This document shows positions 1 through 64,000 of a DNA stretch of 64,000 bases, piece by piece. This DNA is from Candidatus Dormiibacterota bacterium (GTDB lineage Bacteria; Chloroflexota; Dormibacteria; Aeolococcales; Aeolococcaceae). The position numbers and the translations under genes are program-made. The stretch is taken from assembly GCA_963709585.1 (NCBI GenBank), contig CAVPXI010000014.1, forward strand, positions 192,001 through 256,000, in the 5' to 3' direction. The number at the start of each line of letters is the position of its first letter. Position 1 is the first letter of the stretch. A model generated the notes under the pieces. The model made no database searches. It was not told the DNA's origin and saw nothing but the letters and a program-made list of their open reading frames with translations.

Positions 1-1506
1 ATCGCTGGACTGATAGTGCGCCTCACCGTACATAGCGTGCTGTAGCGCCTTGACGTAGCCGGACGCGGCATTATTGACCACGATGAGCGTGAAGACGGCT
101 CCGGTTCGCCGAGCGGTCTCAAGCTCACCGATGGACATGTTCATGCCGCCATCGCCCGTCAGCCCCACGACAGGCCGCTCCGGCGCCGCCAGGGCAGCGC
201 CTATCGACCCCGGCAGGCCATAGCCTATGGACGCAAACCCGCGGTCAGACACAAACGAACGCCCTGGGGTACGCACGTCATAGAGAAGGCCGGCCCAGTG
301 CGCAGCAAATCCGCCGTCCGCGACCACTACAGCGTTGTCCGAGTTCACGGCATTCAGCTCTGCCAACAACCGACCCATCGTCACCGGGGTTTCATCGCTA
401 CGACGAATGGCGGTGGTACTTTCCTGCCACTTTTCGCGACTGAGTCGCACCTCTTCGACGTAGTCCGCGCGTTGCGCCCGTCGCTTGCGGTCCATGGCAG
501 CACCCAGATCCTCGAGTGCAGACCGCGCATCGGCACACAACGCGACGTCTACCGCGGTCCAGCGCCCGAGTTCTTCGGCAACAATGTCGACTTGAATGAG
601 GGGAATACCTCGCCGTGGCAGTTCGTAGCGGCGCGTAGCGATCTCACCGAGCTTGCAACCGATCACCAGCAGGCAGTCCGAATTCTCGATCAATTCGTTG
701 GCAATGCGCGAATACCGGCCGAAAAGCCCGGCGCAGAGGTCGGAGGAGTCGGCGATCGCTCCCTTGCCACTGAGCGTATACGCAACCGGGATGCCATGGT
801 CTTCGGCAAAGGTGCACAGTGCGGTAGTTGCCCCTGAAAGATGCACTCCTCCGCCGGCGAGGATGAGCGGACGCCGCGCAACGTCAAGTATCGCGGCGGC
901 CCGGACGACGTCGTCTGCAGAGGCACGCACGGGACGCGACGGAATCCTCGTCGTGGTCGGATCGATCCAGAACTCTTCCGGGCCGAAGGTATGCTCGCCG
1001 TGAGCCACATCCTCAGGCACGTCGAGCACGACCGGGCCGGGTCGACCCGCCGTGGCCACGCTGAACGCGCGTCTCATTAGCTCAGGAATCCGCTCTATTC
1101 GTTCAATCCGAATCAGGTCTTTGGCTGCGGGTCTGAGGATCGCGGTTTGATTTGCTTCCTGGGTCATGTTGCGACCTGAGCTGCCTCGTTCGGTATCGCC
1201 CACCAGAGCAACGAGCGGCGTGCCAGCATTCAGTGCCTCGACCAACCCGGTAACGAGATTAGTAGCGCCCGGACCGAGGGTTGCGTCGCACACTCCCGGG
1301 CGGCTCGTCAGGCGTGCGCCCGCATCCGCGGCGAAGATCCCGCTTCGTTCGTCATTGATTAGGTGATGCGTGAGTCCCTGCTTGCGGACGGCGTCGTAAT
1401 ACGGGAGCAATTGGAAGCCCCCCATGCCGAAGATCAGATTGACGCCGTGGCGCTGCAGCATCTCGGCTAGCGCCTGGCCACCGGTCATCCGCTGTTCAGT
1501 CTGCAT
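1..1506 (-). CDS. Thiamine diphosphate-dependent enzyme (acetolactate synthase-like); 3' end beyond window edge
   Basis: Manual minus-strand translation (absent from ORF track): MQTEQRMTGGQALAEML...INDERSGIFAADA...ATLGPGATN...GRPGPVVLDVPED...GLTGDGGMNMSIGELET...VVNN (GDG-x-NN ThDP motif). Confidence 0.9.
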   Translation of the reverse strand, partial: MQTEQRMTGGQALAEMLQRHGVNLIFGMGGFQLLPYYDAVRKQGLTHHLINDERSGIFAADAGARLTSRPGVCDATLGPGATNLVTGLVEALNAGTPLVALVGDTERGSSGRNMTQEANQTAILRPAAKDLIRIERIERIPELMRRAFSVATAGRPGPVVLDVPEDVAHGEHTFGPEEFWIDPTTTRIPSRPVRASADDVVRAAAILDVARRPLILAGGGVHLSGATTALCTFAEDHGIPVAYTLSGKGAIADSSDLCAGLFGRYSRIANELIENSDCLLVIGCKLGEIATRRYELPRRGIPLIQVDIVAEELGRWTAVDVALCADARSALEDLGAAMDRKRRAQRADYVEEVRLSREKWQESTTAIRRSDETPVTMGRLLAELNAVNSDNAVVVADGGFAAHWAGLLYDVRTPGRSFVSDRGFASIGYGLPGSIGAALAAPERPVVGLTGDGGMNMSIGELETARRTGAVFTLIVVNNAASGYVKALQHAMYGEAHYQSSD

Positions 1507-2335
1507 CACGGGCTCCCAGTACATCTCCCTTAGCCCGTATCGCAGCGTCCGCTACAGCCACGCAGAACTCCGGTACGTGCATTCCTATCGACGCGCCAAC
1601 ATCGATCGCAACATTGTTCATTGCCGAAACTACGCCATCGTTGTATGTGGACATGCCGTCTCCAATGCGAGCCGAGAGATGGTATACCGTCGCGGCCGCG
1701 ATTCCGCGGCCATTTAGAGCTGCAAGGCGGCCAACGCCGGCCGCGTCAATTCCCATCCCGGCGTCGTTGTAAACCGCCGCGAGAGCGTCGACGTGCAACG
1801 CTTCTTTGGCGTGCCCCCCGAGCAGCGCGCCGTGCGAACCGGTCACGAGAATCTGACCAGTGTCCGACTGGCGCACCAGTGAGACTAAGTCGAGCGCCCA
1901 GATCCCAGGCTGACCCTCGCGCGCGAGATGACGAGACTCCCGGATCGGGGGCACATCGCGGTTAAGCGGCTCGGCGCCCTCGAAGAGGCGTGCGGCGACT
2001 GCCGACGGCGCACCGACCGTGCACCCCAAAACTGTCCCGGCGTGATTCACATGTGTGATGACGCCGCGCCTGAGTGTGTCAACCGCATCGCCGATCCGCG
2101 CAGTGTCGTGGCCAACCGTAGCCGCGGCAATGCCAAGGTCGTCGAGCCACGCAAGCCCCGAGTACCCTGCGTCGTCCCGGCCGCCGCCAGCGTCATTGAA
2201 GATAATGGCCGTGGCTCCACGTGATGCTGCCACATACGCTGCATACACTGCTCCGTGAGAGCCGGTGATCACTAGCGTACTCACGTTGTGCCCCAGTCGC
2301 GTGACACTGTCAACGAGGATCAAATGTCGCCCCAC
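1496..2335 (-). CDS. Conserved hypothetical protein with two internal repeats of a GSHG...NDAG...ARIGD domain
   Basis: 279-aa ORF overlapping both neighbours; two alignable halves. Confidence 0.8.
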   Translation of the reverse strand: MGRHLILVDSVTRLGHNVSTLVITGSHGAVYAAYVAASRGATAIIFNDAGGGRDDAGYSGLAWLDDLGIAAATVGHDTARIGDAVDTLRRGVITHVNHAGTVLGCTVGAPSAVAARLFEGAEPLNRDVPPIRESRHLAREGQPGIWALDLVSLVRQSDTGQILVTGSHGALLGGHAKEALHVDALAAVYNDAGMGIDAAGVGRLAALNGRGIAAATVYHLSARIGDGMSTYNDGVVSAMNNVAIDVGASIGMHVPEFCVAVADAAIRAKGDVLGARDAD

Positions 2336-3186
2336 GAAGACGGGCGGCTCCCTCGACGCGATCCATTCGTACCCTCGTCCCGTCTGACCATGTCACGAAA
2401 TGCCGCGATGGGCGGTCGCTTGCCGGACGGACCAATCGACGCCTCCAGTTTCGCTGCTTCCGCGAGGAGCCAACGCACTACCGACTGACGTCGCCGACCC
2501 ACAAGGCGGCTGCTTACAGCGGCGACGCTGATCGCCGCTACCGGCTGTCCGTTGCTCCCGCGGACGGGCACCCCTACGGCGCTCATGTCCGGAATCACGC
2601 GCGCATCATTGAGAGCGTACCCCTCGCGCCAACTCCGCTCGACCAACGAGCGAATGATGGAGGTATTGAGCTTTCCGAATGATCGATACCGCTCCGAATT
2701 GGCCTCAATGCAACGGTCGGCTTCGTCATCACGGAGGAAGGACAGAACGGCGAGACTGCCTGCGCCGACGCCGAGGGGGCGTCGGTCGCCGACGTTCAGC
2801 GTCAGCGTCTTGATGGGAAAGCTCCCCACGACCCTCTCGACGCACACCGCCTCGATGCCGCTGCGCGCCGTCAAGAAGACGGTGTCGCCGGTACGATCTG
2901 CAAGACGGTGCATGCCCTCTATGGCGAGTTCCGAAAGCCCGAAACGATTGGCCGCGGCCGCACCGATGGTCAGCAGTTCAAACCCTGGGTAGAGCGTGGT
3001 GTCGTCCGCGTCCTGCTCCACAAGGCCCGAGCGAATCAGCGTGCTCAGGATGCGGTGAGAGGTCGACTTGCTCAGTCCCGTCATCGTGCTGACTTCACCG
3101 AGTCGCACGCCGAGGCCTCGTCGGCTGCACACCGACCGAAGCACCGAAATCGCTCGATCGATGCTCTGAACGCTCGGCGTTTCCAT
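2320..3186 (-). CDS. IclR-family transcriptional regulator
   Basis: N-terminal VQSIDRA...GLSKSTSHRILSTL HTH; C-terminal G(R/D)RRPLGVGAGSLA, GYALN, AVGVPV effector domain. Confidence 0.95.
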   Translation of the reverse strand: METPSVQSIDRAISVLRSVCSRRGLGVRLGEVSTMTGLSKSTSHRILSTLIRSGLVEQDADDTTLYPGFELLTIGAAAANRFGLSELAIEGMHRLADRTGDTVFLTARSGIEAVCVERVVGSFPIKTLTLNVGDRRPLGVGAGSLAVLSFLRDDEADRCIEANSERYRSFGKLNTSIIRSLVERSWREGYALNDARVIPDMSAVGVPVRGSNGQPVAAISVAAVSSRLVGRRRQSVVRWLLAEAAKLEASIGPSGKRPPIAAFRDMVRRDEGTNGSRRGSRPSSWGDI

Positions 3187-3222
3187 TGAAGCGATCCTCC
3201 CCGGGGGAGCTGCTCTTCAGCC

Positions 3223-3278
3223 TTGACCGGCCGTACTGCTGTCCCGTAGTATGGCACCCCTATCCCATCCAGTGGAAT
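3223..3278 (+). promoter_or_regulatory. Sigma70-type promoter (TTGACC-N18-TAGTAT) with two imperfect 17-bp palindromes, candidate IclR operators
   Basis: TTGACC 3223-3228, TAGTAT 3247-3252; palindromes GTCCCGTAGTATGGCAC (3241-3257) and ATCCCATCCAGTGGAAT (3262-3278) in the divergent iclR/PTE gap. Confidence 0.6.
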
Positions 3279-3288
3279 GAGGGCCGTA

Positions 3289-4299
3289 ATGGTTGTCGTC
3301 CCCACTGTGCTTGGCGGGGTCCCCAGTGATCGACTGGGGGCCACGTACATGCACGAGCACATCTTCACACTCGATCTGGAAATCGAGTTGAACTATCCCG
3401 AGGGCTGGGACGAGACCGAGCGCGTCGCCGGCGCCGTTGCGAAACTACAGCACCTCAAGGAACGTGGCATCGATACGATCGTCGACCTCACCGTCCTCGG
3501 GTTGGGGCGCTACATCCCGCGGATTCAGAGGATCGCCGAACAGGTGGACCTCAACATCGTTGTGTCCACAGGCCTCTACACCTACAACGACCTTCCTCTG
3601 CAGTTCGGATTTCAGGATCCTGAAGGGCCATTCGGCTTCAAGTCCGAGCCTCTTGTGGAGATGTTCGAGCGCGACATCCTGAACGGAATCGCCGATACCG
3701 GAGTGCGTGCCGGAATGTTGAAATTCGCGACTGACGAGCCTGGACTCACCAAAGGCGTGGTGCGCGTCATCCGCGCGGTCGCAGCAACTCACAAACGCAC
3801 GCGGACGCCGATCACAACGCACTCGAATGCTCCTCTTCGTCAGGGGGTTGACCAGCAGCGTCTGCTGCGTGAAGCTGGTGTGGATTTGAGCAGCGTCATA
3901 GTCGGCCACAGTGGCGACACAGACGATCTCGCCTATCTCCGCCAGCTGATGGACGCGGGTTCGTACATCGGGATGGATCGTTTTGGGCTCGACAACATCC
4001 TTGCCTTCGAGCGTCGCTGCCAGGTGGTGGCGCAGCTGGCCGCGGAGGGGTACGCAAACCGAATGGTCCTCTCGCAGGATACCTGCGCGTCTTCGCGGTT
4101 CATGGACCAGGACCGGCTTGCTGCGCTCGTGCCCCACTGGCACTATGAGCACATTATCGACGATGTCCTGCCGGAGTTGCGGCGACTTGGGGTCTCTCAA
4201 GGCCAGATCGATGAGATGCTCGTCGCGAACCCTCGGCAGATATTCGAGTCGACCGCTGTCATGGAACGAACCACCGTCGAACAGGAGGCATCTTCGTGA
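3289..4299 (+). CDS. Phosphotriesterase-like lactonase (PTE/PHP family amidohydrolase)
   Basis: MHEH metal motif, TIVDLT..GLGR, STGLYTY, carboxylated-Lys site (MLKFATD), TTHS, GHSGD, GMDRFG, LSQD. Confidence 0.9.
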   Translation: MVVVPTVLGGVPSDRLGATYMHEHIFTLDLEIELNYPEGWDETERVAGAVAKLQHLKERGIDTIVDLTVLGLGRYIPRIQRIAEQVDLNIVVSTGLYTYNDLPLQFGFQDPEGPFGFKSEPLVEMFERDILNGIADTGVRAGMLKFATDEPGLTKGVVRVIRAVAATHKRTRTPITTHSNAPLRQGVDQQRLLREAGVDLSSVIVGHSGDTDDLAYLRQLMDAGSYIGMDRFGLDNILAFERRCQVVAQLAAEGYANRMVLSQDTCASSRFMDQDRLAALVPHWHYEHIIDDVLPELRRLGVSQGQIDEMLVANPRQIFESTAVMERTTVEQEASS

Positions 4300-6008
4300 A
4301 GGCTTACGAGGCATTCGCCGACGCGCTAATCGCGGAAGGGACCGAAGTCGTGTTCGGCGTTCTCGGTGGAGACAATGACGCATGGGTGCACTACCTCGAC
4401 GGCAAGGGTATTCGGTACATCCCGGCGCGTCATGAGCAAGGTGCAGTCGGGATGGCCGACGGCTACGCACGCGCGACAGGACGTCCCGGCATCGCGACTG
4501 TCACGCTCGGTCCCGGTCTTACCAATGCGATCACGCCGATGACGGCCGCCCGCCTCAGCGGATCACCTCTCATCACCATCATCGGGCAGGCGCGTGACGG
4601 CGACGGTAAGTCAGATCGATTCGGAAACATGATCATCGATCAGGAGGCGCTGCTACGCGGAAGCATCGGAACGGTGATGCGACTGAGCGGCCCTGAGCGG
4701 ATGGGCCCTGAAGTGCAAGCGTGCTTCCGCCATGTCCGGCTCGGACGTGGCCCCGCCGCATTCGTTGCGCGATGGGATCTTCTTGACCGGCGCGACGTGC
4801 CGCCCGATTGGCGCTACAGGATTTCAACGGACGCGCTGCCGCAGCGGCAGGTGGTAATGCCCGACCCCACACGAATCGAGGCAATCGCCTCAATGATATC
4901 GGCGAGCAAAAGACCTGTGATCCTCGCGGGCCGCGGGGCCATTCTCTCTAATGCCCATGACGCGTTAGTGGAACTGGCCGACCGAGTGGGTGCTGTCCTG
5001 ACCACCTCTCTCCAGGGTCGCGGCTGGTTTGACGGTGAAGCTTTCAGCGTCGGCGCGAGCGGCGGCTTTGCGTGGTCGGATACGCGAGCGATCCTCGAGC
5101 GAGCCGATCTGGTGATCGGGTTCGGCGCGAGTTTCAATCACTACACCCTCGATCACGGGCGGCTCTACCAGAACGCAAGGCTCGTTCATATCGATTCCGA
5201 CAGCCAGCACGTTGCCGATATCGCCCCGTTCGTGAACGAATCCGTCGTAGGCGACGCCAACCAGACTGCTCGGGAACTCCTCGCGACGATTTCCGAGCGC
5301 ACGCCGCGTTGGCGAACTGCGGAACTGGCGGCTGAAATCGAAGCTATCGACAAGTGGCGTGGGATCGAATTCGAGGATCGGCCCGACAGCATCGATCCGC
5401 GGCTAGTCTCCAAGGTCTGCGACGAGCTGCTCCCACGCAACAAGATCGTGGCCATTGACATTGGCCACTTCATGGCTTCTGTCGCGATACACATGACCGT
5501 CTCACACCCTTTTGACCTTGTAATTCCGTGGAGGCTCGGCGCCATGGGGTGTGCTCTTCCTCAGGCGATCGGCACCGCCGTAGCTCGCCCAGATCGTCTC
5601 ACCGTGCTCTTCATCGGAGATGGCGGAATCATGACGACGGCAACTGAGCTCGATACGGCCGTGAGAGCCCAGGTGCCCTTGCTCGTGGTTGTCGTCGACG
5701 ATGATGGATATGGTGCCGAACGCTACGGTTGCAAGGTGACGGGCAAGTCGCCGCACCTGATCAACTTCAAGAATCCGGACTACGCAACTGTTGCACGTGG
5801 ATTCGGCATGAACGCCGAGCGTATCTCAGATCCAGAGACCTTGCGACAGACGCTAAAGCGGATCGGCTATGAGGGAATCGACCGCCCGACCCTACTTGAC
5901 GTGAAGGTGCATCAGGACGTGTACACAGAAGAAATCTTCAAGGCCATGACCAGTTTCAGAGGTCGAGACTTAGTGCCGGCGGTCGCCCCAATCGCCGTGC
6001 CTGCGTAG
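4296..6008 (+). CDS. Thiamine diphosphate-dependent enzyme (ALS/benzaldehyde lyase-like family)
   Basis: RHEQGAVGMADGYARATG, TLGPGLTN, FIGDGG...VVVDD motif. Confidence 0.9.
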   Translation: MKAYEAFADALIAEGTEVVFGVLGGDNDAWVHYLDGKGIRYIPARHEQGAVGMADGYARATGRPGIATVTLGPGLTNAITPMTAARLSGSPLITIIGQARDGDGKSDRFGNMIIDQEALLRGSIGTVMRLSGPERMGPEVQACFRHVRLGRGPAAFVARWDLLDRRDVPPDWRYRISTDALPQRQVVMPDPTRIEAIASMISASKRPVILAGRGAILSNAHDALVELADRVGAVLTTSLQGRGWFDGEAFSVGASGGFAWSDTRAILERADLVIGFGASFNHYTLDHGRLYQNARLVHIDSDSQHVADIAPFVNESVVGDANQTARELLATISERTPRWRTAELAAEIEAIDKWRGIEFEDRPDSIDPRLVSKVCDELLPRNKIVAIDIGHFMASVAIHMTVSHPFDLVIPWRLGAMGCALPQAIGTAVARPDRLTVLFIGDGGIMTTATELDTAVRAQVPLLVVVVDDDGYGAERYGCKVTGKSPHLINFKNPDYATVARGFGMNAERISDPETLRQTLKRIGYEGIDRPTLLDVKVHQDVYTEEIFKAMTSFRGRDLVPAVAPIAVPA

Positions 6009-6059
6009 CGGTGCCGTGAAGTGATCTCGCGACCCATGTAAGCTCCTTCCCAATCCACC

Positions 6060-7148
6060 GTGAATGTCTTTATTACCCGCACGGATGAGCCGGGGGATGG
6101 TCCGCGCCTCGCGGTCAAGGACGTCATTGATGTCGCTGGGACGAGAACGTCCCTTGGGATGCGCCCAATTCCAGAGGCGGCCCCGACCGCTCGAATTGAC
6201 GCCATCTGCGTTCGAATGATGCGCGTGGGCGGCTGCCGCGTGGTTGGGAAAGCGAACCTTCACGAACTCGCAGACGGGGGCAGCGGGATCAACCCATGGT
6301 ATGGCACGCCGACCAATCCTCAGGATGCCACTCGCATACCGGGAGGGTCGTCGAGTGGGTCGGCCGTGGCAGTGGCCGTCGGGGAGGCCGAGCTCGCGCT
6401 CGGAACTGATACCGGGGGTTCGATACGGATACCCGCGGCTTGCTGCGGCGTCACCGGCTTGAAAACCACTGCCGGATTCATACCCTTGCAAGGTGTGATG
6501 CCCCTCGCACCCACTCTCGACACGGTCGGCCCACTGGCGCGTACGTGTGCCGGCCTCGTCGAGGCGATGCGGATGTTGGAGCCGGGATTCGTAGTGGCTC
6601 GCTCCGGCCGGCTTCGGCTCGGGCGCCTCCGCACGGATGGCAGCGACGAAGTCGAGGCTGCCGTCGATCGCTGCATAGCTCTTGTGAATGATTGGTCGAT
6701 TTCCGAGTGCACGATCGACGGCTGGGAGGAAGCGAACGAAGCCGCGACGACGATCATGCTCTATGAGGCCGCCCGCACCCAAGGCCATCTGGCGGATTTC
6801 GTAGGAGCCGATGTGGCAGCGCGCTTGCGTCTCGGTTTCGAGATCTCCAACAGGGACTTCGAACATGCCCACGCTGTGCGCGGGAAGTTTCGCACATCGC
6901 TTCGCCTTGCTTTCGACGATGCCGACCTACTCGCGCTTCCAACACTCCCCTATCTTGCCCCTCCGCTCGACGATGTGCCCTCCACGTTGACGAAGTTCAC
7001 TCGACAAGCCAACCTCGGCGGCGTCCCCGCTCTCGCTGTTCCGCTCCCATCTCACCCGGTTCCGGCTTCGCTTCAACTCATTGCGACCTGGGGCTCCGAG
7101 GACCTGTTGCTTGCCGCGGGTCTTGCCATCGAACGCGCTCTCCTTTAG
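6060..7148 (+). CDS. Amidase signature family protein
   Basis: AVKD Lys, PGGSSSGSA, GTDTGGSIRIPAACCG (Ser-cisSer-Lys triad). Confidence 0.93.
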   Translation: MNVFITRTDEPGDGPRLAVKDVIDVAGTRTSLGMRPIPEAAPTARIDAICVRMMRVGGCRVVGKANLHELADGGSGINPWYGTPTNPQDATRIPGGSSSGSAVAVAVGEAELALGTDTGGSIRIPAACCGVTGLKTTAGFIPLQGVMPLAPTLDTVGPLARTCAGLVEAMRMLEPGFVVARSGRLRLGRLRTDGSDEVEAAVDRCIALVNDWSISECTIDGWEEANEAATTIMLYEAARTQGHLADFVGADVAARLRLGFEISNRDFEHAHAVRGKFRTSLRLAFDDADLLALPTLPYLAPPLDDVPSTLTKFTRQANLGGVPALAVPLPSHPVPASLQLIATWGSEDLLLAAGLAIERALL

Positions 7149-7163
7149 AACCCGGCGCGCTTA

Positions 7164-8153
7164 TCAACGATCCACCTCGCTCATATCTTTATAGCGGTTA
7201 CCGGCGACACGATAGGGATTCATCGCGTTTCCCAAGATGGCCAGGTCCCGTGCATTGAGCACAATCGCTGAAGCAGCGCAGTTCTCCTCGAGATGTCCGC
7301 GACTCTTACTCCCAGGAATTGGCACAACGTCAATGCCCTGGGCAAGGACCCAGGCAAGCGCCAGTTGTGCTGGTGTTACATCCAGCTCAGTTGCGAGATG
7401 CAAGACATCCTCCAGCAGGCTGAGGTTTGCGTCGAGGTTCGCACCGACAAATCGCGGTGACAGGCGGCGAAAGTCATCTGCCGCCAGTCCGTCAATCGAC
7501 GTGACCCTTCCTGTCAGGAAGCCACGCCCGAGCGGGCTGTACGGGACCAGTCCGATTCCCAACTCGCGCAGCGCAGGAACAACGGAGATCTCGACGTCGC
7601 GGCTCCACAAGGAGTACTCGCTTTGGACCACCGAGATGGGATGCACCGCGTTGGCCCTCCGGATCGTTGACGCGCCCGCCTCGCAGAGCCCTAGCCAGCG
7701 CACCTTGCCGGAATCGACGAGACCCGCCATGGCCCCAACGGTGTCCTCGATCGGCACCGAGGGATCGACGCGATGCGCGTAGTAGAGATCGATCACATCG
7801 ACACCCAGGCGCCGTAAGGACGCATCACAGGCCTTAGCTACGTGATCGGGGCTCCCGTCGAAACCGAGCCAGGAGCGCGTGCTTGGATCGCGGAGGAACC
7901 CGAACTTCGTGGCGATAATCGCCCCTTCGCGGTGACCACGCAACGCCCGGCCAACCAGAGCCTCGTTTGTCTCTGGGCCATAGACATCGGCGGTGTCAAA
8001 CAGTGTCACCCCGAGTTCGAGGGCTCTATGAATCGTCGCGATCGACTCCGCATCGTCACCGGGCCCGTAGAAGTCGGACATCGAGAGGCACCCCAGACCT
8101 ACACATCCGACCACCATGCCTTGGCTACCAAGTGTTCGTGTTCTCAGGATCAC
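7164..8153 (-). CDS. Aldo/keto reductase
   Basis: [40 protein letters not shown] motifs. Confidence 0.95.
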
Positions 8154-8222
8154 CGCTTCAACCCTTCAGACCAGGTTTGATGCGCGATAATTGCAATCTG
8201 AGCTAGAGGAGGTCGGTGGTAA

Positions 8223-9158
8223 ATGCCAGTCAATCGGTTGCTCATGGCAACGTCTACCACGCCCGATCTCGCAGCTGCGGCAAGCGGATGGACTAAGGCC
8301 GCTCACTACGAGCGTGTGGTCGCCGAGGCAGTGTCGCCCGAGTTGTGTCAACTGTGGGGGATCCAACCGGAAACCTCTATAGCCATGGTCGTCACACGCG
8401 CACCAGGCACCGACAGCGGCTACCTGCGCCTTGTTCGCGCGGAGCCTCGTGGTGTACGTAAGAAGATGCTCGAGACTCTCGGCCCGTTTGGGTTCGAACT
8501 CTTTGCTCGAGACGTTGATGCGGTCCACAAGGAGATGACATCCGACGGAGCATTCGTTCCGCAGACGCCTCCGACTGACTTCGACCTCAGCGGCATTGGC
8601 TCCGGGCTCTGCCGCAGTTTCGCAGCCAAAGGACCGGGTAATGTCTGGGTGCTGATAACCACGATGCTGAGCGTTCCGCCCCCTCGCGCTCTGCCGATCA
8701 CCCACCACTTCGTCGGGCCAGTGGTGACAATGCCGATAGCTGCGCTGAATCGCGCTGTTGCGGTGGAGTTCTACGCCGGCGTCCTCGGCATTCCCATCCG
8801 CTTTGATGGAAGTGTGCGCGACCGAGACGTCAATAGGATCATGGGCGCGGGTGATGACTGGCAGATGCATATCACCGTGTTCTTCATTGAGGATGGCCAG
8901 TTGGTGGAGCATCACTTTCATACGCCGGGAGACTTGATGGAAACGCCAGTAAATCCTGGATCTCTCCTCAATGGCCCCGCCATCTACACGTTCACGGTAA
9001 CCGACATCGACGCCATAGTCGCCGCAGCGCGGGACCGCCAGATTCAGGTGCGTGGCCCTATCGTGCTCGATGCCTTCCCCTACTCCCGGCGCAGGGTAGC
9101 GTGTCTCGATGGTCCCAATCACGAGATTGTGGAGATTGTTGCCGCTGAACTGGGGTAA
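8223..9158 (+). CDS. VOC (glyoxalase-like) two-domain protein
   Basis: beta-alpha-beta-beta-beta repeats, FYAGVLG, TVTDIDA, GPNHEIVEIV. Confidence 0.7.
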   Translation: MPVNRLLMATSTTPDLAAAASGWTKAAHYERVVAEAVSPELCQLWGIQPETSIAMVVTRAPGTDSGYLRLVRAEPRGVRKKMLETLGPFGFELFARDVDAVHKEMTSDGAFVPQTPPTDFDLSGIGSGLCRSFAAKGPGNVWVLITTMLSVPPPRALPITHHFVGPVVTMPIAALNRAVAVEFYAGVLGIPIRFDGSVRDRDVNRIMGAGDDWQMHITVFFIEDGQLVEHHFHTPGDLMETPVNPGSLLNGPAIYTFTVTDIDAIVAAARDRQIQVRGPIVLDAFPYSRRRVACLDGPNHEIVEIVAAELG

Positions 9159-9172
9159 GGACGCCATCGTCT

Positions 9173-10849
9173 TCAACTGGCCCATCTCGTGCGGTCGAAG
9201 AACTCGAGGAACCGTTCCACAGTTTGTTGTGCGCCTTCCGGAGTGGCTAAACCCGGAATCTCCGCGATCTCGATACTCGGGTTGATTCGCTGGGCCGCTC
9301 CGAGGAACCGGCTTAGTGGATCCATGGACGACGCCGCGATTAGGGTCCGGGTGGCGAGGTGATGCAATTGCGCGGCAGTTGGGTACGAAAAGGCAGCGCG
9401 ATATGCGATGTGCCAGGTGTCTATGGCGCTCACGATGTCCATGTATGACTGGTGGAGGCTCGCGGCACTCGGAAGATCCCGGCGAAGTGAACCTTGGCCA
9501 GTCTGGCGGTACCACGGCCAGAATAGGCTCATGTCGCGCCGCATATGCCACGCCGATAGCAGGTGAGTGCCGTAAGGCGACGGCGTCATGGGTGCCAATG
9601 AGGTGTAGTTGGCAAGCAGATCGGCAGTCTCGGCCGAGTCAAATAAGGTGATCCCCTCCATACCAAGGGCTCGGACACGGCCAGGGTGGCGGATAGCGAG
9701 TTCCATGCCGATCAACGCCCCCGTATGCGAGCCCCAGACGTCGGCAACGGGGAGACTGAGGCGATCGAGAAGATCAGCCATGGACTCGGCGTAGAACGCG
9801 ATGTCGACGTCATCCGCGGGCGGGGGATCTGAGTGCCCGTTACCGAGCGTATCTGGCGCGATCACGCGCCGCGTTCGGGCGAATGCTTCGATGAGTGGAC
9901 TGTGTGTCCGCGCCGACCCGGGTGACTGATGGAGCATTAGCAGCGGGACACCGCTCTCTCCCGTGAATCGTGTGTGAATTTGACCGAAGGCTCCGTCGAT
10001 GAAGGACGCAGATACTCCGCGACGGGTTTTCGGCAATGATGCGTCCAGACTCCGGGAGACCCTCGGTACCGCATCTATGGAAACCGTGCTGCTCGTGGGC
10101 GCGACGCCTTCCGCGGTATTCTTGTCTTCCACCACGATGCGACCGCGAAGATTCCGCACCACGGGTGCCCAGTCAAAGCGCAAGGCCGCTCCGCCGAATC
10201 CACGCCGTTCGTCTCGGCCGTCAAGCACATCCGCCGCCCTGCGATGCAGAGACCATGGATCCGACATTTCGCGAAGGGTCCGTGCCTTTGCGGTCGTCGC
10301 AAACCAGGGCGAGAACATGCACGCTCTCCGGACGCGGTCCCACGCCTCAACGATGTGCCCACCGTCGATTCGCGGGGTCATGGGCGGAAACATTCCTTCG
10401 AGATAAGCCTCGCCGACGCGACCCTCATGCGCTGGCGGCACATCGCTCAAGATCAGCTTTTCGACCCGCGCATCGGCACGATCCGCGAAGGCGATGCCGA
10501 GAACGCCGCCCAGTCCATAACCGTGCACGATCCCCGTCGGCCAGTCCACGGCCCGCTCTACGCTGATCAGCCACTCAACGTAGGCATGAATTGATCCGTC
10601 TGCATTCGTGAGCGGGCTGCTCAGACCGTGCCCGGGCAGATCCGGCGCGAGTATCGAGTACGACTGCCCGAGATCGTTGATCTCGGGCAGCATGTTCGCT
10701 GAGGATCCCGGAACATCGTGTAGCAAGAGCAAAGGCGGACCCGATCCCGCCGACCTCACGTGCACCTGGAGACCATCGACATCGAGGATGCGTCGGCGAA
10801 TGAAGATCGTCGCCTGGCCGCGGCCCCGCGACCGCGCCAGCTCCGTCAC
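9173..10849 (-). CDS. Tandem two-domain alpha/beta-hydrolase-fold protein with non-canonical nucleophile elbows
   Basis: Domain 1 LLLLHDVPGSS, APDLPGHGLS, HGYGLGG; domain 2 LMLHQSPGS, APDTLGNGHS, WGSHTGA. Confidence 0.85.
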   Translation of the reverse strand: MTELARSRGRGQATIFIRRRILDVDGLQVHVRSAGSGPPLLLLHDVPGSSANMLPEINDLGQSYSILAPDLPGHGLSSPLTNADGSIHAYVEWLISVERAVDWPTGIVHGYGLGGVLGIAFADRADARVEKLILSDVPPAHEGRVGEAYLEGMFPPMTPRIDGGHIVEAWDRVRRACMFSPWFATTAKARTLREMSDPWSLHRRAADVLDGRDERRGFGGAALRFDWAPVVRNLRGRIVVEDKNTAEGVAPTSSTVSIDAVPRVSRSLDASLPKTRRGVSASFIDGAFGQIHTRFTGESGVPLLMLHQSPGSARTHSPLIEAFARTRRVIAPDTLGNGHSDPPPADDVDIAFYAESMADLLDRLSLPVADVWGSHTGALIGMELAIRHPGRVRALGMEGITLFDSAETADLLANYTSLAPMTPSPYGTHLLSAWHMRRDMSLFWPWYRQTGQGSLRRDLPSAASLHQSYMDIVSAIDTWHIAYRAAFSYPTAAQLHHLATRTLIAASSMDPLSRFLGAAQRINPSIEIAEIPGLATPEGAQQTVERFLEFFDRTRWAS

Positions 10850-11682
10850 GGAGTCGCCTCGACTGAGAGTTCTCCGTCGGCCGCATCCGGGGGCGCGGGT
10901 TGCAATCGCTCTCTAGGATCGACGGAGAGGCGGGCCGACATCAGCCGTTTCGTGTAGGGATGTTGCGGCGCTCGGATAACGGTGGTGGTCGCGCCCGCCT
11001 CCACGACGCGGCCTTGATAGAGAACCGCTACTTCTCCACTTAGGTATTCGACTGTGCTGATGTCGTGCGAGATGAAGCAGTAAGTCAATCCGAGCCGAGC
11101 TCGTAGGGTCTGGAGCAGGCTGAGAATTCCAGCGCGCATGGAGACATCGAGCGACGATGTCGGCTCATCCAAAACGATGAAGTCCGGCTGGGTGATGATC
11201 GCGCGTGCGATGCCGACGCGCTGCTGCTCTCCGCCGCTCAGTTGGACCGGGAAGCGCCTACGGAGCCGGTCGGCTACCCCGACGGTCTCGAACACCTCGG
11301 CAACCCGCCCTTCGCGCGCTTTGCGGGTCAGCGTGGGCTCGTGGATCTCAAGGGGTTCGGCGACAATGTCGCAGACTCTCATGCGTGGGTTGAGCGACTC
11401 GAACGGCTCCTGGAAGACTACCTGCATCCGCGATCGAAGTCGCCGTAGTTGTTTCTCAGACATCGCCGTGATCTCGTCATCCGCGAACCGGACGCTACCG
11501 CTGTCGGCCCGCAGCAAACCCAGCATCAGACGACCAAGGGTTGTCTTTCCCGATCCACTCTCTCCGATGACAGCCATAGTCGTAGCGGGTTCGATCGTAA
11601 GCGACACCGAATCGACCGCGACGATAGTCGAACCACCATGTTTGAATGTCTTCACTAGGTCTCGGATCTCGATCAGCGCCAT
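10846..11682 (-). CDS. Oligopeptide/nickel/opine-type ABC transporter ATPase (OppF/DppF-like)
   Basis: GESGSGKT, LSGGEQQR, VLDEPT, ISHD, PQHPYT. Confidence 0.95.
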   Translation of the reverse strand: MALIEIRDLVKTFKHGGSTIVAVDSVSLTIEPATTMAVIGESGSGKTTLGRLMLGLLRADSGSVRFADDEITAMSEKQLRRLRSRMQVVFQEPFESLNPRMRVCDIVAEPLEIHEPTLTRKAREGRVAEVFETVGVADRLRRRFPVQLSGGEQQRVGIARAIITQPDFIVLDEPTSSLDVSMRAGILSLLQTLRARLGLTYCFISHDISTVEYLSGEVAVLYQGRVVEAGATTTVIRAPQHPYTKRLMSARLSVDPRERLQPAPPDAADGELSVEATP

Positions 11683-12656
11683 GTCGGCTCACCCTGGATC
11701 GGGTAGTGGCACGCGACCCGCTGCGTGGTGTCGATTGCTTCGAGAGGCGGTTCCGTGGCACACACTTCGGTTGCACGCTCGCAGCGGTCGCGGAACGGGC
11801 AACCAGGCATTGGATCGAGGGGGTTCGGCGCTCTTCCCGGAATGGAGTAGAGCGGTTTGCCAGGACGTGGGACAGACCGCAGCAGTGCTCCTGTATAAGG
11901 ATGCGCGGGGCAGGTGAGGACCGTCCTAACGTCTCCCAACTCCATGACCTTGCCGCCGTACAACACGGTCACGGTGTCGCAGTACTGGGCAACGACACCG
12001 AGGTCATAAGTCACCAAGATCATTCCTGCGTTCTCGCTCCTCGCGCGCCCAAGAATCAACTCGAGAATCTGACGTTGCAAGGTAAGGTCGAGTGCGGTAG
12101 TCGGTTCATCCGCGATGACCAGATCGGGGCCCAGGAGAAAGGCCATGGCGATAACGACGCGTTGAGCCATCCCTCCACTCAGTTCATGCGCATGGCCCGA
12201 GAGAACCCGATCGGGTTCCCTGAGCCCCACCAACTCCAGCATCGAGGCGGATCGGACCCGATCCTCGTGTCGCGATGTCGACACTCCGTGAGCTCGCAAG
12301 ATCATTCGGAACTGCTGCTCTATTGTCAGAATCGGATGCAGGGCACCCATACTGTTCTGTCCGACGTAGCCGATCCGTGACCCTCGTACACGTCGTAGCT
12401 GTTGGCGTGGAATAGTTAGCAGATCGCCTTTGTCGGCGAAAATTGCTGTGCCATTGATGACCCTCGCGGCACTGCCCGAGAGCCCAAGAATCGTTCGCGC
12501 CACGGTGGACTTGCCGCTTCCAAACTCGCCGACCAGCCCTCGGATCTCTGCATTCGCAAGCTCCATATCGACGCCACGAACCGCCGGGAGGTGGCCAAGG
12601 CGGGTCGCGTAGCTCACCTCGAGACCAGTGACCCTGAGCAAACACGTTTCAGTCAT
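11673..12656 (-). CDS. Oligopeptide/nickel/opine-type ABC transporter ATPase (OppD/DppD-like)
   Basis: GEFGSGKS, LSGGMAQR, IADEPTTALD, HPYT, C-terminal GCPF..RC...C...ACH; start placed at ATG overlapping the permease stop. Confidence 0.92.
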   Translation of the reverse strand: MTETCLLRVTGLEVSYATRLGHLPAVRGVDMELANAEIRGLVGEFGSGKSTVARTILGLSGSAARVINGTAIFADKGDLLTIPRQQLRRVRGSRIGYVGQNSMGALHPILTIEQQFRMILRAHGVSTSRHEDRVRSASMLELVGLREPDRVLSGHAHELSGGMAQRVVIAMAFLLGPDLVIADEPTTALDLTLQRQILELILGRARSENAGMILVTYDLGVVAQYCDTVTVLYGGKVMELGDVRTVLTCPAHPYTGALLRSVPRPGKPLYSIPGRAPNPLDPMPGCPFRDRCERATEVCATEPPLEAIDTTQRVACHYPIQGEPTWR

Positions 12657-13507
12657 AGGGAGGTACGAATCTGGTCCAACTCGACCAACGTGTCTGCGAT
12701 CACATTGAAGGAAAGCACTGAGACGCATATCGCAGCTCCGGGGAATACGACGAGCCACCACTGCCCGGCGATCAAACCGTTAGCTCCAGATTGGATCATC
12801 TGCCCCCAGCTGGGAGTCGGTGGTTGCACTCCGATTCCCAGAAAGCTCAACGAGGCAATGGCCACAATGGATAAGGCAAGGATCAATGACGTTTGTGCCA
12901 GGATCAGTTCGCGGAGGTTCGGGAGAAGGTGCCGTCGCATTACACGGTAGGGTGACGCTCCGGTCGCCCGAGCTGCTTCGATGAACCGCAACTCACGCAA
13001 CGTGAGGACATGACTCCTGACGAGACGGATGTACAGTGGAGCACCGAAGATCGCGATCGCGATCACCACCATGTACAGCTGATTCCCGCTCAATCCGACG
13101 AGGGCGAGGATGAGCACCAACAAGGGAAGCGACTGGAATCCATCCAGGACTCGCATGGCGCGCTCGCCCCATCGCCGAGATACGCTGAAAAGGATGCCGA
13201 GCGGGACGCCGATGAACATCGCCACAGCCGTACCACCCATTGCGAGCGGGAGGTCAGTGCGCGCTGCACGAATCGTCCTTGAGAAGATGTCCGCGCCGAC
13301 CTCGTCTGTCCCAAACCAGAACGCACGGCTAGGAGGCTGTAGAACCGCTATCGCGTCCGTTAAGTCTGGGTTGTGCGGAAGCGGCAACACAAATGCCGCC
13401 AGGAGCAGAATCACAATGATTGCGGCCGCAATACCAAGCTGAATCCGCAACCGGAGAGCGCCCCGACCCCGCTTCGCGGTTCTCCGACGATCAGCGACGC
13501 TGAGCAT
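12653..13507 (-). CDS. ABC transporter permease (OppC/DppC-like)
   Basis: FGTDEVG, FIEAARATGA (EAA loop), HLLPN, SLSFLGIG..PPTPSWG. Confidence 0.95.
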   Translation of the reverse strand: MLSVADRRRTAKRGRGALRLRIQLGIAAAIIVILLLAAFVLPLPHNPDLTDAIAVLQPPSRAFWFGTDEVGADIFSRTIRAARTDLPLAMGGTAVAMFIGVPLGILFSVSRRWGERAMRVLDGFQSLPLLVLILALVGLSGNQLYMVVIAIAIFGAPLYIRLVRSHVLTLRELRFIEAARATGASPYRVMRRHLLPNLRELILAQTSLILALSIVAIASLSFLGIGVQPPTPSWGQMIQSGANGLIAGQWWLVVFPGAAICVSVLSFNVIADTLVELDQIRTSL

Positions 13508-14630
13508 TGAAGGTGATTCTGGGGTCCAGGCGCGCTGACAAAAGATCCAGGGCGAAGAAAAGGACCAGCGTCACCGAGCCGCTCAACAGGACAAACCCTT
13601 GCACTGCAGGGATGTCAAGACGCTGGATGGATTGCACTGCGTATTGACCCACCCCGTTCCACGAGAACACGATTTCGACGATCGCATCACCGCCGATCAG
13701 CCCGGCGAGAATGATCGCGCCATAGGTGAGGAGAGAGGTGCGACCGACCAGCAGGGCATTGCGGACGAGGCGCCACTCCGACAGCCCGCAGGCCCGACCA
13801 AACCGCACATATTCCGAGGCGAGTGCGGATCCGAGGACGGCACGAGTGGTCCGTCCGAAGGCGACCGAGTAGACGATACCGAGGGTAACGACTGGGAGGA
13901 TCTCCTGCTTGATTGCATCGATGAGCGTGCCCCATTGACCGGCGAGGATCGTGTCGACGAGGATCGATCCGGTCACATGCGGCGGTGCGGTGTCTGCCAG
14001 TGGAAGCGTCCCTGATGGACCGGGAGCGACGTGAAGCACGGTGAACAGCACCACGATCAAAAGAAGGGCCAGGAGAAAGTCCGGCACTGACTGGATAAGT
14101 GTCAGCAGAAACCTCGTCAGGGTGTCAACCGGCCTCCGAGCATAATAGGCACCGAGCGTTCCGAGTGCGAGACCCAGCACCAGGGCGAGGAGAAGCGCCG
14201 GCACGATCAGGTCGAGGGTGGCTGGCAGGCGGCTCCCTAGCTCCTCGGCGACCGGTAATCCCGAGAAGAACGATGTCCCCAGGTCGCCGTGCACCACGCC
14301 TCCGATGTAGGTGAGATAGCGAGTGCCAATCGGTTGGTCGAGGCCCAATCGGTGATTCGTGGCGGCGATCTGCTGGGCCGATGCCTCCGGCCCGTCGAGA
14401 CTTTGAGCGATGTCGCCGGGGGTCACCGTCACCAGCGCGAAGGACAGCGTGACGATGGCGAGGATGCTGATCGGGAAGACGAGGATCCTTGTGAAGAAAA
14501 ATCGCTGCGCTCCGCTCATGCGCGGACGACGGGTCATGCCACCCGGTGTGTCCGCTGCGGCAGTGCGCACGGGTCCGAGCTCGGGTTGCACGGGCAGCGC
14601 TACGTTGGCGGGCTCGTCGTCTGCAGGCAC
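13491..14630 (-). CDS. ABC transporter permease (OppB/DppB-like)
   Basis: PGD, LGLDQP..RY, GDLGTS, RLPATLDL, IVEIVFSWNGVG; exact start uncertain. Confidence 0.93.
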   Translation of the reverse strand: MPADDEPANVALPVQPELGPVRTAAADTPGGMTRRPRMSGAQRFFFTRILVFPISILAIVTLSFALVTVTPGDIAQSLDGPEASAQQIAATNHRLGLDQPIGTRYLTYIGGVVHGDLGTSFFSGLPVAEELGSRLPATLDLIVPALLLALVLGLALGTLGAYYARRPVDTLTRFLLTLIQSVPDFLLALLLIVVLFTVLHVAPGPSGTLPLADTAPPHVTGSILVDTILAGQWGTLIDAIKQEILPVVTLGIVYSVAFGRTTRAVLGSALASEYVRFGRACGLSEWRLVRNALLVGRTSLLTYGAIILAGLIGGDAIVEIVFSWNGVGQYAVQSIQRLDIPAVQGFVLLSGSVTLVLFFALDLLSARLDPRITFNAQRR

Positions 14631-14656
14631 CTAGCCATCCTATCGCTGACGGAACA

Positions 14657-14690
14657 AGGCAGCTCTCCGTGCGAACCAGGAGAGCTGCCT
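14657..14690 (-). terminator. 12-bp perfect stem-loop between the binding-protein and permease genes (attenuator or mRNA-stabilising hairpin)
   Basis: AGGCAGCTCTCC-N10-GGAGAGCTGCCT, followed by TGTT on the minus strand. Confidence 0.6.
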
Positions 14691-14771
14691 CACGATGTCG
14701 TTGGCCGGTCAGGAGATCTCAGGACGAGACGCTTCTTGCTCCACGTCCGAACCCGTTCCGGATCACCCGCC

Positions 14772-16392
14772 TCACGAAGTGAAGCTCATGTCGTCGAACC
14801 GTGGTGCCAGGTTCGGGTAGTCGAAGATGCCCGTAACATTCTTCGTCGTGATGTTGATAGTCGGTTGCTCAACCATCAGTATCTCGTTGACATCTGCCAC
14901 CGCAAGGTTGCAGGCGGTCAAGAGAGCCGCATCACTTGTGGCTCCAATCGTGCTCATCGCGGTCAAGATGCTCGAGTTCGAAGGCGGGATCCGAATAGAA
15001 TCCGTAGTTCGCTGGTGACTTGCTATAGAAGAAGCCGTCCAGGTAGTACCCAGCGCTGGCCACGAACGGGCTCTGGACCTCAAGCGCCAATGGCTGGTTG
15101 CCTTTGAGGAGAGCGTTAAGGTATGCCGTGAAGGTCGGGTAGCTATTGATCTTCACCGTGATGCCGACCTTGGAAAGTTGATCCTGAACGAAGAGCGATT
15201 GCTGATCCATGCCGTTGTCCAGGGACGGAGTGTAGATGAGAGTGGTTGAGAATCCATTCGGATACCCAGCCTGAGCGAGAAGAGACTTTGCAGCGGCATC
15301 GTTGGCGGTGAGGTTCGTGTTGTTGGTGAACCCCGGCACAGGAGTCGAGTTCGGTCCACAACCCGTCGGCACCTCACCGCCGCCTGGAAAGACAGCCTGC
15401 GCGATGGCTTGTCGATCGAGTGCCATTAGAACGGCCTGCCGCACCTTCACATTATTGAATGGAGCCGCCTTGAAGTTGGGAACCAACCGAGTGAACACGG
15501 GAGCATTGATGAGCCACGGCGTAATACTCGCGTTGGTCTTCAAGCTCGGGTAGTCGATTTGCGGGACTTGCCAAGCGTAGTTGGCTTGATTGCCCTCCAC
15601 GAGTTGAATGCGACTGGCACCGTCCGTGACCTGGCGCCAGACAACCTTCTTGATGGTTGGCGCGCCACGGAAGTAGCTCGGGTTCGCGACTAGGGTGATC
15701 TGGTCGTTTGGTGTGAAGCTCTGGACTTTGTAGGGGCCGTACGACGCCACGTTCGTAGTGAGCCATGTGCGCCCCCATGGATCCGACGTGGTGGCGTGCG
15801 CCTTGACAGTCGTGGAATCCAGAATGCCCAGGTACGGTTGGTCCAGGATGGACAGCGCTATCGGGCTTGGGGCTGTCAGATTGTATGTGAATTCTTTTGG
15901 ACTAATAATCGTGATCGGATTCTTGAGATTGACATTGGCGAGGATGAACAGAAGATTCCCGACGCCGCCCGCCGCGACCGAGCGCTGGAAACTCCATTGA
16001 ACGTCGGCGGACGTCAACGGGACGCCGGCGAAGCTCTTGATTCCGGAGCGGAGAATCATGTCGTAACTCTTCTGATCGGCCGACAGCGTGTAACTCGCCA
16101 CGAGCTCAGGCTTGAGGTTCGTCCCGAAGGTCAGCTCGTGATTCGGCTGCGCACCCGACGGATTCAGCGAAAAGAGATGCGCGACGATATTTTCCGTGAT
16201 AGGGAAGCTCTGCTGAGCGGCATTGAAGTCCGGCGGATCCGGGTCGAGGTTTCCCGGAGCGAACGCAGTGACTGCGGTCAGGGTGGTAGGGCCCGCCGCC
16301 GGCGTCGAGCTGCTGCCGCACGCCGATGCGACGAGGCCAAGCCCGAGGACCCCTACGCAAGCCACCGCCGGACGGACTCTGCTCCGATTCAT
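14772..16392 (-). CDS. ABC substrate-binding lipoprotein, family 5 (one +1 frameshift at 14974-14979, probably a sequencing artefact)
   Basis: Lipobox LVASAC; GPYKV, ANPSYF, PFNNVKVRQAV, AKSLLAQAGYPNGF; removing one base from GAGTTC joins ORFs 14932-16392 and 14772-15083 (DPAFDSSILTAM). Confidence 0.9.
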
Positions 16393-16514
16393 GTTTTCCG
16401 AGCTCCTTGTTTCCGCCGCCCGGGGTTACGCGGCTAGTGTCCAAGCTCCGGCCCACCTCGGCCACGCCCCCGGATTCGCGGGAACGAGGCGAGCCTTCGG
16501 TCGTCTCGGCGCGG

Positions 16515-16543
16515 AGTATAAACGTCTGACAATGGGAGTGCAA
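16515..16543 (-). promoter_or_regulatory. Promoter of ABC operon (TTGCAC-N17-TATACT) with operator ATTGTCAGACGTT
   Basis: -35 at 16538-16543, -10 at 16515-16520, operator 16521-16533. Confidence 0.75.
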
Positions 16544-16635
16544 GACATCGACCGTGTGCAGGCCCCCGCAACTCACTGGTTGGTACTCCGCCAATTGCCT
16601 CCCGCGGCTGCCAAAGCGGTGCCGCGACGGCTCTC

Positions 16636-16665
16636 TTGACCCCACCTATGTCTGACATATAACCT
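16636..16665 (+). promoter_or_regulatory. Promoter of cupin/flavoprotein operon (TTGACC-N18-TAACCT) with perfect palindrome TATGTCTGACATA
   Basis: -35 at 16636-16641, operator 16647-16659, -10 at 16660-16665. Confidence 0.75.
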
Positions 16666-16740
16666 ACGTGACCTATGGTTCTCGGCAAGCGCTCGGGCGG
16701 CACTCGCCCTTGTCAGTCTTCGACAGCGTAAGGGGCTGAA

Positions 16741-17592
16741 GTGAGGCCACACGTTGAATGCATCCAGCAGGCTGACCTGATCGAGCACGACGCCGAGCTC
16801 CCCGGCGCGACCGGAGGCGCGTCGCAGCGGAATCTCTCGTACGACGAGGAGGTGGGCGCCGCATCGACGCTCGTGAGGCTTGCGCAAGGATGGCGGCGAC
16901 CCCGCGGCTATCATCACGCCATTACGGAGTGGTTCGTTCTTGACGGGACCATTCTCGTCGACGGCAAGGAACGTGGACCCGGAGCGTACTGGCGGGCGCC
17001 GCGGGGGATGGTGGTTCCGGAGATACGCACCGATGATGGGGCGACCGTGCTCGTCTATCGGGAAGAAGGCGACGGCGGCTTCTCTCTGAGCGATGCTGAT
17101 CGCGCCGGCTCCGAGCATGATTGGACCGACCTCGATTCGAACGCAATGGAATGGCAGCGGGTGACCAAAGCCGGGCCAGCGCCAGGCCTCTTCATCAAGA
17201 TGCTGCACCAGCATCCCGTCACTGGTGCCTACAGTCGCCTGATATGGGCGGCGCCCGGCTGGGTCGACGCTCGCCTGGCTCATCACCCGTGTTCCGAAGA
17301 GGCATACACGATCGGTGGGTCGATGACCTATAACTTTGGCGAGTTGGAAACCGGCGTGTACTTCTACCGTCCACCATGGGTCAAGCACGGCCACTTTCTC
17401 TCCGGTCAGCCGGACGGTTGCACGTGGATCATCCGCAGTGACGGCGAGTTGGAGAATCTCTACACCGACGAGGCACGGATAATCGTTGAGGCGGAGGCGC
17501 TCAACTACGATCCTGACACCGCCTGCCCGATCATCGCCGGGATTCCGGTGCGCTCCCGAACCTTGGGAGAGTGGTCCCGCGACGGGCAGTGA
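16741..17592 (+). CDS. Bicupin protein (DUF4437/ChrR-like cupin)
   Basis: Two cupin motifs: GYHHAITEWFVLDG...GAYWRAP and AHHPCSEEAYTIGG...YFYRPPWVKHG. Confidence 0.75.
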   Translation: MRPHVECIQQADLIEHDAELPGATGGASQRNLSYDEEVGAASTLVRLAQGWRRPRGYHHAITEWFVLDGTILVDGKERGPGAYWRAPRGMVVPEIRTDDGATVLVYREEGDGGFSLSDADRAGSEHDWTDLDSNAMEWQRVTKAGPAPGLFIKMLHQHPVTGAYSRLIWAAPGWVDARLAHHPCSEEAYTIGGSMTYNFGELETGVYFYRPPWVKHGHFLSGQPDGCTWIIRSDGELENLYTDEARIIVEAEALNYDPDTACPIIAGIPVRSRTLGEWSRDGQ

Positions 17593-17625
17593 CGGCGTCC
17601 CCATGGACGCGTCAGGGGTGATGTC

Positions 17626-19051
17626 GTGAGCGACGCGTACGACGTCATCGTGGTTGGGGCCGGAACGGCGGGCATCCCTTGCGCAATCGAGGCGGCGCGC
17701 GGCGGAACTCCAGGTCCTCTTGTTGGAGAAGTCGGCTGACATCGGTGGGACCTTGCACGTCTCCGGCGGTCATATGTCGGCAGCAGGGACGCGCCGGCAG
17801 GCAAGTCATGGCCTCAAGGACAGCGTCGAGTTGCACGTGGCGGATGTCCTCCGGATTTCCGGAGGCACCGCGCCGGTAGAATTCGTGCAACTCGCAGCGT
17901 CCCATGCCGCGGCAACCGTCGACTGGCTGGATGAGAATGGATTCGATTTCAGTCCTGACACGCCCATCACGTACTACGGCCACGACGCGTACGGGGTCGC
18001 TCGCACCTATTACGGAAAGGACGCGGGCCGTTCGATTCTTGCCGTCCTGCGCCGCCTTCTCGATCAGGAGGTTCGCCCGGGAAGGGTGACGCTTCGCCTT
18101 GGTACTCCAGCCGAGGGATTGATCACCGAGGGCAACCGCGTTGTCGGCGTCGTCTGCGGTGACCGCGATTCGCGGGCAAGCGCGGTCGTCCTTGCCAGCG
18201 GAGGGTACGGCTCAAACCCCGAACTCTTCAAGGAGCTTGAAGGCAAGCCGCTGTTCAGTTCCACGGTTGCCGCTGCCACCGGTGACGGACTCCGCCTAGC
18301 ACAGTCGATCGGCGCGTCAGTCGCCCGGACGGGATCGTACCTGCCCACATTCGGTGGGATTCCGGACGAGGCTGGAGATCCTGTGCGCGTTCCTTGGCGA
18401 GAACGCCCCCGGCTGGTGGCCCAGGAGCGCACGCCCTGGGAGATCTACGTCGACCTGCGCGGAAGGCGCTTCATCGCAGAGGACGAGCCGAGCATGGACC
18501 GGAAGGAGCGCGCGCTCCTCGGTCTGGATCGGACCACCTTTTGGATGATCTGCGACGACCGAGCAGTGGACGAATCATCGCCTATGGTCGGAGACTGGTC
18601 TGCCGACTCCCTGCGTCAACGTGCCAACCGTCGTGCCGGCGTCCACAGCGCGCAGACGCTCGCCGCTGTCGCCGCCCTCGCTGGAATCGATCCAGATGGG
18701 CTCATGGCCACGGTGGCCGAATACAACCAGGGGGTCCGAATGCAATCTGACGCACTGGGGCGCCGGCTGCTGATGGCTCCGATCGATCGGCGCCCTTACT
18801 ACGCCATCCGCAACCATGGAACGAGTCTCCTGACTTTCGGTGGCATCGCGGTCGACATCGACCTCCGCGTGCAACGCGCCGACGGCTCGACCATCGATGG
18901 TCTGTTTGCGGCTGGTGAGGTCATCGGCGCGGCGACTCTCATGGGGAACAGCTTCTGCGGCGGAATGTCGGTAACGCCCGCGCTGACCTTTGGGCGCCTC
19001 ATTGGCCAGCGCCTCGCTCGGGCCCAGTCCAAGGCGAGCGATGCCCGATGA
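17626..19051 (+). CDS. FAD-dependent oxidoreductase, fumarate reductase/flavocytochrome c flavin-subunit family (+1 frameshift at 17705-17710)
   Basis: True N-terminus VSDAYDVIVVGAGTAG restored by deleting one A in GAACTC; VVLASGGY, TGDG, GRRFIAE, TFGGI, GLFAAGEVIG, ALTFGR. Confidence 0.88.
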
Positions 19052-19977
19052 CTGAACCCGTCGAGAATCCGACCTTGCGCCCAGACATGGCAGTGATCGG
19101 AGTGGAGCGAGCGGGAGGAGGCATGCGACTTCTGCACGCGCTCGGGTTTGAGACTATCGCCACATTCAACTTGACGGCGGCCGACGTCACGAGTTTGTTT
19201 GGCATTACCACTGCGACGAGCTGTCACCTCGTCGGCATCCGCGGGAGTGCGTCGGGTCGGATCCTCGCCGTCGAAACGCCGCTCCCACCGGCGCGGGAGA
19301 CGGGCTTGAAGGCGCGCGCCGTCGCAGTCGACGTGTTCACTCGGAGGCTGAGCGACGTCGTGACATTGGGCCAAGAATCCGGGGCTCAGCTGGACGGAAC
19401 TGCTGAATACACCCGCGAAGACGGCAAACACTTCGCCATGGCACGGCTAATCACATCCGACGGAGTTCCCCTCGTCGTTATCGAACCGACTGTGCCCCGG
19501 CCGAGCATTCTCGACCTCGCTCCCGACCTTCTTGTCAGCGAGGTGACCGCAACGATGTCGATCGTCGCCGACATTGAGGCGGTGAGACGTGTGTGGACCG
19601 GTGACACCGGTCTTGATGTCGTGCTCGAGTACACGCGCAGCGAACGACAGGTGGGAGAAATGCTCGAGCTGCCGAGGACAGATACCCCACATCACATCGC
19701 GCTCCTCGCGCCACGGGACGAGCCGACCTTCCGATTCGAGGTGGTCGAGTTGCCCGAGGAAACGGTCGAAAACGCATGGAACATCGCTCGGCCGCTGAGC
19801 CAGGGAGCGGTCATCACAGGATTCCGCGCTCCAGACATCATCGGGGCGCTTCGGCGCCTTGGCTCAGCATCAGCACCGGTGGACGCGCCCATCGGGATGA
19901 TTGCCAGTGGCGTGGCGACGGACGGGACCCCATTCTTCCTGCATCAGGATCGCGATAGCGATCGAGTGGCTAACTGA
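19048..19977 (+). CDS. VOC-like hypothetical protein (paralog A)
   Basis: 309 aa, translationally coupled; aligns with the next ORF (RPSILDLAPDLLVSEVTA). Confidence 0.65.
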   Translation: MTEPVENPTLRPDMAVIGVERAGGGMRLLHALGFETIATFNLTAADVTSLFGITTATSCHLVGIRGSASGRILAVETPLPPARETGLKARAVAVDVFTRRLSDVVTLGQESGAQLDGTAEYTREDGKHFAMARLITSDGVPLVVIEPTVPRPSILDLAPDLLVSEVTATMSIVADIEAVRRVWTGDTGLDVVLEYTRSERQVGEMLELPRTDTPHHIALLAPRDEPTFRFEVVELPEETVENAWNIARPLSQGAVITGFRAPDIIGALRRLGSASAPVDAPIGMIASGVATDGTPFFLHQDRDSDRVAN

Positions 19978-19990
19978 GGCTCGCCCGGGG

Positions 19991-20917
19991 ATGGAGCCAG
20001 TCCGAACCAACGTCACTCGGGCACTCATTGAACCTGCCTTCGCGGTGATCGGGCTTGTGCCCGGTACCGGAGGGGGCGACCTGCTTACCGCTTTGGGCTT
20101 CGTCGTCGTCACCAGTGGAGCGTTCGACGCTGAGGTGGCGTCGGCCCTGTTCGAACTCGCCGCCGCCACCGAATACCAGGTCCTGAACGTCCCCGGCGCC
20201 GCGAGCCCGGGATACCTGCTCGCGGTGACAACTCCGAATCCCGGGCACCCAAGGCGAGGAAGGTTAACGGGGCCGATCGAACTCAACCTTTTCGCTCGCG
20301 ACGCTGACCAGTTGGCTCATACGCTCGACCGGATGTCTGTTGCACGCACCGAGATCATCCGTTGGGGCACTCGCGGCAAACAGATGGCGGACTTCCGATT
20401 CACCTCGGAAGAAGGTCTCGATGTGGTCGCCATCGAATACTCCGACCGCAGCCACGGTCGGCCCTCAGTTCTGGACACGGCACCCGAGCGCCTTACCAGC
20501 GAGCTAACCGCCGTGGCATGGATGGTCCCCGATGTCTCGGCATCTCGCGCGTACTGGGATCACGGGACAGGCATGGCGGTGGTGCTCAGCAACGAGATTC
20601 GCGACCCCTTGATGAGCGCCTTGATGGAGGTGGAGGATCTCCCTGGTCTGCGGTACGCGAACCTCGCCGCGCCGGACGAGGCCACCATGCGGCTGGAGAT
20701 CTTCGAACTAGTCGACGTCGCGACATCGCGCCGACCGCACAACGGTGTGATGAGCGGCGGTCTCCATGCTGCTGGGCTCACGACGCGCGATCTCGACGCC
20801 GCCGCGGCACTGCTAGGTGGTGTCCGGGCCATCCGGCCGACACCGCTCGGCAGACTGGCAGCCGGCACGGCCCCCGACGGCGTGGTGTGGCTCCTACGCG
20901 AGGTCGAGCGCGACTAA
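19991..20917 (+). CDS. VOC-like hypothetical protein (paralog B)
   Basis: RPSVLDTAPERLTSELTA, RLEIFEL, APDGVVWLL; start at ATG 19991. Confidence 0.65.
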   Translation: MEPVRTNVTRALIEPAFAVIGLVPGTGGGDLLTALGFVVVTSGAFDAEVASALFELAAATEYQVLNVPGAASPGYLLAVTTPNPGHPRRGRLTGPIELNLFARDADQLAHTLDRMSVARTEIIRWGTRGKQMADFRFTSEEGLDVVAIEYSDRSHGRPSVLDTAPERLTSELTAVAWMVPDVSASRAYWDHGTGMAVVLSNEIRDPLMSALMEVEDLPGLRYANLAAPDEATMRLEIFELVDVATSRRPHNGVMSGGLHAAGLTTRDLDAAAALLGGVRAIRPTPLGRLAAGTAPDGVVWLLREVERD

Positions 20918-22451
20918 CTTCCCGGCGTCGACTGCAACTCGTCCTTGATCTGTCGCTTGAGGATCTTTCCAGCCGCGTTCCGCGGCAGCGAATCGACGAA
21001 GCGAACCTCTTTTGGCAGCTTGTACCCGGCCAGAGATCCTCGCGCAAACGCAACCAGCTCCTCGGGCGAAGGTGCCTCGCCACGGGGAACGACCACGGCC
21101 ACGACGCGCTCACCCCACTTCTCGTCGGCTATACCCACGACCGCGACGTCAGCCACGGCCGGGTGCGTGTGCAGGACCTCCTCCACCTCGCGCGGGTACA
21201 CATTCGCGCCACCCGTGATGATCATGTCGCGTGCCCGGTCGACGATGTAGACATAGTTGTCCTCATCAACCACTGCGATGTCTCCAGCGCTGACGAAGCC
21301 ATCCTCGGTTGTTGCTTGCGCCGTGGCCTCTGGATCGTCGAGGTATCCACGGAATACCATGGGAGAACGGCTCCACAGCTCCCCGCGTTCACCTGCGGCT
21401 ACTGGCTGGCTATCCGGTCCCGTCAGTCGTACCTGCGTCATGAACCAGGGCGGCCCGACGCACCGCTCCTTGCGAAGTTGATCCGGTGGCCGGAGATTGG
21501 TAACGATCGACGCTTCCGTGGACCCGTACAGCTCGTGCAGGCCCGCTGTACGGAAGTTCTCGATCGTCCATACTTTGGCCTGCTGCGGCAGAGGCGCCGC
21601 GTTCACGTAGATAGTCGACAATGAGGAGGTGTCGCTCCGCGCGACGGTTCCATCTGGCAGTGCCCGCAACATCTGGATGTGCGCCGGTACCAGGAAGATC
21701 GAACTCGGTCGGTGCTGCGCGATCATCCGTAGGAGGAGTTCCGAATCGAAGGCGGGCATCATCGCGAGAGTGCCCCCCGTGACGCACGCCGCGTAGGCGA
21801 ATGCGAAGCCGGCGCCGTGGTACATGGGCGCAACCGCGATGGTCGTCTTCGCGGGCCCGAGGCCCCATTCGAGCGCCGTCAGGTAGAAGGTGATCGACCG
21901 CGAACGGTGACTGATCACCACGCCCTTGGGTTTGCCGGTAGTGCCAGCCGTGTAGCAGATGGTGAATGCATTGGTCTCGGGCACCTCGATGCGAGGGTCC
22001 ACCGCACGTGCACCATCCAGCACCAACTCGTAGTCATTGCCGAGACCGAGCGAATTCTCGATACCGGCAGTGGTCATGCCCGGCTCCACGACGCTGCGCA
22101 ACGCCTCGTCAAGAATCGCCGCCTGAGCGCGCGAGTGCTCGAGTATGTACGCCATCTCCGGTGCCGTAGAGTCGGGGGTTGATCGGCACCGAGACGAGTT
22201 CCAGCTTTCGCGAGCCCGCAGGCTATTTCCGGATACTCCAGCCGGTTGCCGGCGATCACCGCCACGCGGTCACCAACGTGCAAGCCGCGACCGATCATCG
22301 CTTGAGCCAGCCGCGAGGATCGCTCATCGAGTGCAGCGAACGTCAGTTCACGCGAGCCGTCGACTACCGCGACCGCATGCGGAGTCGCTATTGCAAATTC
22401 GCGCACGCCGTTGGCGATGTTCAGCTCCGCGCCAGTGGCCTGAGTCGTCAC
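20914..22451 (-). CDS. Acyl-CoA synthetase (AMP-forming), two +1 frameshifts near 22169 and 22196
   Basis: YTAGTTGKPKGV, YGSTE, GD, DRARDMIITGGANVYPREVE, PRNAAGK; corrected junction reads AGLVSVPINPRLTAPEM; span is 3n+2. Confidence 0.9.
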
Positions 22452-22452
22452 C

Positions 22453-23481
22453 TCACATTCCCTGCGCGAAGACCTCGAGCAGCGCCCGTTGGCCTTCCCT
22501 GCTCACCTCGTTGGGCACCATGTGCGTCAGGGGGCTCAGCTTGACCACATCGGCCAGGCCGTCGTATGCCTTCAACCGTTTTCGCACCTCATCCGGCGTG
22601 CCGGAGAGCGTCAGCGCGTCGACCATCGCGTCGGGCACCGCATCCGCCATGGCGGCCTCATCGCCCGCGCGGAAGCGCTCCTGGACGAGACGGGTCTCAT
22701 TGCCGAAGCCATGGAAGTCGAAGAAGTCTTGGTAGGATCGGACAGTCGCGTAGAACGCGACCAAGCGAGCGGCCCAACGCTTCGCCTCGCGTCCGTCGCT
22801 CGCCACCATGCAAACAGCGGACGCAACCACCTCTAGGTCGGACCGCACACGGCCGACCTGCTCCAGGCCCTCCTGCAGCAGCGGCAGCGCCTTGTCGCGA
22901 AGGTACGCCGGCGAGTTCAGCTCGTGCGAGATCCAGCCATCCGCGATCCGGCCGGCGGTTCGCAACATCACCGGGCCCACCGCCCCTAGGTAGATCGGAA
23001 TCGATGTCCGGATCGGTGTGTAGGGGCGCCTATACCCCCGAACGTGGACGGGCTCGAACTCACCCTCGAATTCGATCGGCTTACCCGTGTGACTGCCAGC
23101 GACAAAACGTCTGATCACCTCGACCGTCTCGGCTATGTGCGGTGCAGGCCGTCCGTACTCCGCGTGATGCCACTCCTCGGTGAGGCGACGAACGCCCGGC
23201 CCGAGCCCGAGGACGAAGCGCCCGCGGGTCAGATCATCGAGGTCGAGTGCAGTCAGCGCAGTGATCATGGGACTCCGAACAAATGCCAGCGCGATGCCGC
23301 TGCCGACGCGAATTCGCGAGGTGGCACAGCCGATCGCGGCGGCCATAACGAACGCGGTTCGGTGCAACTCGGTTGTCCAGACGCTGTCGAAACCCGCGTC
23401 CTCCGCGGCGCGGCTGGCAGCGACCTGCTCTTCGACCGTCTCTCCCCAGGGGCCGAGCGCCAGCTTCACGGCTGTGGCCAC
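22453..23481 (-). CDS. LLM-class (luciferase-like, probably F420-dependent) oxidoreductase
   Basis: AEDAGFDSVWTTE, RIRVGSGIA, GRFVLGLG, PIYLGAVGPVM, IADG. Confidence 0.9.
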   Translation of the reverse strand: MATAVKLALGPWGETVEEQVAASRAAEDAGFDSVWTTELHRTAFVMAAAIGCATSRIRVGSGIALAFVRSPMITALTALDLDDLTRGRFVLGLGPGVRRLTEEWHHAEYGRPAPHIAETVEVIRRFVAGSHTGKPIEFEGEFEPVHVRGYRRPYTPIRTSIPIYLGAVGPVMLRTAGRIADGWISHELNSPAYLRDKALPLLQEGLEQVGRVRSDLEVVASAVCMVASDGREAKRWAARLVAFYATVRSYQDFFDFHGFGNETRLVQERFRAGDEAAMADAVPDAMVDALTLSGTPDEVRKRLKAYDGLADVVKLSPLTHMVPNEVSREGQRALLEVFAQGM

Positions 23482-23993
23482 GCTTCACCAGCGACCGGGA
23501 AGACGTCCTTATCCTGGGGCGCGGAGCGTTTGTAGATCAGGAATGACCGCCGAAAGGTCATCACCACGTCGCCGTCCTGATTGAGCCCGCGTGTCTGCAC
23601 GCCGACGATTCCCGCGTACGGGCGAGACGCCAACTCCCGCTTCTCGAGCACCCGAGTCTCCGCAAAGAGCGTATCCCCGACGAAGACGGGATGCGGCAGC
23701 GTGATGTCGGTCCAGCCAAGGTTGGCGAACGCATTCTGCGACGTGTCAGCCACGGAGATCCCGAGCACCATCGCCACCGTGAGCCCCGAGTTCACGATAA
23801 GGCGGCCGAAGGGGGATCGCGCTGCATAAGGCGCATTGAAGTGTGCCTGGTTGGTATTCATTGTGAGGAGCGTGAACCACGTGTTGTCCGCTTCCGAGAT
23901 TGTCCGCCCCAGCGCATGCTGATAAACGTCCCCGATCTCGAAGTCCTCGTAGTACCGCCCATGCCGGTCCAGGTTGGTCGTTTTCGAATCCAC
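23466..23993 (-). CDS. MaoC-family (R)-specific hydratase/dehydratase
   Basis: GRYYEDFEIGDVYQH..GRTISEADN..F...TMN....HF, PVFVGDTL; GTG start 6 nt after a -10 box. Confidence 0.9.
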   Translation of the reverse strand: MDSKTTNLDRHGRYYEDFEIGDVYQHALGRTISEADNTWFTLLTMNTNQAHFNAPYAARSPFGRLIVNSGLTVAMVLGISVADTSQNAFANLGWTDITLPHPVFVGDTLFAETRVLEKRELASRPYAGIVGVQTRGLNQDGDVVMTFRRSFLIYKRSAPQDKDVFPVAGEAWPQP

Positions 23994-23999
23994 GCCCGA

Positions 24000-24029
24000 A
24001 CGGTAAACGTCAGACATTTCGCTCGTCAA
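24000..24029 (-). promoter_or_regulatory. Leaderless promoter (TTGACG-N18-TACCGT) with operator AATGTCTGACGTT
   Basis: -35 at 24024-24029, operator 24006-24018, -10 at 24000-24005, GTG at 23993. Confidence 0.75.
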
Positions 24030-24048
24030 CTAGGTAATCTTTGCGGCT

Positions 24049-24372
24049 GTGAACGTCGAGTGGCACGAACTGACGATTCCGGACAGCTCACCCAAGGTCG
24101 TGGTGGCCCGGTTGCGCAAGGAGGACGCTGGCGCCTTCTGGACCCTGGTCAGATTCCCCGCTGGGTGGGTCCGTCCAGTCTCCGGTCACTATATGGTCCA
24201 GGAAGAATTCTGGATCCTGGAGGGAGAGTTGGAACTGAACGAGGTCACCTACAGGCTGGGTGAGGGCGTGAGCGTCCCGGCCGGCGCCGTGCGCACGGAC
24301 ACAAGATCACCGCGCGGAGCCCTCGTGATCGCCCGATTCGGTGGGCCCGCGACATGGGTCCCGGAACAGTGA
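24049..24372 (+). CDS. Small cupin (ChrR/DUF4437-like)
   Basis: LVRFPAGWVR...GHYMVQEEFWILEGEL...G..VSVPAG; TAATCT -10 box at 24035-24040. Confidence 0.7.
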   Translation: MNVEWHELTIPDSSPKVVVARLRKEDAGAFWTLVRFPAGWVRPVSGHYMVQEEFWILEGELELNEVTYRLGEGVSVPAGAVRTDTRSPRGALVIARFGGPATWVPEQ

Positions 24373-24391
24373 GCCTCCCCGACCAGGCCGC

Positions 24392-24421
24392 TTGACCAGT
24401 CAAATGTCTGATGTTTACTCT
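24392..24421 (+). promoter_or_regulatory. Leaderless promoter (TTGACC-N18-TACTCT) with operator AATGTCTGATGTT
   Basis: -35 at 24392-24397, operator 24403-24415, -10 at 24416-24421, GTG at 24428. Confidence 0.75.
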
Positions 24422-24427
24422 GACGGG

Positions 24428-25627
24428 GTGCTGCCGCTAGAAGACGTCAGAATTGTTGCGATCGAGCAGTACGGTGCGGGGCCGTTTGGCTCCGTGCACC
24501 TGGCCGACCTCGGTGCGGAGGTGATCAAGATCGAGGATCCGCGGTCGAGTGGCGATGTCGGCCGCTACGTGGTGCCGTTCCAGGAAGGCGAGGATAGCCT
24601 CTTCTTCGAAACCTTCAACCGCAACAAACGGAGTCTCTCCCTCGATCTCTCGACTGCGGCAGGTCGGGAGGTACTCCGCGACCTCGTCCGGGTTTCAGAC
24701 GCTGTGTACTCGAACCTGCGCGGAGACATCCCAGAGAAGCTCGGTGTCACCTACGCCCAACTCAGCGACGTGAATCCGAGAGTGGTCTGCTGCGCACTGA
24801 CCGGCTACGGGATGACCGGGCCGCGCAAGGCCGAACCCGCCTATGACTACATCCTCCAGGGGATCGCTGGGTGGATGAGCTTGACCGGCGAACCGGACGG
24901 CCCTCCAACCAAATCGGGGCTCAGTGTCGTCGACTACTGCGGGGGCTTCGTGGCAGCGCTCGCTCTTGTCGCCGGGATCCACGCAGCCCGGCGCGATGGC
25001 CGTGGACTCGACTGCGATCTGTCGCTCTTCGACGTCGCGGTCAACCTGCTTAGCTACCCTGCTACGTGGTATCTGAATCGTGGATATATGACGGAGCGCC
25101 TTGCTGCCTCTGCCCACCCTTCGCTAGTCCCATTCCAGAACTTCGAAACCAGCGAGGGCTGGATTGTGGTCGGATGCGCCAAGGAGAAGTTCTGGCAGTG
25201 CCTGACCGGGGTGATCGAGCGGCCGGAACTCGCCGAAGACCCGCGATTCCTGGATTTCGCTGCTCGGCGCAAGAACCGAGACGTGCTCGTCCCAATGCTC
25301 ATCGAGATTTTCCGCTCCCGGCCTGCGTCTTACTGGCTTCCGTTGCTGGCGTCGGAAGGTATTCCGAGCGGGCCGATCAACACAGTTGAGCAGGCTCTGC
25401 AGGATCCGCAGATAGCCGCGCGCGGCATGCTAGTTGAGACAGACCACGATCGATGGGGACGCATCACGACCCCAGCCACTCCGGTGCGCGTCGGCGAGCC
25501 TCGAAAGGCGCATCGGCGAGCACCGCATCGGAACGAGGATGCGGACGGCATTCTTCGTGTCCTGCTCGGCTATGACGAATCACGGGTGCACCAGCTCGAG
25601 GCTTCAGGCGCCTTCGGTGCAGTCTGA
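24428..25627 (+). CDS. Class III CoA-transferase (CaiB/BaiF family)
   Basis: PLEDVRI, AGPFG...LADLGAEVIKIEDP, NRNKRSL, GYG.TGP, catalytic Asp (VVDYCGG). Confidence 0.95.
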   Translation: MLPLEDVRIVAIEQYGAGPFGSVHLADLGAEVIKIEDPRSSGDVGRYVVPFQEGEDSLFFETFNRNKRSLSLDLSTAAGREVLRDLVRVSDAVYSNLRGDIPEKLGVTYAQLSDVNPRVVCCALTGYGMTGPRKAEPAYDYILQGIAGWMSLTGEPDGPPTKSGLSVVDYCGGFVAALALVAGIHAARRDGRGLDCDLSLFDVAVNLLSYPATWYLNRGYMTERLAASAHPSLVPFQNFETSEGWIVVGCAKEKFWQCLTGVIERPELAEDPRFLDFAARRKNRDVLVPMLIEIFRSRPASYWLPLLASEGIPSGPINTVEQALQDPQIAARGMLVETDHDRWGRITTPATPVRVGEPRKAHRRAPHRNEDADGILRVLLGYDESRVHQLEASGAFGAV

Positions 25628-25628
25628 G

Positions 25629-26984
25629 GTGAGCGCATCCGGCAGGCTGGCCGAGTGGGCACTCGGGTTAGAGCTGGATGACATCCCAGCTGGAGTCCGC
25701 CGAGCCGCCCGACGACATGTACTCGACGCCTTGGGTTGCGGCTTGGCTGCGCGGCGAATGGGTGAGGCGGAGCCTGCCCTCGCTATCGCGGTCGGCCTGG
25801 GCGGACCGTGCGAGGCAACCGTCATAGGCGGCGACCGGACCGGAGCTCCAAGCGCCGCCCTCGCAAACGGGAGTCTCATCCACGCGCTCGACTTCGACGA
25901 CACTCATGCCGATTCGCTGGTCCATGCCACCGTCGCCGTGCTGCCCGCCGCCCTCGCGGCCGCGGAAGAGCGCGAGACCAGCGGTCAGCAGCTCCTGATC
26001 GCCGTGATCGCGGGAATTGAAGCCGTAACCCGGCTCGGAGCGGCGGTGCCCCACGGCTTCCACGCACGCGGGTTCCACGCAACCAGCGTGTGCGGGACCT
26101 TCGCGTCGGCGCTGGCCGTCTCTCGTCTCTACGGCCTGAATGAGAGCGCGGCAGTGAATGCGCTCGGGATTGCGGGGAGCTTCGCAGCCGGAAGTCTCGA
26201 GTTCCTTGCGGACGGCTCGAGCACCAAGCAGTTGCACCCGGGATGGTCGGCCCACTCCGGGTTGATCGCCAGCCGTCTGGCGGCAGCCGGCGCAACTGGT
26301 CCGGCGACAATCTTCGAGGGCGAATCCGGCCTGTATCGAGCGTACGTGGGGCGCTCGGTAGACGCCGCACGGTTGGTTACGGCCCTCGGCGAGCGATGGG
26401 AGACGGAGAGGCTGACCATCAAGCCATATCCAGCTTGTCAGCTCTCTCACGCTTCCCTTGACGCGCTGCGCGAAGCCGGCGTCCGCGCAGCCGATGTTGC
26501 CTCCATCCACTTCCGCCTGCCCGACGATGCAGCGGCCATCGTGTGCTCTCCCGAGTCCGCGAAGCTGCACCCTCGGACACCGTATGAAGCCAAATTTTCG
26601 CTGCAGTGGTGCACAGCTGCACTGCTGCTTGACGGCACACTCGGCCTCGAATCGTTCGCTCCAGGCCGTATCCAGGAGGAATCAATCCTCGAACTGGCAG
26701 CGCGCGTCACGTTCGAGACGTATGAGCCAGGTGTGCCAGCCGCGGCTGCGGGTGGCAGAGTTGAGGTGAGCTTTCGGGATGGCACGACACGCACGGGTGC
26801 GGTGAGCGGCAGTCGAGGCGGCCCCGACCACCCGCTGAGCGACGAGCAGTTGCTCGAGAAGTTCCAGCTCAACGCCGGCAGCGGCTACGAGCGACTCGCG
26901 GAAGCCGTCCTCGCGCTGGACTCGTTGACTTCGGTGACGGAGCTCACAGCGCAGTTGGGTCGGCTCGTCGGTTCACGCCAGTGA
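25629..26984 (+). CDS. MmgE/PrpD-family protein
   Basis: ANG..IHALDFDDTH....H, RGFHAT, KQLHPG, IKPYPAC..SH, AKFS. Confidence 0.93.
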   Translation: MSASGRLAEWALGLELDDIPAGVRRAARRHVLDALGCGLAARRMGEAEPALAIAVGLGGPCEATVIGGDRTGAPSAALANGSLIHALDFDDTHADSLVHATVAVLPAALAAAEERETSGQQLLIAVIAGIEAVTRLGAAVPHGFHARGFHATSVCGTFASALAVSRLYGLNESAAVNALGIAGSFAAGSLEFLADGSSTKQLHPGWSAHSGLIASRLAAAGATGPATIFEGESGLYRAYVGRSVDAARLVTALGERWETERLTIKPYPACQLSHASLDALREAGVRAADVASIHFRLPDDAAAIVCSPESAKLHPRTPYEAKFSLQWCTAALLLDGTLGLESFAPGRIQEESILELAARVTFETYEPGVPAAAAGGRVEVSFRDGTTRTGAVSGSRGGPDHPLSDEQLLEKFQLNAGSGYERLAEAVLALDSLTSVTELTAQLGRLVGSRQ

Positions 26985-28097
26985 TCACCGCCATCAAGCC
27001 GGTCCGTTTTCCGTGGTTCGACTACGCGCGCTATACGTTCTCGCTGGGGCTCAATGTCGGTGGTGGGGTAGCAATGCTCAGCGGCCACACCGCGTCGGAG
27101 TTCGATCCGGAGCAACGCACGATCGTTGTCAAGGGACCGGTTGGGCAGCAGGTTCGGACCGCCTACAACAAGATCGAGGCGATTCTCGAAGCCGCGGGTC
27201 TGACACTCGCCGACATCGTTCGCGTCGTCGAGTACGTCGCAGCCCCAGCCATCGGCGACTATGCGGAGATCGAACGTGTCCGTCGCGAGGTGCTGGCAGG
27301 CGCCGACCCGGCCGTCAACACGGTGTGCGTCACGCGGCTGCTCCGTCCCGAGGCGCTGCTTGAGATCGAGGTCGTGGCCAAGAAAGGCGGCGAGGACGAC
27401 CCGCTGGACGGCGTCGTGTACCTCCCGTCGTTGACCGCTCCGGACGAGGGCGACCTCCTCGCGCAGACCGCGGCAGTGTATGAGCAGGCATCGGCACTGC
27501 TCTCGTCACTCGGCCTCTCCATGGCCAATGTGACCAAGACAGTCGATTACTGCCCCGAGTTCGGTGCTCTCCGAGTACAGGTACACCGGTCGCGTCCGGA
27601 AGGAGCAGCTCGGACCTGTCTATCCAGGGGCAACCGGAATTCTGGTCGAGCGGCTTCGCCATCCGGATGCCCTGATCCAGGTCGACTTCATGGCGTCTCG
27701 GCATCCGCCCGAGGCGGTCAACCCCGGTTGGGAGCGGTACGCAAAGCTCACCTACAGCCCGGCGGTGAAAGCCGGTCGCGTCCTGTTCATGTCGGGCCAG
27801 GCTGCGCTCGACCCACCGTCGGAGCAAGCACTGTTTGCCGGCGACGTGGTCGCGCAAGCCGACTATACGTACGGCAACATCGTTGCCGTCCTTCAGGCGG
27901 CAGGGCTGGGGCCCGAAGATCTGGTGAAAACCATCGAATACGTGTTGCCGGAGGCACTCAACGACTACCGCCAGGTTGCCGAGGTCCGTGCCCGCCGTTT
28001 GAGTGAGCCCTATCCGGCCTCGACAGGCCTCGTCATCCCCAAGCTGTTACGGCCCGAGTTTCTGATCGAGATCGATCCTATGGCGCTCTTCCCGTGA
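26981..28097 (+). CDS. Triple-domain RidA/YjgF-family protein (+1 frameshift at 27557-27562)
   Basis: Three consecutive RidA-like units ending LLEIEVVA, LIQVDFMA and LIEIDPMA; deleting one T in GAGTTC joins ORFs 26981 and 27564. Confidence 0.85.
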
Positions 28098-28552
28098 GCC
28101 GAACATTGCTGACTGACGACGTCCGGGCCCATATCGGACGCGAAGCGAAGTACACGGCGCCCGAACCGTTGTCGGCGGCTGCCTTCCGCTATTTCTCCAT
28201 GGCAATCGGTGACAACAATCCGCGCTGGCGCGAGGGTATTGCGCCGCCAACGTTCATCTGCGAGTTGAACCAATATCTCGATACGCGCGCCGAGATCCTG
28301 AGCGGCGGCCACCAGTGGCATCTGCCGGTCACCGGCTGCCGGGTGCTGCGTGGCGGGCACGAGTACGAATTTTTTCGTCCTGTTCGCGCGGGCGACCACG
28401 TTGCCGTTACCTGGCGGATCGCGGATATGACGGAGCGTCAGGCAAAGAGCGGCAAGTCGATGCTCATCGTGAGCTCAGAAGCTCGATACACAACGACGAG
28501 CGATGAGCCACTCGCGCTCAACCGCGAAACTCTCATCTATCAGGAACTGTGA
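28094..28552 (+). CDS. MaoC-like dehydratase, N-terminal (FAS1-type) hotdog subunit
   Basis: F..AIGDNNP, IAPPTF, LRGGHEYEFFRPVRAGD. Confidence 0.88.
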   Translation: MSRTLLTDDVRAHIGREAKYTAPEPLSAAAFRYFSMAIGDNNPRWREGIAPPTFICELNQYLDTRAEILSGGHQWHLPVTGCRVLRGGHEYEFFRPVRAGDHVAVTWRIADMTERQAKSGKSMLIVSSEARYTTTSDEPLALNRETLIYQEL

Positions 28553-28933
28553 AAGCAGGAGAGGTCCTGCCCGCGCTCGAGCGCACGCTCGACCTGGCGT
28601 CGCTAGTCGCCTATGCGGCCGCGACGTGGGACTGGTACGGCTTGCACTATGACCCTGTCGTTGTCGCCGCTCTGGGGTTACCGCAGCCTTTGGTGGATGG
28701 GCAGATGCTCGGCGCACTACTCGCCGAGCACGCACTCTCCTGGGCGCCGAAAAATGCCGAGGTCAAGCGAATGGGATTTCGCTTCAGTTCGATGGTGTTC
28801 GCGGGTGACACCGTGCGCGTTGAGGGCGAGGTCGAGTTCGGTCGCTGAACATACCGTTCGGCTGACTCAGCGGGTCCTGGTCGGCGACAACGAGGCCGTC
28901 ACGTCTGCCTGGATAGAACTTCTGCTGACGTGA
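28549..28933 (+). CDS. MaoC-like dehydratase, second hotdog subunit (+1 frameshift at 28834-28839)
   Basis: YAAATWDWYGLHYD, G...G, F...VFAGDT; corrected C-terminus ESVAEHTVRLTQRVLVG. Confidence 0.85.
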
Positions 28934-30075
28934 GCAAGCGAGTTGCGATCGTCGGCGTTGCCGAGTTCGACCTGGGCATCACCGGAAAGTCGGTCTACGA
29001 GCTGCAGGTGCAGGCGATCACCGCGGCCCTCGAGGATGCCGGACTTGATCCGAATCACGTCGACGGCCTTGCGACCAATGGTTCGTCACGGTTTGCGGCA
29101 ACCCAGGTCGCCGAATATCTCGGCATTTTCCCGCGATGGTTTGACACCACCTTCGCCGGGGGGCCATCGTACGAGGTCTTCGTCGGCCACGCCGCGCATG
29201 CGATCCGCGAAGGCGCGTGCGACGTTGCGCTCATCACCTACGGGTCGAACCAGCGATCCATGCGGTCTCGTCAACTCGCGGGTGTGGTTGATCCAGGCAC
29301 GCCCGAAGCTCAATACGAAGCGCCATACGGGCTGCTCAACCCGATCTCGGGCTACGCACTCGCGGCGCAGCGATACCTCTTCGAGTTCGGCACCACGTCG
29401 GAGCAACTGGCGGGAGTCGCGGTGGCTGCGCGCGCCTGGGCGCTCAAGAACCCCAAGGCATTTCACTACGGGTCCGGGCCCTTGACCGTCGACGACGTCC
29501 TCAAGTCACCAATGGTTAGCTCGCCACTGCACGCACTCGATTGCTGCCTGGTGACAGACGGTGGCGGTGCAGTCGTGCTCGTCTCCGAGGACCGTGCTGC
29601 GTCGCTCGCCAAGCCGCCGGTGTGGGTGCTCGGCCATGGCGAAGCGACAACGCACCAGGGCATCGCGCAGATGCCCGACCTCGTCAGGACCGGCGGAAGC
29701 GTCTCGGGCGCAACGGCCTTGGGCATGGCCGGACTCGCTCCGCGTGAAATTGATGTCATCCAAGTGTACGACTCGTTCACCATCACCGTCCTGTTGACAT
29801 TAGAAGCGCTCGGGTTCTGCGAACCTGGCGAGGCCGGGGCGCTGGCCGAAAGCGGGGCACTTGCTCCCGGAGGACGCATGGCGATCAATACGTCCGGCGG
29901 CGGCCTCTCCTATTGTCATCCGGGGATGTTCGGCATCCTGCTCCTCATTGAGGCGGTGCGCCAGCTGCGTGGCGAGTGCGGTGACCGTCAGCTCCTCAAA
30001 CACGAGACGGCCATCTGCCACGGAACCGGCGGGATGTTCTCAACGCACGCAACTGTGGTGCTCGGGCGTGGTTGA
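28930..30075 (+). CDS. Thiolase-like protein (SCP2/Ltp2 type) lacking the nucleophilic Cys
   Basis: VAIVGV, DCCLVTDGGGA, QVYDSFT, NTSGGGLSYCHPG; GGPS where ACAS is usual. Confidence 0.9.
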   Translation: MSKRVAIVGVAEFDLGITGKSVYELQVQAITAALEDAGLDPNHVDGLATNGSSRFAATQVAEYLGIFPRWFDTTFAGGPSYEVFVGHAAHAIREGACDVALITYGSNQRSMRSRQLAGVVDPGTPEAQYEAPYGLLNPISGYALAAQRYLFEFGTTSEQLAGVAVAARAWALKNPKAFHYGSGPLTVDDVLKSPMVSSPLHALDCCLVTDGGGAVVLVSEDRAASLAKPPVWVLGHGEATTHQGIAQMPDLVRTGGSVSGATALGMAGLAPREIDVIQVYDSFTITVLLTLEALGFCEPGEAGALAESGALAPGGRMAINTSGGGLSYCHPGMFGILLLIEAVRQLRGECGDRQLLKHETAICHGTGGMFSTHATVVLGRG

Positions 30076-30463
30076 GACGACGATGCCGAGCCTCATGCCC
30101 GAGGCTGCCGAGTGGTGGGAGGCCACCCGCAGCCAGCTCCTCCTCATCCAGCGTTGCCTTGCATGCGGACATCATCAGCTATACCCGCGCACGATCTGCA
30201 CCGTCTGTCATCGCACTGAGCTCGAACTGGTCGCTGCGTCAGGCGCGGGGACGGTGTATAGCCATTCCATTGTGCACCGCGCGCCCGCAGGCTTCGAGGC
30301 GCCGTATGTTGTCGCCATCGTTCGGCTCTCTGAAGGTCCCAGACTGTTGACCCATGTCATCGGATGCGCGCCCGAGGATGTGCGCTGCGACATGCCGGTG
30401 CGGATCGCATGGGAGCCGCTGCCCGATGGCCGCAACCTCCCTATGTTCGTTCCTGGGAGCTGA
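30068..30463 (+). CDS. DUF35 Zn-ribbon/OB-fold protein
   Basis: QRCLACG...YPR..CTVC, SGAGTVYS, PYVVAIVRLSEGPR. Confidence 0.92.
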   Translation: MVETTMPSLMPEAAEWWEATRSQLLLIQRCLACGHHQLYPRTICTVCHRTELELVAASGAGTVYSHSIVHRAPAGFEAPYVVAIVRLSEGPRLLTHVIGCAPEDVRCDMPVRIAWEPLPDGRNLPMFVPGS

Positions 30464-30466
30464 GCA

Positions 30467-31621
30467 ATGGACTTTGAACTGAATGCCGAACAGGCAGCCC
30501 TACGCGACACCGTCCGGGATTTTGCGCGCCGCAGCATCGCGCCTGTCGCCCGCGAGTGGGAGCAGGCAGGACGGTATCCCGACACGCTGGTCGAGCAGAT
30601 GAAAGCGATGGGCCTCTTCGGAATGCTCGTGCCTGAAAGGTACGGGGGCATCGCTATCGACGCCGTTTCGTATTCGATCGTTTTCGAAGAGATTTCCAAA
30701 GCGTGGATGGGCGTAGCAGGCATCCTAGGATCGCACACGTTGGCCACCAGAATCCTCGCGATCCACGGCACCGAGGATCAAAAACAGCGGTGGCTCCCCG
30801 AGCTCGCTACCGGCGCGCGGCGCAGCGGTCTGGCTCTGACAGAACCGGAGGCCGGGAGTGACCTGCAGGGGATCGTGACGATCGCCCGCCGCTCAGGCGA
30901 CCACTACGTCGTGAACGGCACGAAGATGTGGATCACCAACGCGCGCCATGCCGATCCGCTCCCTGTTCTGGTCAAGACCGACCCCACTGCCGAACCCCGA
31001 CATCGCGGCATGTCAATCCTCATGATCGAGGCCGGAACGCCGGGTTTCAGCATCAGCCGAGATATCGAGAAGCTCGGCTACAAGGGGCCCGAGTCGTGCG
31101 AGGTAGTGCTTCAGGAGTGCCCGGTGCCCGTGGGGAACCTGCTGGGTGGCGTTGAAGGCCTGGGGTTGAAGCAGGCGCTATCGGCGCTTGAATTTGGTCG
31201 GTGCAATATTGCGGGACGGGCCGTCGGCATCGCCCAGGCATCGTTGGACCTGGCGCTTGCGTATGCGAAGGACCGCCGTGCCTTCGGGAAGCCGATCGCA
31301 GAGTTTCAAGCAGTCCAGATCAGGCTCGCGGACATGGCAACCGAGGTGCAGGCCGCGCGTCTTTTGACGTGGTGGGCAGCCTCTCGCCTTGACGCCGGCG
31401 CGAGGGCCGACCTCGAAACCGGGATGGCTAAGCTCTACGCGAGCGAGGTGTGCATCAAGACCTCACTCGAATGCATGCGGATTCACGGCGGCTACAGTTA
31501 CTCGAAGGAATTCGACGTCGAGCGCCTCTATCGTGACGCGCCCTTGATGGCCATAGGTGAAGGTACCAACGACATCTTGAGGACGGTCATCGCGCGCCAC
31601 CTGACGGGAGCGAGCGCATGA
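30467..31621 (+). CDS. Acyl-CoA dehydrogenase
   Basis: LALTEPEAGSD, NGTKMWITN, KLG, R.AFGKPI..FQ, HGGY.Y, IGEGTNDI. Confidence 0.96.
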   Translation: MDFELNAEQAALRDTVRDFARRSIAPVAREWEQAGRYPDTLVEQMKAMGLFGMLVPERYGGIAIDAVSYSIVFEEISKAWMGVAGILGSHTLATRILAIHGTEDQKQRWLPELATGARRSGLALTEPEAGSDLQGIVTIARRSGDHYVVNGTKMWITNARHADPLPVLVKTDPTAEPRHRGMSILMIEAGTPGFSISRDIEKLGYKGPESCEVVLQECPVPVGNLLGGVEGLGLKQALSALEFGRCNIAGRAVGIAQASLDLALAYAKDRRAFGKPIAEFQAVQIRLADMATEVQAARLLTWWAASRLDAGARADLETGMAKLYASEVCIKTSLECMRIHGGYSYSKEFDVERLYRDAPLMAIGEGTNDILRTVIARHLTGASA

Positions 31622-32392
31622 CATCGAACTCAGGAGCGCGACCGCGTCCTCTACCTTGTTCTCGACCGCCCTGGCGCCCTCAACGCCATCAACGAGGCTG
31701 TCCTCGACCACCTGGAATCGACGTGTCGCGTGGTTGAAGATCGCGACGACATTCGCGCCCTCGTGATCACGGGCGTCGGCGACGTGTTCTCCGTCGGCAT
31801 GGATCTGACGTGCCTCGAGCGGGGATTCGAGGATCACGTGTTCTTTCGAGAATTCCTCGAGCGTTTCCATCGAATCCTGTTGCGCCTGGAACGGCTCCCG
31901 GTGCCAACCGTCGCGGCAGTCAATGGGCTCACTCGAGCGGGCGGCTTCGAACTGCTGCTCGCCTGCGATCTGGCGGTGTGTGCTGACGAGGCTCAGATTT
32001 CCGACAACCACACGCAGTTTGAAGTCATCCCAGGAGGCGGCGCTACGCTGCGCGCGCCGCGCCGGCTCGGTATGCAGCGCGCCAAGGAGTTGATCTTCAC
32101 GGCGCATTGGATTGACGGCAGGGCCGCCGAACGCATCGGTCTGGTCTTGCGCTCGGTCCCCCGCGCGTATCTGGACGACAGCGTCGACGAGCTGGTGGCC
32201 GCGTTCCGCGAGAAATCGCGTGACTGCCTGTCGGCCGCGAAAGCTGCTATTAATAACGCGTCCGACCAGAGTGTCGAAGCAGGTTTGCGGATCGAGCTCA
32301 GCGAGTTCTTCAGGTATCTCGATGAGTCGCCGGACCCCTCCGAGGGGTTTCGCGCCTACCTCGAGAAGCGTCCGCCCACGTGGCGCTCCTAG
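31618..32392 (+). CDS. Enoyl-CoA hydratase/isomerase (crotonase) (+1 frameshift at 31626-31631)
   Basis: Restored start MTSTQERDRVLYLVLDRPGALNAI; FSVGMDL, AAVNG...AGGFEL, PGGG, EGFRAYLEKR. Confidence 0.9.
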
Positions 32393-32847
32393 ACGATGCG
32401 GAACGCGAAGGTCGCAAGCGCCTCAAGCACGGTTTCGTCGTGCTGATTGCTGCACGTCCATGCGAAGGTAATGAACCCACGGCGTCCAGAAGCCGAGACC
32501 TCCTTTCGCGCGACCTCCATCTCGAGATGGATGCTATCCCCCACGATGCAGGGCTTTACGAAGCGAACGTCATCCAGCCGAGTCATCGCCAGCGTTGTCT
32601 CATCGAAGACGCCTGTCCCCTCTGCGAGCCCGCCCAACAGCAGCAATACCATTTCGCCCGGTACCGGGATACCGGCGAAACCAGCACTGTGGGCGAAGGC
32701 CTCGTCAGTGAACAGCGCGAACACATCGCCGGCCCACGCGGTGACCTCACGTGCTCGGTCGTCGAGCCTAAACTCCGCTGTTCGCCACCGTTCACCAAGC
32801 GCCGCGCGCTCGAAGAGTCCGCTCAGGATGACACCCCCATGATCCAC
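32389..32847 (-). CDS. MaoC/hotdog-fold dehydratase
   Basis: FAHSAGF.GIPVPG, VRFVKPCIVGDSI, NQHDETV; start uncertain. Confidence 0.8.
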   Translation of the reverse strand: MDHGGVILSGLFERAALGERWRTAEFRLDDRAREVTAWAGDVFALFTDEAFAHSAGFAGIPVPGEMVLLLLGGLAEGTGVFDETTLAMTRLDDVRFVKPCIVGDSIHLEMEVARKEVSASGRRGFITFAWTCSNQHDETVLEALATFAFRIV

Positions 32848-32894
32848 CAGCCCATCGCAATCACAGTATGGCAGCGGTTCGGCGCGCTAGCCCG

Positions 32895-34367
32895 ATGAAC
32901 CGCTACAACTCGATCGTCACCAACGGCTTGGTTATCCTGCCCGGGCTGGAAGAGCCGGCGGCAGTGTCGATCGGTGTCCGGGACGGCCGGATCGCTACGA
33001 TCGCCGAGGAGATCCCGCGGTCGGAAGCCGACGTCGTCATCGACGCTCGCGATCGCGTCGTGTTCCCGGGTGGGGTCGACAGTCACTTTCACATAGGGAT
33101 CTACCGTGACATCGAGCTTGACGCGGCGTCTGAAACGAAGTCGTCGCTCGTCGGCGGCGGCACCAGCGTGATCAGCTACTTCCGAACCGGAAGCCACTAC
33201 CTCAACAAGGTGGGGCCCTACCGCGACATCCTCCCCGAGGTTCTGGACCGAGCCAAGGGACGCGCGCACACGGACTACGGCTTCCACATCGCACCGATGA
33301 CGACCTCGCAGCTGGACGAAGTCGACTGGATGGTGCGAGAGGCTGGCATCACGAGTTTCAAGTACTACATGTTCTACAAGGGCCTAAATCTCTCCTCTTC
33401 CTCGACCGATGCGGCCGCGTATACGATGTCCAACTCATACGATTTTGGTCATCTGTACATGATGATGGAGAAGGTCGCTGAAGCCGATCGCAATCACGGA
33501 GACCGCGGTCGCGTGTCCCTCTCGATCCATTGTGAAAATGCTGAGCTGATCAAGCTCTTCATGGATCGCGTTCGCAACATCGGTATGCCGGCCTTGGAGA
33601 CGTACAGCAAGGCTCGGCCACCGCTGAGTGAGCGTATATCGATTCACGAAGCTGCAGTGCTGGCCAGTGATACCAAGGTGCGCATCAACCTACTTCATCT
33701 GTCGAGCGCGGAAGCACTGACAGCTGTACGTCAGGTCCGGTTGCTGTACCCGGAGCTCGACATCCGCTCAGAGACAACGCTCCACCATCTCTGTTTGACG
33801 TACGACGCACTCGAGGGCCGCGGTCTGGGCGGCAAGGTAAATCCACCCGTCAGAACCCGACAGGACGCCGACGCTTTGTGGGATGCAATCGCGGACGGCT
33901 CGATCAACTGGGTGGCCTCGGACCATGCGTGTTGCCTCGAGGAGCTCAAGAAAGACGAACTCTGGACGGCGCAGCCCGGCTTTGGTGGTACCGCCCTCCT
34001 CTACCCCGCCCTCATTTCTGAGGGCTATCACAAGCGCGGTCTCACACTGCACCGAGTTGCGGAGTTGGCGAGTTCCAACCCGGCGCGTGCATATGGGTTG
34101 CACCCGGTTAAGGGCACGATCTCGGTCGGCGCGGACGCAGACCTCGCCATCGTCGACCTCACCCGTGAGCAAATTGTCACCCCGCGGCTGCTGCACTCCG
34201 CGCAGGAATACACACCCTTCGAGGGACTTTCGCTGAGAGGCTGGCCGACCATAACGATGCTGCGTGGCACCGTTGTATACCGCGACGGCGAAGTCGTCGC
34301 GCCCGCCTCAGGCGAATTCCTGAGACGGCCACTGACGGCGCGACGGCAACCGACGCTGCCGCACTAG
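32895..34367 (+). CDS. Cyclic amidohydrolase (dihydroorotase/allantoinase/hydantoinase family)
   Basis: PGGVDSHFH, SFKYYM (carboxy-Lys), IHCEN, LHLSS, KVNPPVR, ASDHA, KGTISVGADAD. Confidence 0.92.
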   Translation: MNRYNSIVTNGLVILPGLEEPAAVSIGVRDGRIATIAEEIPRSEADVVIDARDRVVFPGGVDSHFHIGIYRDIELDAASETKSSLVGGGTSVISYFRTGSHYLNKVGPYRDILPEVLDRAKGRAHTDYGFHIAPMTTSQLDEVDWMVREAGITSFKYYMFYKGLNLSSSSTDAAAYTMSNSYDFGHLYMMMEKVAEADRNHGDRGRVSLSIHCENAELIKLFMDRVRNIGMPALETYSKARPPLSERISIHEAAVLASDTKVRINLLHLSSAEALTAVRQVRLLYPELDIRSETTLHHLCLTYDALEGRGLGGKVNPPVRTRQDADALWDAIADGSINWVASDHACCLEELKKDELWTAQPGFGGTALLYPALISEGYHKRGLTLHRVAELASSNPARAYGLHPVKGTISVGADADLAIVDLTREQIVTPRLLHSAQEYTPFEGLSLRGWPTITMLRGTVVYRDGEVVAPASGEFLRRPLTARRQPTLPH

Positions 34368-34374
34368 AGCAGGC

Positions 34375-35577
34375 ATGGGTGAGCTAATGCCGCGTGGACC
34401 ACTGACCGGACTGACCGTCCTCGATCTCTCGACGATATATGCGGGGCCGTTCACCGCAACACTGCTAGGCGACTTCGGCGCAGAGGTGATCAAGGTCGAG
34501 CACCCGCAGGGCGACCCTCTGCGAACCCACGGGCCGCAGAAGGACGGGCACGGGCTATGGTGGAAGCAGCTCAGCCGGAACAAGAGTTGCGTGACGTTGA
34601 ATCTATCCATGGCCGGTGGACAGGAGCTTCTGTTGAAGCTCGCCAAGGGTGTGGATGTCGTCATCGAGAACTTCCGCCCCGGTGTGCTGGAACGGTGGGG
34701 TCTCGGATACGACCGGCTCTCCTCGGAGAACCATCGTTTGATCCTGCTGCGCACGACCGGCTTCGGCCAGTCGGGCCCATACTCGCAGCGGCCAGGCTTT
34801 GGGACACTGGCCGAGTCAATGAGCGGCTTTGCAGCAATGACTGGCTCGGCGGACGGACCGCCCACATTGCCTCCCTTCGAACTCGCGGACGGAATAGCGG
34901 GCATCGCCGGCGCCTTCGCTGTGATGGCCGCCGTCCATGCACGCGATGCGCAGGATGGTGATGGCCAGGTGATCGACCTGGCGATAATCGAACCAATTCT
35001 CATGGTGCTCGGGGCGCAGGCCACCGCATACGATGCGCTCGGCGCAGTCCCGAAGCGGCACGGCAACCGCTCGACGAACAACGCCCCACGCAATACTTAC
35101 GTGACCCGTGACGGGCGCTGGGTCGCTGTTTCAACCTCAGCCAACAGCATCGCCACCAGAGTGATGCAGCTGGTCGGCCACCCGGAGGTCGTTACGGAGC
35201 CTTGGTTCCGGAGCCAGACGGAACGAGCCAAACGCGCAGACCTGCTGGACGAGATGGTCGGCGGTTGGATAGCAGAGCGCGACCATGACGTTGTGATCAC
35301 AGCGTTTGAGACAGCGGGCGCCGCCGTGGCGCCCGTATACGACATCAGCGAAATCGTCGCCGACCCTCAGTACCGGGCGCTGGAAACGTTCATCCGTCTT
35401 GTCGATGAGGATCTCGGCAGTGTACTGATGCAGAACGTCATCGCACGGATGAGCGCGACGCCTGGCGAGGTGCGTTGGCCGGGCCGGCGCGTCGGACAGG
35501 ACAACGAAGCCGTGTACGGACGCCTCGGCTACAGCGCGGTAGAGATCGCCCAGCTCCACCAGGACGGGGTGGTCTAA
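34375..35577 (+). CDS. Class III CoA-transferase (CaiB/BaiF family)
   Basis: PLTGLTVLDLS, AGP, GDFGAEVIKVEHP, ENFRPG, GFGQSGPY, ELADG. Confidence 0.95.
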   Translation: MGELMPRGPLTGLTVLDLSTIYAGPFTATLLGDFGAEVIKVEHPQGDPLRTHGPQKDGHGLWWKQLSRNKSCVTLNLSMAGGQELLLKLAKGVDVVIENFRPGVLERWGLGYDRLSSENHRLILLRTTGFGQSGPYSQRPGFGTLAESMSGFAAMTGSADGPPTLPPFELADGIAGIAGAFAVMAAVHARDAQDGDGQVIDLAIIEPILMVLGAQATAYDALGAVPKRHGNRSTNNAPRNTYVTRDGRWVAVSTSANSIATRVMQLVGHPEVVTEPWFRSQTERAKRADLLDEMVGGWIAERDHDVVITAFETAGAAVAPVYDISEIVADPQYRALETFIRLVDEDLGSVLMQNVIARMSATPGEVRWPGRRVGQDNEAVYGRLGYSAVEIAQLHQDGVV

Positions 35578-36376
35578 GTGAGCCTCATCAGGAGTTGGCT
35601 GTTTGCGCCTGGGCACAACGAACGGATACTTGCCAAACTGTTCGACTCTGGTGCGGACGCTGTACTGCTCGACCTCGAGGACGCCGTGCCTGAGGCGCTG
35701 AAGGATCACGCAAGAGCACTCGTGAGTTCGGTGCTCGAGGCGCATCCGGAGTCGTGGGTTCGCATCAACAAGCCACGCACCGCGGCCGCCGAGGCCGACC
35801 TTGCCGCGATCTTCGGTCGCTGCGCCGGTATCCGAATCCCCAAGGTGGAGTCGCCTGATGAGGTGCGATGGGTTGCGGAGCGAGCTCCGGCCATTCCGCT
35901 CACGTGCACCATCGAGAGCGCGCGCGGCGTGATGCTGGGGTACGAGATTGCTGCATGTGAGTGCACTCAGGACCTCACGCTCGGCGCTGCCGACCTCGCA
36001 CTCGACCTCGGGGTCGGGAGCGGGTTCGAGGAGTTGCTCTTTGCTCGATCGTCGCTGGTGGTGGCAGCCCGCGCGGCAGGCAAGCCGGCACCGATCGACG
36101 GCGTGTTCACCCGCCTCGATGATCCGGCTGGCCTCCGCGAAGAGGCTCTGACTGCACGTCGACTTGGGTATTTTGGCAAGTCGGCAATCCACCCGCGCCA
36201 GGTGCCGGTAATAAACGATGTGTTCACGCCAACCCCCGAGGAGCTCGCGTGGGCACAGCGAGTTCATCGATGCATTCGAACAAGCAGGTGGTGCAGCGAC
36301 CAAGCTGCATGATGGGGAGTTCGTCGACGTGCCGGTCGCCAAACGCGCGCGCCGCCTCTTGAAGGAGAGACGGTGA
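35578..36376 (+). CDS. CitE/HpcH-type (citramalyl/malyl/citryl)-CoA lyase (+1 frameshift at 36260-36265)
   Basis: RSWLFAPG, DAVLLDLEDAV, VRIN, PKVE, IESARG, G..D, GKSAIHPRQ; corrected tail RVIDAFEQAG...GEFVDVPV. Confidence 0.92.
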
Positions 36377-37182
36377 GTAGTCTCTGGGATTCCCTTGAGG
36401 GAGCCCTCGTCTACGATCTAGCTCGGCCGCTGGAAGCATCCACCCCGACAAGCCCCAACCATCCACCGTTCCGCATGGCCCTCATCCGCCGACATGGCGA
36501 TTCCACCCGTGTAGACGGCGCCACCGGGGCCAACGAGCTCTTCACGATGGGAGGTCACACGGGCACGCACATCGACGCGCTGTGCCACGTCGCACAGGAC
36601 ATGAGGCTGTACGGCGGCCTGGACGCCGCAGAGACTTCTCGAGGGGGCCGCTTCCAGGAGCTCGGCGTCGAGACCGTCACACCGATACTGTGTCGCGGCG
36701 TACTCCTCGATGTATCGCACGCTCTCGGAGTCGACGCCTTGCCGGCGGCACATCCGATCACCGCTGACGAGCTTGAGCTGACCGCTCGCGCGCAAAAGGT
36801 CGAGGTGCGCGTTGGTGATGCCGTCCTTCTCCGCACCGGATGGCCTGCCGGGCGTTATCAGGATGTCGCCGCGTATGTTGGGTTAGCGACGGGCGTGCCG
36901 GGACCGGATGAGTCGGCTGCACGCTGGCTCGCGGCCAGGCGTATCCGAGTAACGGGCGCCGACACCATTGCGTATGAATGGCTTGCTGAGGGGGCGGGAC
37001 ACGCTCGCCTTCCCGTGCACAGAATCCTCCTGGTCGAGCACGGTATCCACATCGTCGAGGTCATGGACCTCGAGGACCTCGCTCGCGACCGAGTGCACGA
37101 GTTTCTCTTCATCCTCGCGCCGCTCAAGCTGGTGGGCGCTACCGGGTCGCCGGTTCGACCGCTCGCTATCACACCTAGATGA
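36373..37182 (+). CDS. Cyclase-family metal hydrolase (kynurenine formamidase/isatin hydrolase-like)
   Basis: HTGTHIDALCH, RGVLLD, GDAVLLRTGW, VH..LL...GI.IVE, PLKL.GATGSPVRP. Confidence 0.93.
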   Translation: MSSLWDSLEGALVYDLARPLEASTPTSPNHPPFRMALIRRHGDSTRVDGATGANELFTMGGHTGTHIDALCHVAQDMRLYGGLDAAETSRGGRFQELGVETVTPILCRGVLLDVSHALGVDALPAAHPITADELELTARAQKVEVRVGDAVLLRTGWPAGRYQDVAAYVGLATGVPGPDESAARWLAARRIRVTGADTIAYEWLAEGAGHARLPVHRILLVEHGIHIVEVMDLEDLARDRVHEFLFILAPLKLVGATGSPVRPLAITPR

Positions 37183-38570
37183 AGGCTCTCGCCCCGCGCA
37201 TCGCTGAGTGGGTCGCTGCTCTTCGCTACGAAGACATCCCTACCGAGGTCATCGCGAGCGCGAAGGACCGTATCCTCGACATCACCGGCATCTGTGTTGC
37301 CGCTCAGGGGTCCGAGGCGTCGATTGCTGTTCGGCGCCTTCGCGACCACTCGGGAGCAGGATCGCCGCAGGCGAGCTTCGTCGGTGAAGATCGCAAGGGA
37401 GCGGCAACCATCGTCGCGATGGTCAATGGGACCTACGCGCACGCTCTGGACTTCGACGACACGCACCTTCCTTCGGTCGTCCATCCGAGCGCCCCAATGA
37501 TCCCGGCGTTACTCGCCGAGGCAGAAGCGACAGGCTCCAGCGGGGCCGAATTGTTGACGGCCCTCGTTGCCGCCTACGAAGTGAACACTCGGCTGGCGAT
37601 GGCGCAGTACGACGCCGAGCTCGGCAACTCGATCTTCTTCGAGCGCGGTCTGCACGCGACGTCGATCATCGGTGCAGTGGCAGCGGCCGCTGGCGCCGCC
37701 CGCCTCCGCGGCTGCGACGCTGACGGGATCATGAGCGCAATCGCGATCGCATGCTCCCTCGGAGCCGGGTTGATCGAGGCGAACCGCGCGGGAGGCTCGG
37801 TCAAGCAGTTCCATGGCGGCTGGGCAGCGCACGCAGCGGTGACCGCGGCTGAGATGGCCCTGTACGGTTTGACGGGTCCCGTAACCATCCTTGAGGGCAG
37901 ATTTGGGTTCTTTCAAGCTTATTGCGGGAATCGCTGGCATCCCGAGGCTGTTACCAACTCGCTCGGAGAACGTTGGAACACGCCGTCGATCTTCTTCAAA
38001 CCGTACCCGTGCAACCATTTCACGCACGCGTTTGTTGACGCTGCACTTGCATTCAAGAATCGCGGCTTGGTAGCAGCCGACGTGAACTCAGTGAGGCTCG
38101 GGACAGCTGAGGCCGCGTGGCGGACGATCGGCGATCCGATCGATGAGAAGCGGCATCCACAAACGCCCTATCACGCCACGTTCAGCGCCCCGTTCGTGTT
38201 CGCAACGGCCCTGATCGGTGGCAGCGGCCTCGGCGTATCGCCCCGAGACTTTACCGCCGCGACGCTTGCGGACCGGGAGCGACGGCGAATAGCGGAGCGG
38301 ACAGACGTGGTCGTCGATGGCGAATGCACGCGGATCTTTCCAAACCAGTTCGCTGGCGTCGCGACCGTCCGTACGAAGGACGGCCGTGTGCTCGACGAGC
38401 GCGTGATGGTGAATCGCGGTGGGCCTGAACGACCACTGTCACGCGATGAACTCGTAGAGAAACTCGGCGACAATTCCGGCCTGCTCGCGAGCGGGATAAG
38501 TGTCGCGTGTCGCGATCTCGACACTGCGCCAAGCCTCGATGCGCTCCTCGCCGCGACCCGCCCGAGATGA
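37179..38570 (+). CDS. MmgE/PrpD-family protein
   Basis: NG..AHALDFDDTH...VVHPS, RGLHAT, KQFHGG, FKPYPCNHFTH. Confidence 0.93.
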   Translation: MKALAPRIAEWVAALRYEDIPTEVIASAKDRILDITGICVAAQGSEASIAVRRLRDHSGAGSPQASFVGEDRKGAATIVAMVNGTYAHALDFDDTHLPSVVHPSAPMIPALLAEAEATGSSGAELLTALVAAYEVNTRLAMAQYDAELGNSIFFERGLHATSIIGAVAAAAGAARLRGCDADGIMSAIAIACSLGAGLIEANRAGGSVKQFHGGWAAHAAVTAAEMALYGLTGPVTILEGRFGFFQAYCGNRWHPEAVTNSLGERWNTPSIFFKPYPCNHFTHAFVDAALAFKNRGLVAADVNSVRLGTAEAAWRTIGDPIDEKRHPQTPYHATFSAPFVFATALIGGSGLGVSPRDFTAATLADRERRRIAERTDVVVDGECTRIFPNQFAGVATVRTKDGRVLDERVMVNRGGPERPLSRDELVEKLGDNSGLLASGISVACRDLDTAPSLDALLAATRPR

Positions 38571-38585
38571 GCGCCTGAACTCCTG

Positions 38586-40111
38586 TCAGCCGGTGTCGCC
38601 GGCGAGCGCTGCTTTGAGGACCTTGCCGCTTCCGGTGCGAGGCAACTTTGCGGAGAACGCCATGCTCCGAGGCAACTTGTAGGGAGCAAGGAGGCGCCGG
38701 CAGTGTTCCAGCAACTCGGCTTCAGAGGCCCTCACACCGGCATTCAGCACAACTACGGCGTGGACACGTTCTCCCCATCGCGCGTCGGCAACTCCCAGGA
38801 CCGCCGCGTCGCGCACGGCAGGATGGGCCATCAGAACCTCCTCCACCTCTCGCGGGTAGATCCCCACTCCCCCGGATTTGATGACATCCGATCGACGTCC
38901 GACGACGTAGATATAGCCCGCGTCATCTAGGCGGGCGAGGTCCCCCGATGTTGCGAATCCGCCGTGAAAGGCGGCATCCGTTGCCTTGGGATCACGGTGA
39001 TATCGACTGAACAGGAACGGGCTGCGCGAGTAGAGCTGTCCGATTTCGTTCGTCATGGTCTCACGCATGTCGTCGTCGTAGATTCGCACTTCGTTGAGCG
39101 CGAGCGGACGCCCTACGCAACGCTGCTTGCGAAGCTGATCCTCAGGCCGGAGTGACGCTACGGTGCCGCATTCCGTGGATCCGTAGATCTCGAACAGGCG
39201 GGCGTTGCGCCACTGTTCGAGGATCAGTGTCTTTAGATGTTCGGGCAGTGCCGACGCATTCGAGAGAAGGGTTACCGCCGTGCTCGACTGCGGGCGGAGC
39301 CGAGGCGCGAGATCGAATATGGCGGCGAACATCGTCGGCACCATGAAGGTCGTGGTGACGCGCCCTGAGTTGAGCTCGGCCACATGTCGCTCAGGATCGA
39401 ACCCTGGGTGCAGCACAACGGAGCCACCGAAGATGAGCGGCGCTATGGCGCGCGTGAGTCCCGCTGGATGGTACATCGGTGTTGCGATCAGGCTCGTATC
39501 AGAGCTCGTGTAGCAGCCGTACTCCTGGCCAAGCAGCAGCATCAGCCCCGTTCGCGCGCGGTGAGAGATGACCGCAGCCTTTGGCTTGCCGGTGGTGCCC
39601 GACGTGTACCCAAAGAACAAGGGGCTGTTCTCGTCCACGTCACGGGCGATCAGCTGTTCCGCGCTGGCTTCGATGAGTTCGGATACCGAGCGAAGTCCTC
39701 CTTCGGTGTTCCCAGGCGTGGATCTGGACTCCCCCACTTCGCCAACCGTCCATGGCGTCTTCGAGCCGGTCCGCTACAGCGTCATCAGTCAACAGCGCAC
39801 GCATCCCGCTGGAACTCGACGAAATGCGCCAGCTCTCGCTCGGTAGACCCGTAGGGTATCGGGGCGAGCGTGAGCCCGGCTCGGGCGATCCCCAGTGTCG
39901 CTACGAAGTATTCTGGCCGATTGGTGAGCATCAGCCCGACCCGTTCGCCTGATTGCAAGCCAAGTCCTTCGCCCAAGGCTATGGCCAAGCGCCGCGATCT
40001 CAACTCGAGAGCTTTGTAGGTCCACGAACTGTCTCCGTAGATGACAGCGACCTTGTCAGCATTTGCGCGAGCCGCTGCGGCAAATGCGTCATGCAGGCAC
40101 AAACCAGGCAT
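38586..40111 (-). CDS. Acyl-CoA synthetase (AMP-forming), two +1 frameshifts (39812-39817 and probably 39692-39697)
   Basis: YTSGTTGKPK, YGSTE, SGD, GRRSDVIKSGG, PRTGSGK; N-terminal part in ORF 39785-40111; span is 3n+2. Confidence 0.88.
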
Positions 40112-40119
40112 TGAGTCCC

Positions 40120-41003
40120 TCAGCCGGCTGAAAGGCCCAGGTTAAAGACGCGCAGAGCGTTGGTTCGCAGCAGTTTGGTCCTAAACTCTGGGCGCAGGTC
40201 CATGGCGTCGATCTCAGCGCGAGCCCGCACCATGTCGATCACGGGGAAGTCCGTGCCGAAGAGGACCTTCTCACTTCCCCAGGAGTTTGCAAAGTGCCGG
40301 AGGGATTCCGGCCAGTACTTGGGTGCGTATGCATCTAACCCAATGTAGACGTTAGGGTGTTTGTACGCCATCGAGATCATCTCTTCCGTCCAGGGATAGC
40401 CGATGTGCATCCCGATGAGTTTCAACTCGGGGAAGTCACACGCCACGCGGTCGAGGGTTATAGGTCGGCCGACACTCGGAAACGTGTGGCCGCTCCCATA
40501 TCGCAAGCACTGTCCCACCTGCAACATGATCGGGATATCGAGCTCGCAGCACTTGGCGTAGATCGGGTAGTAGAGCGCGTGATCGGGCGGCAGCTCGAAC
40601 CAGTGTGGGTACAGATGCGCCCCACAAACTGAAGCTCACGCACCCCACGTTCGAGCTCCCGAAGCCCCCGCATCCCTAGCGTCGGATCAACTCCGGCAAG
40701 TCCGCGAAAGCGTTGCGGATGGTCAGCACACACTTCGGCAACTCGCTCGTATGGCAGGTTCCACGAGTCCCGCATCCGCCACGATCCCGCCTTGGTGGCC
40801 GGGATGAGCGCTATCTCGATTCGAGCCTCATCCAACTTCGCCAGCATCTCCTCCACTGAGATGCCCCGCTGGACACTGGGCTCGAGGCGCACCTGGGTCA
40901 AAAACGTCGCGTCAACGGACTGGCCGCGCAGAGCCACTTCGCTGGCGGTGAACAGGTTGCACACGATATCGATGGCGCGCGGTTGGTCCAGGGTCACTCG
41001 CAC
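40120..41003 (-). CDS. Amidohydrolase-2 family protein (-1 frameshift in G run near 40621)
   Basis: Corrected FVGAHLYPHWF, PIYAKCCELDIP, HIGYPW, NVYI, LFGTDFP, NALRVF. Confidence 0.88.
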
Positions 41004-41099
41004 GCTCCTTGAAGCGCAATAACGGAAAATGGCATCTGTTCTCTCCGAAGAATAGACGTCGGAGGAAGGGAAACGGCTCGCGGGGACCCTCTGCTCAGG

Positions 41100-41951
41100 T
41101 CAGGGCTCCCCGTCGAAAACCTCTCGAACACGGGCGGCCATCTCCGCCGCGCTAAGTGTGAAGATCTCGTAAGCGAGATGCGGGAGCTCCACGAACCGCG
41201 CCTGGGGAGGAAGGTTCACTACAGCCCGCCGAGTAGGCTCCCAAAGGTCATCGTGAGGTCCAAAGACGACAAAAGGTTGGCGGATCAGTGCCGTGCGTTC
41301 GCCTACTGCATAGTCGAAAACCGCGTGGTACGTCCACCACACGTTGGGAGCCGCACGCAGATGGTCAAGCATCCGCGTGTGCACGAGCTCCGTCGGCCGA
41401 ACGGAATCTCCTTCGGTGCCACGCCACCAGTGCCAATACGCCTGCAGATGGGATCCGTCAGATGTCGGCTCCGGCATCGGCCCGTAATGAGCTTTGAGCT
41501 CCGCGCGCTCACGTTCATCAAGCGCGGGCAGAGCCACGACCGCGATGCGGCGCACGCGTTGAGGGTGGGTGCTGGCAAGCTCGATCGCCTCGCATGACCC
41601 GGTGTGGATGCCGAGGACATCCACCTGTCCGATTCCGAGAGCATCGAGGCAGTCGAGGGTGGCCAGAGCGTATTCGGGAAACCGGATCGGGCGTTTCAGG
41701 CGGTCGGAGTCGCCAAAGCCGAGCCGGTCGGGCGCAAGAACGCGCCGATCAGCGGACATCAACGGCAGCATCGCGTCCCACATCCGGCTCGATAGTGGTG
41801 ACATGTGTAGCAGCAGCAGGGGCACACCCCCGACACCCGTTTCGCGTATGTGCATGAATCCATGCCGCGTCGGCAATAGGTGTCGGCGTTCCTGAGTCGC
41901 CCCTTCGCTCGTGGCATCCAGCTTCGAGGATGCACCCTGTCGGTCAGACAT
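41100..41951 (-). CDS. Alpha/beta-hydrolase-fold protein with His at the nucleophile elbow (GIHTG)
   Basis: PLLLLHMSPLSS, APDRLGFGDSD, VLGIHTGSCEA. Confidence 0.88.
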   Translation of the reverse strand: MSDRQGASSKLDATSEGATQERRHLLPTRHGFMHIRETGVGGVPLLLLHMSPLSSRMWDAMLPLMSADRRVLAPDRLGFGDSDRLKRPIRFPEYALATLDCLDALGIGQVDVLGIHTGSCEAIELASTHPQRVRRIAVVALPALDERERAELKAHYGPMPEPTSDGSHLQAYWHWWRGTEGDSVRPTELVHTRMLDHLRAAPNVWWTYHAVFDYAVGERTALIRQPFVVFGPHDDLWEPTRRAVVNLPPQARFVELPHLAYEIFTLSAAEMAARVREVFDGEP

Positions 41952-42256
41952 CTCGCCCGGGTGAACAGTACTAGGACAGCCAGGTCCGCGTCATAAATCG
42001 CGCGCCCAGCGTGCTGTTGCCAAGTCACCGGTCATCGGTCTGGGGCTGAGCTGTAGGTCGCTCACCGCTCAACATCACCTGATCCCGACTCGGTGATTGT
42101 CACCCGACGGCACCGTCCGGCGGACCCCATCCGCTTCGTCGCAATACGTGGATCCACCCCGAGAAACCACAAGGGACGCGGCGCTTATGGCAACTCGGTC
42201 GGGCTCATCGCCGCCAGGCGCCCTTCTTTTATCAACCGGCGGGGCGCCGTTAGGCG

Positions 42257-42592
42257 TCAGTCAGGTAGGGGAAATTCGGTGAGCCCCTCCTCGAGGCAGA
42301 GCCGCGCAGCAGCCGGAATGTCGGGCACGCGGTGCGAGGGGGTCGCGCCACAGCCACGGGCGCAGTGCATCGTGATCCTCGCGCCGCCTCCCCCATCGAT
42401 GGGAACGGGGATGGCGTCGATGGGATGCTTGCCATTGCGATCAGAGGCACTGACGCCAGCGAATCGATACTCCCACAGCGGATCGATCCAGAACTCGCCG
42501 GACGATTCGTGGAGTTCCCGGCCGGTCCATCGCCGGCGCGTCCCTCGACACCGGACGTGGGCGATGGGTTGTCGGCAGGCTGGACAGAGCAC
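42257..42592 (-). CDS. Small hypothetical protein or remnant with possible Zn-binding Cys pairs
   Basis: VLCPACRQPIAH...MHCARGCG; begins 18 nt after the tRNA 3' end, no clear RBS. Confidence 0.3.
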   Translation of the reverse strand: MLCPACRQPIAHVRCRGTRRRWTGRELHESSGEFWIDPLWEYRFAGVSASDRNGKHPIDAIPVPIDGGGGARITMHCARGCGATPSHRVPDIPAAARLCLEEGLTEFPLPD

Positions 42593-42609
42593 CGCAACTG
42601 AGAGGAAAC

Positions 42610-42700
42610 CGGAGCGAGAGGGATTCGAACCCTCGATACCGCTTGACGCGGTATACCGCATTTCCAGTGCGGCGCCCTCGACCAACTAGGCGATCGCTCC
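42610..42700 (-). tRNA. tRNA-Ser (anticodon GGA)
   Basis: GGAGCGA acceptor stem, CCGCA-CT GGA AA-TGCGG anticodon arm, long variable arm, GGTTCGAATCC T arm, G73; CCA not encoded. Confidence 0.97.
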
Positions 42701-42817
42701 TCCCCGATTGTATCCGCGACCACCGGGCCAGCCCGGCGCCGCCCGGTCGTTTCACACGAAGCCCCCGCCGGGTATCTACCATCCCAGCTACATATCGCCT
42801 CAGGGAGAACCTCCGTC

Positions 42818-42973
42818 ATGTGCGTCCTGATCGCCTTCCTTCTCTTCACCGCCCTGCTCTTCGGGTTCGGCTTCGCGCTCCACGTCCTCTGGTGGATCGC
42901 CTTCATCTTCTTGATCTTCTGGCTCATTGGCTTGGCAGTCCGCCCGCGCGGAGGTCGCTGGTACTACTGGTAA
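42818..42973 (+). CDS. Small hydrophobic membrane protein (51 aa)
   Basis: MCVLIAFLLFTALLFGFGFALHVLWWIAFIFLIFWLIGLAVRPRGGRWYYW; GGGAG upstream; resembles actinobacterial small hydrophobic proteins ending RWYxW. Confidence 0.75.
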   Translation: MCVLIAFLLFTALLFGFGFALHVLWWIAFIFLIFWLIGLAVRPRGGRWYYW

Positions 42974-43040
42974 CGACGGCGCCTCAACCCATTGCCCCCA
43001 ATCGAGGCAGCCGACGATCGCCCCTATACTCGACGCTCCC

Positions 43041-43131
<91 letters not shown>

Positions 43132-43239
43132 AACCTCGTACGCAGCAACGGCTTCGCCAGATCGTGGCAGAAGGCCTGAGTCCCAGCCCGAGCCGCCAAC
43201 CAACGGATTGCCAACGCCCTCGGGAAGCGCAACTGCTCG

Positions 43240-43583
43240 AAAAAGCCGCGGTGACATCCTCGAACTCGATCGATGCGAGCGCGAGATCAGGCACACCTGG
43301 CGAAGCTGGTCGAGCGCACCGGATCCACCCTCGGGATGCTCGTTGGGCTCGACACGCGCAGCGTTGCCGAGCTGCTCATCGAGATCGGCGACCCCCGCCG
43401 ATTCACCGAGGGCGGTTTTGGGCGATTCGGTGGGACCGCGCCGATCCCGGCTTCGTCTGGTGAGGGGCAGGCGAGCCGGTGCGGCACCGGCTCAATCGCG
43501 GTGGCAACCGCCGCCTCAAGGCCGTGCCGCACCGCATGGCGGTGTCGCAGCTGCGCTGCGACCCGAGAGCGCAGCACCTCTGA
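43240..43583 (+). pseudogene. IS110-family transposase C-terminal remnant
   Basis: AELLIEIGDPRRF...F.RFGGTAPIPASSG, then after a frameshift RHRLNRGGNRRLKA..HRMAVSQLRCDPRA; N-terminal RuvC (DEDD) domain absent. Confidence 0.85.
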
Positions 43584-43631
43584 GACGACGCGCGAGCCGT
43601 GGCGCGCTCTGGACTCTTTCTCCGTGAATCA

Positions 43632-45764
43632 TTAGGTCACGGTCACAGTGACGGCAGTCGAGGTCGTCGAATTACCGGCGTTGTCCGTGGCCACGGCCGT
43701 CAGCCGGTATGTCCCACGCTTGACCTTGGAGGTGTTCCAGATGAACGTGTACGGGCTCGTCTTTATGGTGTCCAGCTTGGTGGTCCCGAGGTAGAAGATC
43801 ACGTTAGCGATACCAGAGGGCGCGCCCGAGCCGGTGCCCACATCGGACGCGCTGGCCGTGACCCTCACCCTCGTGCCCACGGCAAAGCTCGATCCCGATA
43901 TTGGCGATGTGATGAAGACCACCGGCGGTGCGGCGTCGATCTTGATCGTCTGGGACTTGACGGCCCCCGTGTTCCCCGCGGCGTCCACCGAGCAGTACTG
44001 CACGATCGTTGTCTGCGACACTGCGAACGAGCCGGTGTACAGGATCGCGGTCGTGCTGGTCTGCGGGTTGGTGCCGTCAGTGGTGTAGTAGGTGGCGGCA
44101 ACACCCGAGCCACCGGTGTTGTCCGTGGCCGTCAGGGCAACCGTCACCGGAGATGTCTTGTACCAGCCCGTGGAGCACGTGGTGTTGTTGCAGGTGATGG
44201 CCGTCGTCGGTGCAATGGTGTCGATCTGGATGGCCTGGGACTTGACGGCCTCAGCATTGCCGGCGTTGTCCACCGAGAAAAACTTGACGGTGGTCGTTGT
44301 CGACGCCGTGAAGGGCGCGGTGTAGACCGTGCTCGAGGTGGTCGGCGTCGAGCCGTTGGTGGTGTAGTAGGTGGCCTTGACACCGGAGCCGCCAGTGTCG
44401 TCCGTGGCCGCCAGGGCGACGGTCACCGGCGTGGTGTTGTACCAGGCCGTGCACGTGGCGCTGTTGCAGGTGATCGTGGTCGTTGGCGGGGTGGTGTCGA
44501 CCTGGATCTGCATCGCTTGGGTGCTGCTGGTAGTGCCACCGGGGGTGGTCACGCTGATAGGCCCGGTGGTGGCCCCTGCCGGGACGGTGGCGGTGAGCTG
44601 GCTGCCGGAGGTCACGGTGAAGGCGGCGGCGGTGCCGTTGAAGGACACCGCGCTGGTTCCTGTGAAGCCGCTGCCCTCGACCGTCACTGAGGTCCCGGGC
44701 CAGCCAGAGGTAGGCGTGAACGAGGCGATGGTGGGGGCGGGCGCGGGTGCCGGGCTAGGGATGGGCAGCGGGGTGGCCGTGGCGCCGTTGTTGGGGGCGG
44801 TGCCCAGACCGAAGTAGTTGTAGAGCCCGGCCTCCAGGCTGTAGTGCGTGTAGGGGGTGCCGTCCGTGGACCCCGGGGTCACCCCTGCCCCGACCGCAAG
44901 CGCCACGACATGCTCCCACGGCGTCGTGTTGATCGACCCCTCGTCCCAGGTGATCACCACGGTCACGCCGGGCTGGGCCAGCAGCGAGGGGACCACCGAG
45001 GCCAGCCAGTTGTCACCCATGCCGATCACGCTGGTGCCGCCGTTCGAGCCGAAATAGGCGGGGCAGGCCTGGCCGCTGCCAGGCAGGGTGTGCATGTCGT
45101 CGCACTGGTTGGGCACCACGTAGCTGAACGCAGGCAGGCTGGCCGGGTTGAAGCTGGTGGTGGTCATCGGCACGTCGTTGGTGGAGCAGGTCGAGTTGGC
45201 TCGGTATTGGTAGTCCGGGTCATGGCTGGCGGTATAGAGCGGGACCGTGGTTCCGGGAATGTTGGCGTAGTTTCCGTTTGCGCAATTTCCAGGCATCAAC
45301 TCCATGAACTCCTTCCACGTCAGCACGCCGCCGGTGCCGTCGATGGCCTGGAAGATGTTGGGCGATGGAGGGGACGGCGAAGAGGTCAGACCGCTGGTCA
45401 TGGCCGTGTAGTCCGGCGTGCTGCTCGGGGCTACCGCCGTGTAGTTGGTGAACAGCTCCCAGTTGGCAATCAACTGGTTCAGGTACGGGGCCTGCGTATT
45501 GCCGACGATGCTCCCGTACGGTTCGTTCTCCTCAACGATCACCACGACCTTGCCGCTTTGGGCGGTAGTTGTCGCGGTATTGCCGTTGGAAGTCGAGCCC
45601 GAGACGTTCCCTGGCACCGCCGTCGCCGCTCCCGCGTGGACCGAGGTCAGTCCCTCACCACTCGGCGGCCCAGCAGCCTGTACGTTCAGGGCGCCGGCTC
45701 CTCCCGCGAACGCAGCCAACACGAGCAGCGCGCTCACTCTCCGGACCCGCCTGCCCATCATCAT
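43632..45764 (-). CDS. Secreted phosphoesterase (acid phosphatase/PLC family) with IPT/TIG, two chitobiase-C/FN3-associated repeats and a C-terminal Ig-like domain
   Basis: Signal peptide; VVVIVEEN, VVPNQCDDMH, ITWDE, YTHYSL; PTIASFTPTSG (IPT); TYYTT(N/D)G..P twice; LTAVATDNAGN. Confidence 0.88.
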   Translation of the reverse strand: MMMGRRVRRVSALLVLAAFAGGAGALNVQAAGPPSGEGLTSVHAGAATAVPGNVSGSTSNGNTATTTAQSGKVVVIVEENEPYGSIVGNTQAPYLNQLIANWELFTNYTAVAPSSTPDYTAMTSGLTSSPSPPSPNIFQAIDGTGGVLTWKEFMELMPGNCANGNYANIPGTTVPLYTASHDPDYQYRANSTCSTNDVPMTTTSFNPASLPAFSYVVPNQCDDMHTLPGSGQACPAYFGSNGGTSVIGMGDNWLASVVPSLLAQPGVTVVITWDEGSINTTPWEHVVALAVGAGVTPGSTDGTPYTHYSLEAGLYNYFGLGTAPNNGATATPLPIPSPAPAPAPTIASFTPTSGWPGTSVTVEGSGFTGTSAVSFNGTAAAFTVTSGSQLTATVPAGATTGPISVTTPGGTTSSTQAMQIQVDTTPPTTTITCNSATCTAWYNTTPVTVALAATDDTGGSGVKATYYTTNGSTPTTSSTVYTAPFTASTTTTVKFFSVDNAGNAEAVKSQAIQIDTIAPTTAITCNNTTCSTGWYKTSPVTVALTATDNTGGSGVAATYYTTDGTNPQTSTTAILYTGSFAVSQTTIVQYCSVDAAGNTGAVKSQTIKIDAAPPVVFITSPISGSSFAVGTRVRVTASASDVGTGSGAPSGIANVIFYLGTTKLDTIKTSPYTFIWNTSKVKRGTYRLTAVATDNAGNSTTSTAVTVTVT
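43931..44512 (-). repeat. Two tandem ~96-aa domain repeats inside the phosphoesterase gene
   Basis: DTTPPTTTITCNSATC.AWY.TTPVTVALAATDDTGGSGV versus DTIAPTTAITCNNTTCSTGWYKTSPVTVALTATDNTGGSGV; boundaries approximate. Confidence 0.8.
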
Positions 45765-46101
45765 GCCGTTACGTACCAGGCCGACTCATGCAAGCTGCGC
45801 CACGCAGCGGCGTGGAGTGACGGTCGGGCCAGGAAAGACGGAGGTTGGGGTGCTTCGAAAGTGGCGTGCCCACCAAAAACCGCGCTGAGAGATGCTGGAT
45901 CTGCCTGGACCGCGATCCCGACAGGCCTCGGAGTCATTGGCAGCGATCCTGCAGCTGACCTCGGATTGCGCTGCCATGCCCCACCCTCGCAGGCTGGCTG
46001 TCAACGCGACCGCCTGGTTGCCCGCGTGTCCGGCAATCTAGCACACGGCGAAATCTAACTTGGGCGCGTTTGGCTCGCTTGGACCCCTTCTCGACGTGAA
46101 C

Positions 46102-46686
46102 CTATACCCGCCCCGCGATCGTCTGAGCCGCAGCTCCGACCTGTGAATCCATGGCAGCACCGGACTTCGATCCCGAGGTGACGTTGATCACCACAAGAAA
46201 GTTGTCCTTGACGAACGCGTACGTGGCCGAGTTCGCGTCGATCTCCTTGATCGCACCGCTCCCCAGCCCGGACACGGAGGTCGCGGTGCCGCCGTTGGCC
46301 GTGGTCTGGCCGCTCAGCGCCGCCGAGATCGCCGCCTGCAACGCTGCCTGGGCGAAGGCTCCGGGGAAGGGCTGGACGAAGACGACCCCGCCACCACCGC
46401 CCATTCCGCTTGTGTCCGAATACACGCAGGTGGTCGCCGCGCAGGCGCCGGCGAGCGCCGTGACGTTCGGGTCGCCGCTGATGCTCTGCGCGTTCGCCAC
46501 TGTCAACAGCGTGTTCGCGGCCGGAGCCGACCCGCTGGAGCCCAGCCCCGGAATTCCAGGGATAGTCAAACCACCGCCCGTCGGCGTTGGCGTTGGTGTC
46601 GAGGTGCCGGCTGATCCGCCGCAGCCCGCGATGCCGAGGACCGCGCCAACCGACGCGGCTGCGATACGGAGCGAATTGATGGTCAT
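46102..46686 (-). CDS. Hypothetical lipoprotein
   Basis: Lipobox IAGC, TPTPTP linker, VSGLGSGA motif. Confidence 0.75.
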   Translation of the reverse strand: MTINSLRIAAASVGAVLGIAGCGGSAGTSTPTPTPTGGGLTIPGIPGLGSSGSAPAANTLLTVANAQSISGDPNVTALAGACAATTCVYSDTSGMGGGGGVVFVQPFPGAFAQAALQAAISAALSGQTTANGGTATSVSGLGSGAIKEIDANSATYAFVKDNFLVVINVTSGSKSGAAMDSQVGAAAQTIAGRV

Positions 46687-46858
46687 GGGCTTCCCAGTCG
46701 TCATACGCCAGCGCTCCCTCCGCGCTGAATCGCCGCCGATGATATAGCGGCCGCAATGGCAATTCGAGTGCCGTCACCAAATCGGGAAAACGCCATCAGC
46801 TTGATACAGTCGAAGCAATGACACCCGCCACCCGCTCGTACTCGGAAGGGTTGCTGCC

Positions 46859-48910
46859 GTGATGCACGGAGGCGGCTTCATGGGCGGCAAACGCGAGAAA
46901 CCCTCGGGGCGCGTCCCGAATCGGCAGCTCCTCCGCCAGACGGCAAGCCTCTTCGGGGCGCATCGGGCCGGCGTGGCGGCCATTGCCGGGCTGGTGGTGA
47001 TCACCGCCGGCGCCGGGGTCATCAACCCGGTCCTCATCAAGGTCGTCTTCGACACGGCCCTCTTTCCGACGCGAACGGTAGCTGCGACGCCATCGGTCGC
47101 TGCTCACCTGGTCTATCTGCCCGTCAACCTCCCCCGGATCGAGATCCTCGTCGGAATCATGATCGGGATCACGATTGTGACGGGCGCGATCGGCGTGCTC
47201 CAGACGTACATCACCAACCGCGTGGGCCAGCGCGTGATGGAAGAGCTGCGCAACCGCCTCTACGAGCACCTGCAGGGAATGTCGCTCCGTTTCTTCACCG
47301 GCACGCGAACCGGTGAGATCCAGTCCCGGCTCACCAATGACGTCGGCGGCATCCAGTCCGTCGTCACCGATACGGCCACGTCGCTCCTGTCCAACATCGT
47401 GACCCTGCTGAGCACCCTGGTCGCCATGCTGATCCTCTCCTGGCAGCTGACGGTGCTGTCCCTGGCGATCACCCCCCTCTTCGTCTTCTACACATATCGC
47501 GCGGGCAAGGTGCGCCGCCAGATCACGATGCAGGCGCAGGAATCGAAGGCCGAGATCAGCGCCATCACCGAGGAGACACTCTCGGTGTCGGGCATGCTCC
47601 TCGCGAAAGTCTTCGGCCGTGGCCCGGAGGAGGTGACGCGATTCCGGAAGGAGAACCACCGGCTCGCCAACCTCGCCATCCGTCAGGAGATGATCGGTCG
47701 AGCTCTCTTCGCCGTCATCGGCGCGTTCTTCAGCAGCGCTCCGGCGCTCGTGTATCTCATCGCCGGTTTCGTGCTCGCGGGGCGCAGTGCGACGACCGTG
47801 CCGTCGATCACCCCAGGCACCATCGTCGCCTTCACCACCCTGCAGAGCCGGCTCTTCTTCCCGATCGGCAGCATGCTCTCGGTGTCGATCGAGATCCAGG
47901 CGAGCCTGGCGCTCTTCGAGCGGATCTTCGACTACCTCAAGATGCCCCACGACATCGTCGACCGGCCGGACGCACGCGCGGTCGCGGCCAACGACATCAA
48001 GGGGGACGTTCAGCTCAAGAGCGTGTACTTCCGCTACGACCGGGGCAGTTTCGGACCCATGACCGAGCCGGTCCAGCGACCAACGGCGACCGTCGTGATC
48101 CCGAACGGACAATCCCCCGACGAGAACGATCCGGTGCCCAACGAGATCCGCCGCGACTGGGCGATCGAGGACGTGAGCTTCGGGGTCAAGTCCGGCCAGC
48201 TCGCCGCGATCGTCGGGCCGAGCGGCGCGGGCAAGACGACGATCTCCTACCTGATTCCCCGCCTCTACGACGTCACCAAGGGCGCGGTGCTGCTCGACGG
48301 CATGGACGTCCGCGACTACACGATCGCGTCGCTTGCCAACGCGATCAGCATGGTCACCCAGGAGACCTACCTATTCCACGCCTCGGTGCGCCGCAACCTC
48401 ATGTACGCCAAGCCGGACGCGACCCAGGAGGAGCTCGAGGCCGCCGCGCGGGCGGCGTTCATCCACGATCGCATCGTCGCGCTCGACGAGGGCTACGACA
48501 CGCTCGTCGGCGAGCGCGGCTACCGCATGTCCGGCGGCGAGAAGCAACGCCTGGCCATCGCCCGGGTCGTCCTCAAGGCACCCCGGGTGCTGATCCTCGA
48601 CGAGGCGACCTCCGCCCTCGACACCACCAGCGAGCGCCTGGTCCAGGCCGCGCTCGAGCCGCTGCTCACCGGCCGCACGACCATCGCCATCGCGCACCGG
48701 CTCTCCACCATCCTCGCCGCCGACGTGATCTTCGTGATCGACCGTGGGCAACTCCTCGAGCAGGGCACCCACGCGGAGCTCCTCCGCCGGGGCGGCGCGT
48801 ACGCCAAGGTCTACGAGCAGCAGTTCCAGGGAGGCCGCGTCGAGGCGGTCTGCGAGGACGGGATGGTGCTGGCGAGCGGGGAAGTCGTCGCCGCCACCCC
48901 GGCGGCGTAG
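46859..48910 (+). CDS. ABC exporter, fused permease/ATPase (MsbA/MdlB-like)
   Basis: TM domain, RTGEIQSRLTND, GPSGAGKT, MSGGEKQR, ILDEATSALD, IAHRLS. Confidence 0.95.
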   Translation: MMHGGGFMGGKREKPSGRVPNRQLLRQTASLFGAHRAGVAAIAGLVVITAGAGVINPVLIKVVFDTALFPTRTVAATPSVAAHLVYLPVNLPRIEILVGIMIGITIVTGAIGVLQTYITNRVGQRVMEELRNRLYEHLQGMSLRFFTGTRTGEIQSRLTNDVGGIQSVVTDTATSLLSNIVTLLSTLVAMLILSWQLTVLSLAITPLFVFYTYRAGKVRRQITMQAQESKAEISAITEETLSVSGMLLAKVFGRGPEEVTRFRKENHRLANLAIRQEMIGRALFAVIGAFFSSAPALVYLIAGFVLAGRSATTVPSITPGTIVAFTTLQSRLFFPIGSMLSVSIEIQASLALFERIFDYLKMPHDIVDRPDARAVAANDIKGDVQLKSVYFRYDRGSFGPMTEPVQRPTATVVIPNGQSPDENDPVPNEIRRDWAIEDVSFGVKSGQLAAIVGPSGAGKTTISYLIPRLYDVTKGAVLLDGMDVRDYTIASLANAISMVTQETYLFHASVRRNLMYAKPDATQEELEAAARAAFIHDRIVALDEGYDTLVGERGYRMSGGEKQRLAIARVVLKAPRVLILDEATSALDTTSERLVQAALEPLLTGRTTIAIAHRLSTILAADVIFVIDRGQLLEQGTHAELLRRGGAYAKVYEQQFQGGRVEAVCEDGMVLASGEVVAATPAA

Positions 48911-48918
48911 CAACCGCA

Positions 48919-50351
48919 TTGCCGGAGCGCCTGGACGCTGTCGTCATCGGCAGCGGTCCCAACGGCCTGGCTGCCGCGGTCGAGCTGGCGCGCAATGGGG
49001 CTTCCGTCCTCGTCCTCGAAGCAGCGGACACGATCGGCGGCGGAACCCGCACCGCCGAGCTCACTCTCCCCGGCTATCACCACGACGTCTGCTCCGCGGC
49101 GCACCCGCTCGGGATCCTCTCGCCGTACCTGTCGACGCTCCCACTCGCCCAGCACGGACTGACCTGGATCCAGCCGCCGGCGTCGGTCGCGCACCCGCTC
49201 GACGGGGAGCCGGCGGTGATCCTCCGCAAGTCCATGGACGCGACCGCCGGCTCGCTCGGAGCGGACGCGGCCGCGTACCGCCGGCTGATCGGCCCCCTCC
49301 TCCACCACCCGCATGAGTTGATCGCCGAGATCCTCGGGCCGGCGCATCTGCCCCGGCATCCGCTCCTGCTCGCGCGCTTCGGCGTCCCCGCCCTGCTCCC
49401 GGCCACAGTGCTGGGCCACCGGTGGTTTCGCGGCGAGCGCGCTCGCGCCCTGCTGGCCGGCTGCGCCGCCCACTCGGCGCTGCCCCTCACCCGGCCGGTC
49501 AGCGCCGCGGTCGGCCTTCTCTTCCTGCTCACCGGCCACGTCGAGACCTGGCCGATCGCGCAGGGCGGGTCGGCGGCGATCAGCAGCGCCCTCGGCGCGT
49601 ACCTCCTCTCCCTCGGCGGCCGGATCGAGACGGGACGGCCTGTGCGCGAACTGGCCGATCTCCCTCCGTCGCGCATCGTGCTCTTCGACACCGGCCCCGA
49701 CCAGGTTGCAAGCATCGCGTCCCGGGTGCTGCCCAGCCGGTACGTTCGCCGGCTGCGCGGTTATCGTTTCGGCCCCGGCATCTTCAAGATCGACTGGGCT
49801 CTCGACGGCCCCATCCCGTGGACCGATCCGGCCTGCCTCGACGCGGCGACGGTGCATGTGGGCGGCACCCTTGACGAGATCGCGTCGTCGGAAGCCGCCG
49901 TCTGGCGCCGCGAGCACCCCGACCGCCCCTACGCGATCGTCGTGCAGCCGAGCCTCTTCGATCCCTCGCGGCGCCGGCCGGCAAGCACACCGGCTGGGCG
50001 TACTGCCACGTTCCCGCCGGGTCGACGCTCGACCGCACCGACGTGCTCGAACGTCAGGTGGAGCGCTTCGCGCCGGGGTTCCGCGATCGCATCCTCGCCC
50101 GCAACGTGATGCGCACCGCGGATGTCGAGGAATACAACGCGAACTATGTCGGCGGCGCGATCACGGGCGGCGTGACCGATCTCGGCCAGCTCTTCACCCG
50201 GCCGGTGGCGCGCGCCAACCCGTATTCCACGCCCAACCCCGACGTCTTCATCTGCTCCGCCTCCACCCCTCCCGGCGGCGGCGTGCACGGGATGTGCGGC
50301 TATCACGCGGCGCGAAGCGCGCTGCGCCGCCTGGCGTCCGTGGCTGTGTGA
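48919..50351 (+). CDS. Phytoene dehydrogenase-like NAD(P)/FAD oxidoreductase (-1 frameshift near 49970)
   Basis: IGSGPNGLAAA, HDVCSAAHP; corrected DPSRAPAGKHTGWAYCH; CSASTPPGGGVHGMCG. Confidence 0.9.
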
Positions 50352-50361
50352 AGATTGGGCC

Positions 50362-50694
50362 ATGATCCTGGTGGTGTTCCGATCGCGCAACCGGCCCGAC
50401 GGCGATGTCGAGGAGTACCAACGGCGCAGCAAGCGGATGCACGAACTGGTGCAGCAGCATCCCGGCTTCATCTCGATCGAGAGCTTTGAGACTCCCGACG
50501 GCGAGGAGGTGTCGCTCGAACTCTTCGAGAACGACGAGTCGGTGAAGGCGTGGCGCGACAATCCCGAGCATCGCGACACCCAGCGCTGGGCTCGTGAGGA
50601 GTTCTACTCCTGGTATTCGAGCCAGGTGAGCGAGGTCATCCGCGCGCACGAGGTCGATCTCACCAAGCGCGACACAGCGACCACCGCGTCCTGA
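50362..50694 (+). CDS. Antibiotic biosynthesis monooxygenase (ABM) family protein
   Basis: VVFRSR, PGFISIE, AWRDNPEH..Q...R..FY. Confidence 0.88.
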   Translation: MILVVFRSRNRPDGDVEEYQRRSKRMHELVQQHPGFISIESFETPDGEEVSLELFENDESVKAWRDNPEHRDTQRWAREEFYSWYSSQVSEVIRAHEVDLTKRDTATTAS

Positions 50695-50696
50695 GC

Positions 50697-51125
50697 TCAG
50701 CGTCGCGCGCGGAAGAACTCCTGCAGTAACGCCGCCGATTCGGTAGCGCCGACACCGTGCACAACCGCGATCCGGTGGTTGTTGCGCGGATTGCGGAGCA
50801 CGTCGTACACGCTGCCGTCGGCGCCCTTCTTGGGATCGCGGGCGGCATAGACGCACGACAGAATGCGTGACTGGACCATCGCCCCGGCGCACATCGGACA
50901 TGGCTCCAGCGTCGCATACACCGTCACACCGTCCAGACGCCAGCCGCCCACGATCCGGGCAACCCGGCGCAGCACCAGCAATTCCGCGTGCGCGGTGGCG
51001 TCCCCGCGCCGCTCTATCGCATTGCCAGCGGCCACCAGGACGGCGCCGTCGCGCACAGCAACCGCGCCGACCGGCACCTCACCGCGCGCCCCGGCGGCGC
51101 GAGCCACCCGCAGGGCACGGCGCAT
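50697..51125 (-). CDS. tadA: tRNA adenosine(34) deaminase
   Basis: GEVPVGAV, TAHAE, WRL, TLEPCPMCAGA, DPK.GA, LLQEFFR. Confidence 0.92.
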   Translation of the reverse strand: MRRALRVARAAGARGEVPVGAVAVRDGAVLVAAGNAIERRGDATAHAELLVLRRVARIVGGWRLDGVTVYATLEPCPMCAGAMVQSRILSCVYAARDPKKGADGSVYDVLRNPRNNHRIAVVHGVGATESAALLQEFFRARR

Positions 51126-51148
51126 GAAGCGCTCGTGGGGCTCGATCG

Positions 51149-53371
51149 CTACCCCACCGCGACGAGCGGCAGATCGATCCTCAAGTCCGGACGCTCCACG
51201 ACCCGCATGGTGTCATCGACGAAGCGCACCCGCTCGAACGTGATGCAGTTCACCGGACAGTGGTCCTCGCAGATCCTGCAGTTGGTGCAGCGGTCGTAGT
51301 TGATGTAGATCTCGCCTTCGTAGCCGCCGCCTCCGGGCACGCCCCCGGACGTCGCGCACACCAGCGTCTCCCCGCCAGAGGAACGCTCGCGATCCTCGCC
51401 GAACACCACCACGTCGATGGCTTTCTCGGGGCACACGTCGTCACACGCGCCACAGAGCACGCACACCGTCTGGTCGTAGTGATGCACCGAATCGCACTGG
51501 AAGCAGCGGATCGACTGGACGATCGCCGTCTGATCGCTCCAGGACTGCTCGACCTCGGCCATGTCGTAGCGTTTGGCGGCCGCGAGGATGCCGGGTTCGG
51601 TGCGCGCGAACAGCTCCGATTGACGATGGTCGTCGGTGCGTTCCACGACCGTCTGGTAGATGCGGTCGCCCGCGGCTTCCATGTCCTCGCCGAGGAACTC
51701 GCGAATCGAGCGCGCGACGCGATGTCCCCAGCCCGCAGCATCGACGATGAACGACGGACCCTGGACGCAGTCACCGCCGCAGAAGAGCTTGGGGACTCCC
51801 GTGTGGCCGCCGCGATCCGCCGACAGCAGACCACGCTGGGTCACGGGGACGAGCTCGTCGGGGCGCTCCATGATCTGACCCGAGGCGAAGATGCAGTAGT
51901 CGGCGGCGACCGTCCACTGCTCGACGTTCTCCTGCTCCTTCACCGACGAGAAGATCAACTTGCCGCTGAGTGGATCGAACTCCAGGTCCTTCAGCGGGGC
52001 GAACGACACCGCGGTGACGTTGCCCTTCTCGTCTGCACGCACCTCCTTGACGATCACCCCGTCCTTGATGCGCAGCCCGATCTCCTTGGCTTCGTGCAGC
52101 TCGTTGCCGAAAGCGGGGAGGTGGTCCTCGGGCTCGATCGCCACCATCCACACCTCGCGGGCACCGAGCTTGATCGACGTCTGGCACGCGTCGGTGGCAA
52201 CCGCACCACCGCCCACGACGACCACGGTCCCGCCGATCGGAAAGTGCTCGGGGATCCGGTCGTATGACACCGTACGCAGGAAGCTCATGGCGTCGATGAC
52301 CTGGGGCAGATCGCTCCCCGGGATCGGCAGGATCCGTCCCTTCATCATCCCGATCGAGAAGAACACCGCGTCGTACTCGTCGAGCAGGTCCTTGGTCTTG
52401 ATGTCGTCGGGATCCGGCCCGACATTGCTGTTCAGGCGCACTTCGATCCCGGTGGACATGATCATGTCCAGCTCCCACTGGAGCTGACGGTGATCAAAGC
52501 GGAACGGTGGGATCGAGGTGCTCAGCAGGCCGCCGACCTTGGCCTCGCGCTCGAAGAGCGCGACGTCGTATCCCTGCACGCGCAGGTCGAGCGCGCACGT
52601 CAGGCCGGCAGGCCCGGCGCCGACGACCGCAACGCGCTTGCCGTTCGCGGGCGCGATCTTGTAGTTGATCCAGAGCCCCTGCTGAAACGCGAAGTCGGTC
52701 GAGAACCGCTTGATGGATTTGATCGTCACCGGCTCCTCGCCGGGATCCCAGCCGCGTTTGCAATCGGTTTCGCACGGGTGATTGCAGAGCCGCCCGAGCA
52801 TGCTGGGGAACGGATTGGTCTCATGGATCACCGACCACGAGTCCACGTATCGGCCCTGGCTGACATAGTCGATGTAGGTGGCGATGTCCTGGCGGATTGG
52901 GCAGTTGCGCTGGCAGGGCGTGATCGGCACGTTGAACCCCAGGTCGAGGTGCCCGCTCATGATCTTCATCGGCGCCTTGTCGATCACATTCTTTGCAATC
53001 GCGCCGAGGACGTGGGCGGCGCTCACCATCCCGACCGGCGCGCTCTTGCGCGAGAAGATTCCACCGTCGGACGCGGTGACGATTGCCGCCTCCGCGGACG
53101 AGTGACGCATCACGTCGGCGCCGCGCTCGACGCGCTCACCGAGGTCGATCTCGGGTGCGGGACGCATCACGTCACGAACGCTGGTCTGGTCGAGCACGTC
53201 GAACCAGGAGGTGATGGTCTCGAGGCCGACGGTGCCGAGCACGCTCTCACCTCGAACCACGAGCAGCGGCACCGGGTCCTGGAGACGCAGCACCTCGAGC
53301 ACGTCGGACAGCGTGTCTTCGGGATCGCACTCCGCACCCAGTGGGGAGGCGATGCTCTCGAGCTCAGGCAT
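51149..53371 (-). CDS. CBS-pair fused to a GltD/DsrL-like FAD/NAD-dependent Fe-S oxidoreductase with a C-terminal 2x[4Fe-4S] domain
   Basis: N-terminal CBS pair; PCQRNCP, GRLCNHPCETDC; VAVVGAGPAG; VVVGGG; GGD; RCFQC; CVLCGACDDVCP; CTNCRICEDHCP. Confidence 0.9.
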   Translation of the reverse strand: MPELESIASPLGAECDPEDTLSDVLEVLRLQDPVPLLVVRGESVLGTVGLETITSWFDVLDQTSVRDVMRPAPEIDLGERVERGADVMRHSSAEAAIVTASDGGIFSRKSAPVGMVSAAHVLGAIAKNVIDKAPMKIMSGHLDLGFNVPITPCQRNCPIRQDIATYIDYVSQGRYVDSWSVIHETNPFPSMLGRLCNHPCETDCKRGWDPGEEPVTIKSIKRFSTDFAFQQGLWINYKIAPANGKRVAVVGAGPAGLTCALDLRVQGYDVALFEREAKVGGLLSTSIPPFRFDHRQLQWELDMIMSTGIEVRLNSNVGPDPDDIKTKDLLDEYDAVFFSIGMMKGRILPIPGSDLPQVIDAMSFLRTVSYDRIPEHFPIGGTVVVVGGGAVATDACQTSIKLGAREVWMVAIEPEDHLPAFGNELHEAKEIGLRIKDGVIVKEVRADEKGNVTAVSFAPLKDLEFDPLSGKLIFSSVKEQENVEQWTVAADYCIFASGQIMERPDELVPVTQRGLLSADRGGHTGVPKLFCGGDCVQGPSFIVDAAGWGHRVARSIREFLGEDMEAAGDRIYQTVVERTDDHRQSELFARTEPGILAAAKRYDMAEVEQSWSDQTAIVQSIRCFQCDSVHHYDQTVCVLCGACDDVCPEKAIDVVVFGEDRERSSGGETLVCATSGGVPGGGGYEGEIYINYDRCTNCRICEDHCPVNCITFERVRFVDDTMRVVERPDLRIDLPLVAVG

Positions 53372-53855
53372 GGACGGCCCTGCGCCGCGCGAGGGCGAAA
53401 TCGGCGAGCTCGCGCGGGGTGAGCATGCCCACCACCGTCTCGTCCTCGTGGGTGACGATGGCGAGGCGGCGTTCGTGCTGGGCCATCAGCGCGACGACCT
53501 CACTCAGCCGCTGATGCTCGTCGACGAGCAGCGGTGACTGGCGCAGCATGTTGCGTGCCTGCACGCTCGTCGACGGTGGACGCATCGCGAAGTCGCTTCC
53601 GGACACAACGATGTCGCCGGCGATCAGGTGATCGATGATGTCCTCTTTGGCGACGTAGCCGACCGGACGGCGGTCGACGAGCACGACGATTTCGCTCAGG
53701 ATGTTGTCGGCGAGAAGCTTGGCGATCGCGTCGGCCGGCGTGCTCGGGAGGCAGAACACCACCTCGTTGCGCATCACCGACCCCACCTCCGGATCACCCG
53801 CCTCGAGCGCGAGGCTGTCAGGGTCGATGGAGGCCGTTAAAGGGACCGAGGTCAC
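53364..53855 (-). CDS. Stand-alone CBS-pair protein
   Basis: VGSVMRNEVV, PVGYV..EDI, ARNML, VVGMLTPREL; GTG start overlaps the upstream stop. Confidence 0.85.
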   Translation of the reverse strand: MTSVPLTASIDPDSLALEAGDPEVGSVMRNEVVFCLPSTPADAIAKLLADNILSEIVVLVDRRPVGYVAKEDIIDHLIAGDIVVSGSDFAMRPPSTSVQARNMLRQSPLLVDEHQRLSEVVALMAQHERRLAIVTHEDETVVGMLTPRELADFALARRRAVHA

Positions 53856-54547
53856 GCCCCCGCCTCTTCCGCCATCTGCTCCTGCAGCCGGCGAAGGACG
53901 TCCTGCCATGTCTCGGTCGTCCCCACAGGCCGCGCCTGGGCGCGTGGAGCAGCACGTTGAATCTTCGTGCGTGTCTTGGTGATCTCGCGCTCTCGCTTGC
54001 GATCCTGGACGGACCGGGCGGACTCGACCGCCTGGCGCACCTCGGTCTCGACCTCGGTGATCTCCTCCGCCGACGTTGCCCCGCGCAGCGACCGGCCCAA
54101 CCGCGAGGTGACCTCCGGCGGCAGTTGCGGGCCGGCGTCGCGCAGCATGTCGCTGCCGCGACGGCGCAGCAGGTCGAGCGCATGCGCGGCGCGAGCACGT
54201 TCCGCGTTGGACGCACGCTGCTGCTGGTACAGCTCCATCCCGGTCGCGATCAACTGCGGGTACTGGAATGCCTGACTGAACTTGCCGGTGTTGATGCGCG
54301 CGGTGATCTCGTCGATCGATCGCTGCAACTCGTCGCGCGGCTCACCCTCGAGGCTGCCGAGCAGATCGGCGAGAATCGGCCGTGCCTGCGCATACGCCCG
54401 CTTCACCCACGCGGGAAGGTGATGGTGCGATGGTTCCGCCACCGGCGCCGGCGTCGTCGCCCGAGGAGCGCCGACTGGACGGACGATGGCCGGGAAAGCT
54501 GTCGTGAGGGGCGCCTGCTGCTGGCCGCGTTCCCTCGTCTGGATCAC
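53852..54547 (-). CDS. Hypothetical helical/coiled-coil protein
   Basis: 231 aa, charged helical sequence; TACGAT -10 box at 54560-54565; coupled to the CBS gene. Confidence 0.75.
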   Translation of the reverse strand: MIQTRERGQQQAPLTTAFPAIVRPVGAPRATTPAPVAEPSHHHLPAWVKRAYAQARPILADLLGSLEGEPRDELQRSIDEITARINTGKFSQAFQYPQLIATGMELYQQQRASNAERARAAHALDLLRRRGSDMLRDAGPQLPPEVTSRLGRSLRGATSAEEITEVETEVRQAVESARSVQDRKREREITKTRTKIQRAAPRAQARPVGTTETWQDVLRRLQEQMAEEAGA

Positions 54548-54640
54548 TGCGATACCCGCATCGTACCCGGCTTCGGGGGTGTCGCGACTTCCCCGTATAC
54601 CGATTGACTCATGATCCTGCCCTGAGCATCCCGGCAGAGT

Positions 54641-55405
54641 TTAGCGAGCGGTCGCCGCTCGATGTCGTGGGGCGCGGCCGGGCGTGGTCAGACCGAGTTC
54701 CGCCGAGGGGCAGATGTCGGCGAGGACACACTCGTGGCAGCGTGGCTTGTTGGCGATGCAGATCCGCCTGCCGTGGAGGATGAGACGCAGGCTCAACGCG
54801 GTCCATTCGCTGGCGGGGACGATGCTGCACACGTCCGCCTCGATCTTCACGGGGTCGGTCGCGGCGGTGAGGCGGAGCTTTCTGGTGAGGCGCGTCACAT
54901 GCGTGTCGACGGCGAATCCCGGCACCGCGAACGCGACTCCCAGCACCACGTTGGCGGTCTTGCGTCCCACGCCACGGAGCTGCACCAGGTCCTCCATTCG
55001 TGGCGGCACCTCGCCGTGATGCAGCCGAACGAGGTCCTGGCTCATCTCGCGAATCGCGCGCGCTTTGGAGCGGAAGAAGCCCGTCTTGTGAATGATCGCT
55101 TCGACGTCCGCCTGCTCGGCTGCCGCGAGGTCCCCAACGCTCGGGTAGCGCGCAAACAGGTTTGGTGTCACCGAGTTGACATTGACGTCGGTCGTCTGCG
55201 CACTGAGGATCACCGAAACCAGCAACTGCCAGGGATCCCCGAAGTCCAGTTCCGTATGCGCATCCCCATATTCGAGCGCAAGCCGCGCCACCACGATCGG
55301 AGCGCGCTCCCGAGCCCCCGCCGGCAATCGCCGCTTGCGCACCTTCGCCTTAGCAGGCGCCTTCGGCTTCCCTTTAGCGCCCGCGCCCTTCACCGGACTC
55401 ACCAT
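54641..55405 (-). CDS. nth: Endonuclease III
   Basis: ILSAQTTD, GFFRSKA, HhH LRGVGRKTANVV, VDTHV, CIANKPRCHECVLADIC Fe-S loop; start uncertain. Confidence 0.95.
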   Translation of the reverse strand: MVSPVKGAGAKGKPKAPAKAKVRKRRLPAGARERAPIVVARLALEYGDAHTELDFGDPWQLLVSVILSAQTTDVNVNSVTPNLFARYPSVGDLAAAEQADVEAIIHKTGFFRSKARAIREMSQDLVRLHHGEVPPRMEDLVQLRGVGRKTANVVLGVAFAVPGFAVDTHVTRLTRKLRLTAATDPVKIEADVCSIVPASEWTALSLRLILHGRRICIANKPRCHECVLADICPSAELGLTTPGRAPRHRAATAR

Positions 55406-55629
55406 CCCATCCAGCCCAACCGCAGCACCATATCGCGAGGACCCCCGACCCCGACCCAAATCGCATCCCCGTCACTGCCATAGGACGGCGTCCGCTCCCA
55501 ATTCAGCAGGGGCCGATGGTGAGACTGCACAGCACGCCGCATCCTACGCAGCGCTCAGCATCCGCGGGCTCGTTACAGCAGCGGGGCGTTGTGGCGGGAT
55601 TGCCGAACGATGCCAGGAGGGCTCACAGA

Positions 55630-55772
55630 CTCAGCGGGTGGCGTCGTGGGGGGCAGCGCCGCCGGAGGGTCGGGCTCCGAGGATGCGTCGCCCACCAGCC
55701 ACGACGACTCGCTCCAGGAGACCCGACCCGGAGGCGGCGAGGGGCCCCGCGACGACAGGACCCGCGCCTGAG
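55630..55772. other. ~143-nt rod-like imperfect inverted repeat (candidate ncRNA or REP-like element)
   Basis: Nested stems CTCAG/CTGAG, CGGGT/ACCCG, GTCGTGGGG/CCCCGCGAC, CGCCGCC/GGCGGCG, GGGTCGGG/CCCGACCC, CTCC/GGAG. Confidence 0.6.
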
Positions 55773-55828
55773 CGTGGGGCAGGCTGACGGCGAGTGGTCC
55801 CCACGATGACAGGACCCGCCTTTGAGCG
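55745..55828. repeat. 30-bp imperfect direct repeat (25/30 identical, 54-bp period)
   Basis: CCCCGCGACGACAGGACCCGCGCCTGAGCG (55745-55774) versus CCCCACGATGACAGGACCCGCCTTTGAGCG (55799-55828). Confidence 0.75.
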
Positions 55829-55873
55829 AGAAGTAGCCCGGGCCAGCAGAGCGCCTGCGTAGAATCGAGCGCC

Positions 55874-56857
55874 GTGCGAAGCAAGATCACCGTCGTCGGC
55901 GCCGGCAATGTGGGCGCGACGCTGGCCCAGCGCGTGGCGGAACGCGACTACGCCGATGTCGTGCTCGTCGATATCGTCGAAGGTCTCCCTCAGGGCAAGG
56001 CCCTCGACATGCTCCAGTCGGGCCCGATCGTCGGGTACGACTCGCTGGTCACCGGGACCAACGGATACGACGAGACCGCCGGGTCGAAGATCGTCGTGAT
56101 CACCAGTGGCATCCCACGCAAACCGGGGATGTCGCGCGACGACCTGGTGATGACCAACGCCAAGATCGTGTCGGGCGTCGTCCGGCAGATCGTCGAGCGG
56201 TCCCCGGACTGCATTCTCATCGTGGTCGCCAACCCGGTCGACGCCATGACCCAGCTGTCGATGGCGGTCTCGGGCTTCCCGCGCTCGCGCGTGATCGGCA
56301 TGGCCGGCGTCCTCGACACCGCTCGCTATCGCACCTTCATCGCTCAGGAGCTCGACGCCTCCGTGCACGATGTGCAGGCGTACGTGCTCGGCGGTCACGG
56401 CGACACCATGGTCCCGCTCACGCGGATGACGACTGTCGCCGGTATTCCCGCCGCGGAGCTCATCCCCGCCGAACGCCTCGCGAGCATCGTGCAGCGTGCT
56501 CGCGACGGCGGCGCGGAGATTGTGAACCTGCTGAAGACGGGCAGCGCCTTCTATGCGCCGAGCGCCGCGGTGGCGCAGATGATCGACGCGATCGTGCTCG
56601 ACACGCGCCAGGTGCTGCCCTGCACGGTGCATCTCGAGGGCGAGTACGGCATCAACGGGCTGTTCACCGGCGTCCCCTGCAGGCTCGGCGAGGGTGGCCT
56701 CATCGAAGTGATCGATGTCGCGCTCACCGACGACGAGCGAGCCGCGCTCCACCGCAGCGCCGAGTCGGTACATCAGGTCGTCGAGGTGATGAGCTCGCGA
56801 CGCGCGGAGATCGATCCGAATCTCGGCTCACTGACCACCGGCATCAGGATCGGCTGA
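55874..56857 (+). CDS. mdh: Malate dehydrogenase (LDH-like)
   Basis: [49 protein letters not shown]; TAGAAT 8 nt upstream suggests leaderless mRNA. Confidence 0.97.
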
Positions 56858-57507
56858 GCAGCAGCTCCGGGGTGATGTCGACCAGCGAGTCGATCACGAC
56901 GTGGGCGTGACTGATGTCACCGGCCAGCGCGCCGTCCGAACGGAGCCCGATGCAGCGCATGCCCGCCGCGATGGCGGCGGTGACACCGACCGGTGAATCC
57001 TCGATGGCGACGCATGACGACGGCATCACGTCGAGCGCTCGCGCGGCGCTGATGTACACGCCGGGATCGGGTTTGCCGCGCTCCTCGTCATCCGCGCTGC
57101 ACACCGCGTCGACAAGCTCGCCGATGCCCAGCCGGTCGACCACCGCGTTGATCAGCTCTCGAACTCGACGAGGAAGCGATCGCAACGCGGAGCCCGGCGT
57201 CGCGCGCGGTGTGGATCGCCTCGACCGCACCGGGCATCGAGACGCCGTGCGCGCGCACGTGTTCGACCATCTCGCGGATGATCTCGCGCTCGACGGCGCG
57301 CGGCCGGATGCCGTTCCACGGCCGGACCCGGTAGCGGTAGTCGACGACCTCCTCGATGCGCATGCCCCAGGTCTCGCGCAGTTGCGCGTCGGTCAGCTCG
57401 ACGCCGACGCGGGCAAACACGTCGTGCTCGGTCTCACGCCACACCGGCTCGGTGTCGATCAGGACTCCGTCCATGTCGAAGACGCAGGCGGAGATCGTCC
57501 TCCCCAT
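56844..57507 (-). CDS. HAD-family sugar phosphatase (+1 frameshift at 57161-57166)
   Basis: [32 protein letters not shown]; corrected junction SSSRELINAV. Confidence 0.9.
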
Positions 57508-57518
57508 GAGTGGCGATG

Positions 57519-57776
57519 CTACTCCCTCGGTCCGGACGGACTGATCCGTGCCGGGGGCTCATCATCGTCAGCGCCCGGCGCCGAGATGCTGGGAATCTCC
57601 GGCGGCTCTCGCCGGTAGTGCTGCCCGAAGATCGGCCCGACGACGACCATCATGTTGAGCAACGCCTTGCGCGTGTCCGACTGCCCCCACGCCGGCGTCC
57701 GCGAGTAGAAGTAGAACCAGGCGAAGATCACGATCATCACCACGATGACCGCGCTCAGAACGAGGATGCCTATCAA
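57519..57776 (-). CDS. Small single-pass membrane protein coupled to sdhB
   Basis: TTG start overlaps the sdhB stop; LIGILVLSAVIVVMIVIFAWFYFY TM helix, 85 aa. Confidence 0.65.
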   Translation of the reverse strand: MIGILVLSAVIVVMIVIFAWFYFYSRTPAWGQSDTRKALLNMMVVVGPIFGQHYRREPPEIPSISAPGADDDEPPARISPSGPRE

Positions 57777-58594
57777 TCGCCGCTGCGACCGAAGAGCTTG
57801 CGCCCGACAAAGCGCACCGGGTCCCAGTGCACATCCGCAACCCGCTCCTTGAGCGGGATGATCGCGTTGTCGGTGATGTGGATGTGCTCCGGGCACACCT
57901 CGGTGCAGCACTTGGTGATGTTGCAGTACCCGAGCCCGCCCTGCTCGCGGGTCTGCTCCCGACGATCGAGGACGTCCTTGGGGTGCATCTCCAGCGAGGC
58001 GACACGAACGAAGAATCGTGGTCCGTAGAACCGGTCGGCGTAGTCGTGGCTGCGGAGGATGTGGCAGACGTCCTGGCACAGGAAGCACTCGATGCACTTG
58101 CGAAACTCGTAGAGACGGTCGATGTCCTGCTGCGGGATCCGCCATGGCGTGCCGTCGTCGGGCGCAGCGGTGAACGGGGGAATCTCACGATTCACCTCGT
58201 AGTTTCGGGAGACGTCGGTGACCAGGTCCTTGATCAGTGGGAATGACTTCAGCGGGTGCACCGTGACCGGCCCGGCGGGGAGGTCGTCCAGACGGGTCTT
58301 GCACATCAGCACGGGGTGACCGTTGACCTCCGCGCTGCACGAGCCGCACTTGGCGGCCTTGCAGTTCCACCGGCACGCGAGATCCGTGTCAAGGTTGTGC
58401 TGCACGTAGTGCACCGCGTCGAGGATCACCATGCCGGCCACCACCGGGACCTGGTATGCGACCTCGGCCTGCTCGCCGCCCGGCACGCCCTTGAACACCC
58501 TGAGCGTCAGCGTCTCGCCGGTGAGCCCACTCGCGGTCAGCGCGTTCTCGACGGGCAGCTCGACGCTCGCGGCGGGCTGATCCACGACTGCCAT
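57773..58594 (-). CDS. sdhB: Succinate dehydrogenase iron-sulfur subunit
   Basis: CKAAKCGSC...C [2Fe-2S], CIECFLCQDVC, CNITKCCTEVCP. Confidence 0.95.
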   Translation of the reverse strand: MAVVDQPAASVELPVENALTASGLTGETLTLRVFKGVPGGEQAEVAYQVPVVAGMVILDAVHYVQHNLDTDLACRWNCKAAKCGSCSAEVNGHPVLMCKTRLDDLPAGPVTVHPLKSFPLIKDLVTDVSRNYEVNREIPPFTAAPDDGTPWRIPQQDIDRLYEFRKCIECFLCQDVCHILRSHDYADRFYGPRFFVRVASLEMHPKDVLDRREQTREQGGLGYCNITKCCTEVCPEHIHITDNAIIPLKERVADVHWDPVRFVGRKLFGRSGD

Positions 58595-60420
58595 TACTTC
58601 TTCTTCCTGGCGGTGCGGCCGGCGGGCGCCGGCTCGGTCAGATACCCCTTGGGGAGCTTGGCGGGATCGTAGAATCGGCTGCGCTCGAGGAGGAGACGGA
58701 GGTGATCGGGCAGAGGGGTGAGCGGTACGCTGACGACCTGCATCGCGTCGCCGCCGCGGCGGGTCACGAAGTTGACCTTGCCGAACGCCACCTCCTGCTC
58801 GAGGTGATCGAAGCGCCACTGCGAGCCCCGGCTCTCGCGCCGTTCAATCGCGCCGCGGACGATCGCCTCGGAGATCACCAGCATGTTGGAGACGTCGCGA
58901 CACGTGTGCCAGCCGGGGTTGAGCGCGCGACCACCGGAGACGCGGATGCGGGCGCTTCGCTCACGGAGCGAGAGGATTGCGCCGAGCGCGCGCTGCAACG
59001 ACTCCTCGCTGCGCCCGATGCCCGCATCGTCCTGCATCGCCAGCTGCAGGTCCTCGTGCAGCTTGTATGGGTTCTCAGCAGGCGCCGAGCCGTTGGCATC
59101 GCCGCCGAGCGGCCGGAGCAGGTCCGCTTGCTCGGTCGCGATCTGCGCCTCGTCGATGGCCCGGGTCGCTCCGGTCGTTCGGGCGTACTCGGCGGCGGCA
59201 TCGCCCGCGCGCCGCCCGAAGACGAGAATGTCGCCGAGCGAATTCCCGCCGAGACGGTTGGCGCCGTGCAGACCTCCGGCCGCCTCGCCGGCGGCGTACA
59301 GCCCGGGCAGCGTCGTCGCCGCGGTCTCGGGATCGACGCGCACACCGCCCATCGTGTAGTGGATCGTCGGACCCACCTCCATTGGCTGGCTGGTGATGTC
59401 GATCGATGCAAGCGCGTGGAACTGCTCGTACATCGACGGCAACTTGCGCTTGATGTAGTCGGCGCCGAGATGGCGCACGTCGAGGTACACACCGCCGTGG
59501 GGCGTGCCGCGACCGGCCTGCACCTCCTTGTAGATCGAGCGTGCCACGACATCGCGCGACGACAGCTCTTTCTTGACCGGGTCGTAGTCGAGCATGAAAC
59601 GGCTCCCCTCGGCGTTGAAGAGGAGGCCACCCTCACCGCGCACCGCCTCGGTCACGAGGATCCCGCGCGCGCCGGGTGGCCAGATCATGCCGGTGGGATG
59701 GAACTGCATGAACTCCATGTCGAGCAGATCGGCGCCGGCCTGGTATGCCATCGCTGCGCCATCGCCGGAACACTCCCAGGAGTTGGACGTGTAGCGAAAC
59801 ATCCGCCCCCATCCCCCACTGGCCAGCACGACCGCGCCGGCCTTGAACGCCACGAACGCTCCGGTGTTGCGGTTGTAACCGAAGGCACCGCACACCCGGT
59901 CACCGGACTTGAGCAGGGCGGTGAGCGTGTACTCCATGCACACGTCGACCCCCTGGGTGTGCACCATCCGGTCCTGGCAGGTGCGGATGAGCTCGAGACC
60001 GGTGCGATCGCCGACATGCGCGAGCCGCCTCCACGAGTGCGCGCCGAAGGCGCGCTGCATGATGAGCCCATCCTCGGTGCGATCGAAGATCCCACCCCAG
60101 CGCTCGAGCTCGAGGACGCGATCGATGACCTCGTGCGCGTAGAGCTCGACCATGCGCCAGTTGTTGATCAGCTGGCCGCCGAGCATCGTGTCCGCGAAGT
60201 GCACCTCCCAGCTATCCTCGGGGTCGAGATTGCCGATGCCCGCGGCGATGCCGCCCTCGGCCATGACGGTGTGGGCCTTGCCGAGCAGCGATTTGGTGAC
60301 GACGGTCACGCTGCAGCCGGCCTCCGCCGCGGCGATCGCCGCGCGCATGCCCGAACCGCCGGCTCCGACGACGAGCACGTCACATTCGATGGTGTCGTAT
60401 GGCTCGGGAGACCCTGCCAT
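58594..60420 (-). CDS. sdhA: Succinate dehydrogenase flavoprotein subunit
   Basis: VGAGGSG, KAHTVMAEGG (covalent FAD His), QFHPTG, EAVRGEG, HYTMGG, HGANRLGGNSL, ESRG. Confidence 0.96.
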   Translation of the reverse strand: MAGSPEPYDTIECDVLVVGAGGSGMRAAIAAAEAGCSVTVVTKSLLGKAHTVMAEGGIAAGIGNLDPEDSWEVHFADTMLGGQLINNWRMVELYAHEVIDRVLELERWGGIFDRTEDGLIMQRAFGAHSWRRLAHVGDRTGLELIRTCQDRMVHTQGVDVCMEYTLTALLKSGDRVCGAFGYNRNTGAFVAFKAGAVVLASGGWGRMFRYTSNSWECSGDGAAMAYQAGADLLDMEFMQFHPTGMIWPPGARGILVTEAVRGEGGLLFNAEGSRFMLDYDPVKKELSSRDVVARSIYKEVQAGRGTPHGGVYLDVRHLGADYIKRKLPSMYEQFHALASIDITSQPMEVGPTIHYTMGGVRVDPETAATTLPGLYAAGEAAGGLHGANRLGGNSLGDILVFGRRAGDAAAEYARTTGATRAIDEAQIATEQADLLRPLGGDANGSAPAENPYKLHEDLQLAMQDDAGIGRSEESLQRALGAILSLRERSARIRVSGGRALNPGWHTCRDVSNMLVISEAIVRGAIERRESRGSQWRFDHLEQEVAFGKVNFVTRRGGDAMQVVSVPLTPLPDHLRLLLERSRFYDPAKLPKGYLTEPAPAGRTARKKK

Positions 60421-60421
60421 C

Positions 60422-61213
60422 TCAGAAGACGATGTGCGGGTCGATGAGGATCCCGGCGCGGAGCAGGTGGATGTAGACGTCGGTGATGACCACGCTGAAC
60501 ATGCTGCACCATGCCCAGAGCGGGTGGCGCTGGTTGAGCACGGTCACCCACTGCCACGCGCGGTAGCGCGCCTGGCCCAGCGTCGACTTCGAATAGCAGT
60601 CGAGCCCGCCGCCGACCAGGTGGCGCCACGAGTGGCAACCGAACGTGTAACCGCTGAGCAGGATGACGTTGACGAGCATGATGCCGGTACCGAGACCAAG
60701 CTGAACGTGGCCGTCGGGCGCCCAGAAGGCGAGGTACACGTCATACCAGAGGAAGCCCGTTACGATCAGCACCAGGTAGAAGAGGAAGCGGTGCAGGTTG
60801 TTGAGGAACAGCGGGAACGCCGTCTCACCGCGGTAGTTGCGGTGGCGGAGCTCCCCGACCGCGCACGACGGCGGGTCCCAGAAGAACGAGCGGTAGTACG
60901 CCTTGCGGTAGTAGTAGCAGGTGGCGCGAAACAGGAGCGGGGAGCCGAGCACCCACAGCGCCGGGCTGACCGGTCCGGTACTCCAGAGGGTCGGCGAGTA
61001 GAACGGTGAGAGATACGGACCGCTCTGGTTGATCCCGCCGGTCAGGAACGCGGTCCAGATCGAGTAGAGACCGAAGAGTCCGAGGACGGTGACGACCGTC
61101 GCCGGAAGCGCCCACCAGGGGAGCGAGTTTAGGATGCGCTCGATGTACCCGGGACCGCCGACAGCGGCGGTCGCGAGCGATGCGGGCGATACCTTGGTGA
61201 CATGGGTGGACAA
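60422..61213 (-). CDS. Succinate dehydrogenase membrane anchor, mycobacterial Sdh1 (Rv0249c)-like
   Basis: YLSPFYSP, FRATCYYYRKAYYRSF, NLHRF, YTFGCHSWRH, H..WAW; directly upstream of sdhA. Confidence 0.88.
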   Translation of the reverse strand: MSTHVTKVSPASLATAAVGGPGYIERILNSLPWWALPATVVTVLGLFGLYSIWTAFLTGGINQSGPYLSPFYSPTLWSTGPVSPALWVLGSPLLFRATCYYYRKAYYRSFFWDPPSCAVGELRHRNYRGETAFPLFLNNLHRFLFYLVLIVTGFLWYDVYLAFWAPDGHVQLGLGTGIMLVNVILLSGYTFGCHSWRHLVGGGLDCYSKSTLGQARYRAWQWVTVLNQRHPLWAWCSMFSVVITDVYIHLLRAGILIDPHIVF

Positions 61214-61257
61214 GCGATGACCATCCTAACCTCGAGGCTCGCGCACGCGACCTTTGG

Positions 61258-62631
61258 TCACCCGGGCGCGGCGAGGGCTCCCGCAGGCGCCTGACGGTCG
61301 GCGAGGGACATGCCGCCGAGGTCGGAGAGCACGTTGACGACATTGCCCACCACGAGCGTCGAGGGTGGCTCGAGGCGAGCCGCACGCGCCGCCGCGGCGA
61401 TGCTTCCGATCGGAGCGCGCACCACCTGCTGCTCCGCTGTGGTCGCCTGGGACACGATCGCCGCGGGCCGGTCGGGACCGAGCACCGCCGAGAGGCGTCC
61501 GGCGATGGCGTCGAGCTCGGCCGGCATCAGAACGACCAGGGTGTCGACGCTCTTCGCAAGTTCGTCGAACGCAGCCAGATCGCCACCCGCGCGGTGACCG
61601 GTCACGAAGGCGACCGACGCTGCGACGCCCCGATGGGTCACCGGTATCCCGGCCGACGCCGGAGCCGCAAGCGCCGCGCTCACACCGGGAATCACCCGAA
61701 CCGGGACTCCGGCACGTTGCAACGCCAGGACCTCCTCGCCACCCCGGCCGAAGAGGAACGGGTCGCCGCCTTTCAGGCGCACCACCAGGTCCCCGGCGCG
61801 AGCGGCGGCGATCATCGCGTCGTTGATGCCGGCCTGCGCCGCCGACCGGCGGCCCGAGCGTTTGCCGGCATCGACGAGGCGTGCGCGGGGGCCGCAGAGC
61901 CGCAGGACCTCGGGACCGATCAGCGCATCGTGAAACACGACGTCGGCGTCGGCGAGAACAGCCCGGGTACCCATGGTCAGCAGGTCCGGATCCCCTGGTC
62001 CCGCTCCGGCGAGGACGACCTCGCCCATCGGCACCCCGCGGTCGGTGGCGTGCGCGCTCTGCTCGATCGTCAGTGCCAGGGCGGCGGCGGCGTCCTGGCT
62101 GCCCTCATGAAGCATTCCGAGCGCCCGGGATCGGAGCAGCCGCCGGTAGGCGCGCTGCTGGGCATCGCCCGAAACCCCGGCCCGGCGCAGCCGGCGTCGC
62201 ATCCGCCCCGTCAATGTCGTGAAGGGCCCCCACTCCGCGCCGAGCATCGACTCGATGCGCTCCCGCAACGCGCGCGCAAGAAATGGGCTCTCGCCGGAGG
62301 TGGAGATCGCAACCTGGAGCGGACCGCGCCGCACGAGCGCGGGAGCGATCCAGTCGCACTGCGGGGTGACGTCGACGACGTTGAGGAGCACGCGCTCGCG
62401 GTCCGCCTCGGCGCGTGCGGCCCGCTGGCCGTCCGGATCGTCGCTCGCGTCGATCGCGAGGTACGCACCCACCAGGTCACCGGGCTGAAACCCGCGCCGG
62501 AGGTGGATGGCGCTTGCGCCGCTGGCGCGAAGGCCTGCGGCTTTCTCCTCGGCGAGCGGGGTGTTGCCGAGCACGACGCAGCGCCGCTCGTGGAGATCCA
62601 GGACGACCGGGTAGTAGGCGGCCGCTTTCAT
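61258..62631 (-). CDS. cysG: Siroheme synthase (dehydrogenase/chelatase plus uroporphyrinogen-III methyltransferase)
   Basis: YYPVVLDL, LLNVVD...CD, VAISTSGESP, GAGPGDPDLLT, VRLKGGDPFLFGRGGEE, PGVS, PVTHRG. Confidence 0.93.
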   Translation of the reverse strand: MKAAAYYPVVLDLHERRCVVLGNTPLAEEKAAGLRASGASAIHLRRGFQPGDLVGAYLAIDASDDPDGQRAARAEADRERVLLNVVDVTPQCDWIAPALVRRGPLQVAISTSGESPFLARALRERIESMLGAEWGPFTTLTGRMRRRLRRAGVSGDAQQRAYRRLLRSRALGMLHEGSQDAAAALALTIEQSAHATDRGVPMGEVVLAGAGPGDPDLLTMGTRAVLADADVVFHDALIGPEVLRLCGPRARLVDAGKRSGRRSAAQAGINDAMIAAARAGDLVVRLKGGDPFLFGRGGEEVLALQRAGVPVRVIPGVSAALAAPASAGIPVTHRGVAASVAFVTGHRAGGDLAAFDELAKSVDTLVVLMPAELDAIAGRLSAVLGPDRPAAIVSQATTAEQQVVRAPIGSIAAAARAARLEPPSTLVVGNVVNVLSDLGGMSLADRQAPAGALAAPG

Positions 62632-63372
62632 CACACGGCACCTTGCCGTGCGGGCACCTCCGCCGGCTCTGGAGCGCCCGCCACCTCGATCGGCGGATGC
62701 AGCAGGCACTCCTTGTGGGCATCGCTCTCCCACCACCAGCGGCCGGCGCGTTCCTGCTCCCCGGGTTGGGTCGCCCGGGTGCACGGAGCGCAGCCGATCG
62801 ACATGTAGCCGCGGTCGTACAGCGGATGATGAGGGATGCCGTGGTCGCGGAGGTAATCCCATACCTGCTCTCGAACTCCAGGACGCGAGCGGCACCACCT
62901 TGGTCATGCCCTCGTGCCCGGGATCGCTGGCGACCACCGGGGTCGCCGCGCGCGTCGGGGTCTGATCTCGGCGGAGTCCGGTGATCCACGCGTCGTACTC
63001 CTGCAGCGCCCGCGCCAGCGGGTTCACCTTGCGCACCGCGCAGCACTGGTTGCGCAACGCCACCGACTTGCGGAACGGCATGTCGCCGTGCTCCGAGGTC
63101 ATCGCCTCCAGCTCGTTTGATTCCGGGGCGAGGATGCGCAGGCGTATCGGGAACTGCTCGCGCACATATTCGATGTAGTCGTGCGTCTCTTCGTGCAGGC
63201 GCCCGGTGTCGAGCGTGAGCACCTCGGGCGCGGGGACGATCTTGCAGGCGAGATCGATCAGGACCATCAACTCGGCCTGGAAGCTGGCGACCAGCGCGAC
63301 GCGACCGAATCTCCGGTACGTCCACGCGAGGATGTCCTCGGCGGTCGCGTTCTGCAGGTCGGTTGCGTTCAC
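62631..63372 (-). CDS. cysH: APS/PAPS reductase, [4Fe-4S] APS-reductase type (+1 frameshift at 62873-62878)
   Basis: SFQAE, LDTGRL, CCAVRKV.PL, WITGLRRDQ; after correction HPLYDRGYMSIGCAPCT, RAGRWWWE, KEC.LH. Confidence 0.92.
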
Positions 63373-64000
63373 GCAGGCACCTCCACCAACGCGTGACGTT
63401 CGGCAAGCTGGGCGACGCCCTGGCGCCGGCACCAGTCGCCGAACCCCTCGCCGGGGAGCTGGGTGCGGGCGTACTCGAACAGCGGACCACGCAGTAGGTG
63501 TGGGATCTCCTCGAGCTTGACGTTGCGCATGTAGAGCTCGTTGAGGCGCGTGCCCTCGACGTCACCGCCGAGGAACATGTCGTATTTCCCAAGCGTCGTC
63601 CCGACGAACCCCACGTCGCCGAGATACGGCCTCGTGCAGCCGTTGGGGCAGCCGGTCATGCGGTAGCTGATGCGTTGATCCTCAACTCCTGCCTCGCGCT
63701 GGACCAGCGCGATCTCCCGGATCAGGCTCGGCATCGCCCGTTCCGACTCGGCGACCGCAAGCCCGCAGGTCGGGTATGCCGGGCACGCCATCGAATGCCG
63801 GATCGCGCTCGGCAGCGATTCCGACCGCGCCACCTCCCAGCGATCAAGGATGGTCGTGAACACCTTGCGGCCTGAATCGGTGAGATTGGTGATCAGGATG
63901 TTCTGCTGTGGCGTCAAGCGCAGCTCGGGCCGCAGCGTCTCGACGACCTCGCGCAACGCGGATCGCAGCCCGTCGTGGATGCGTCCGTTCTCGACGAAGA
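63369..64000 (-). CDS. cysI: Assimilatory sulfite reductase hemoprotein, C-terminal part (5' end outside window)
   Basis: FVENGRI, RLTPQQN, MACPAYPTCGLA..ESER, RMTGCPNGCTRPY. Confidence 0.9.
   Translation of the reverse strand, partial: FVENGRIHDGLRSALREVVETLRPELRLTPQQNILITNLTDSGRKVFTTILDRWEVARSESLPSAIRHSMACPAYPTCGLAVAESERAMPSLIREIALVQREAGVEDQRISYRMTGCPNGCTRPYLGDVGFVGTTLGKYDMFLGGDVEGTRLNELYMRNVKLEEIPHLLRGPLFEYARTQLPGEGFGDWCRRQGVAQLAERHALVEVPA

Follow-up and report, generated by a model that had tools for sequence, protein, structure and literature searches.

Frame breaks and substitutions at GA(C/G)TC in a Candidatus Dormibacterota genome as likely nanopore consensus errors at a probably methylated motif

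Nanopore consensus errors linked to methylation motifs are an already known class of artefact. Miscalls can affect the neighbours of a methylated base (PMC12392509), and G2A/A2G errors are reported to concentrate at methylation motifs, at some of them above 50% (bioRxiv 10.64898/2026.01.14.699587). In agrobacteria, GANTC is the motif reported at ONT assembly errors, which were fewer with methylation-aware models (PMC12710330, Table S5). Motif-linked ONT errors in the literature are mostly substitutions, and PMC12710330 lists small indels apart from motif errors; a one-base insertion as the chief form of error is less documented. The errors described here resemble the reported ones in sitting at one short motif, in including G-to-A transitions beside a presumed N6-methyladenine (m6A), and in appearing as high-fraction SNP-like calls which are missing from short-read data. 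They differ in their most damaging form, the gene-breaking insertion of one base (GA to GAA), and, in distinction to agrobacteria, in their motif, which is GASTC, that is GA(C/G)TC; for the present genome we infer both the platform and the methylation.

The window analysed is a stretch of 64,000 nucleotides from G000, a Candidatus Dormibacterota MAG which is 88.8% complete. An earlier note had proposed, from the letters of the window, that frame breaks and odd substitutions converge on GAGTC/GACTC as the trace of a DNA modification. Motif-centred frame breaks and substitutions do exist in the window, and a coordinate check against the sequence found the letters as given at all 19 sites named. 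Contigs of four public soil-metagenome runs (X1 to X4; the window itself may stem from the sample of X1) were aligned to window positions 12000-31999. The sites with an extra base are the following:

14974..14979, minus strand: spurious T in GAGTTC (true GAGTC), SBP_bac_5 binding protein, C-terminal tail; X1 lacks the base at 14977 with a depth of 11.1 of 11.1 (also Pfam, translation)
17705..17710, plus strand: spurious A in GAACTC, behind the GxGxxG N-terminus of a FAD_binding_2 flavoprotein; X1 and X2 lack the base at 17706; FAD_binding_2 match begins at profile position 20 (Pfam), N-terminus in another frame (translation)
22168..22173, minus strand: spurious A before GAGTC (AGAGTC), second +1 event of an AMP-binding CoA ligase; left out at 22168 in X1, X3 and X4
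22196..22201, minus strand: spurious T in GAGTTC, same CoA ligase, AMP-binding profile 3-71 and then 78-384 (Pfam); left out at 22199 in X1, X3 and X4
27557..27562, plus strand: spurious T in GAGTTC, RidA-like domain in the middle of an open frame with three domains; X1 and X2 lack the base at 27560 (also Pfam, translation)
28834..28839, plus strand: spurious T in GAGTTC, truncated MaoC dehydratase, whose profile match (12-101) stops at the site, followed by a stop codon (Pfam); left out at 28837 in X1 and X2
31626..31631: spurious A in GAACTC, enoyl-CoA hydratase (ECH); left out at 31627 in X1, X3 and X4 (also Pfam, translation)
36260..36265, plus strand: probable spurious T in GAGTTC, CitE/HpcH-like lyase, C-terminal part; the open frame has 244 residues and the domain stops near residue 230, with a plausible C-terminus in the next frame (Pfam, translation)
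39692..39697, minus strand: probable spurious A in GAAGTC (true GAGTC), second AMP-binding CoA ligase (Pfam; exact base putative)
39812..39817, minus strand: probable spurious A in GAACTC, same second CoA ligase; AMP-binding 1-91 ends at about 39811 (Pfam)
57161..57166, minus strand: probable spurious A in GAACTC, split HAD hydrolase; Hydrolase profile 1-136 and then 125-191, meeting at the site (Pfam); flagged as insertion-type
62873..62878, minus strand: spurious base in GAACTC (GAGTTC on the coding strand), split cysH (PAPS reductase); PAPS_reduct profile divided between two successive frames, 2-143 and 143-175 (Pfam, orthologues)

The ECH gene has no start unless the ATG at 31618 is joined to it (Pfam, translation); this ATG forms an ATGA overlap with the stop of an acyl-CoA dehydrogenase, and the extra A parts it from the ECH frame. 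In the second CoA ligase, AMP-binding profile positions 92-152 are missing between the two frames (1-91 and 153-384), so that two shifts are needed. The sites at 14974 and 36260 both fall in C-terminal tails (Pfam, translation).

At all seven +1 places predicted within the aligned stretch one base is absent from the contigs (14977 to 31627 in the lines above), and at each of them depth_with equals depth in every covering run. The window's version of the predicted sites was found in no contig of the four runs (12000-31999). The only remaining indels, at 21229 and 21233, belong to one X4 contig and are absent from X1. In other data from this organism the extra bases are gone, in line with the note: the six breaks that it had put down to GAACTC/GAGTTC in this stretch are all repaired by the loss of one base, and the further +1 event that it had suspected at 22169 proved to be the A before GAGTC at 22168. 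Outside the aligned stretch, the spurious base in cysH was borne out by the relatives, with all 29 from the genus in frame and 10 of these reading TGGAGTCG at the site.

The note had also listed five G>A substitutions at the first base of the motif. Those at 12523 and 63269 hold, while the count was too low, ten more single-base errors being found between 12047 and 26573:

12523..12527: AACTC in an ABC ATPase Walker A (true GACTC); corrected A>G by X1 (11.1 of 11.1) and X4
12990..23636: ten single-base errors whose corrections restore GASTC, nine of them A>G (12990, 13362, 16570, 17803, 17889, 20154, 20280, 22025, 23632) and one T>C (19195); contig comparison and sequence contexts
63269..63273: AACTC (coding strand GAG TTG, Leu), relatives GAG TCN (Ser); Ser in 28 of 29 relatives, the sole other Leu in a long-read-style genome
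12008..12012: AAGTC, suspected G>A, H-loop region of the ABC ATPase (letters; the first X1 piece begins at 12047)
45298..45302: AACTC, suspected G>A (letters)
1887..1891: AAGTC, suspected G>A, open frame without Pfam match (letters)

Among the 40 listed substitutions between window and contigs, eleven restore GASTC and none restores GAWTC; as the other 29 lie away from GASTC, the window and the run contigs differ also by strain variation or other error types. From 12047 to 26573, 15 of 34 GASTC sites are wrong, a very high per-site rate by comparison with the published ONT motif-linked errors, versus 0 of 56 GAWTC sites (p = 4e-8). Both orientations are affected in the checked set, GACTC by 15 errors and GAGTC by 3; a consensus cannot assign strands.

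The same pattern holds genome-wide, where the count of indels suggested in the note found frame breaks enriched at both six-mers. At +1 frame breaks GAGTTC was flagged 40 times versus 10.0 expected (rank 1 of 4096 six-mers) and GAACTC 29 times versus 10.0 (rank 5), while GAAATC, GATTTC and GAATTC were unenriched (2, 2 and 3 flagged versus about 3.5 expected). GASTC occurs 1.23 times per kb in G000 versus 1.58 in the congener G016, with GAWTC at 1.53 in both. From this k-mer deficit, the wrong GASTC sites of the genome may number in the order of a thousand, with several hundred frameshifts among them, a tally which is rough since species differ.

In related genomes, grouped by read platform according to the contig-name style of their record titles, the GAGTTC/GAACTC signature is present in three long-read-style ones, each sampled over 400 kb: G006 (7+7 flagged versus 1.95 expected each), G044 (6+7 versus 1.23) and G204 (5+4 versus 0.58). 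It is absent from 400 kb of G016, with short-read-style names (0+1 flagged versus 0.46 expected), which together with 14 short loci makes up the short-read side. One orthologous site of the MTase2 gene, GAG TCG, appears as AAG TCG in G000, as GAG TTG in two long-read-named loci and as GAGTTCG in a third (L045); it is intact in all 12 short-read-named loci carrying the motif. The signature was not seen in G136, which has an MTase1 orthologue (69%) and may be of either read platform. The collection of the named relatives is described as Nanopore-only, assembled with Flye and one round of Medaka (PMC12313526).

The broken genes at GAGTC/GACTC are not real but sequencing-consensus errors, and about a dozen apparent pseudogenes in the 64 kb are artefacts. 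The extra bases and the G-to-A changes are, we think, probably systematic errors in the consensus of an assembly from long reads, most likely Nanopore reads only, at a motif that is base-modified, most likely by N6-methyladenine at the A of GA(C/G)TC. G000 would then have been assembled from native-DNA nanopore reads with methylation as the cause of the errors, and their confinement to one short motif would be due to the base modification that we propose for it. The modification would distort the signal of the G-A step, with GACTC misread as GAACTC, more rarely GAGTC as GAAGTC or AGAGTC, and with the first G of GASTC miscalled as A. By this analysis the interpretation of the earlier note is largely supported.

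As to the enzyme, the search for GASTC-type methyltransferases that the note had advised brought up candidates. G000 has two solitary beta-class methyltransferases (N6_N4_Mtase, PF01555) at G000:C7:583360-584193 and C7:586185-586976, with an acyl-CoA dehydrogenase and another gene between them. Of 42 genomes of the genus, 41 were found to have each of them, at identities of 83-97% and 76-94%, and both stand in a housekeeping neighbourhood. One or both of them would be the writers of the GASTC mark; the PF02384 enzyme did not turn up in G006 or G044, both of which carry the signature. The nearest solved structures either have other recognition sites or are unnamed, and specificity is unreadable from sequence. 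The two enzymes share with CcrM and M.HinfI, which modify GANTC, the beta class, the solitary and lineage-conserved occurrence and the housekeeping context, and differ in that GAWTC of G000 bears no error signature. P0002 (264 residues) aligns with the N-terminal half of the 366-residue CcrM (6pbd, E = 6.8e-17), over CcrM residues 16-153, where the match ends. Identity with the CcrM equivalog (NF050803) was rejected, as P0001 scores 73.3 bits and P0002 76.9 bits versus a cut-off of 830 bits and GAWTC is free of errors, which is an indirect read-out.

Type IIS systems for GAGTC include PleI, MlyI and N.BstNBI with their methylases. Methylation of asymmetric GAGTC on both strands amounts to GASTC, and G000 likewise has two methyltransferase genes; these genes are, unlike in Type IIS systems, apart from each other and without a nuclease domain nearby. 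A Type IIS restriction-modification system gained no support: Pfam found only housekeeping families and no nuclease domain or adjacent endonuclease gene in the 18 neighbouring open frames of L011, nucleases being frequently missed by Pfam. Both methyltransferase genes belong to the core of the genus, as would suit solitary enzymes better than restriction-linked ones. We give even prospects to a genus-wide housekeeping mark at GASTC, CcrM- or Dam-like, made by one or both methyltransferases in a phylum without a cultured model, with G204 suggesting a wider family in Candidatus Dormibacterota too.

It is unlikely that the methylated motif is the full GANTC (HinfI/CcrM-like specificity), with a basecaller or polisher failing in GACTC/GAGTC contexts only, so that GAWTC would look clean. 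Besides the alignment of P0002 with CcrM, this would agree with the error motif reported for agrobacteria (PMC12710330) and with the reported variation of error rates among motifs and contexts (bioRxiv 10.64898/2026.01.14.699587). Against it are the 56 GAWTC sites without error, the unenriched six-mers named above and the scores of both enzymes below the CcrM cut-off, and agrobacteria gave GANTC, not GASTC, as their error motif (PMC12710330). The note had seen no such errors at GAATC/GATTC and had taken this to argue against GANTC/CcrM; the 0 of 56 points the same way, although GANTC methylation with context-limited miscalling retains the small probability just given.

That basecaller or polisher fail at GASTC from sequence context alone, in unmodified DNA, is very improbable. 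An A2G/G2A bias is reported to remain in amplified DNA (bioRxiv 10.64898/2026.01.14.699587), but a consensus error rate of 44% at a 5-mer would ruin every nanopore bacterial assembly, and perfect assemblies are reported for some species (PMC12392509) and fewer motif-linked errors with methylation-aware models (PMC12710330).

The suggestion in the note of a phosphorothioate (dnd/ssp) or 7-deazaguanine (dpd) modification at the G of GASTC is left without support and more improbable still. It was attractive in that the G itself is miscalled, but a G miscalled beside m6A would need no modified G. A search for DndC and TGT, in a genome just 88.8% complete and with 8000 bases withheld, gave no DndC-type match and a single TGT match (450.6 bits) with no second, DpdA-type paralogue. 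Islands of the dnd and dpd type are usually patchy, whereas the signature is common to several species in which the methyltransferases are conserved. That this strain truly carries the extra bases and G>A changes, by pseudogenisation or motif-targeted mutagenesis, is hardly credible even if X1-X4 could in principle contain a sister strain and 29 differences lie away from the motif, given that all seven X1 indel differences are at the motif and break conserved domains, that core genes such as cysH are hit, and that the same error forms recur at orthologous sites of other long-read-style genomes and in 0 of 12 short-read-named loci.

On the preferred reading, gene calls, pathway inference and pseudogene counts of G000 are untrustworthy at GAACTC, GAGTTC, AASTC and GASTT, a caution which holds for no fewer than three further genomes of the lineage with long-read-style names (G006, G044, G204). 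Such errors would likely yield to re-basecalling or polishing. The fingerprint also suggests that an uncultured soil lineage has a methylated motif, with two solitary methyltransferases as candidates, a methylation motif being something that can be guessed from an assembly alone; if true, the GASTC mark would be an epigenetic system first visible as an assembly error fingerprint. Apart from the motif, two putative G-run events lie in the window, of which that at 49970 was twice flagged as deletion-type and that at 40621 is seen as a Pfam half-domain only.

The accumulation of errors at GASTC (GAGTC/GACTC) is real and far beyond chance, and the broken genes of the window are assembly artefacts. 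The genome under study, in which the window occupies C14:192001-256000, comprises 3.52 Mb in 24 contigs, with 66% G+C and an estimated completeness of 88.8%. An earlier note had attributed the frameshifts and G>A changes at this motif to sequencing errors arising from a modification of the host DNA, and at all 19 coordinates that it named a letter check of the window found the letters that it stated: GAACTC or GAGTTC, i.e. GASTC with one extra base, at ten, AACTC or AAGTC, as suspected G>A errors, at five (1887, 12008, 12523, 45298 and 63269), G/C runs at two, a GAGTC preceded by A at 22169 and a GAAGTC at 39692. The frame breaks were checked by a Pfam scan of 52 stop-to-stop frames around these sites.

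Frame breaks by window position (basis of the assignment in brackets)
14974 and, probably, 36260: C-terminal tails cut (Pfam and translation)
17705: FAD_binding_2 from profile position 20, GxGxxG N-terminus in a different frame (Pfam and translation)
22196/22169: AMP-binding 3-71, then 78-384 (Pfam)
27557: inside the middle RidA-like domain (split domain)
28834: MaoC 12-101, stop after (Pfam)
31626: enoyl-CoA hydratase frame without a start unless joined to the ATG at 31618
39812 and about 39692: AMP-binding 1-91 and 153-384 with a gap between them, requiring two shifts (Pfam)
57161: HAD hydrolase, profile split 1-136 / 125-191 at the site (Pfam)
62873: cysH, PAPS_reduct profile 2-143, with 143-175 continuing in the next frame (Pfam)

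The ATG at 31618 overlaps the upstream stop as ATGA. The middle RidA-like domain at 27557 was missed by Pfam because it is split; discounting the error, 26765-28094 on the forward strand is one open frame in which three RidA/YjgF-like domains follow each other in tandem without an intervening stop, and of which Pfam gives the first and third only. Two G/C-run sites lie outside 12000-31999: 49970 is of the deletion type by both frame tests, and at 40621 Amidohydro_2 is in frame for the C-terminal half only.

Window 12000-31999 was compared with contigs of four public soil-metagenome runs from one study. Run X1 contained 88% of the sampled words of 22000-31999 and the three further runs (X2-X4) 25-27%. 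The X1 contigs, at a depth of 11-17, cover 12047-31999 except 15765-15844; those of X2-X4, at a depth of 2-5, cover some sites only, the uncovered ones being uninformative. X1 is possibly the window's own sample, the library type of all four runs is unrecorded, and contigs drop rare variants. Exactly one base fewer was found in X1 at 14977, 17706, 22168, 22199, 27560, 28837 and 31627, so that the base held to be spurious is missing at six out of six GAACTC/GAGTTC sites in 12000-31999, and the insertion suspected at 22169 is matched by the shorter form at 22168. X2-X4 agree with X1 at each indel site that they cover and, as the depth with the shorter form equals the depth at all seven places, the window's extra base is present in no contig. 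Further indels are limited to 21229 and 21233, both in a single X4 contig and absent from X1.

The run contigs differ from the window by 62 substitutions, of which the 40 listed were classified. Eleven of these restore GASTC, ten by A>G at the first base of the motif (12523, 12990, 13362, 16570, 17803, 17889, 20154, 20280, 22025 and 23632) and one by T>C at 19195; at 12523, a proposed G>A error, the run contigs do carry G. GAWTC (GAATC/GATTC) is restored by none of the 40. The other 29 are mixed, representing either strain variation or different error types. Among the differences listed for 12047-26573, GASTC is erroneous at 15 sites and intact at 19 (44% wrong) versus no difference at 56 GAWTC sites (Fisher p = 4e-8), in keeping with the claim that GAWTC is free of errors.

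Three non-GASTC differences (17178, 17524 and 25644) restore GCCGGC in the run contigs. This motif, too, may be methylated and prone to errors; the genome carries one C5 methylase (C4:347724-348632), and GCCGGC is mildly enriched at frame breaks, as are many G+C-rich six-mers. At 16802, 21421, 22088 and 24907 a C or A right after TCC is replaced by G, giving TCCG in the run contigs, and there are eight T>C differences, some of them in surroundings rich in C (e.g. 25501, 25775 and 26573); both groups may reflect either strain SNPs or a further systematic error. In the region 24483-24830 the contigs of all four runs stop or branch at about 24500-24535, where loose ends and short joints are numerous, likely owing to a conserved gene segment common to other community members; the same region is the relatives' best DNA match. 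DNA-level synteny with relatives was discarded as a base-level comparison, which is impossible at 12-32 kb because the relatives are 65-71% identical and this part of the window is non-syntenic.

Genome-wide, a GC3-phase test was run at every position of both strands, flagging sites where a confident upstream coding phase shifts by +1 downstream. The predicted enrichment was borne out: of 4096 six-mers GAGTTC, with 40 flagged versus 10.0 expected (p = 8e-13), ranks first and GAACTC, with 29 versus 10.0, ranks fifth, ranks 2-4 being overlapping words. GAAATC, GATTTC and GAATTC showed no enrichment (2, 2 and 3 flagged, about 3.5 expected), and GAAGTC (13) and GACTTC (15) a mild one (about 8 expected). 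Since the test finds two of the ten GAACTC/GAGTTC sites of the window, these counts are evidence of enrichment and not a census. A codon log-odds frame classifier was dropped, as it recovered at most two of the ten in any setting, and a frameshift census that compared the stop-to-stop open frames of different loci by tblastn was rejected because non-coding frames dominated its output, in short-read loci as well.

Orthologues of cysH, present in 39 of the 41 other genomes of the genus, were compared in 29 fetched copies. All 29 keep the frame at 62873, confirming the break there as spurious, and ten have TGGAGTCG where the window has TGGAGTTCG. The substitution suspected at 63269 is likewise upheld, with Ser (GAG TCN) in 28 of 29 and GAG TTG in the window; the sole other Leu belongs to G044, a long-read-style genome.

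Consensus errors that long-read data show at a modified motif are a known class, to which these artefacts belong. Nanopore errors of the G-to-A and A-to-G types are reported to rise in native DNA and to concentrate at methylation motifs, some sites exceeding 50% (bioRxiv 10.64898/2026.01.14.699587), and miscalls are described as possible at bases near the methylated one (PMC12392509). Compared with these known errors, those found here are unusually frequent and largely take the form of a one-base insertion. We infer a GASTC-specific modification, probably m6A. The main rival is GANTC methylation with miscalling limited to some contexts: GANTC is over-represented among ONT assembly errors of agrobacteria (Table S5), with 359-410 occurrences under an older model and fewer under methylation-aware ones (PMC12710330). 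A few GANTC-linked errors are reported for Brucella (PMC12392509). The proposed dnd or dpd alternative found no support, as in the genome, at 88.8% completeness, DndC was not found and TGT was present only once. Full-text literature searches yielded no methylation motif for this lineage, and neither GASTC nor Dormibacterota occurs in the main text of the Nanomotif preprint, whose supplements could bear on the motif.

Relatives of one protein of the genome come from soil and peat MAGs titled Candidatus Dormibacterota/Dormibacteraeota, whose platform was inferred from short-read-style or long-read-style contig names; the isolate prefix of the long-read-named ones matches a collection described as Nanopore-only, assembled with Flye and one Medaka round (PMC12313526). 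Words were counted, and the phase test applied, in a 400-kb sample per genome.

Words per kb, in the order GASTC; GAACTC or GAGTTC; AASTC or GASTT; GAWTC, followed by the phase test (GAACTC + GAGTTC flagged; expected for each word; ranks)
G016, short-read style: 1.58; 0.55; 1.97; 1.53. Phase test: 0+1; 0.46; 2602, 599
G000, genome under study: 1.23; 0.72; 2.57; 1.53
G006, long-read style: 1.43; 0.73; 2.71; ~1.51. Phase test: 7+7; 1.95; 12, 13
G044, long-read style: 1.46; 0.78; 2.70; ~1.51. Phase test: 6+7; 1.23; 9, 5
G204, more distant, long-read-named. Phase test: 5+4; 0.58; 4, 8

Across 27 syntenic loci GASTC density was 1.83/kb in 14 short-read-named versus 1.35/kb in 12 long-read-named ones.

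The mark would be written by one or both of two conserved solitary methyltransferases, MTase1 and MTase2, which emerged from the search that the earlier note had proposed.

PF01555 (beta-class N6/N4) methyltransferases of the genome
C7:583360-584193 (7361-8194 of locus L011)
C7:586185-586976 (10186-10980 of locus L011)

The other methyltransferases are one PF02384 enzyme on C10 and the C5 methylase on C4, and no Dam-type enzyme was found in the genome. G006, G044, G045 and G046 yielded no member of the PF02384 family, which therefore cannot explain the common signature. Each of the two beta-class genes was found in 41 of 42 genus genomes, full-length matches having 83-97% and 76-94% identity, respectively. 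In their conserved arrangement MTase1 comes first and MTase2 last, separated by an acyl-CoA dehydrogenase and a small SAM-methyltransferase on the opposite strand. The neighbourhood is of the housekeeping type, with folK, folP, an AhpC-like gene, an MMPL transporter, a CitE-like lyase and an SF1 helicase, and no nuclease domain was seen in the 18 open frames examined there. The closest solved structure to MTase1 is M.RsrI, and those to MTase2 are one unnamed methyltransferase and the N-terminal half of CcrM; identity with the CcrM equivalog was rejected (73 and 77 bits, cut-off 830). In a sample of 151 genomes from the phylum, MTase2 orthologues are confined to the organism's own family. G204 has homologues of both enzymes (54% and 63%) and the signature. 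G136 has an MTase1 orthologue only (69%) and no signature; the homopolymer-break rate was uninformative as an indicator of its platform, so this genome cannot separate MTase1 from MTase2.

Several long-read-style relatives carry GASTC errors inside the beta-class genes themselves. The signature is best displayed at one site of the MTase2 gene, a GAG TCG that is conserved and is intact in all 12 short-read-named loci having the motif; it reads AAG TCG in the genome under study, GAG TTG in the long-read-named loci L027 and L043, and GAGTTCG, frameshifted, in L045, where the MTase1 gene is also broken by GAAGTC. Completeness estimates based on marker genes may be lowered by GASTC frameshifts in the long-read genomes of the lineage; the single-contig G044 and G045 reach only 88-90%, and several few-contig genomes of the genus 61-79%.
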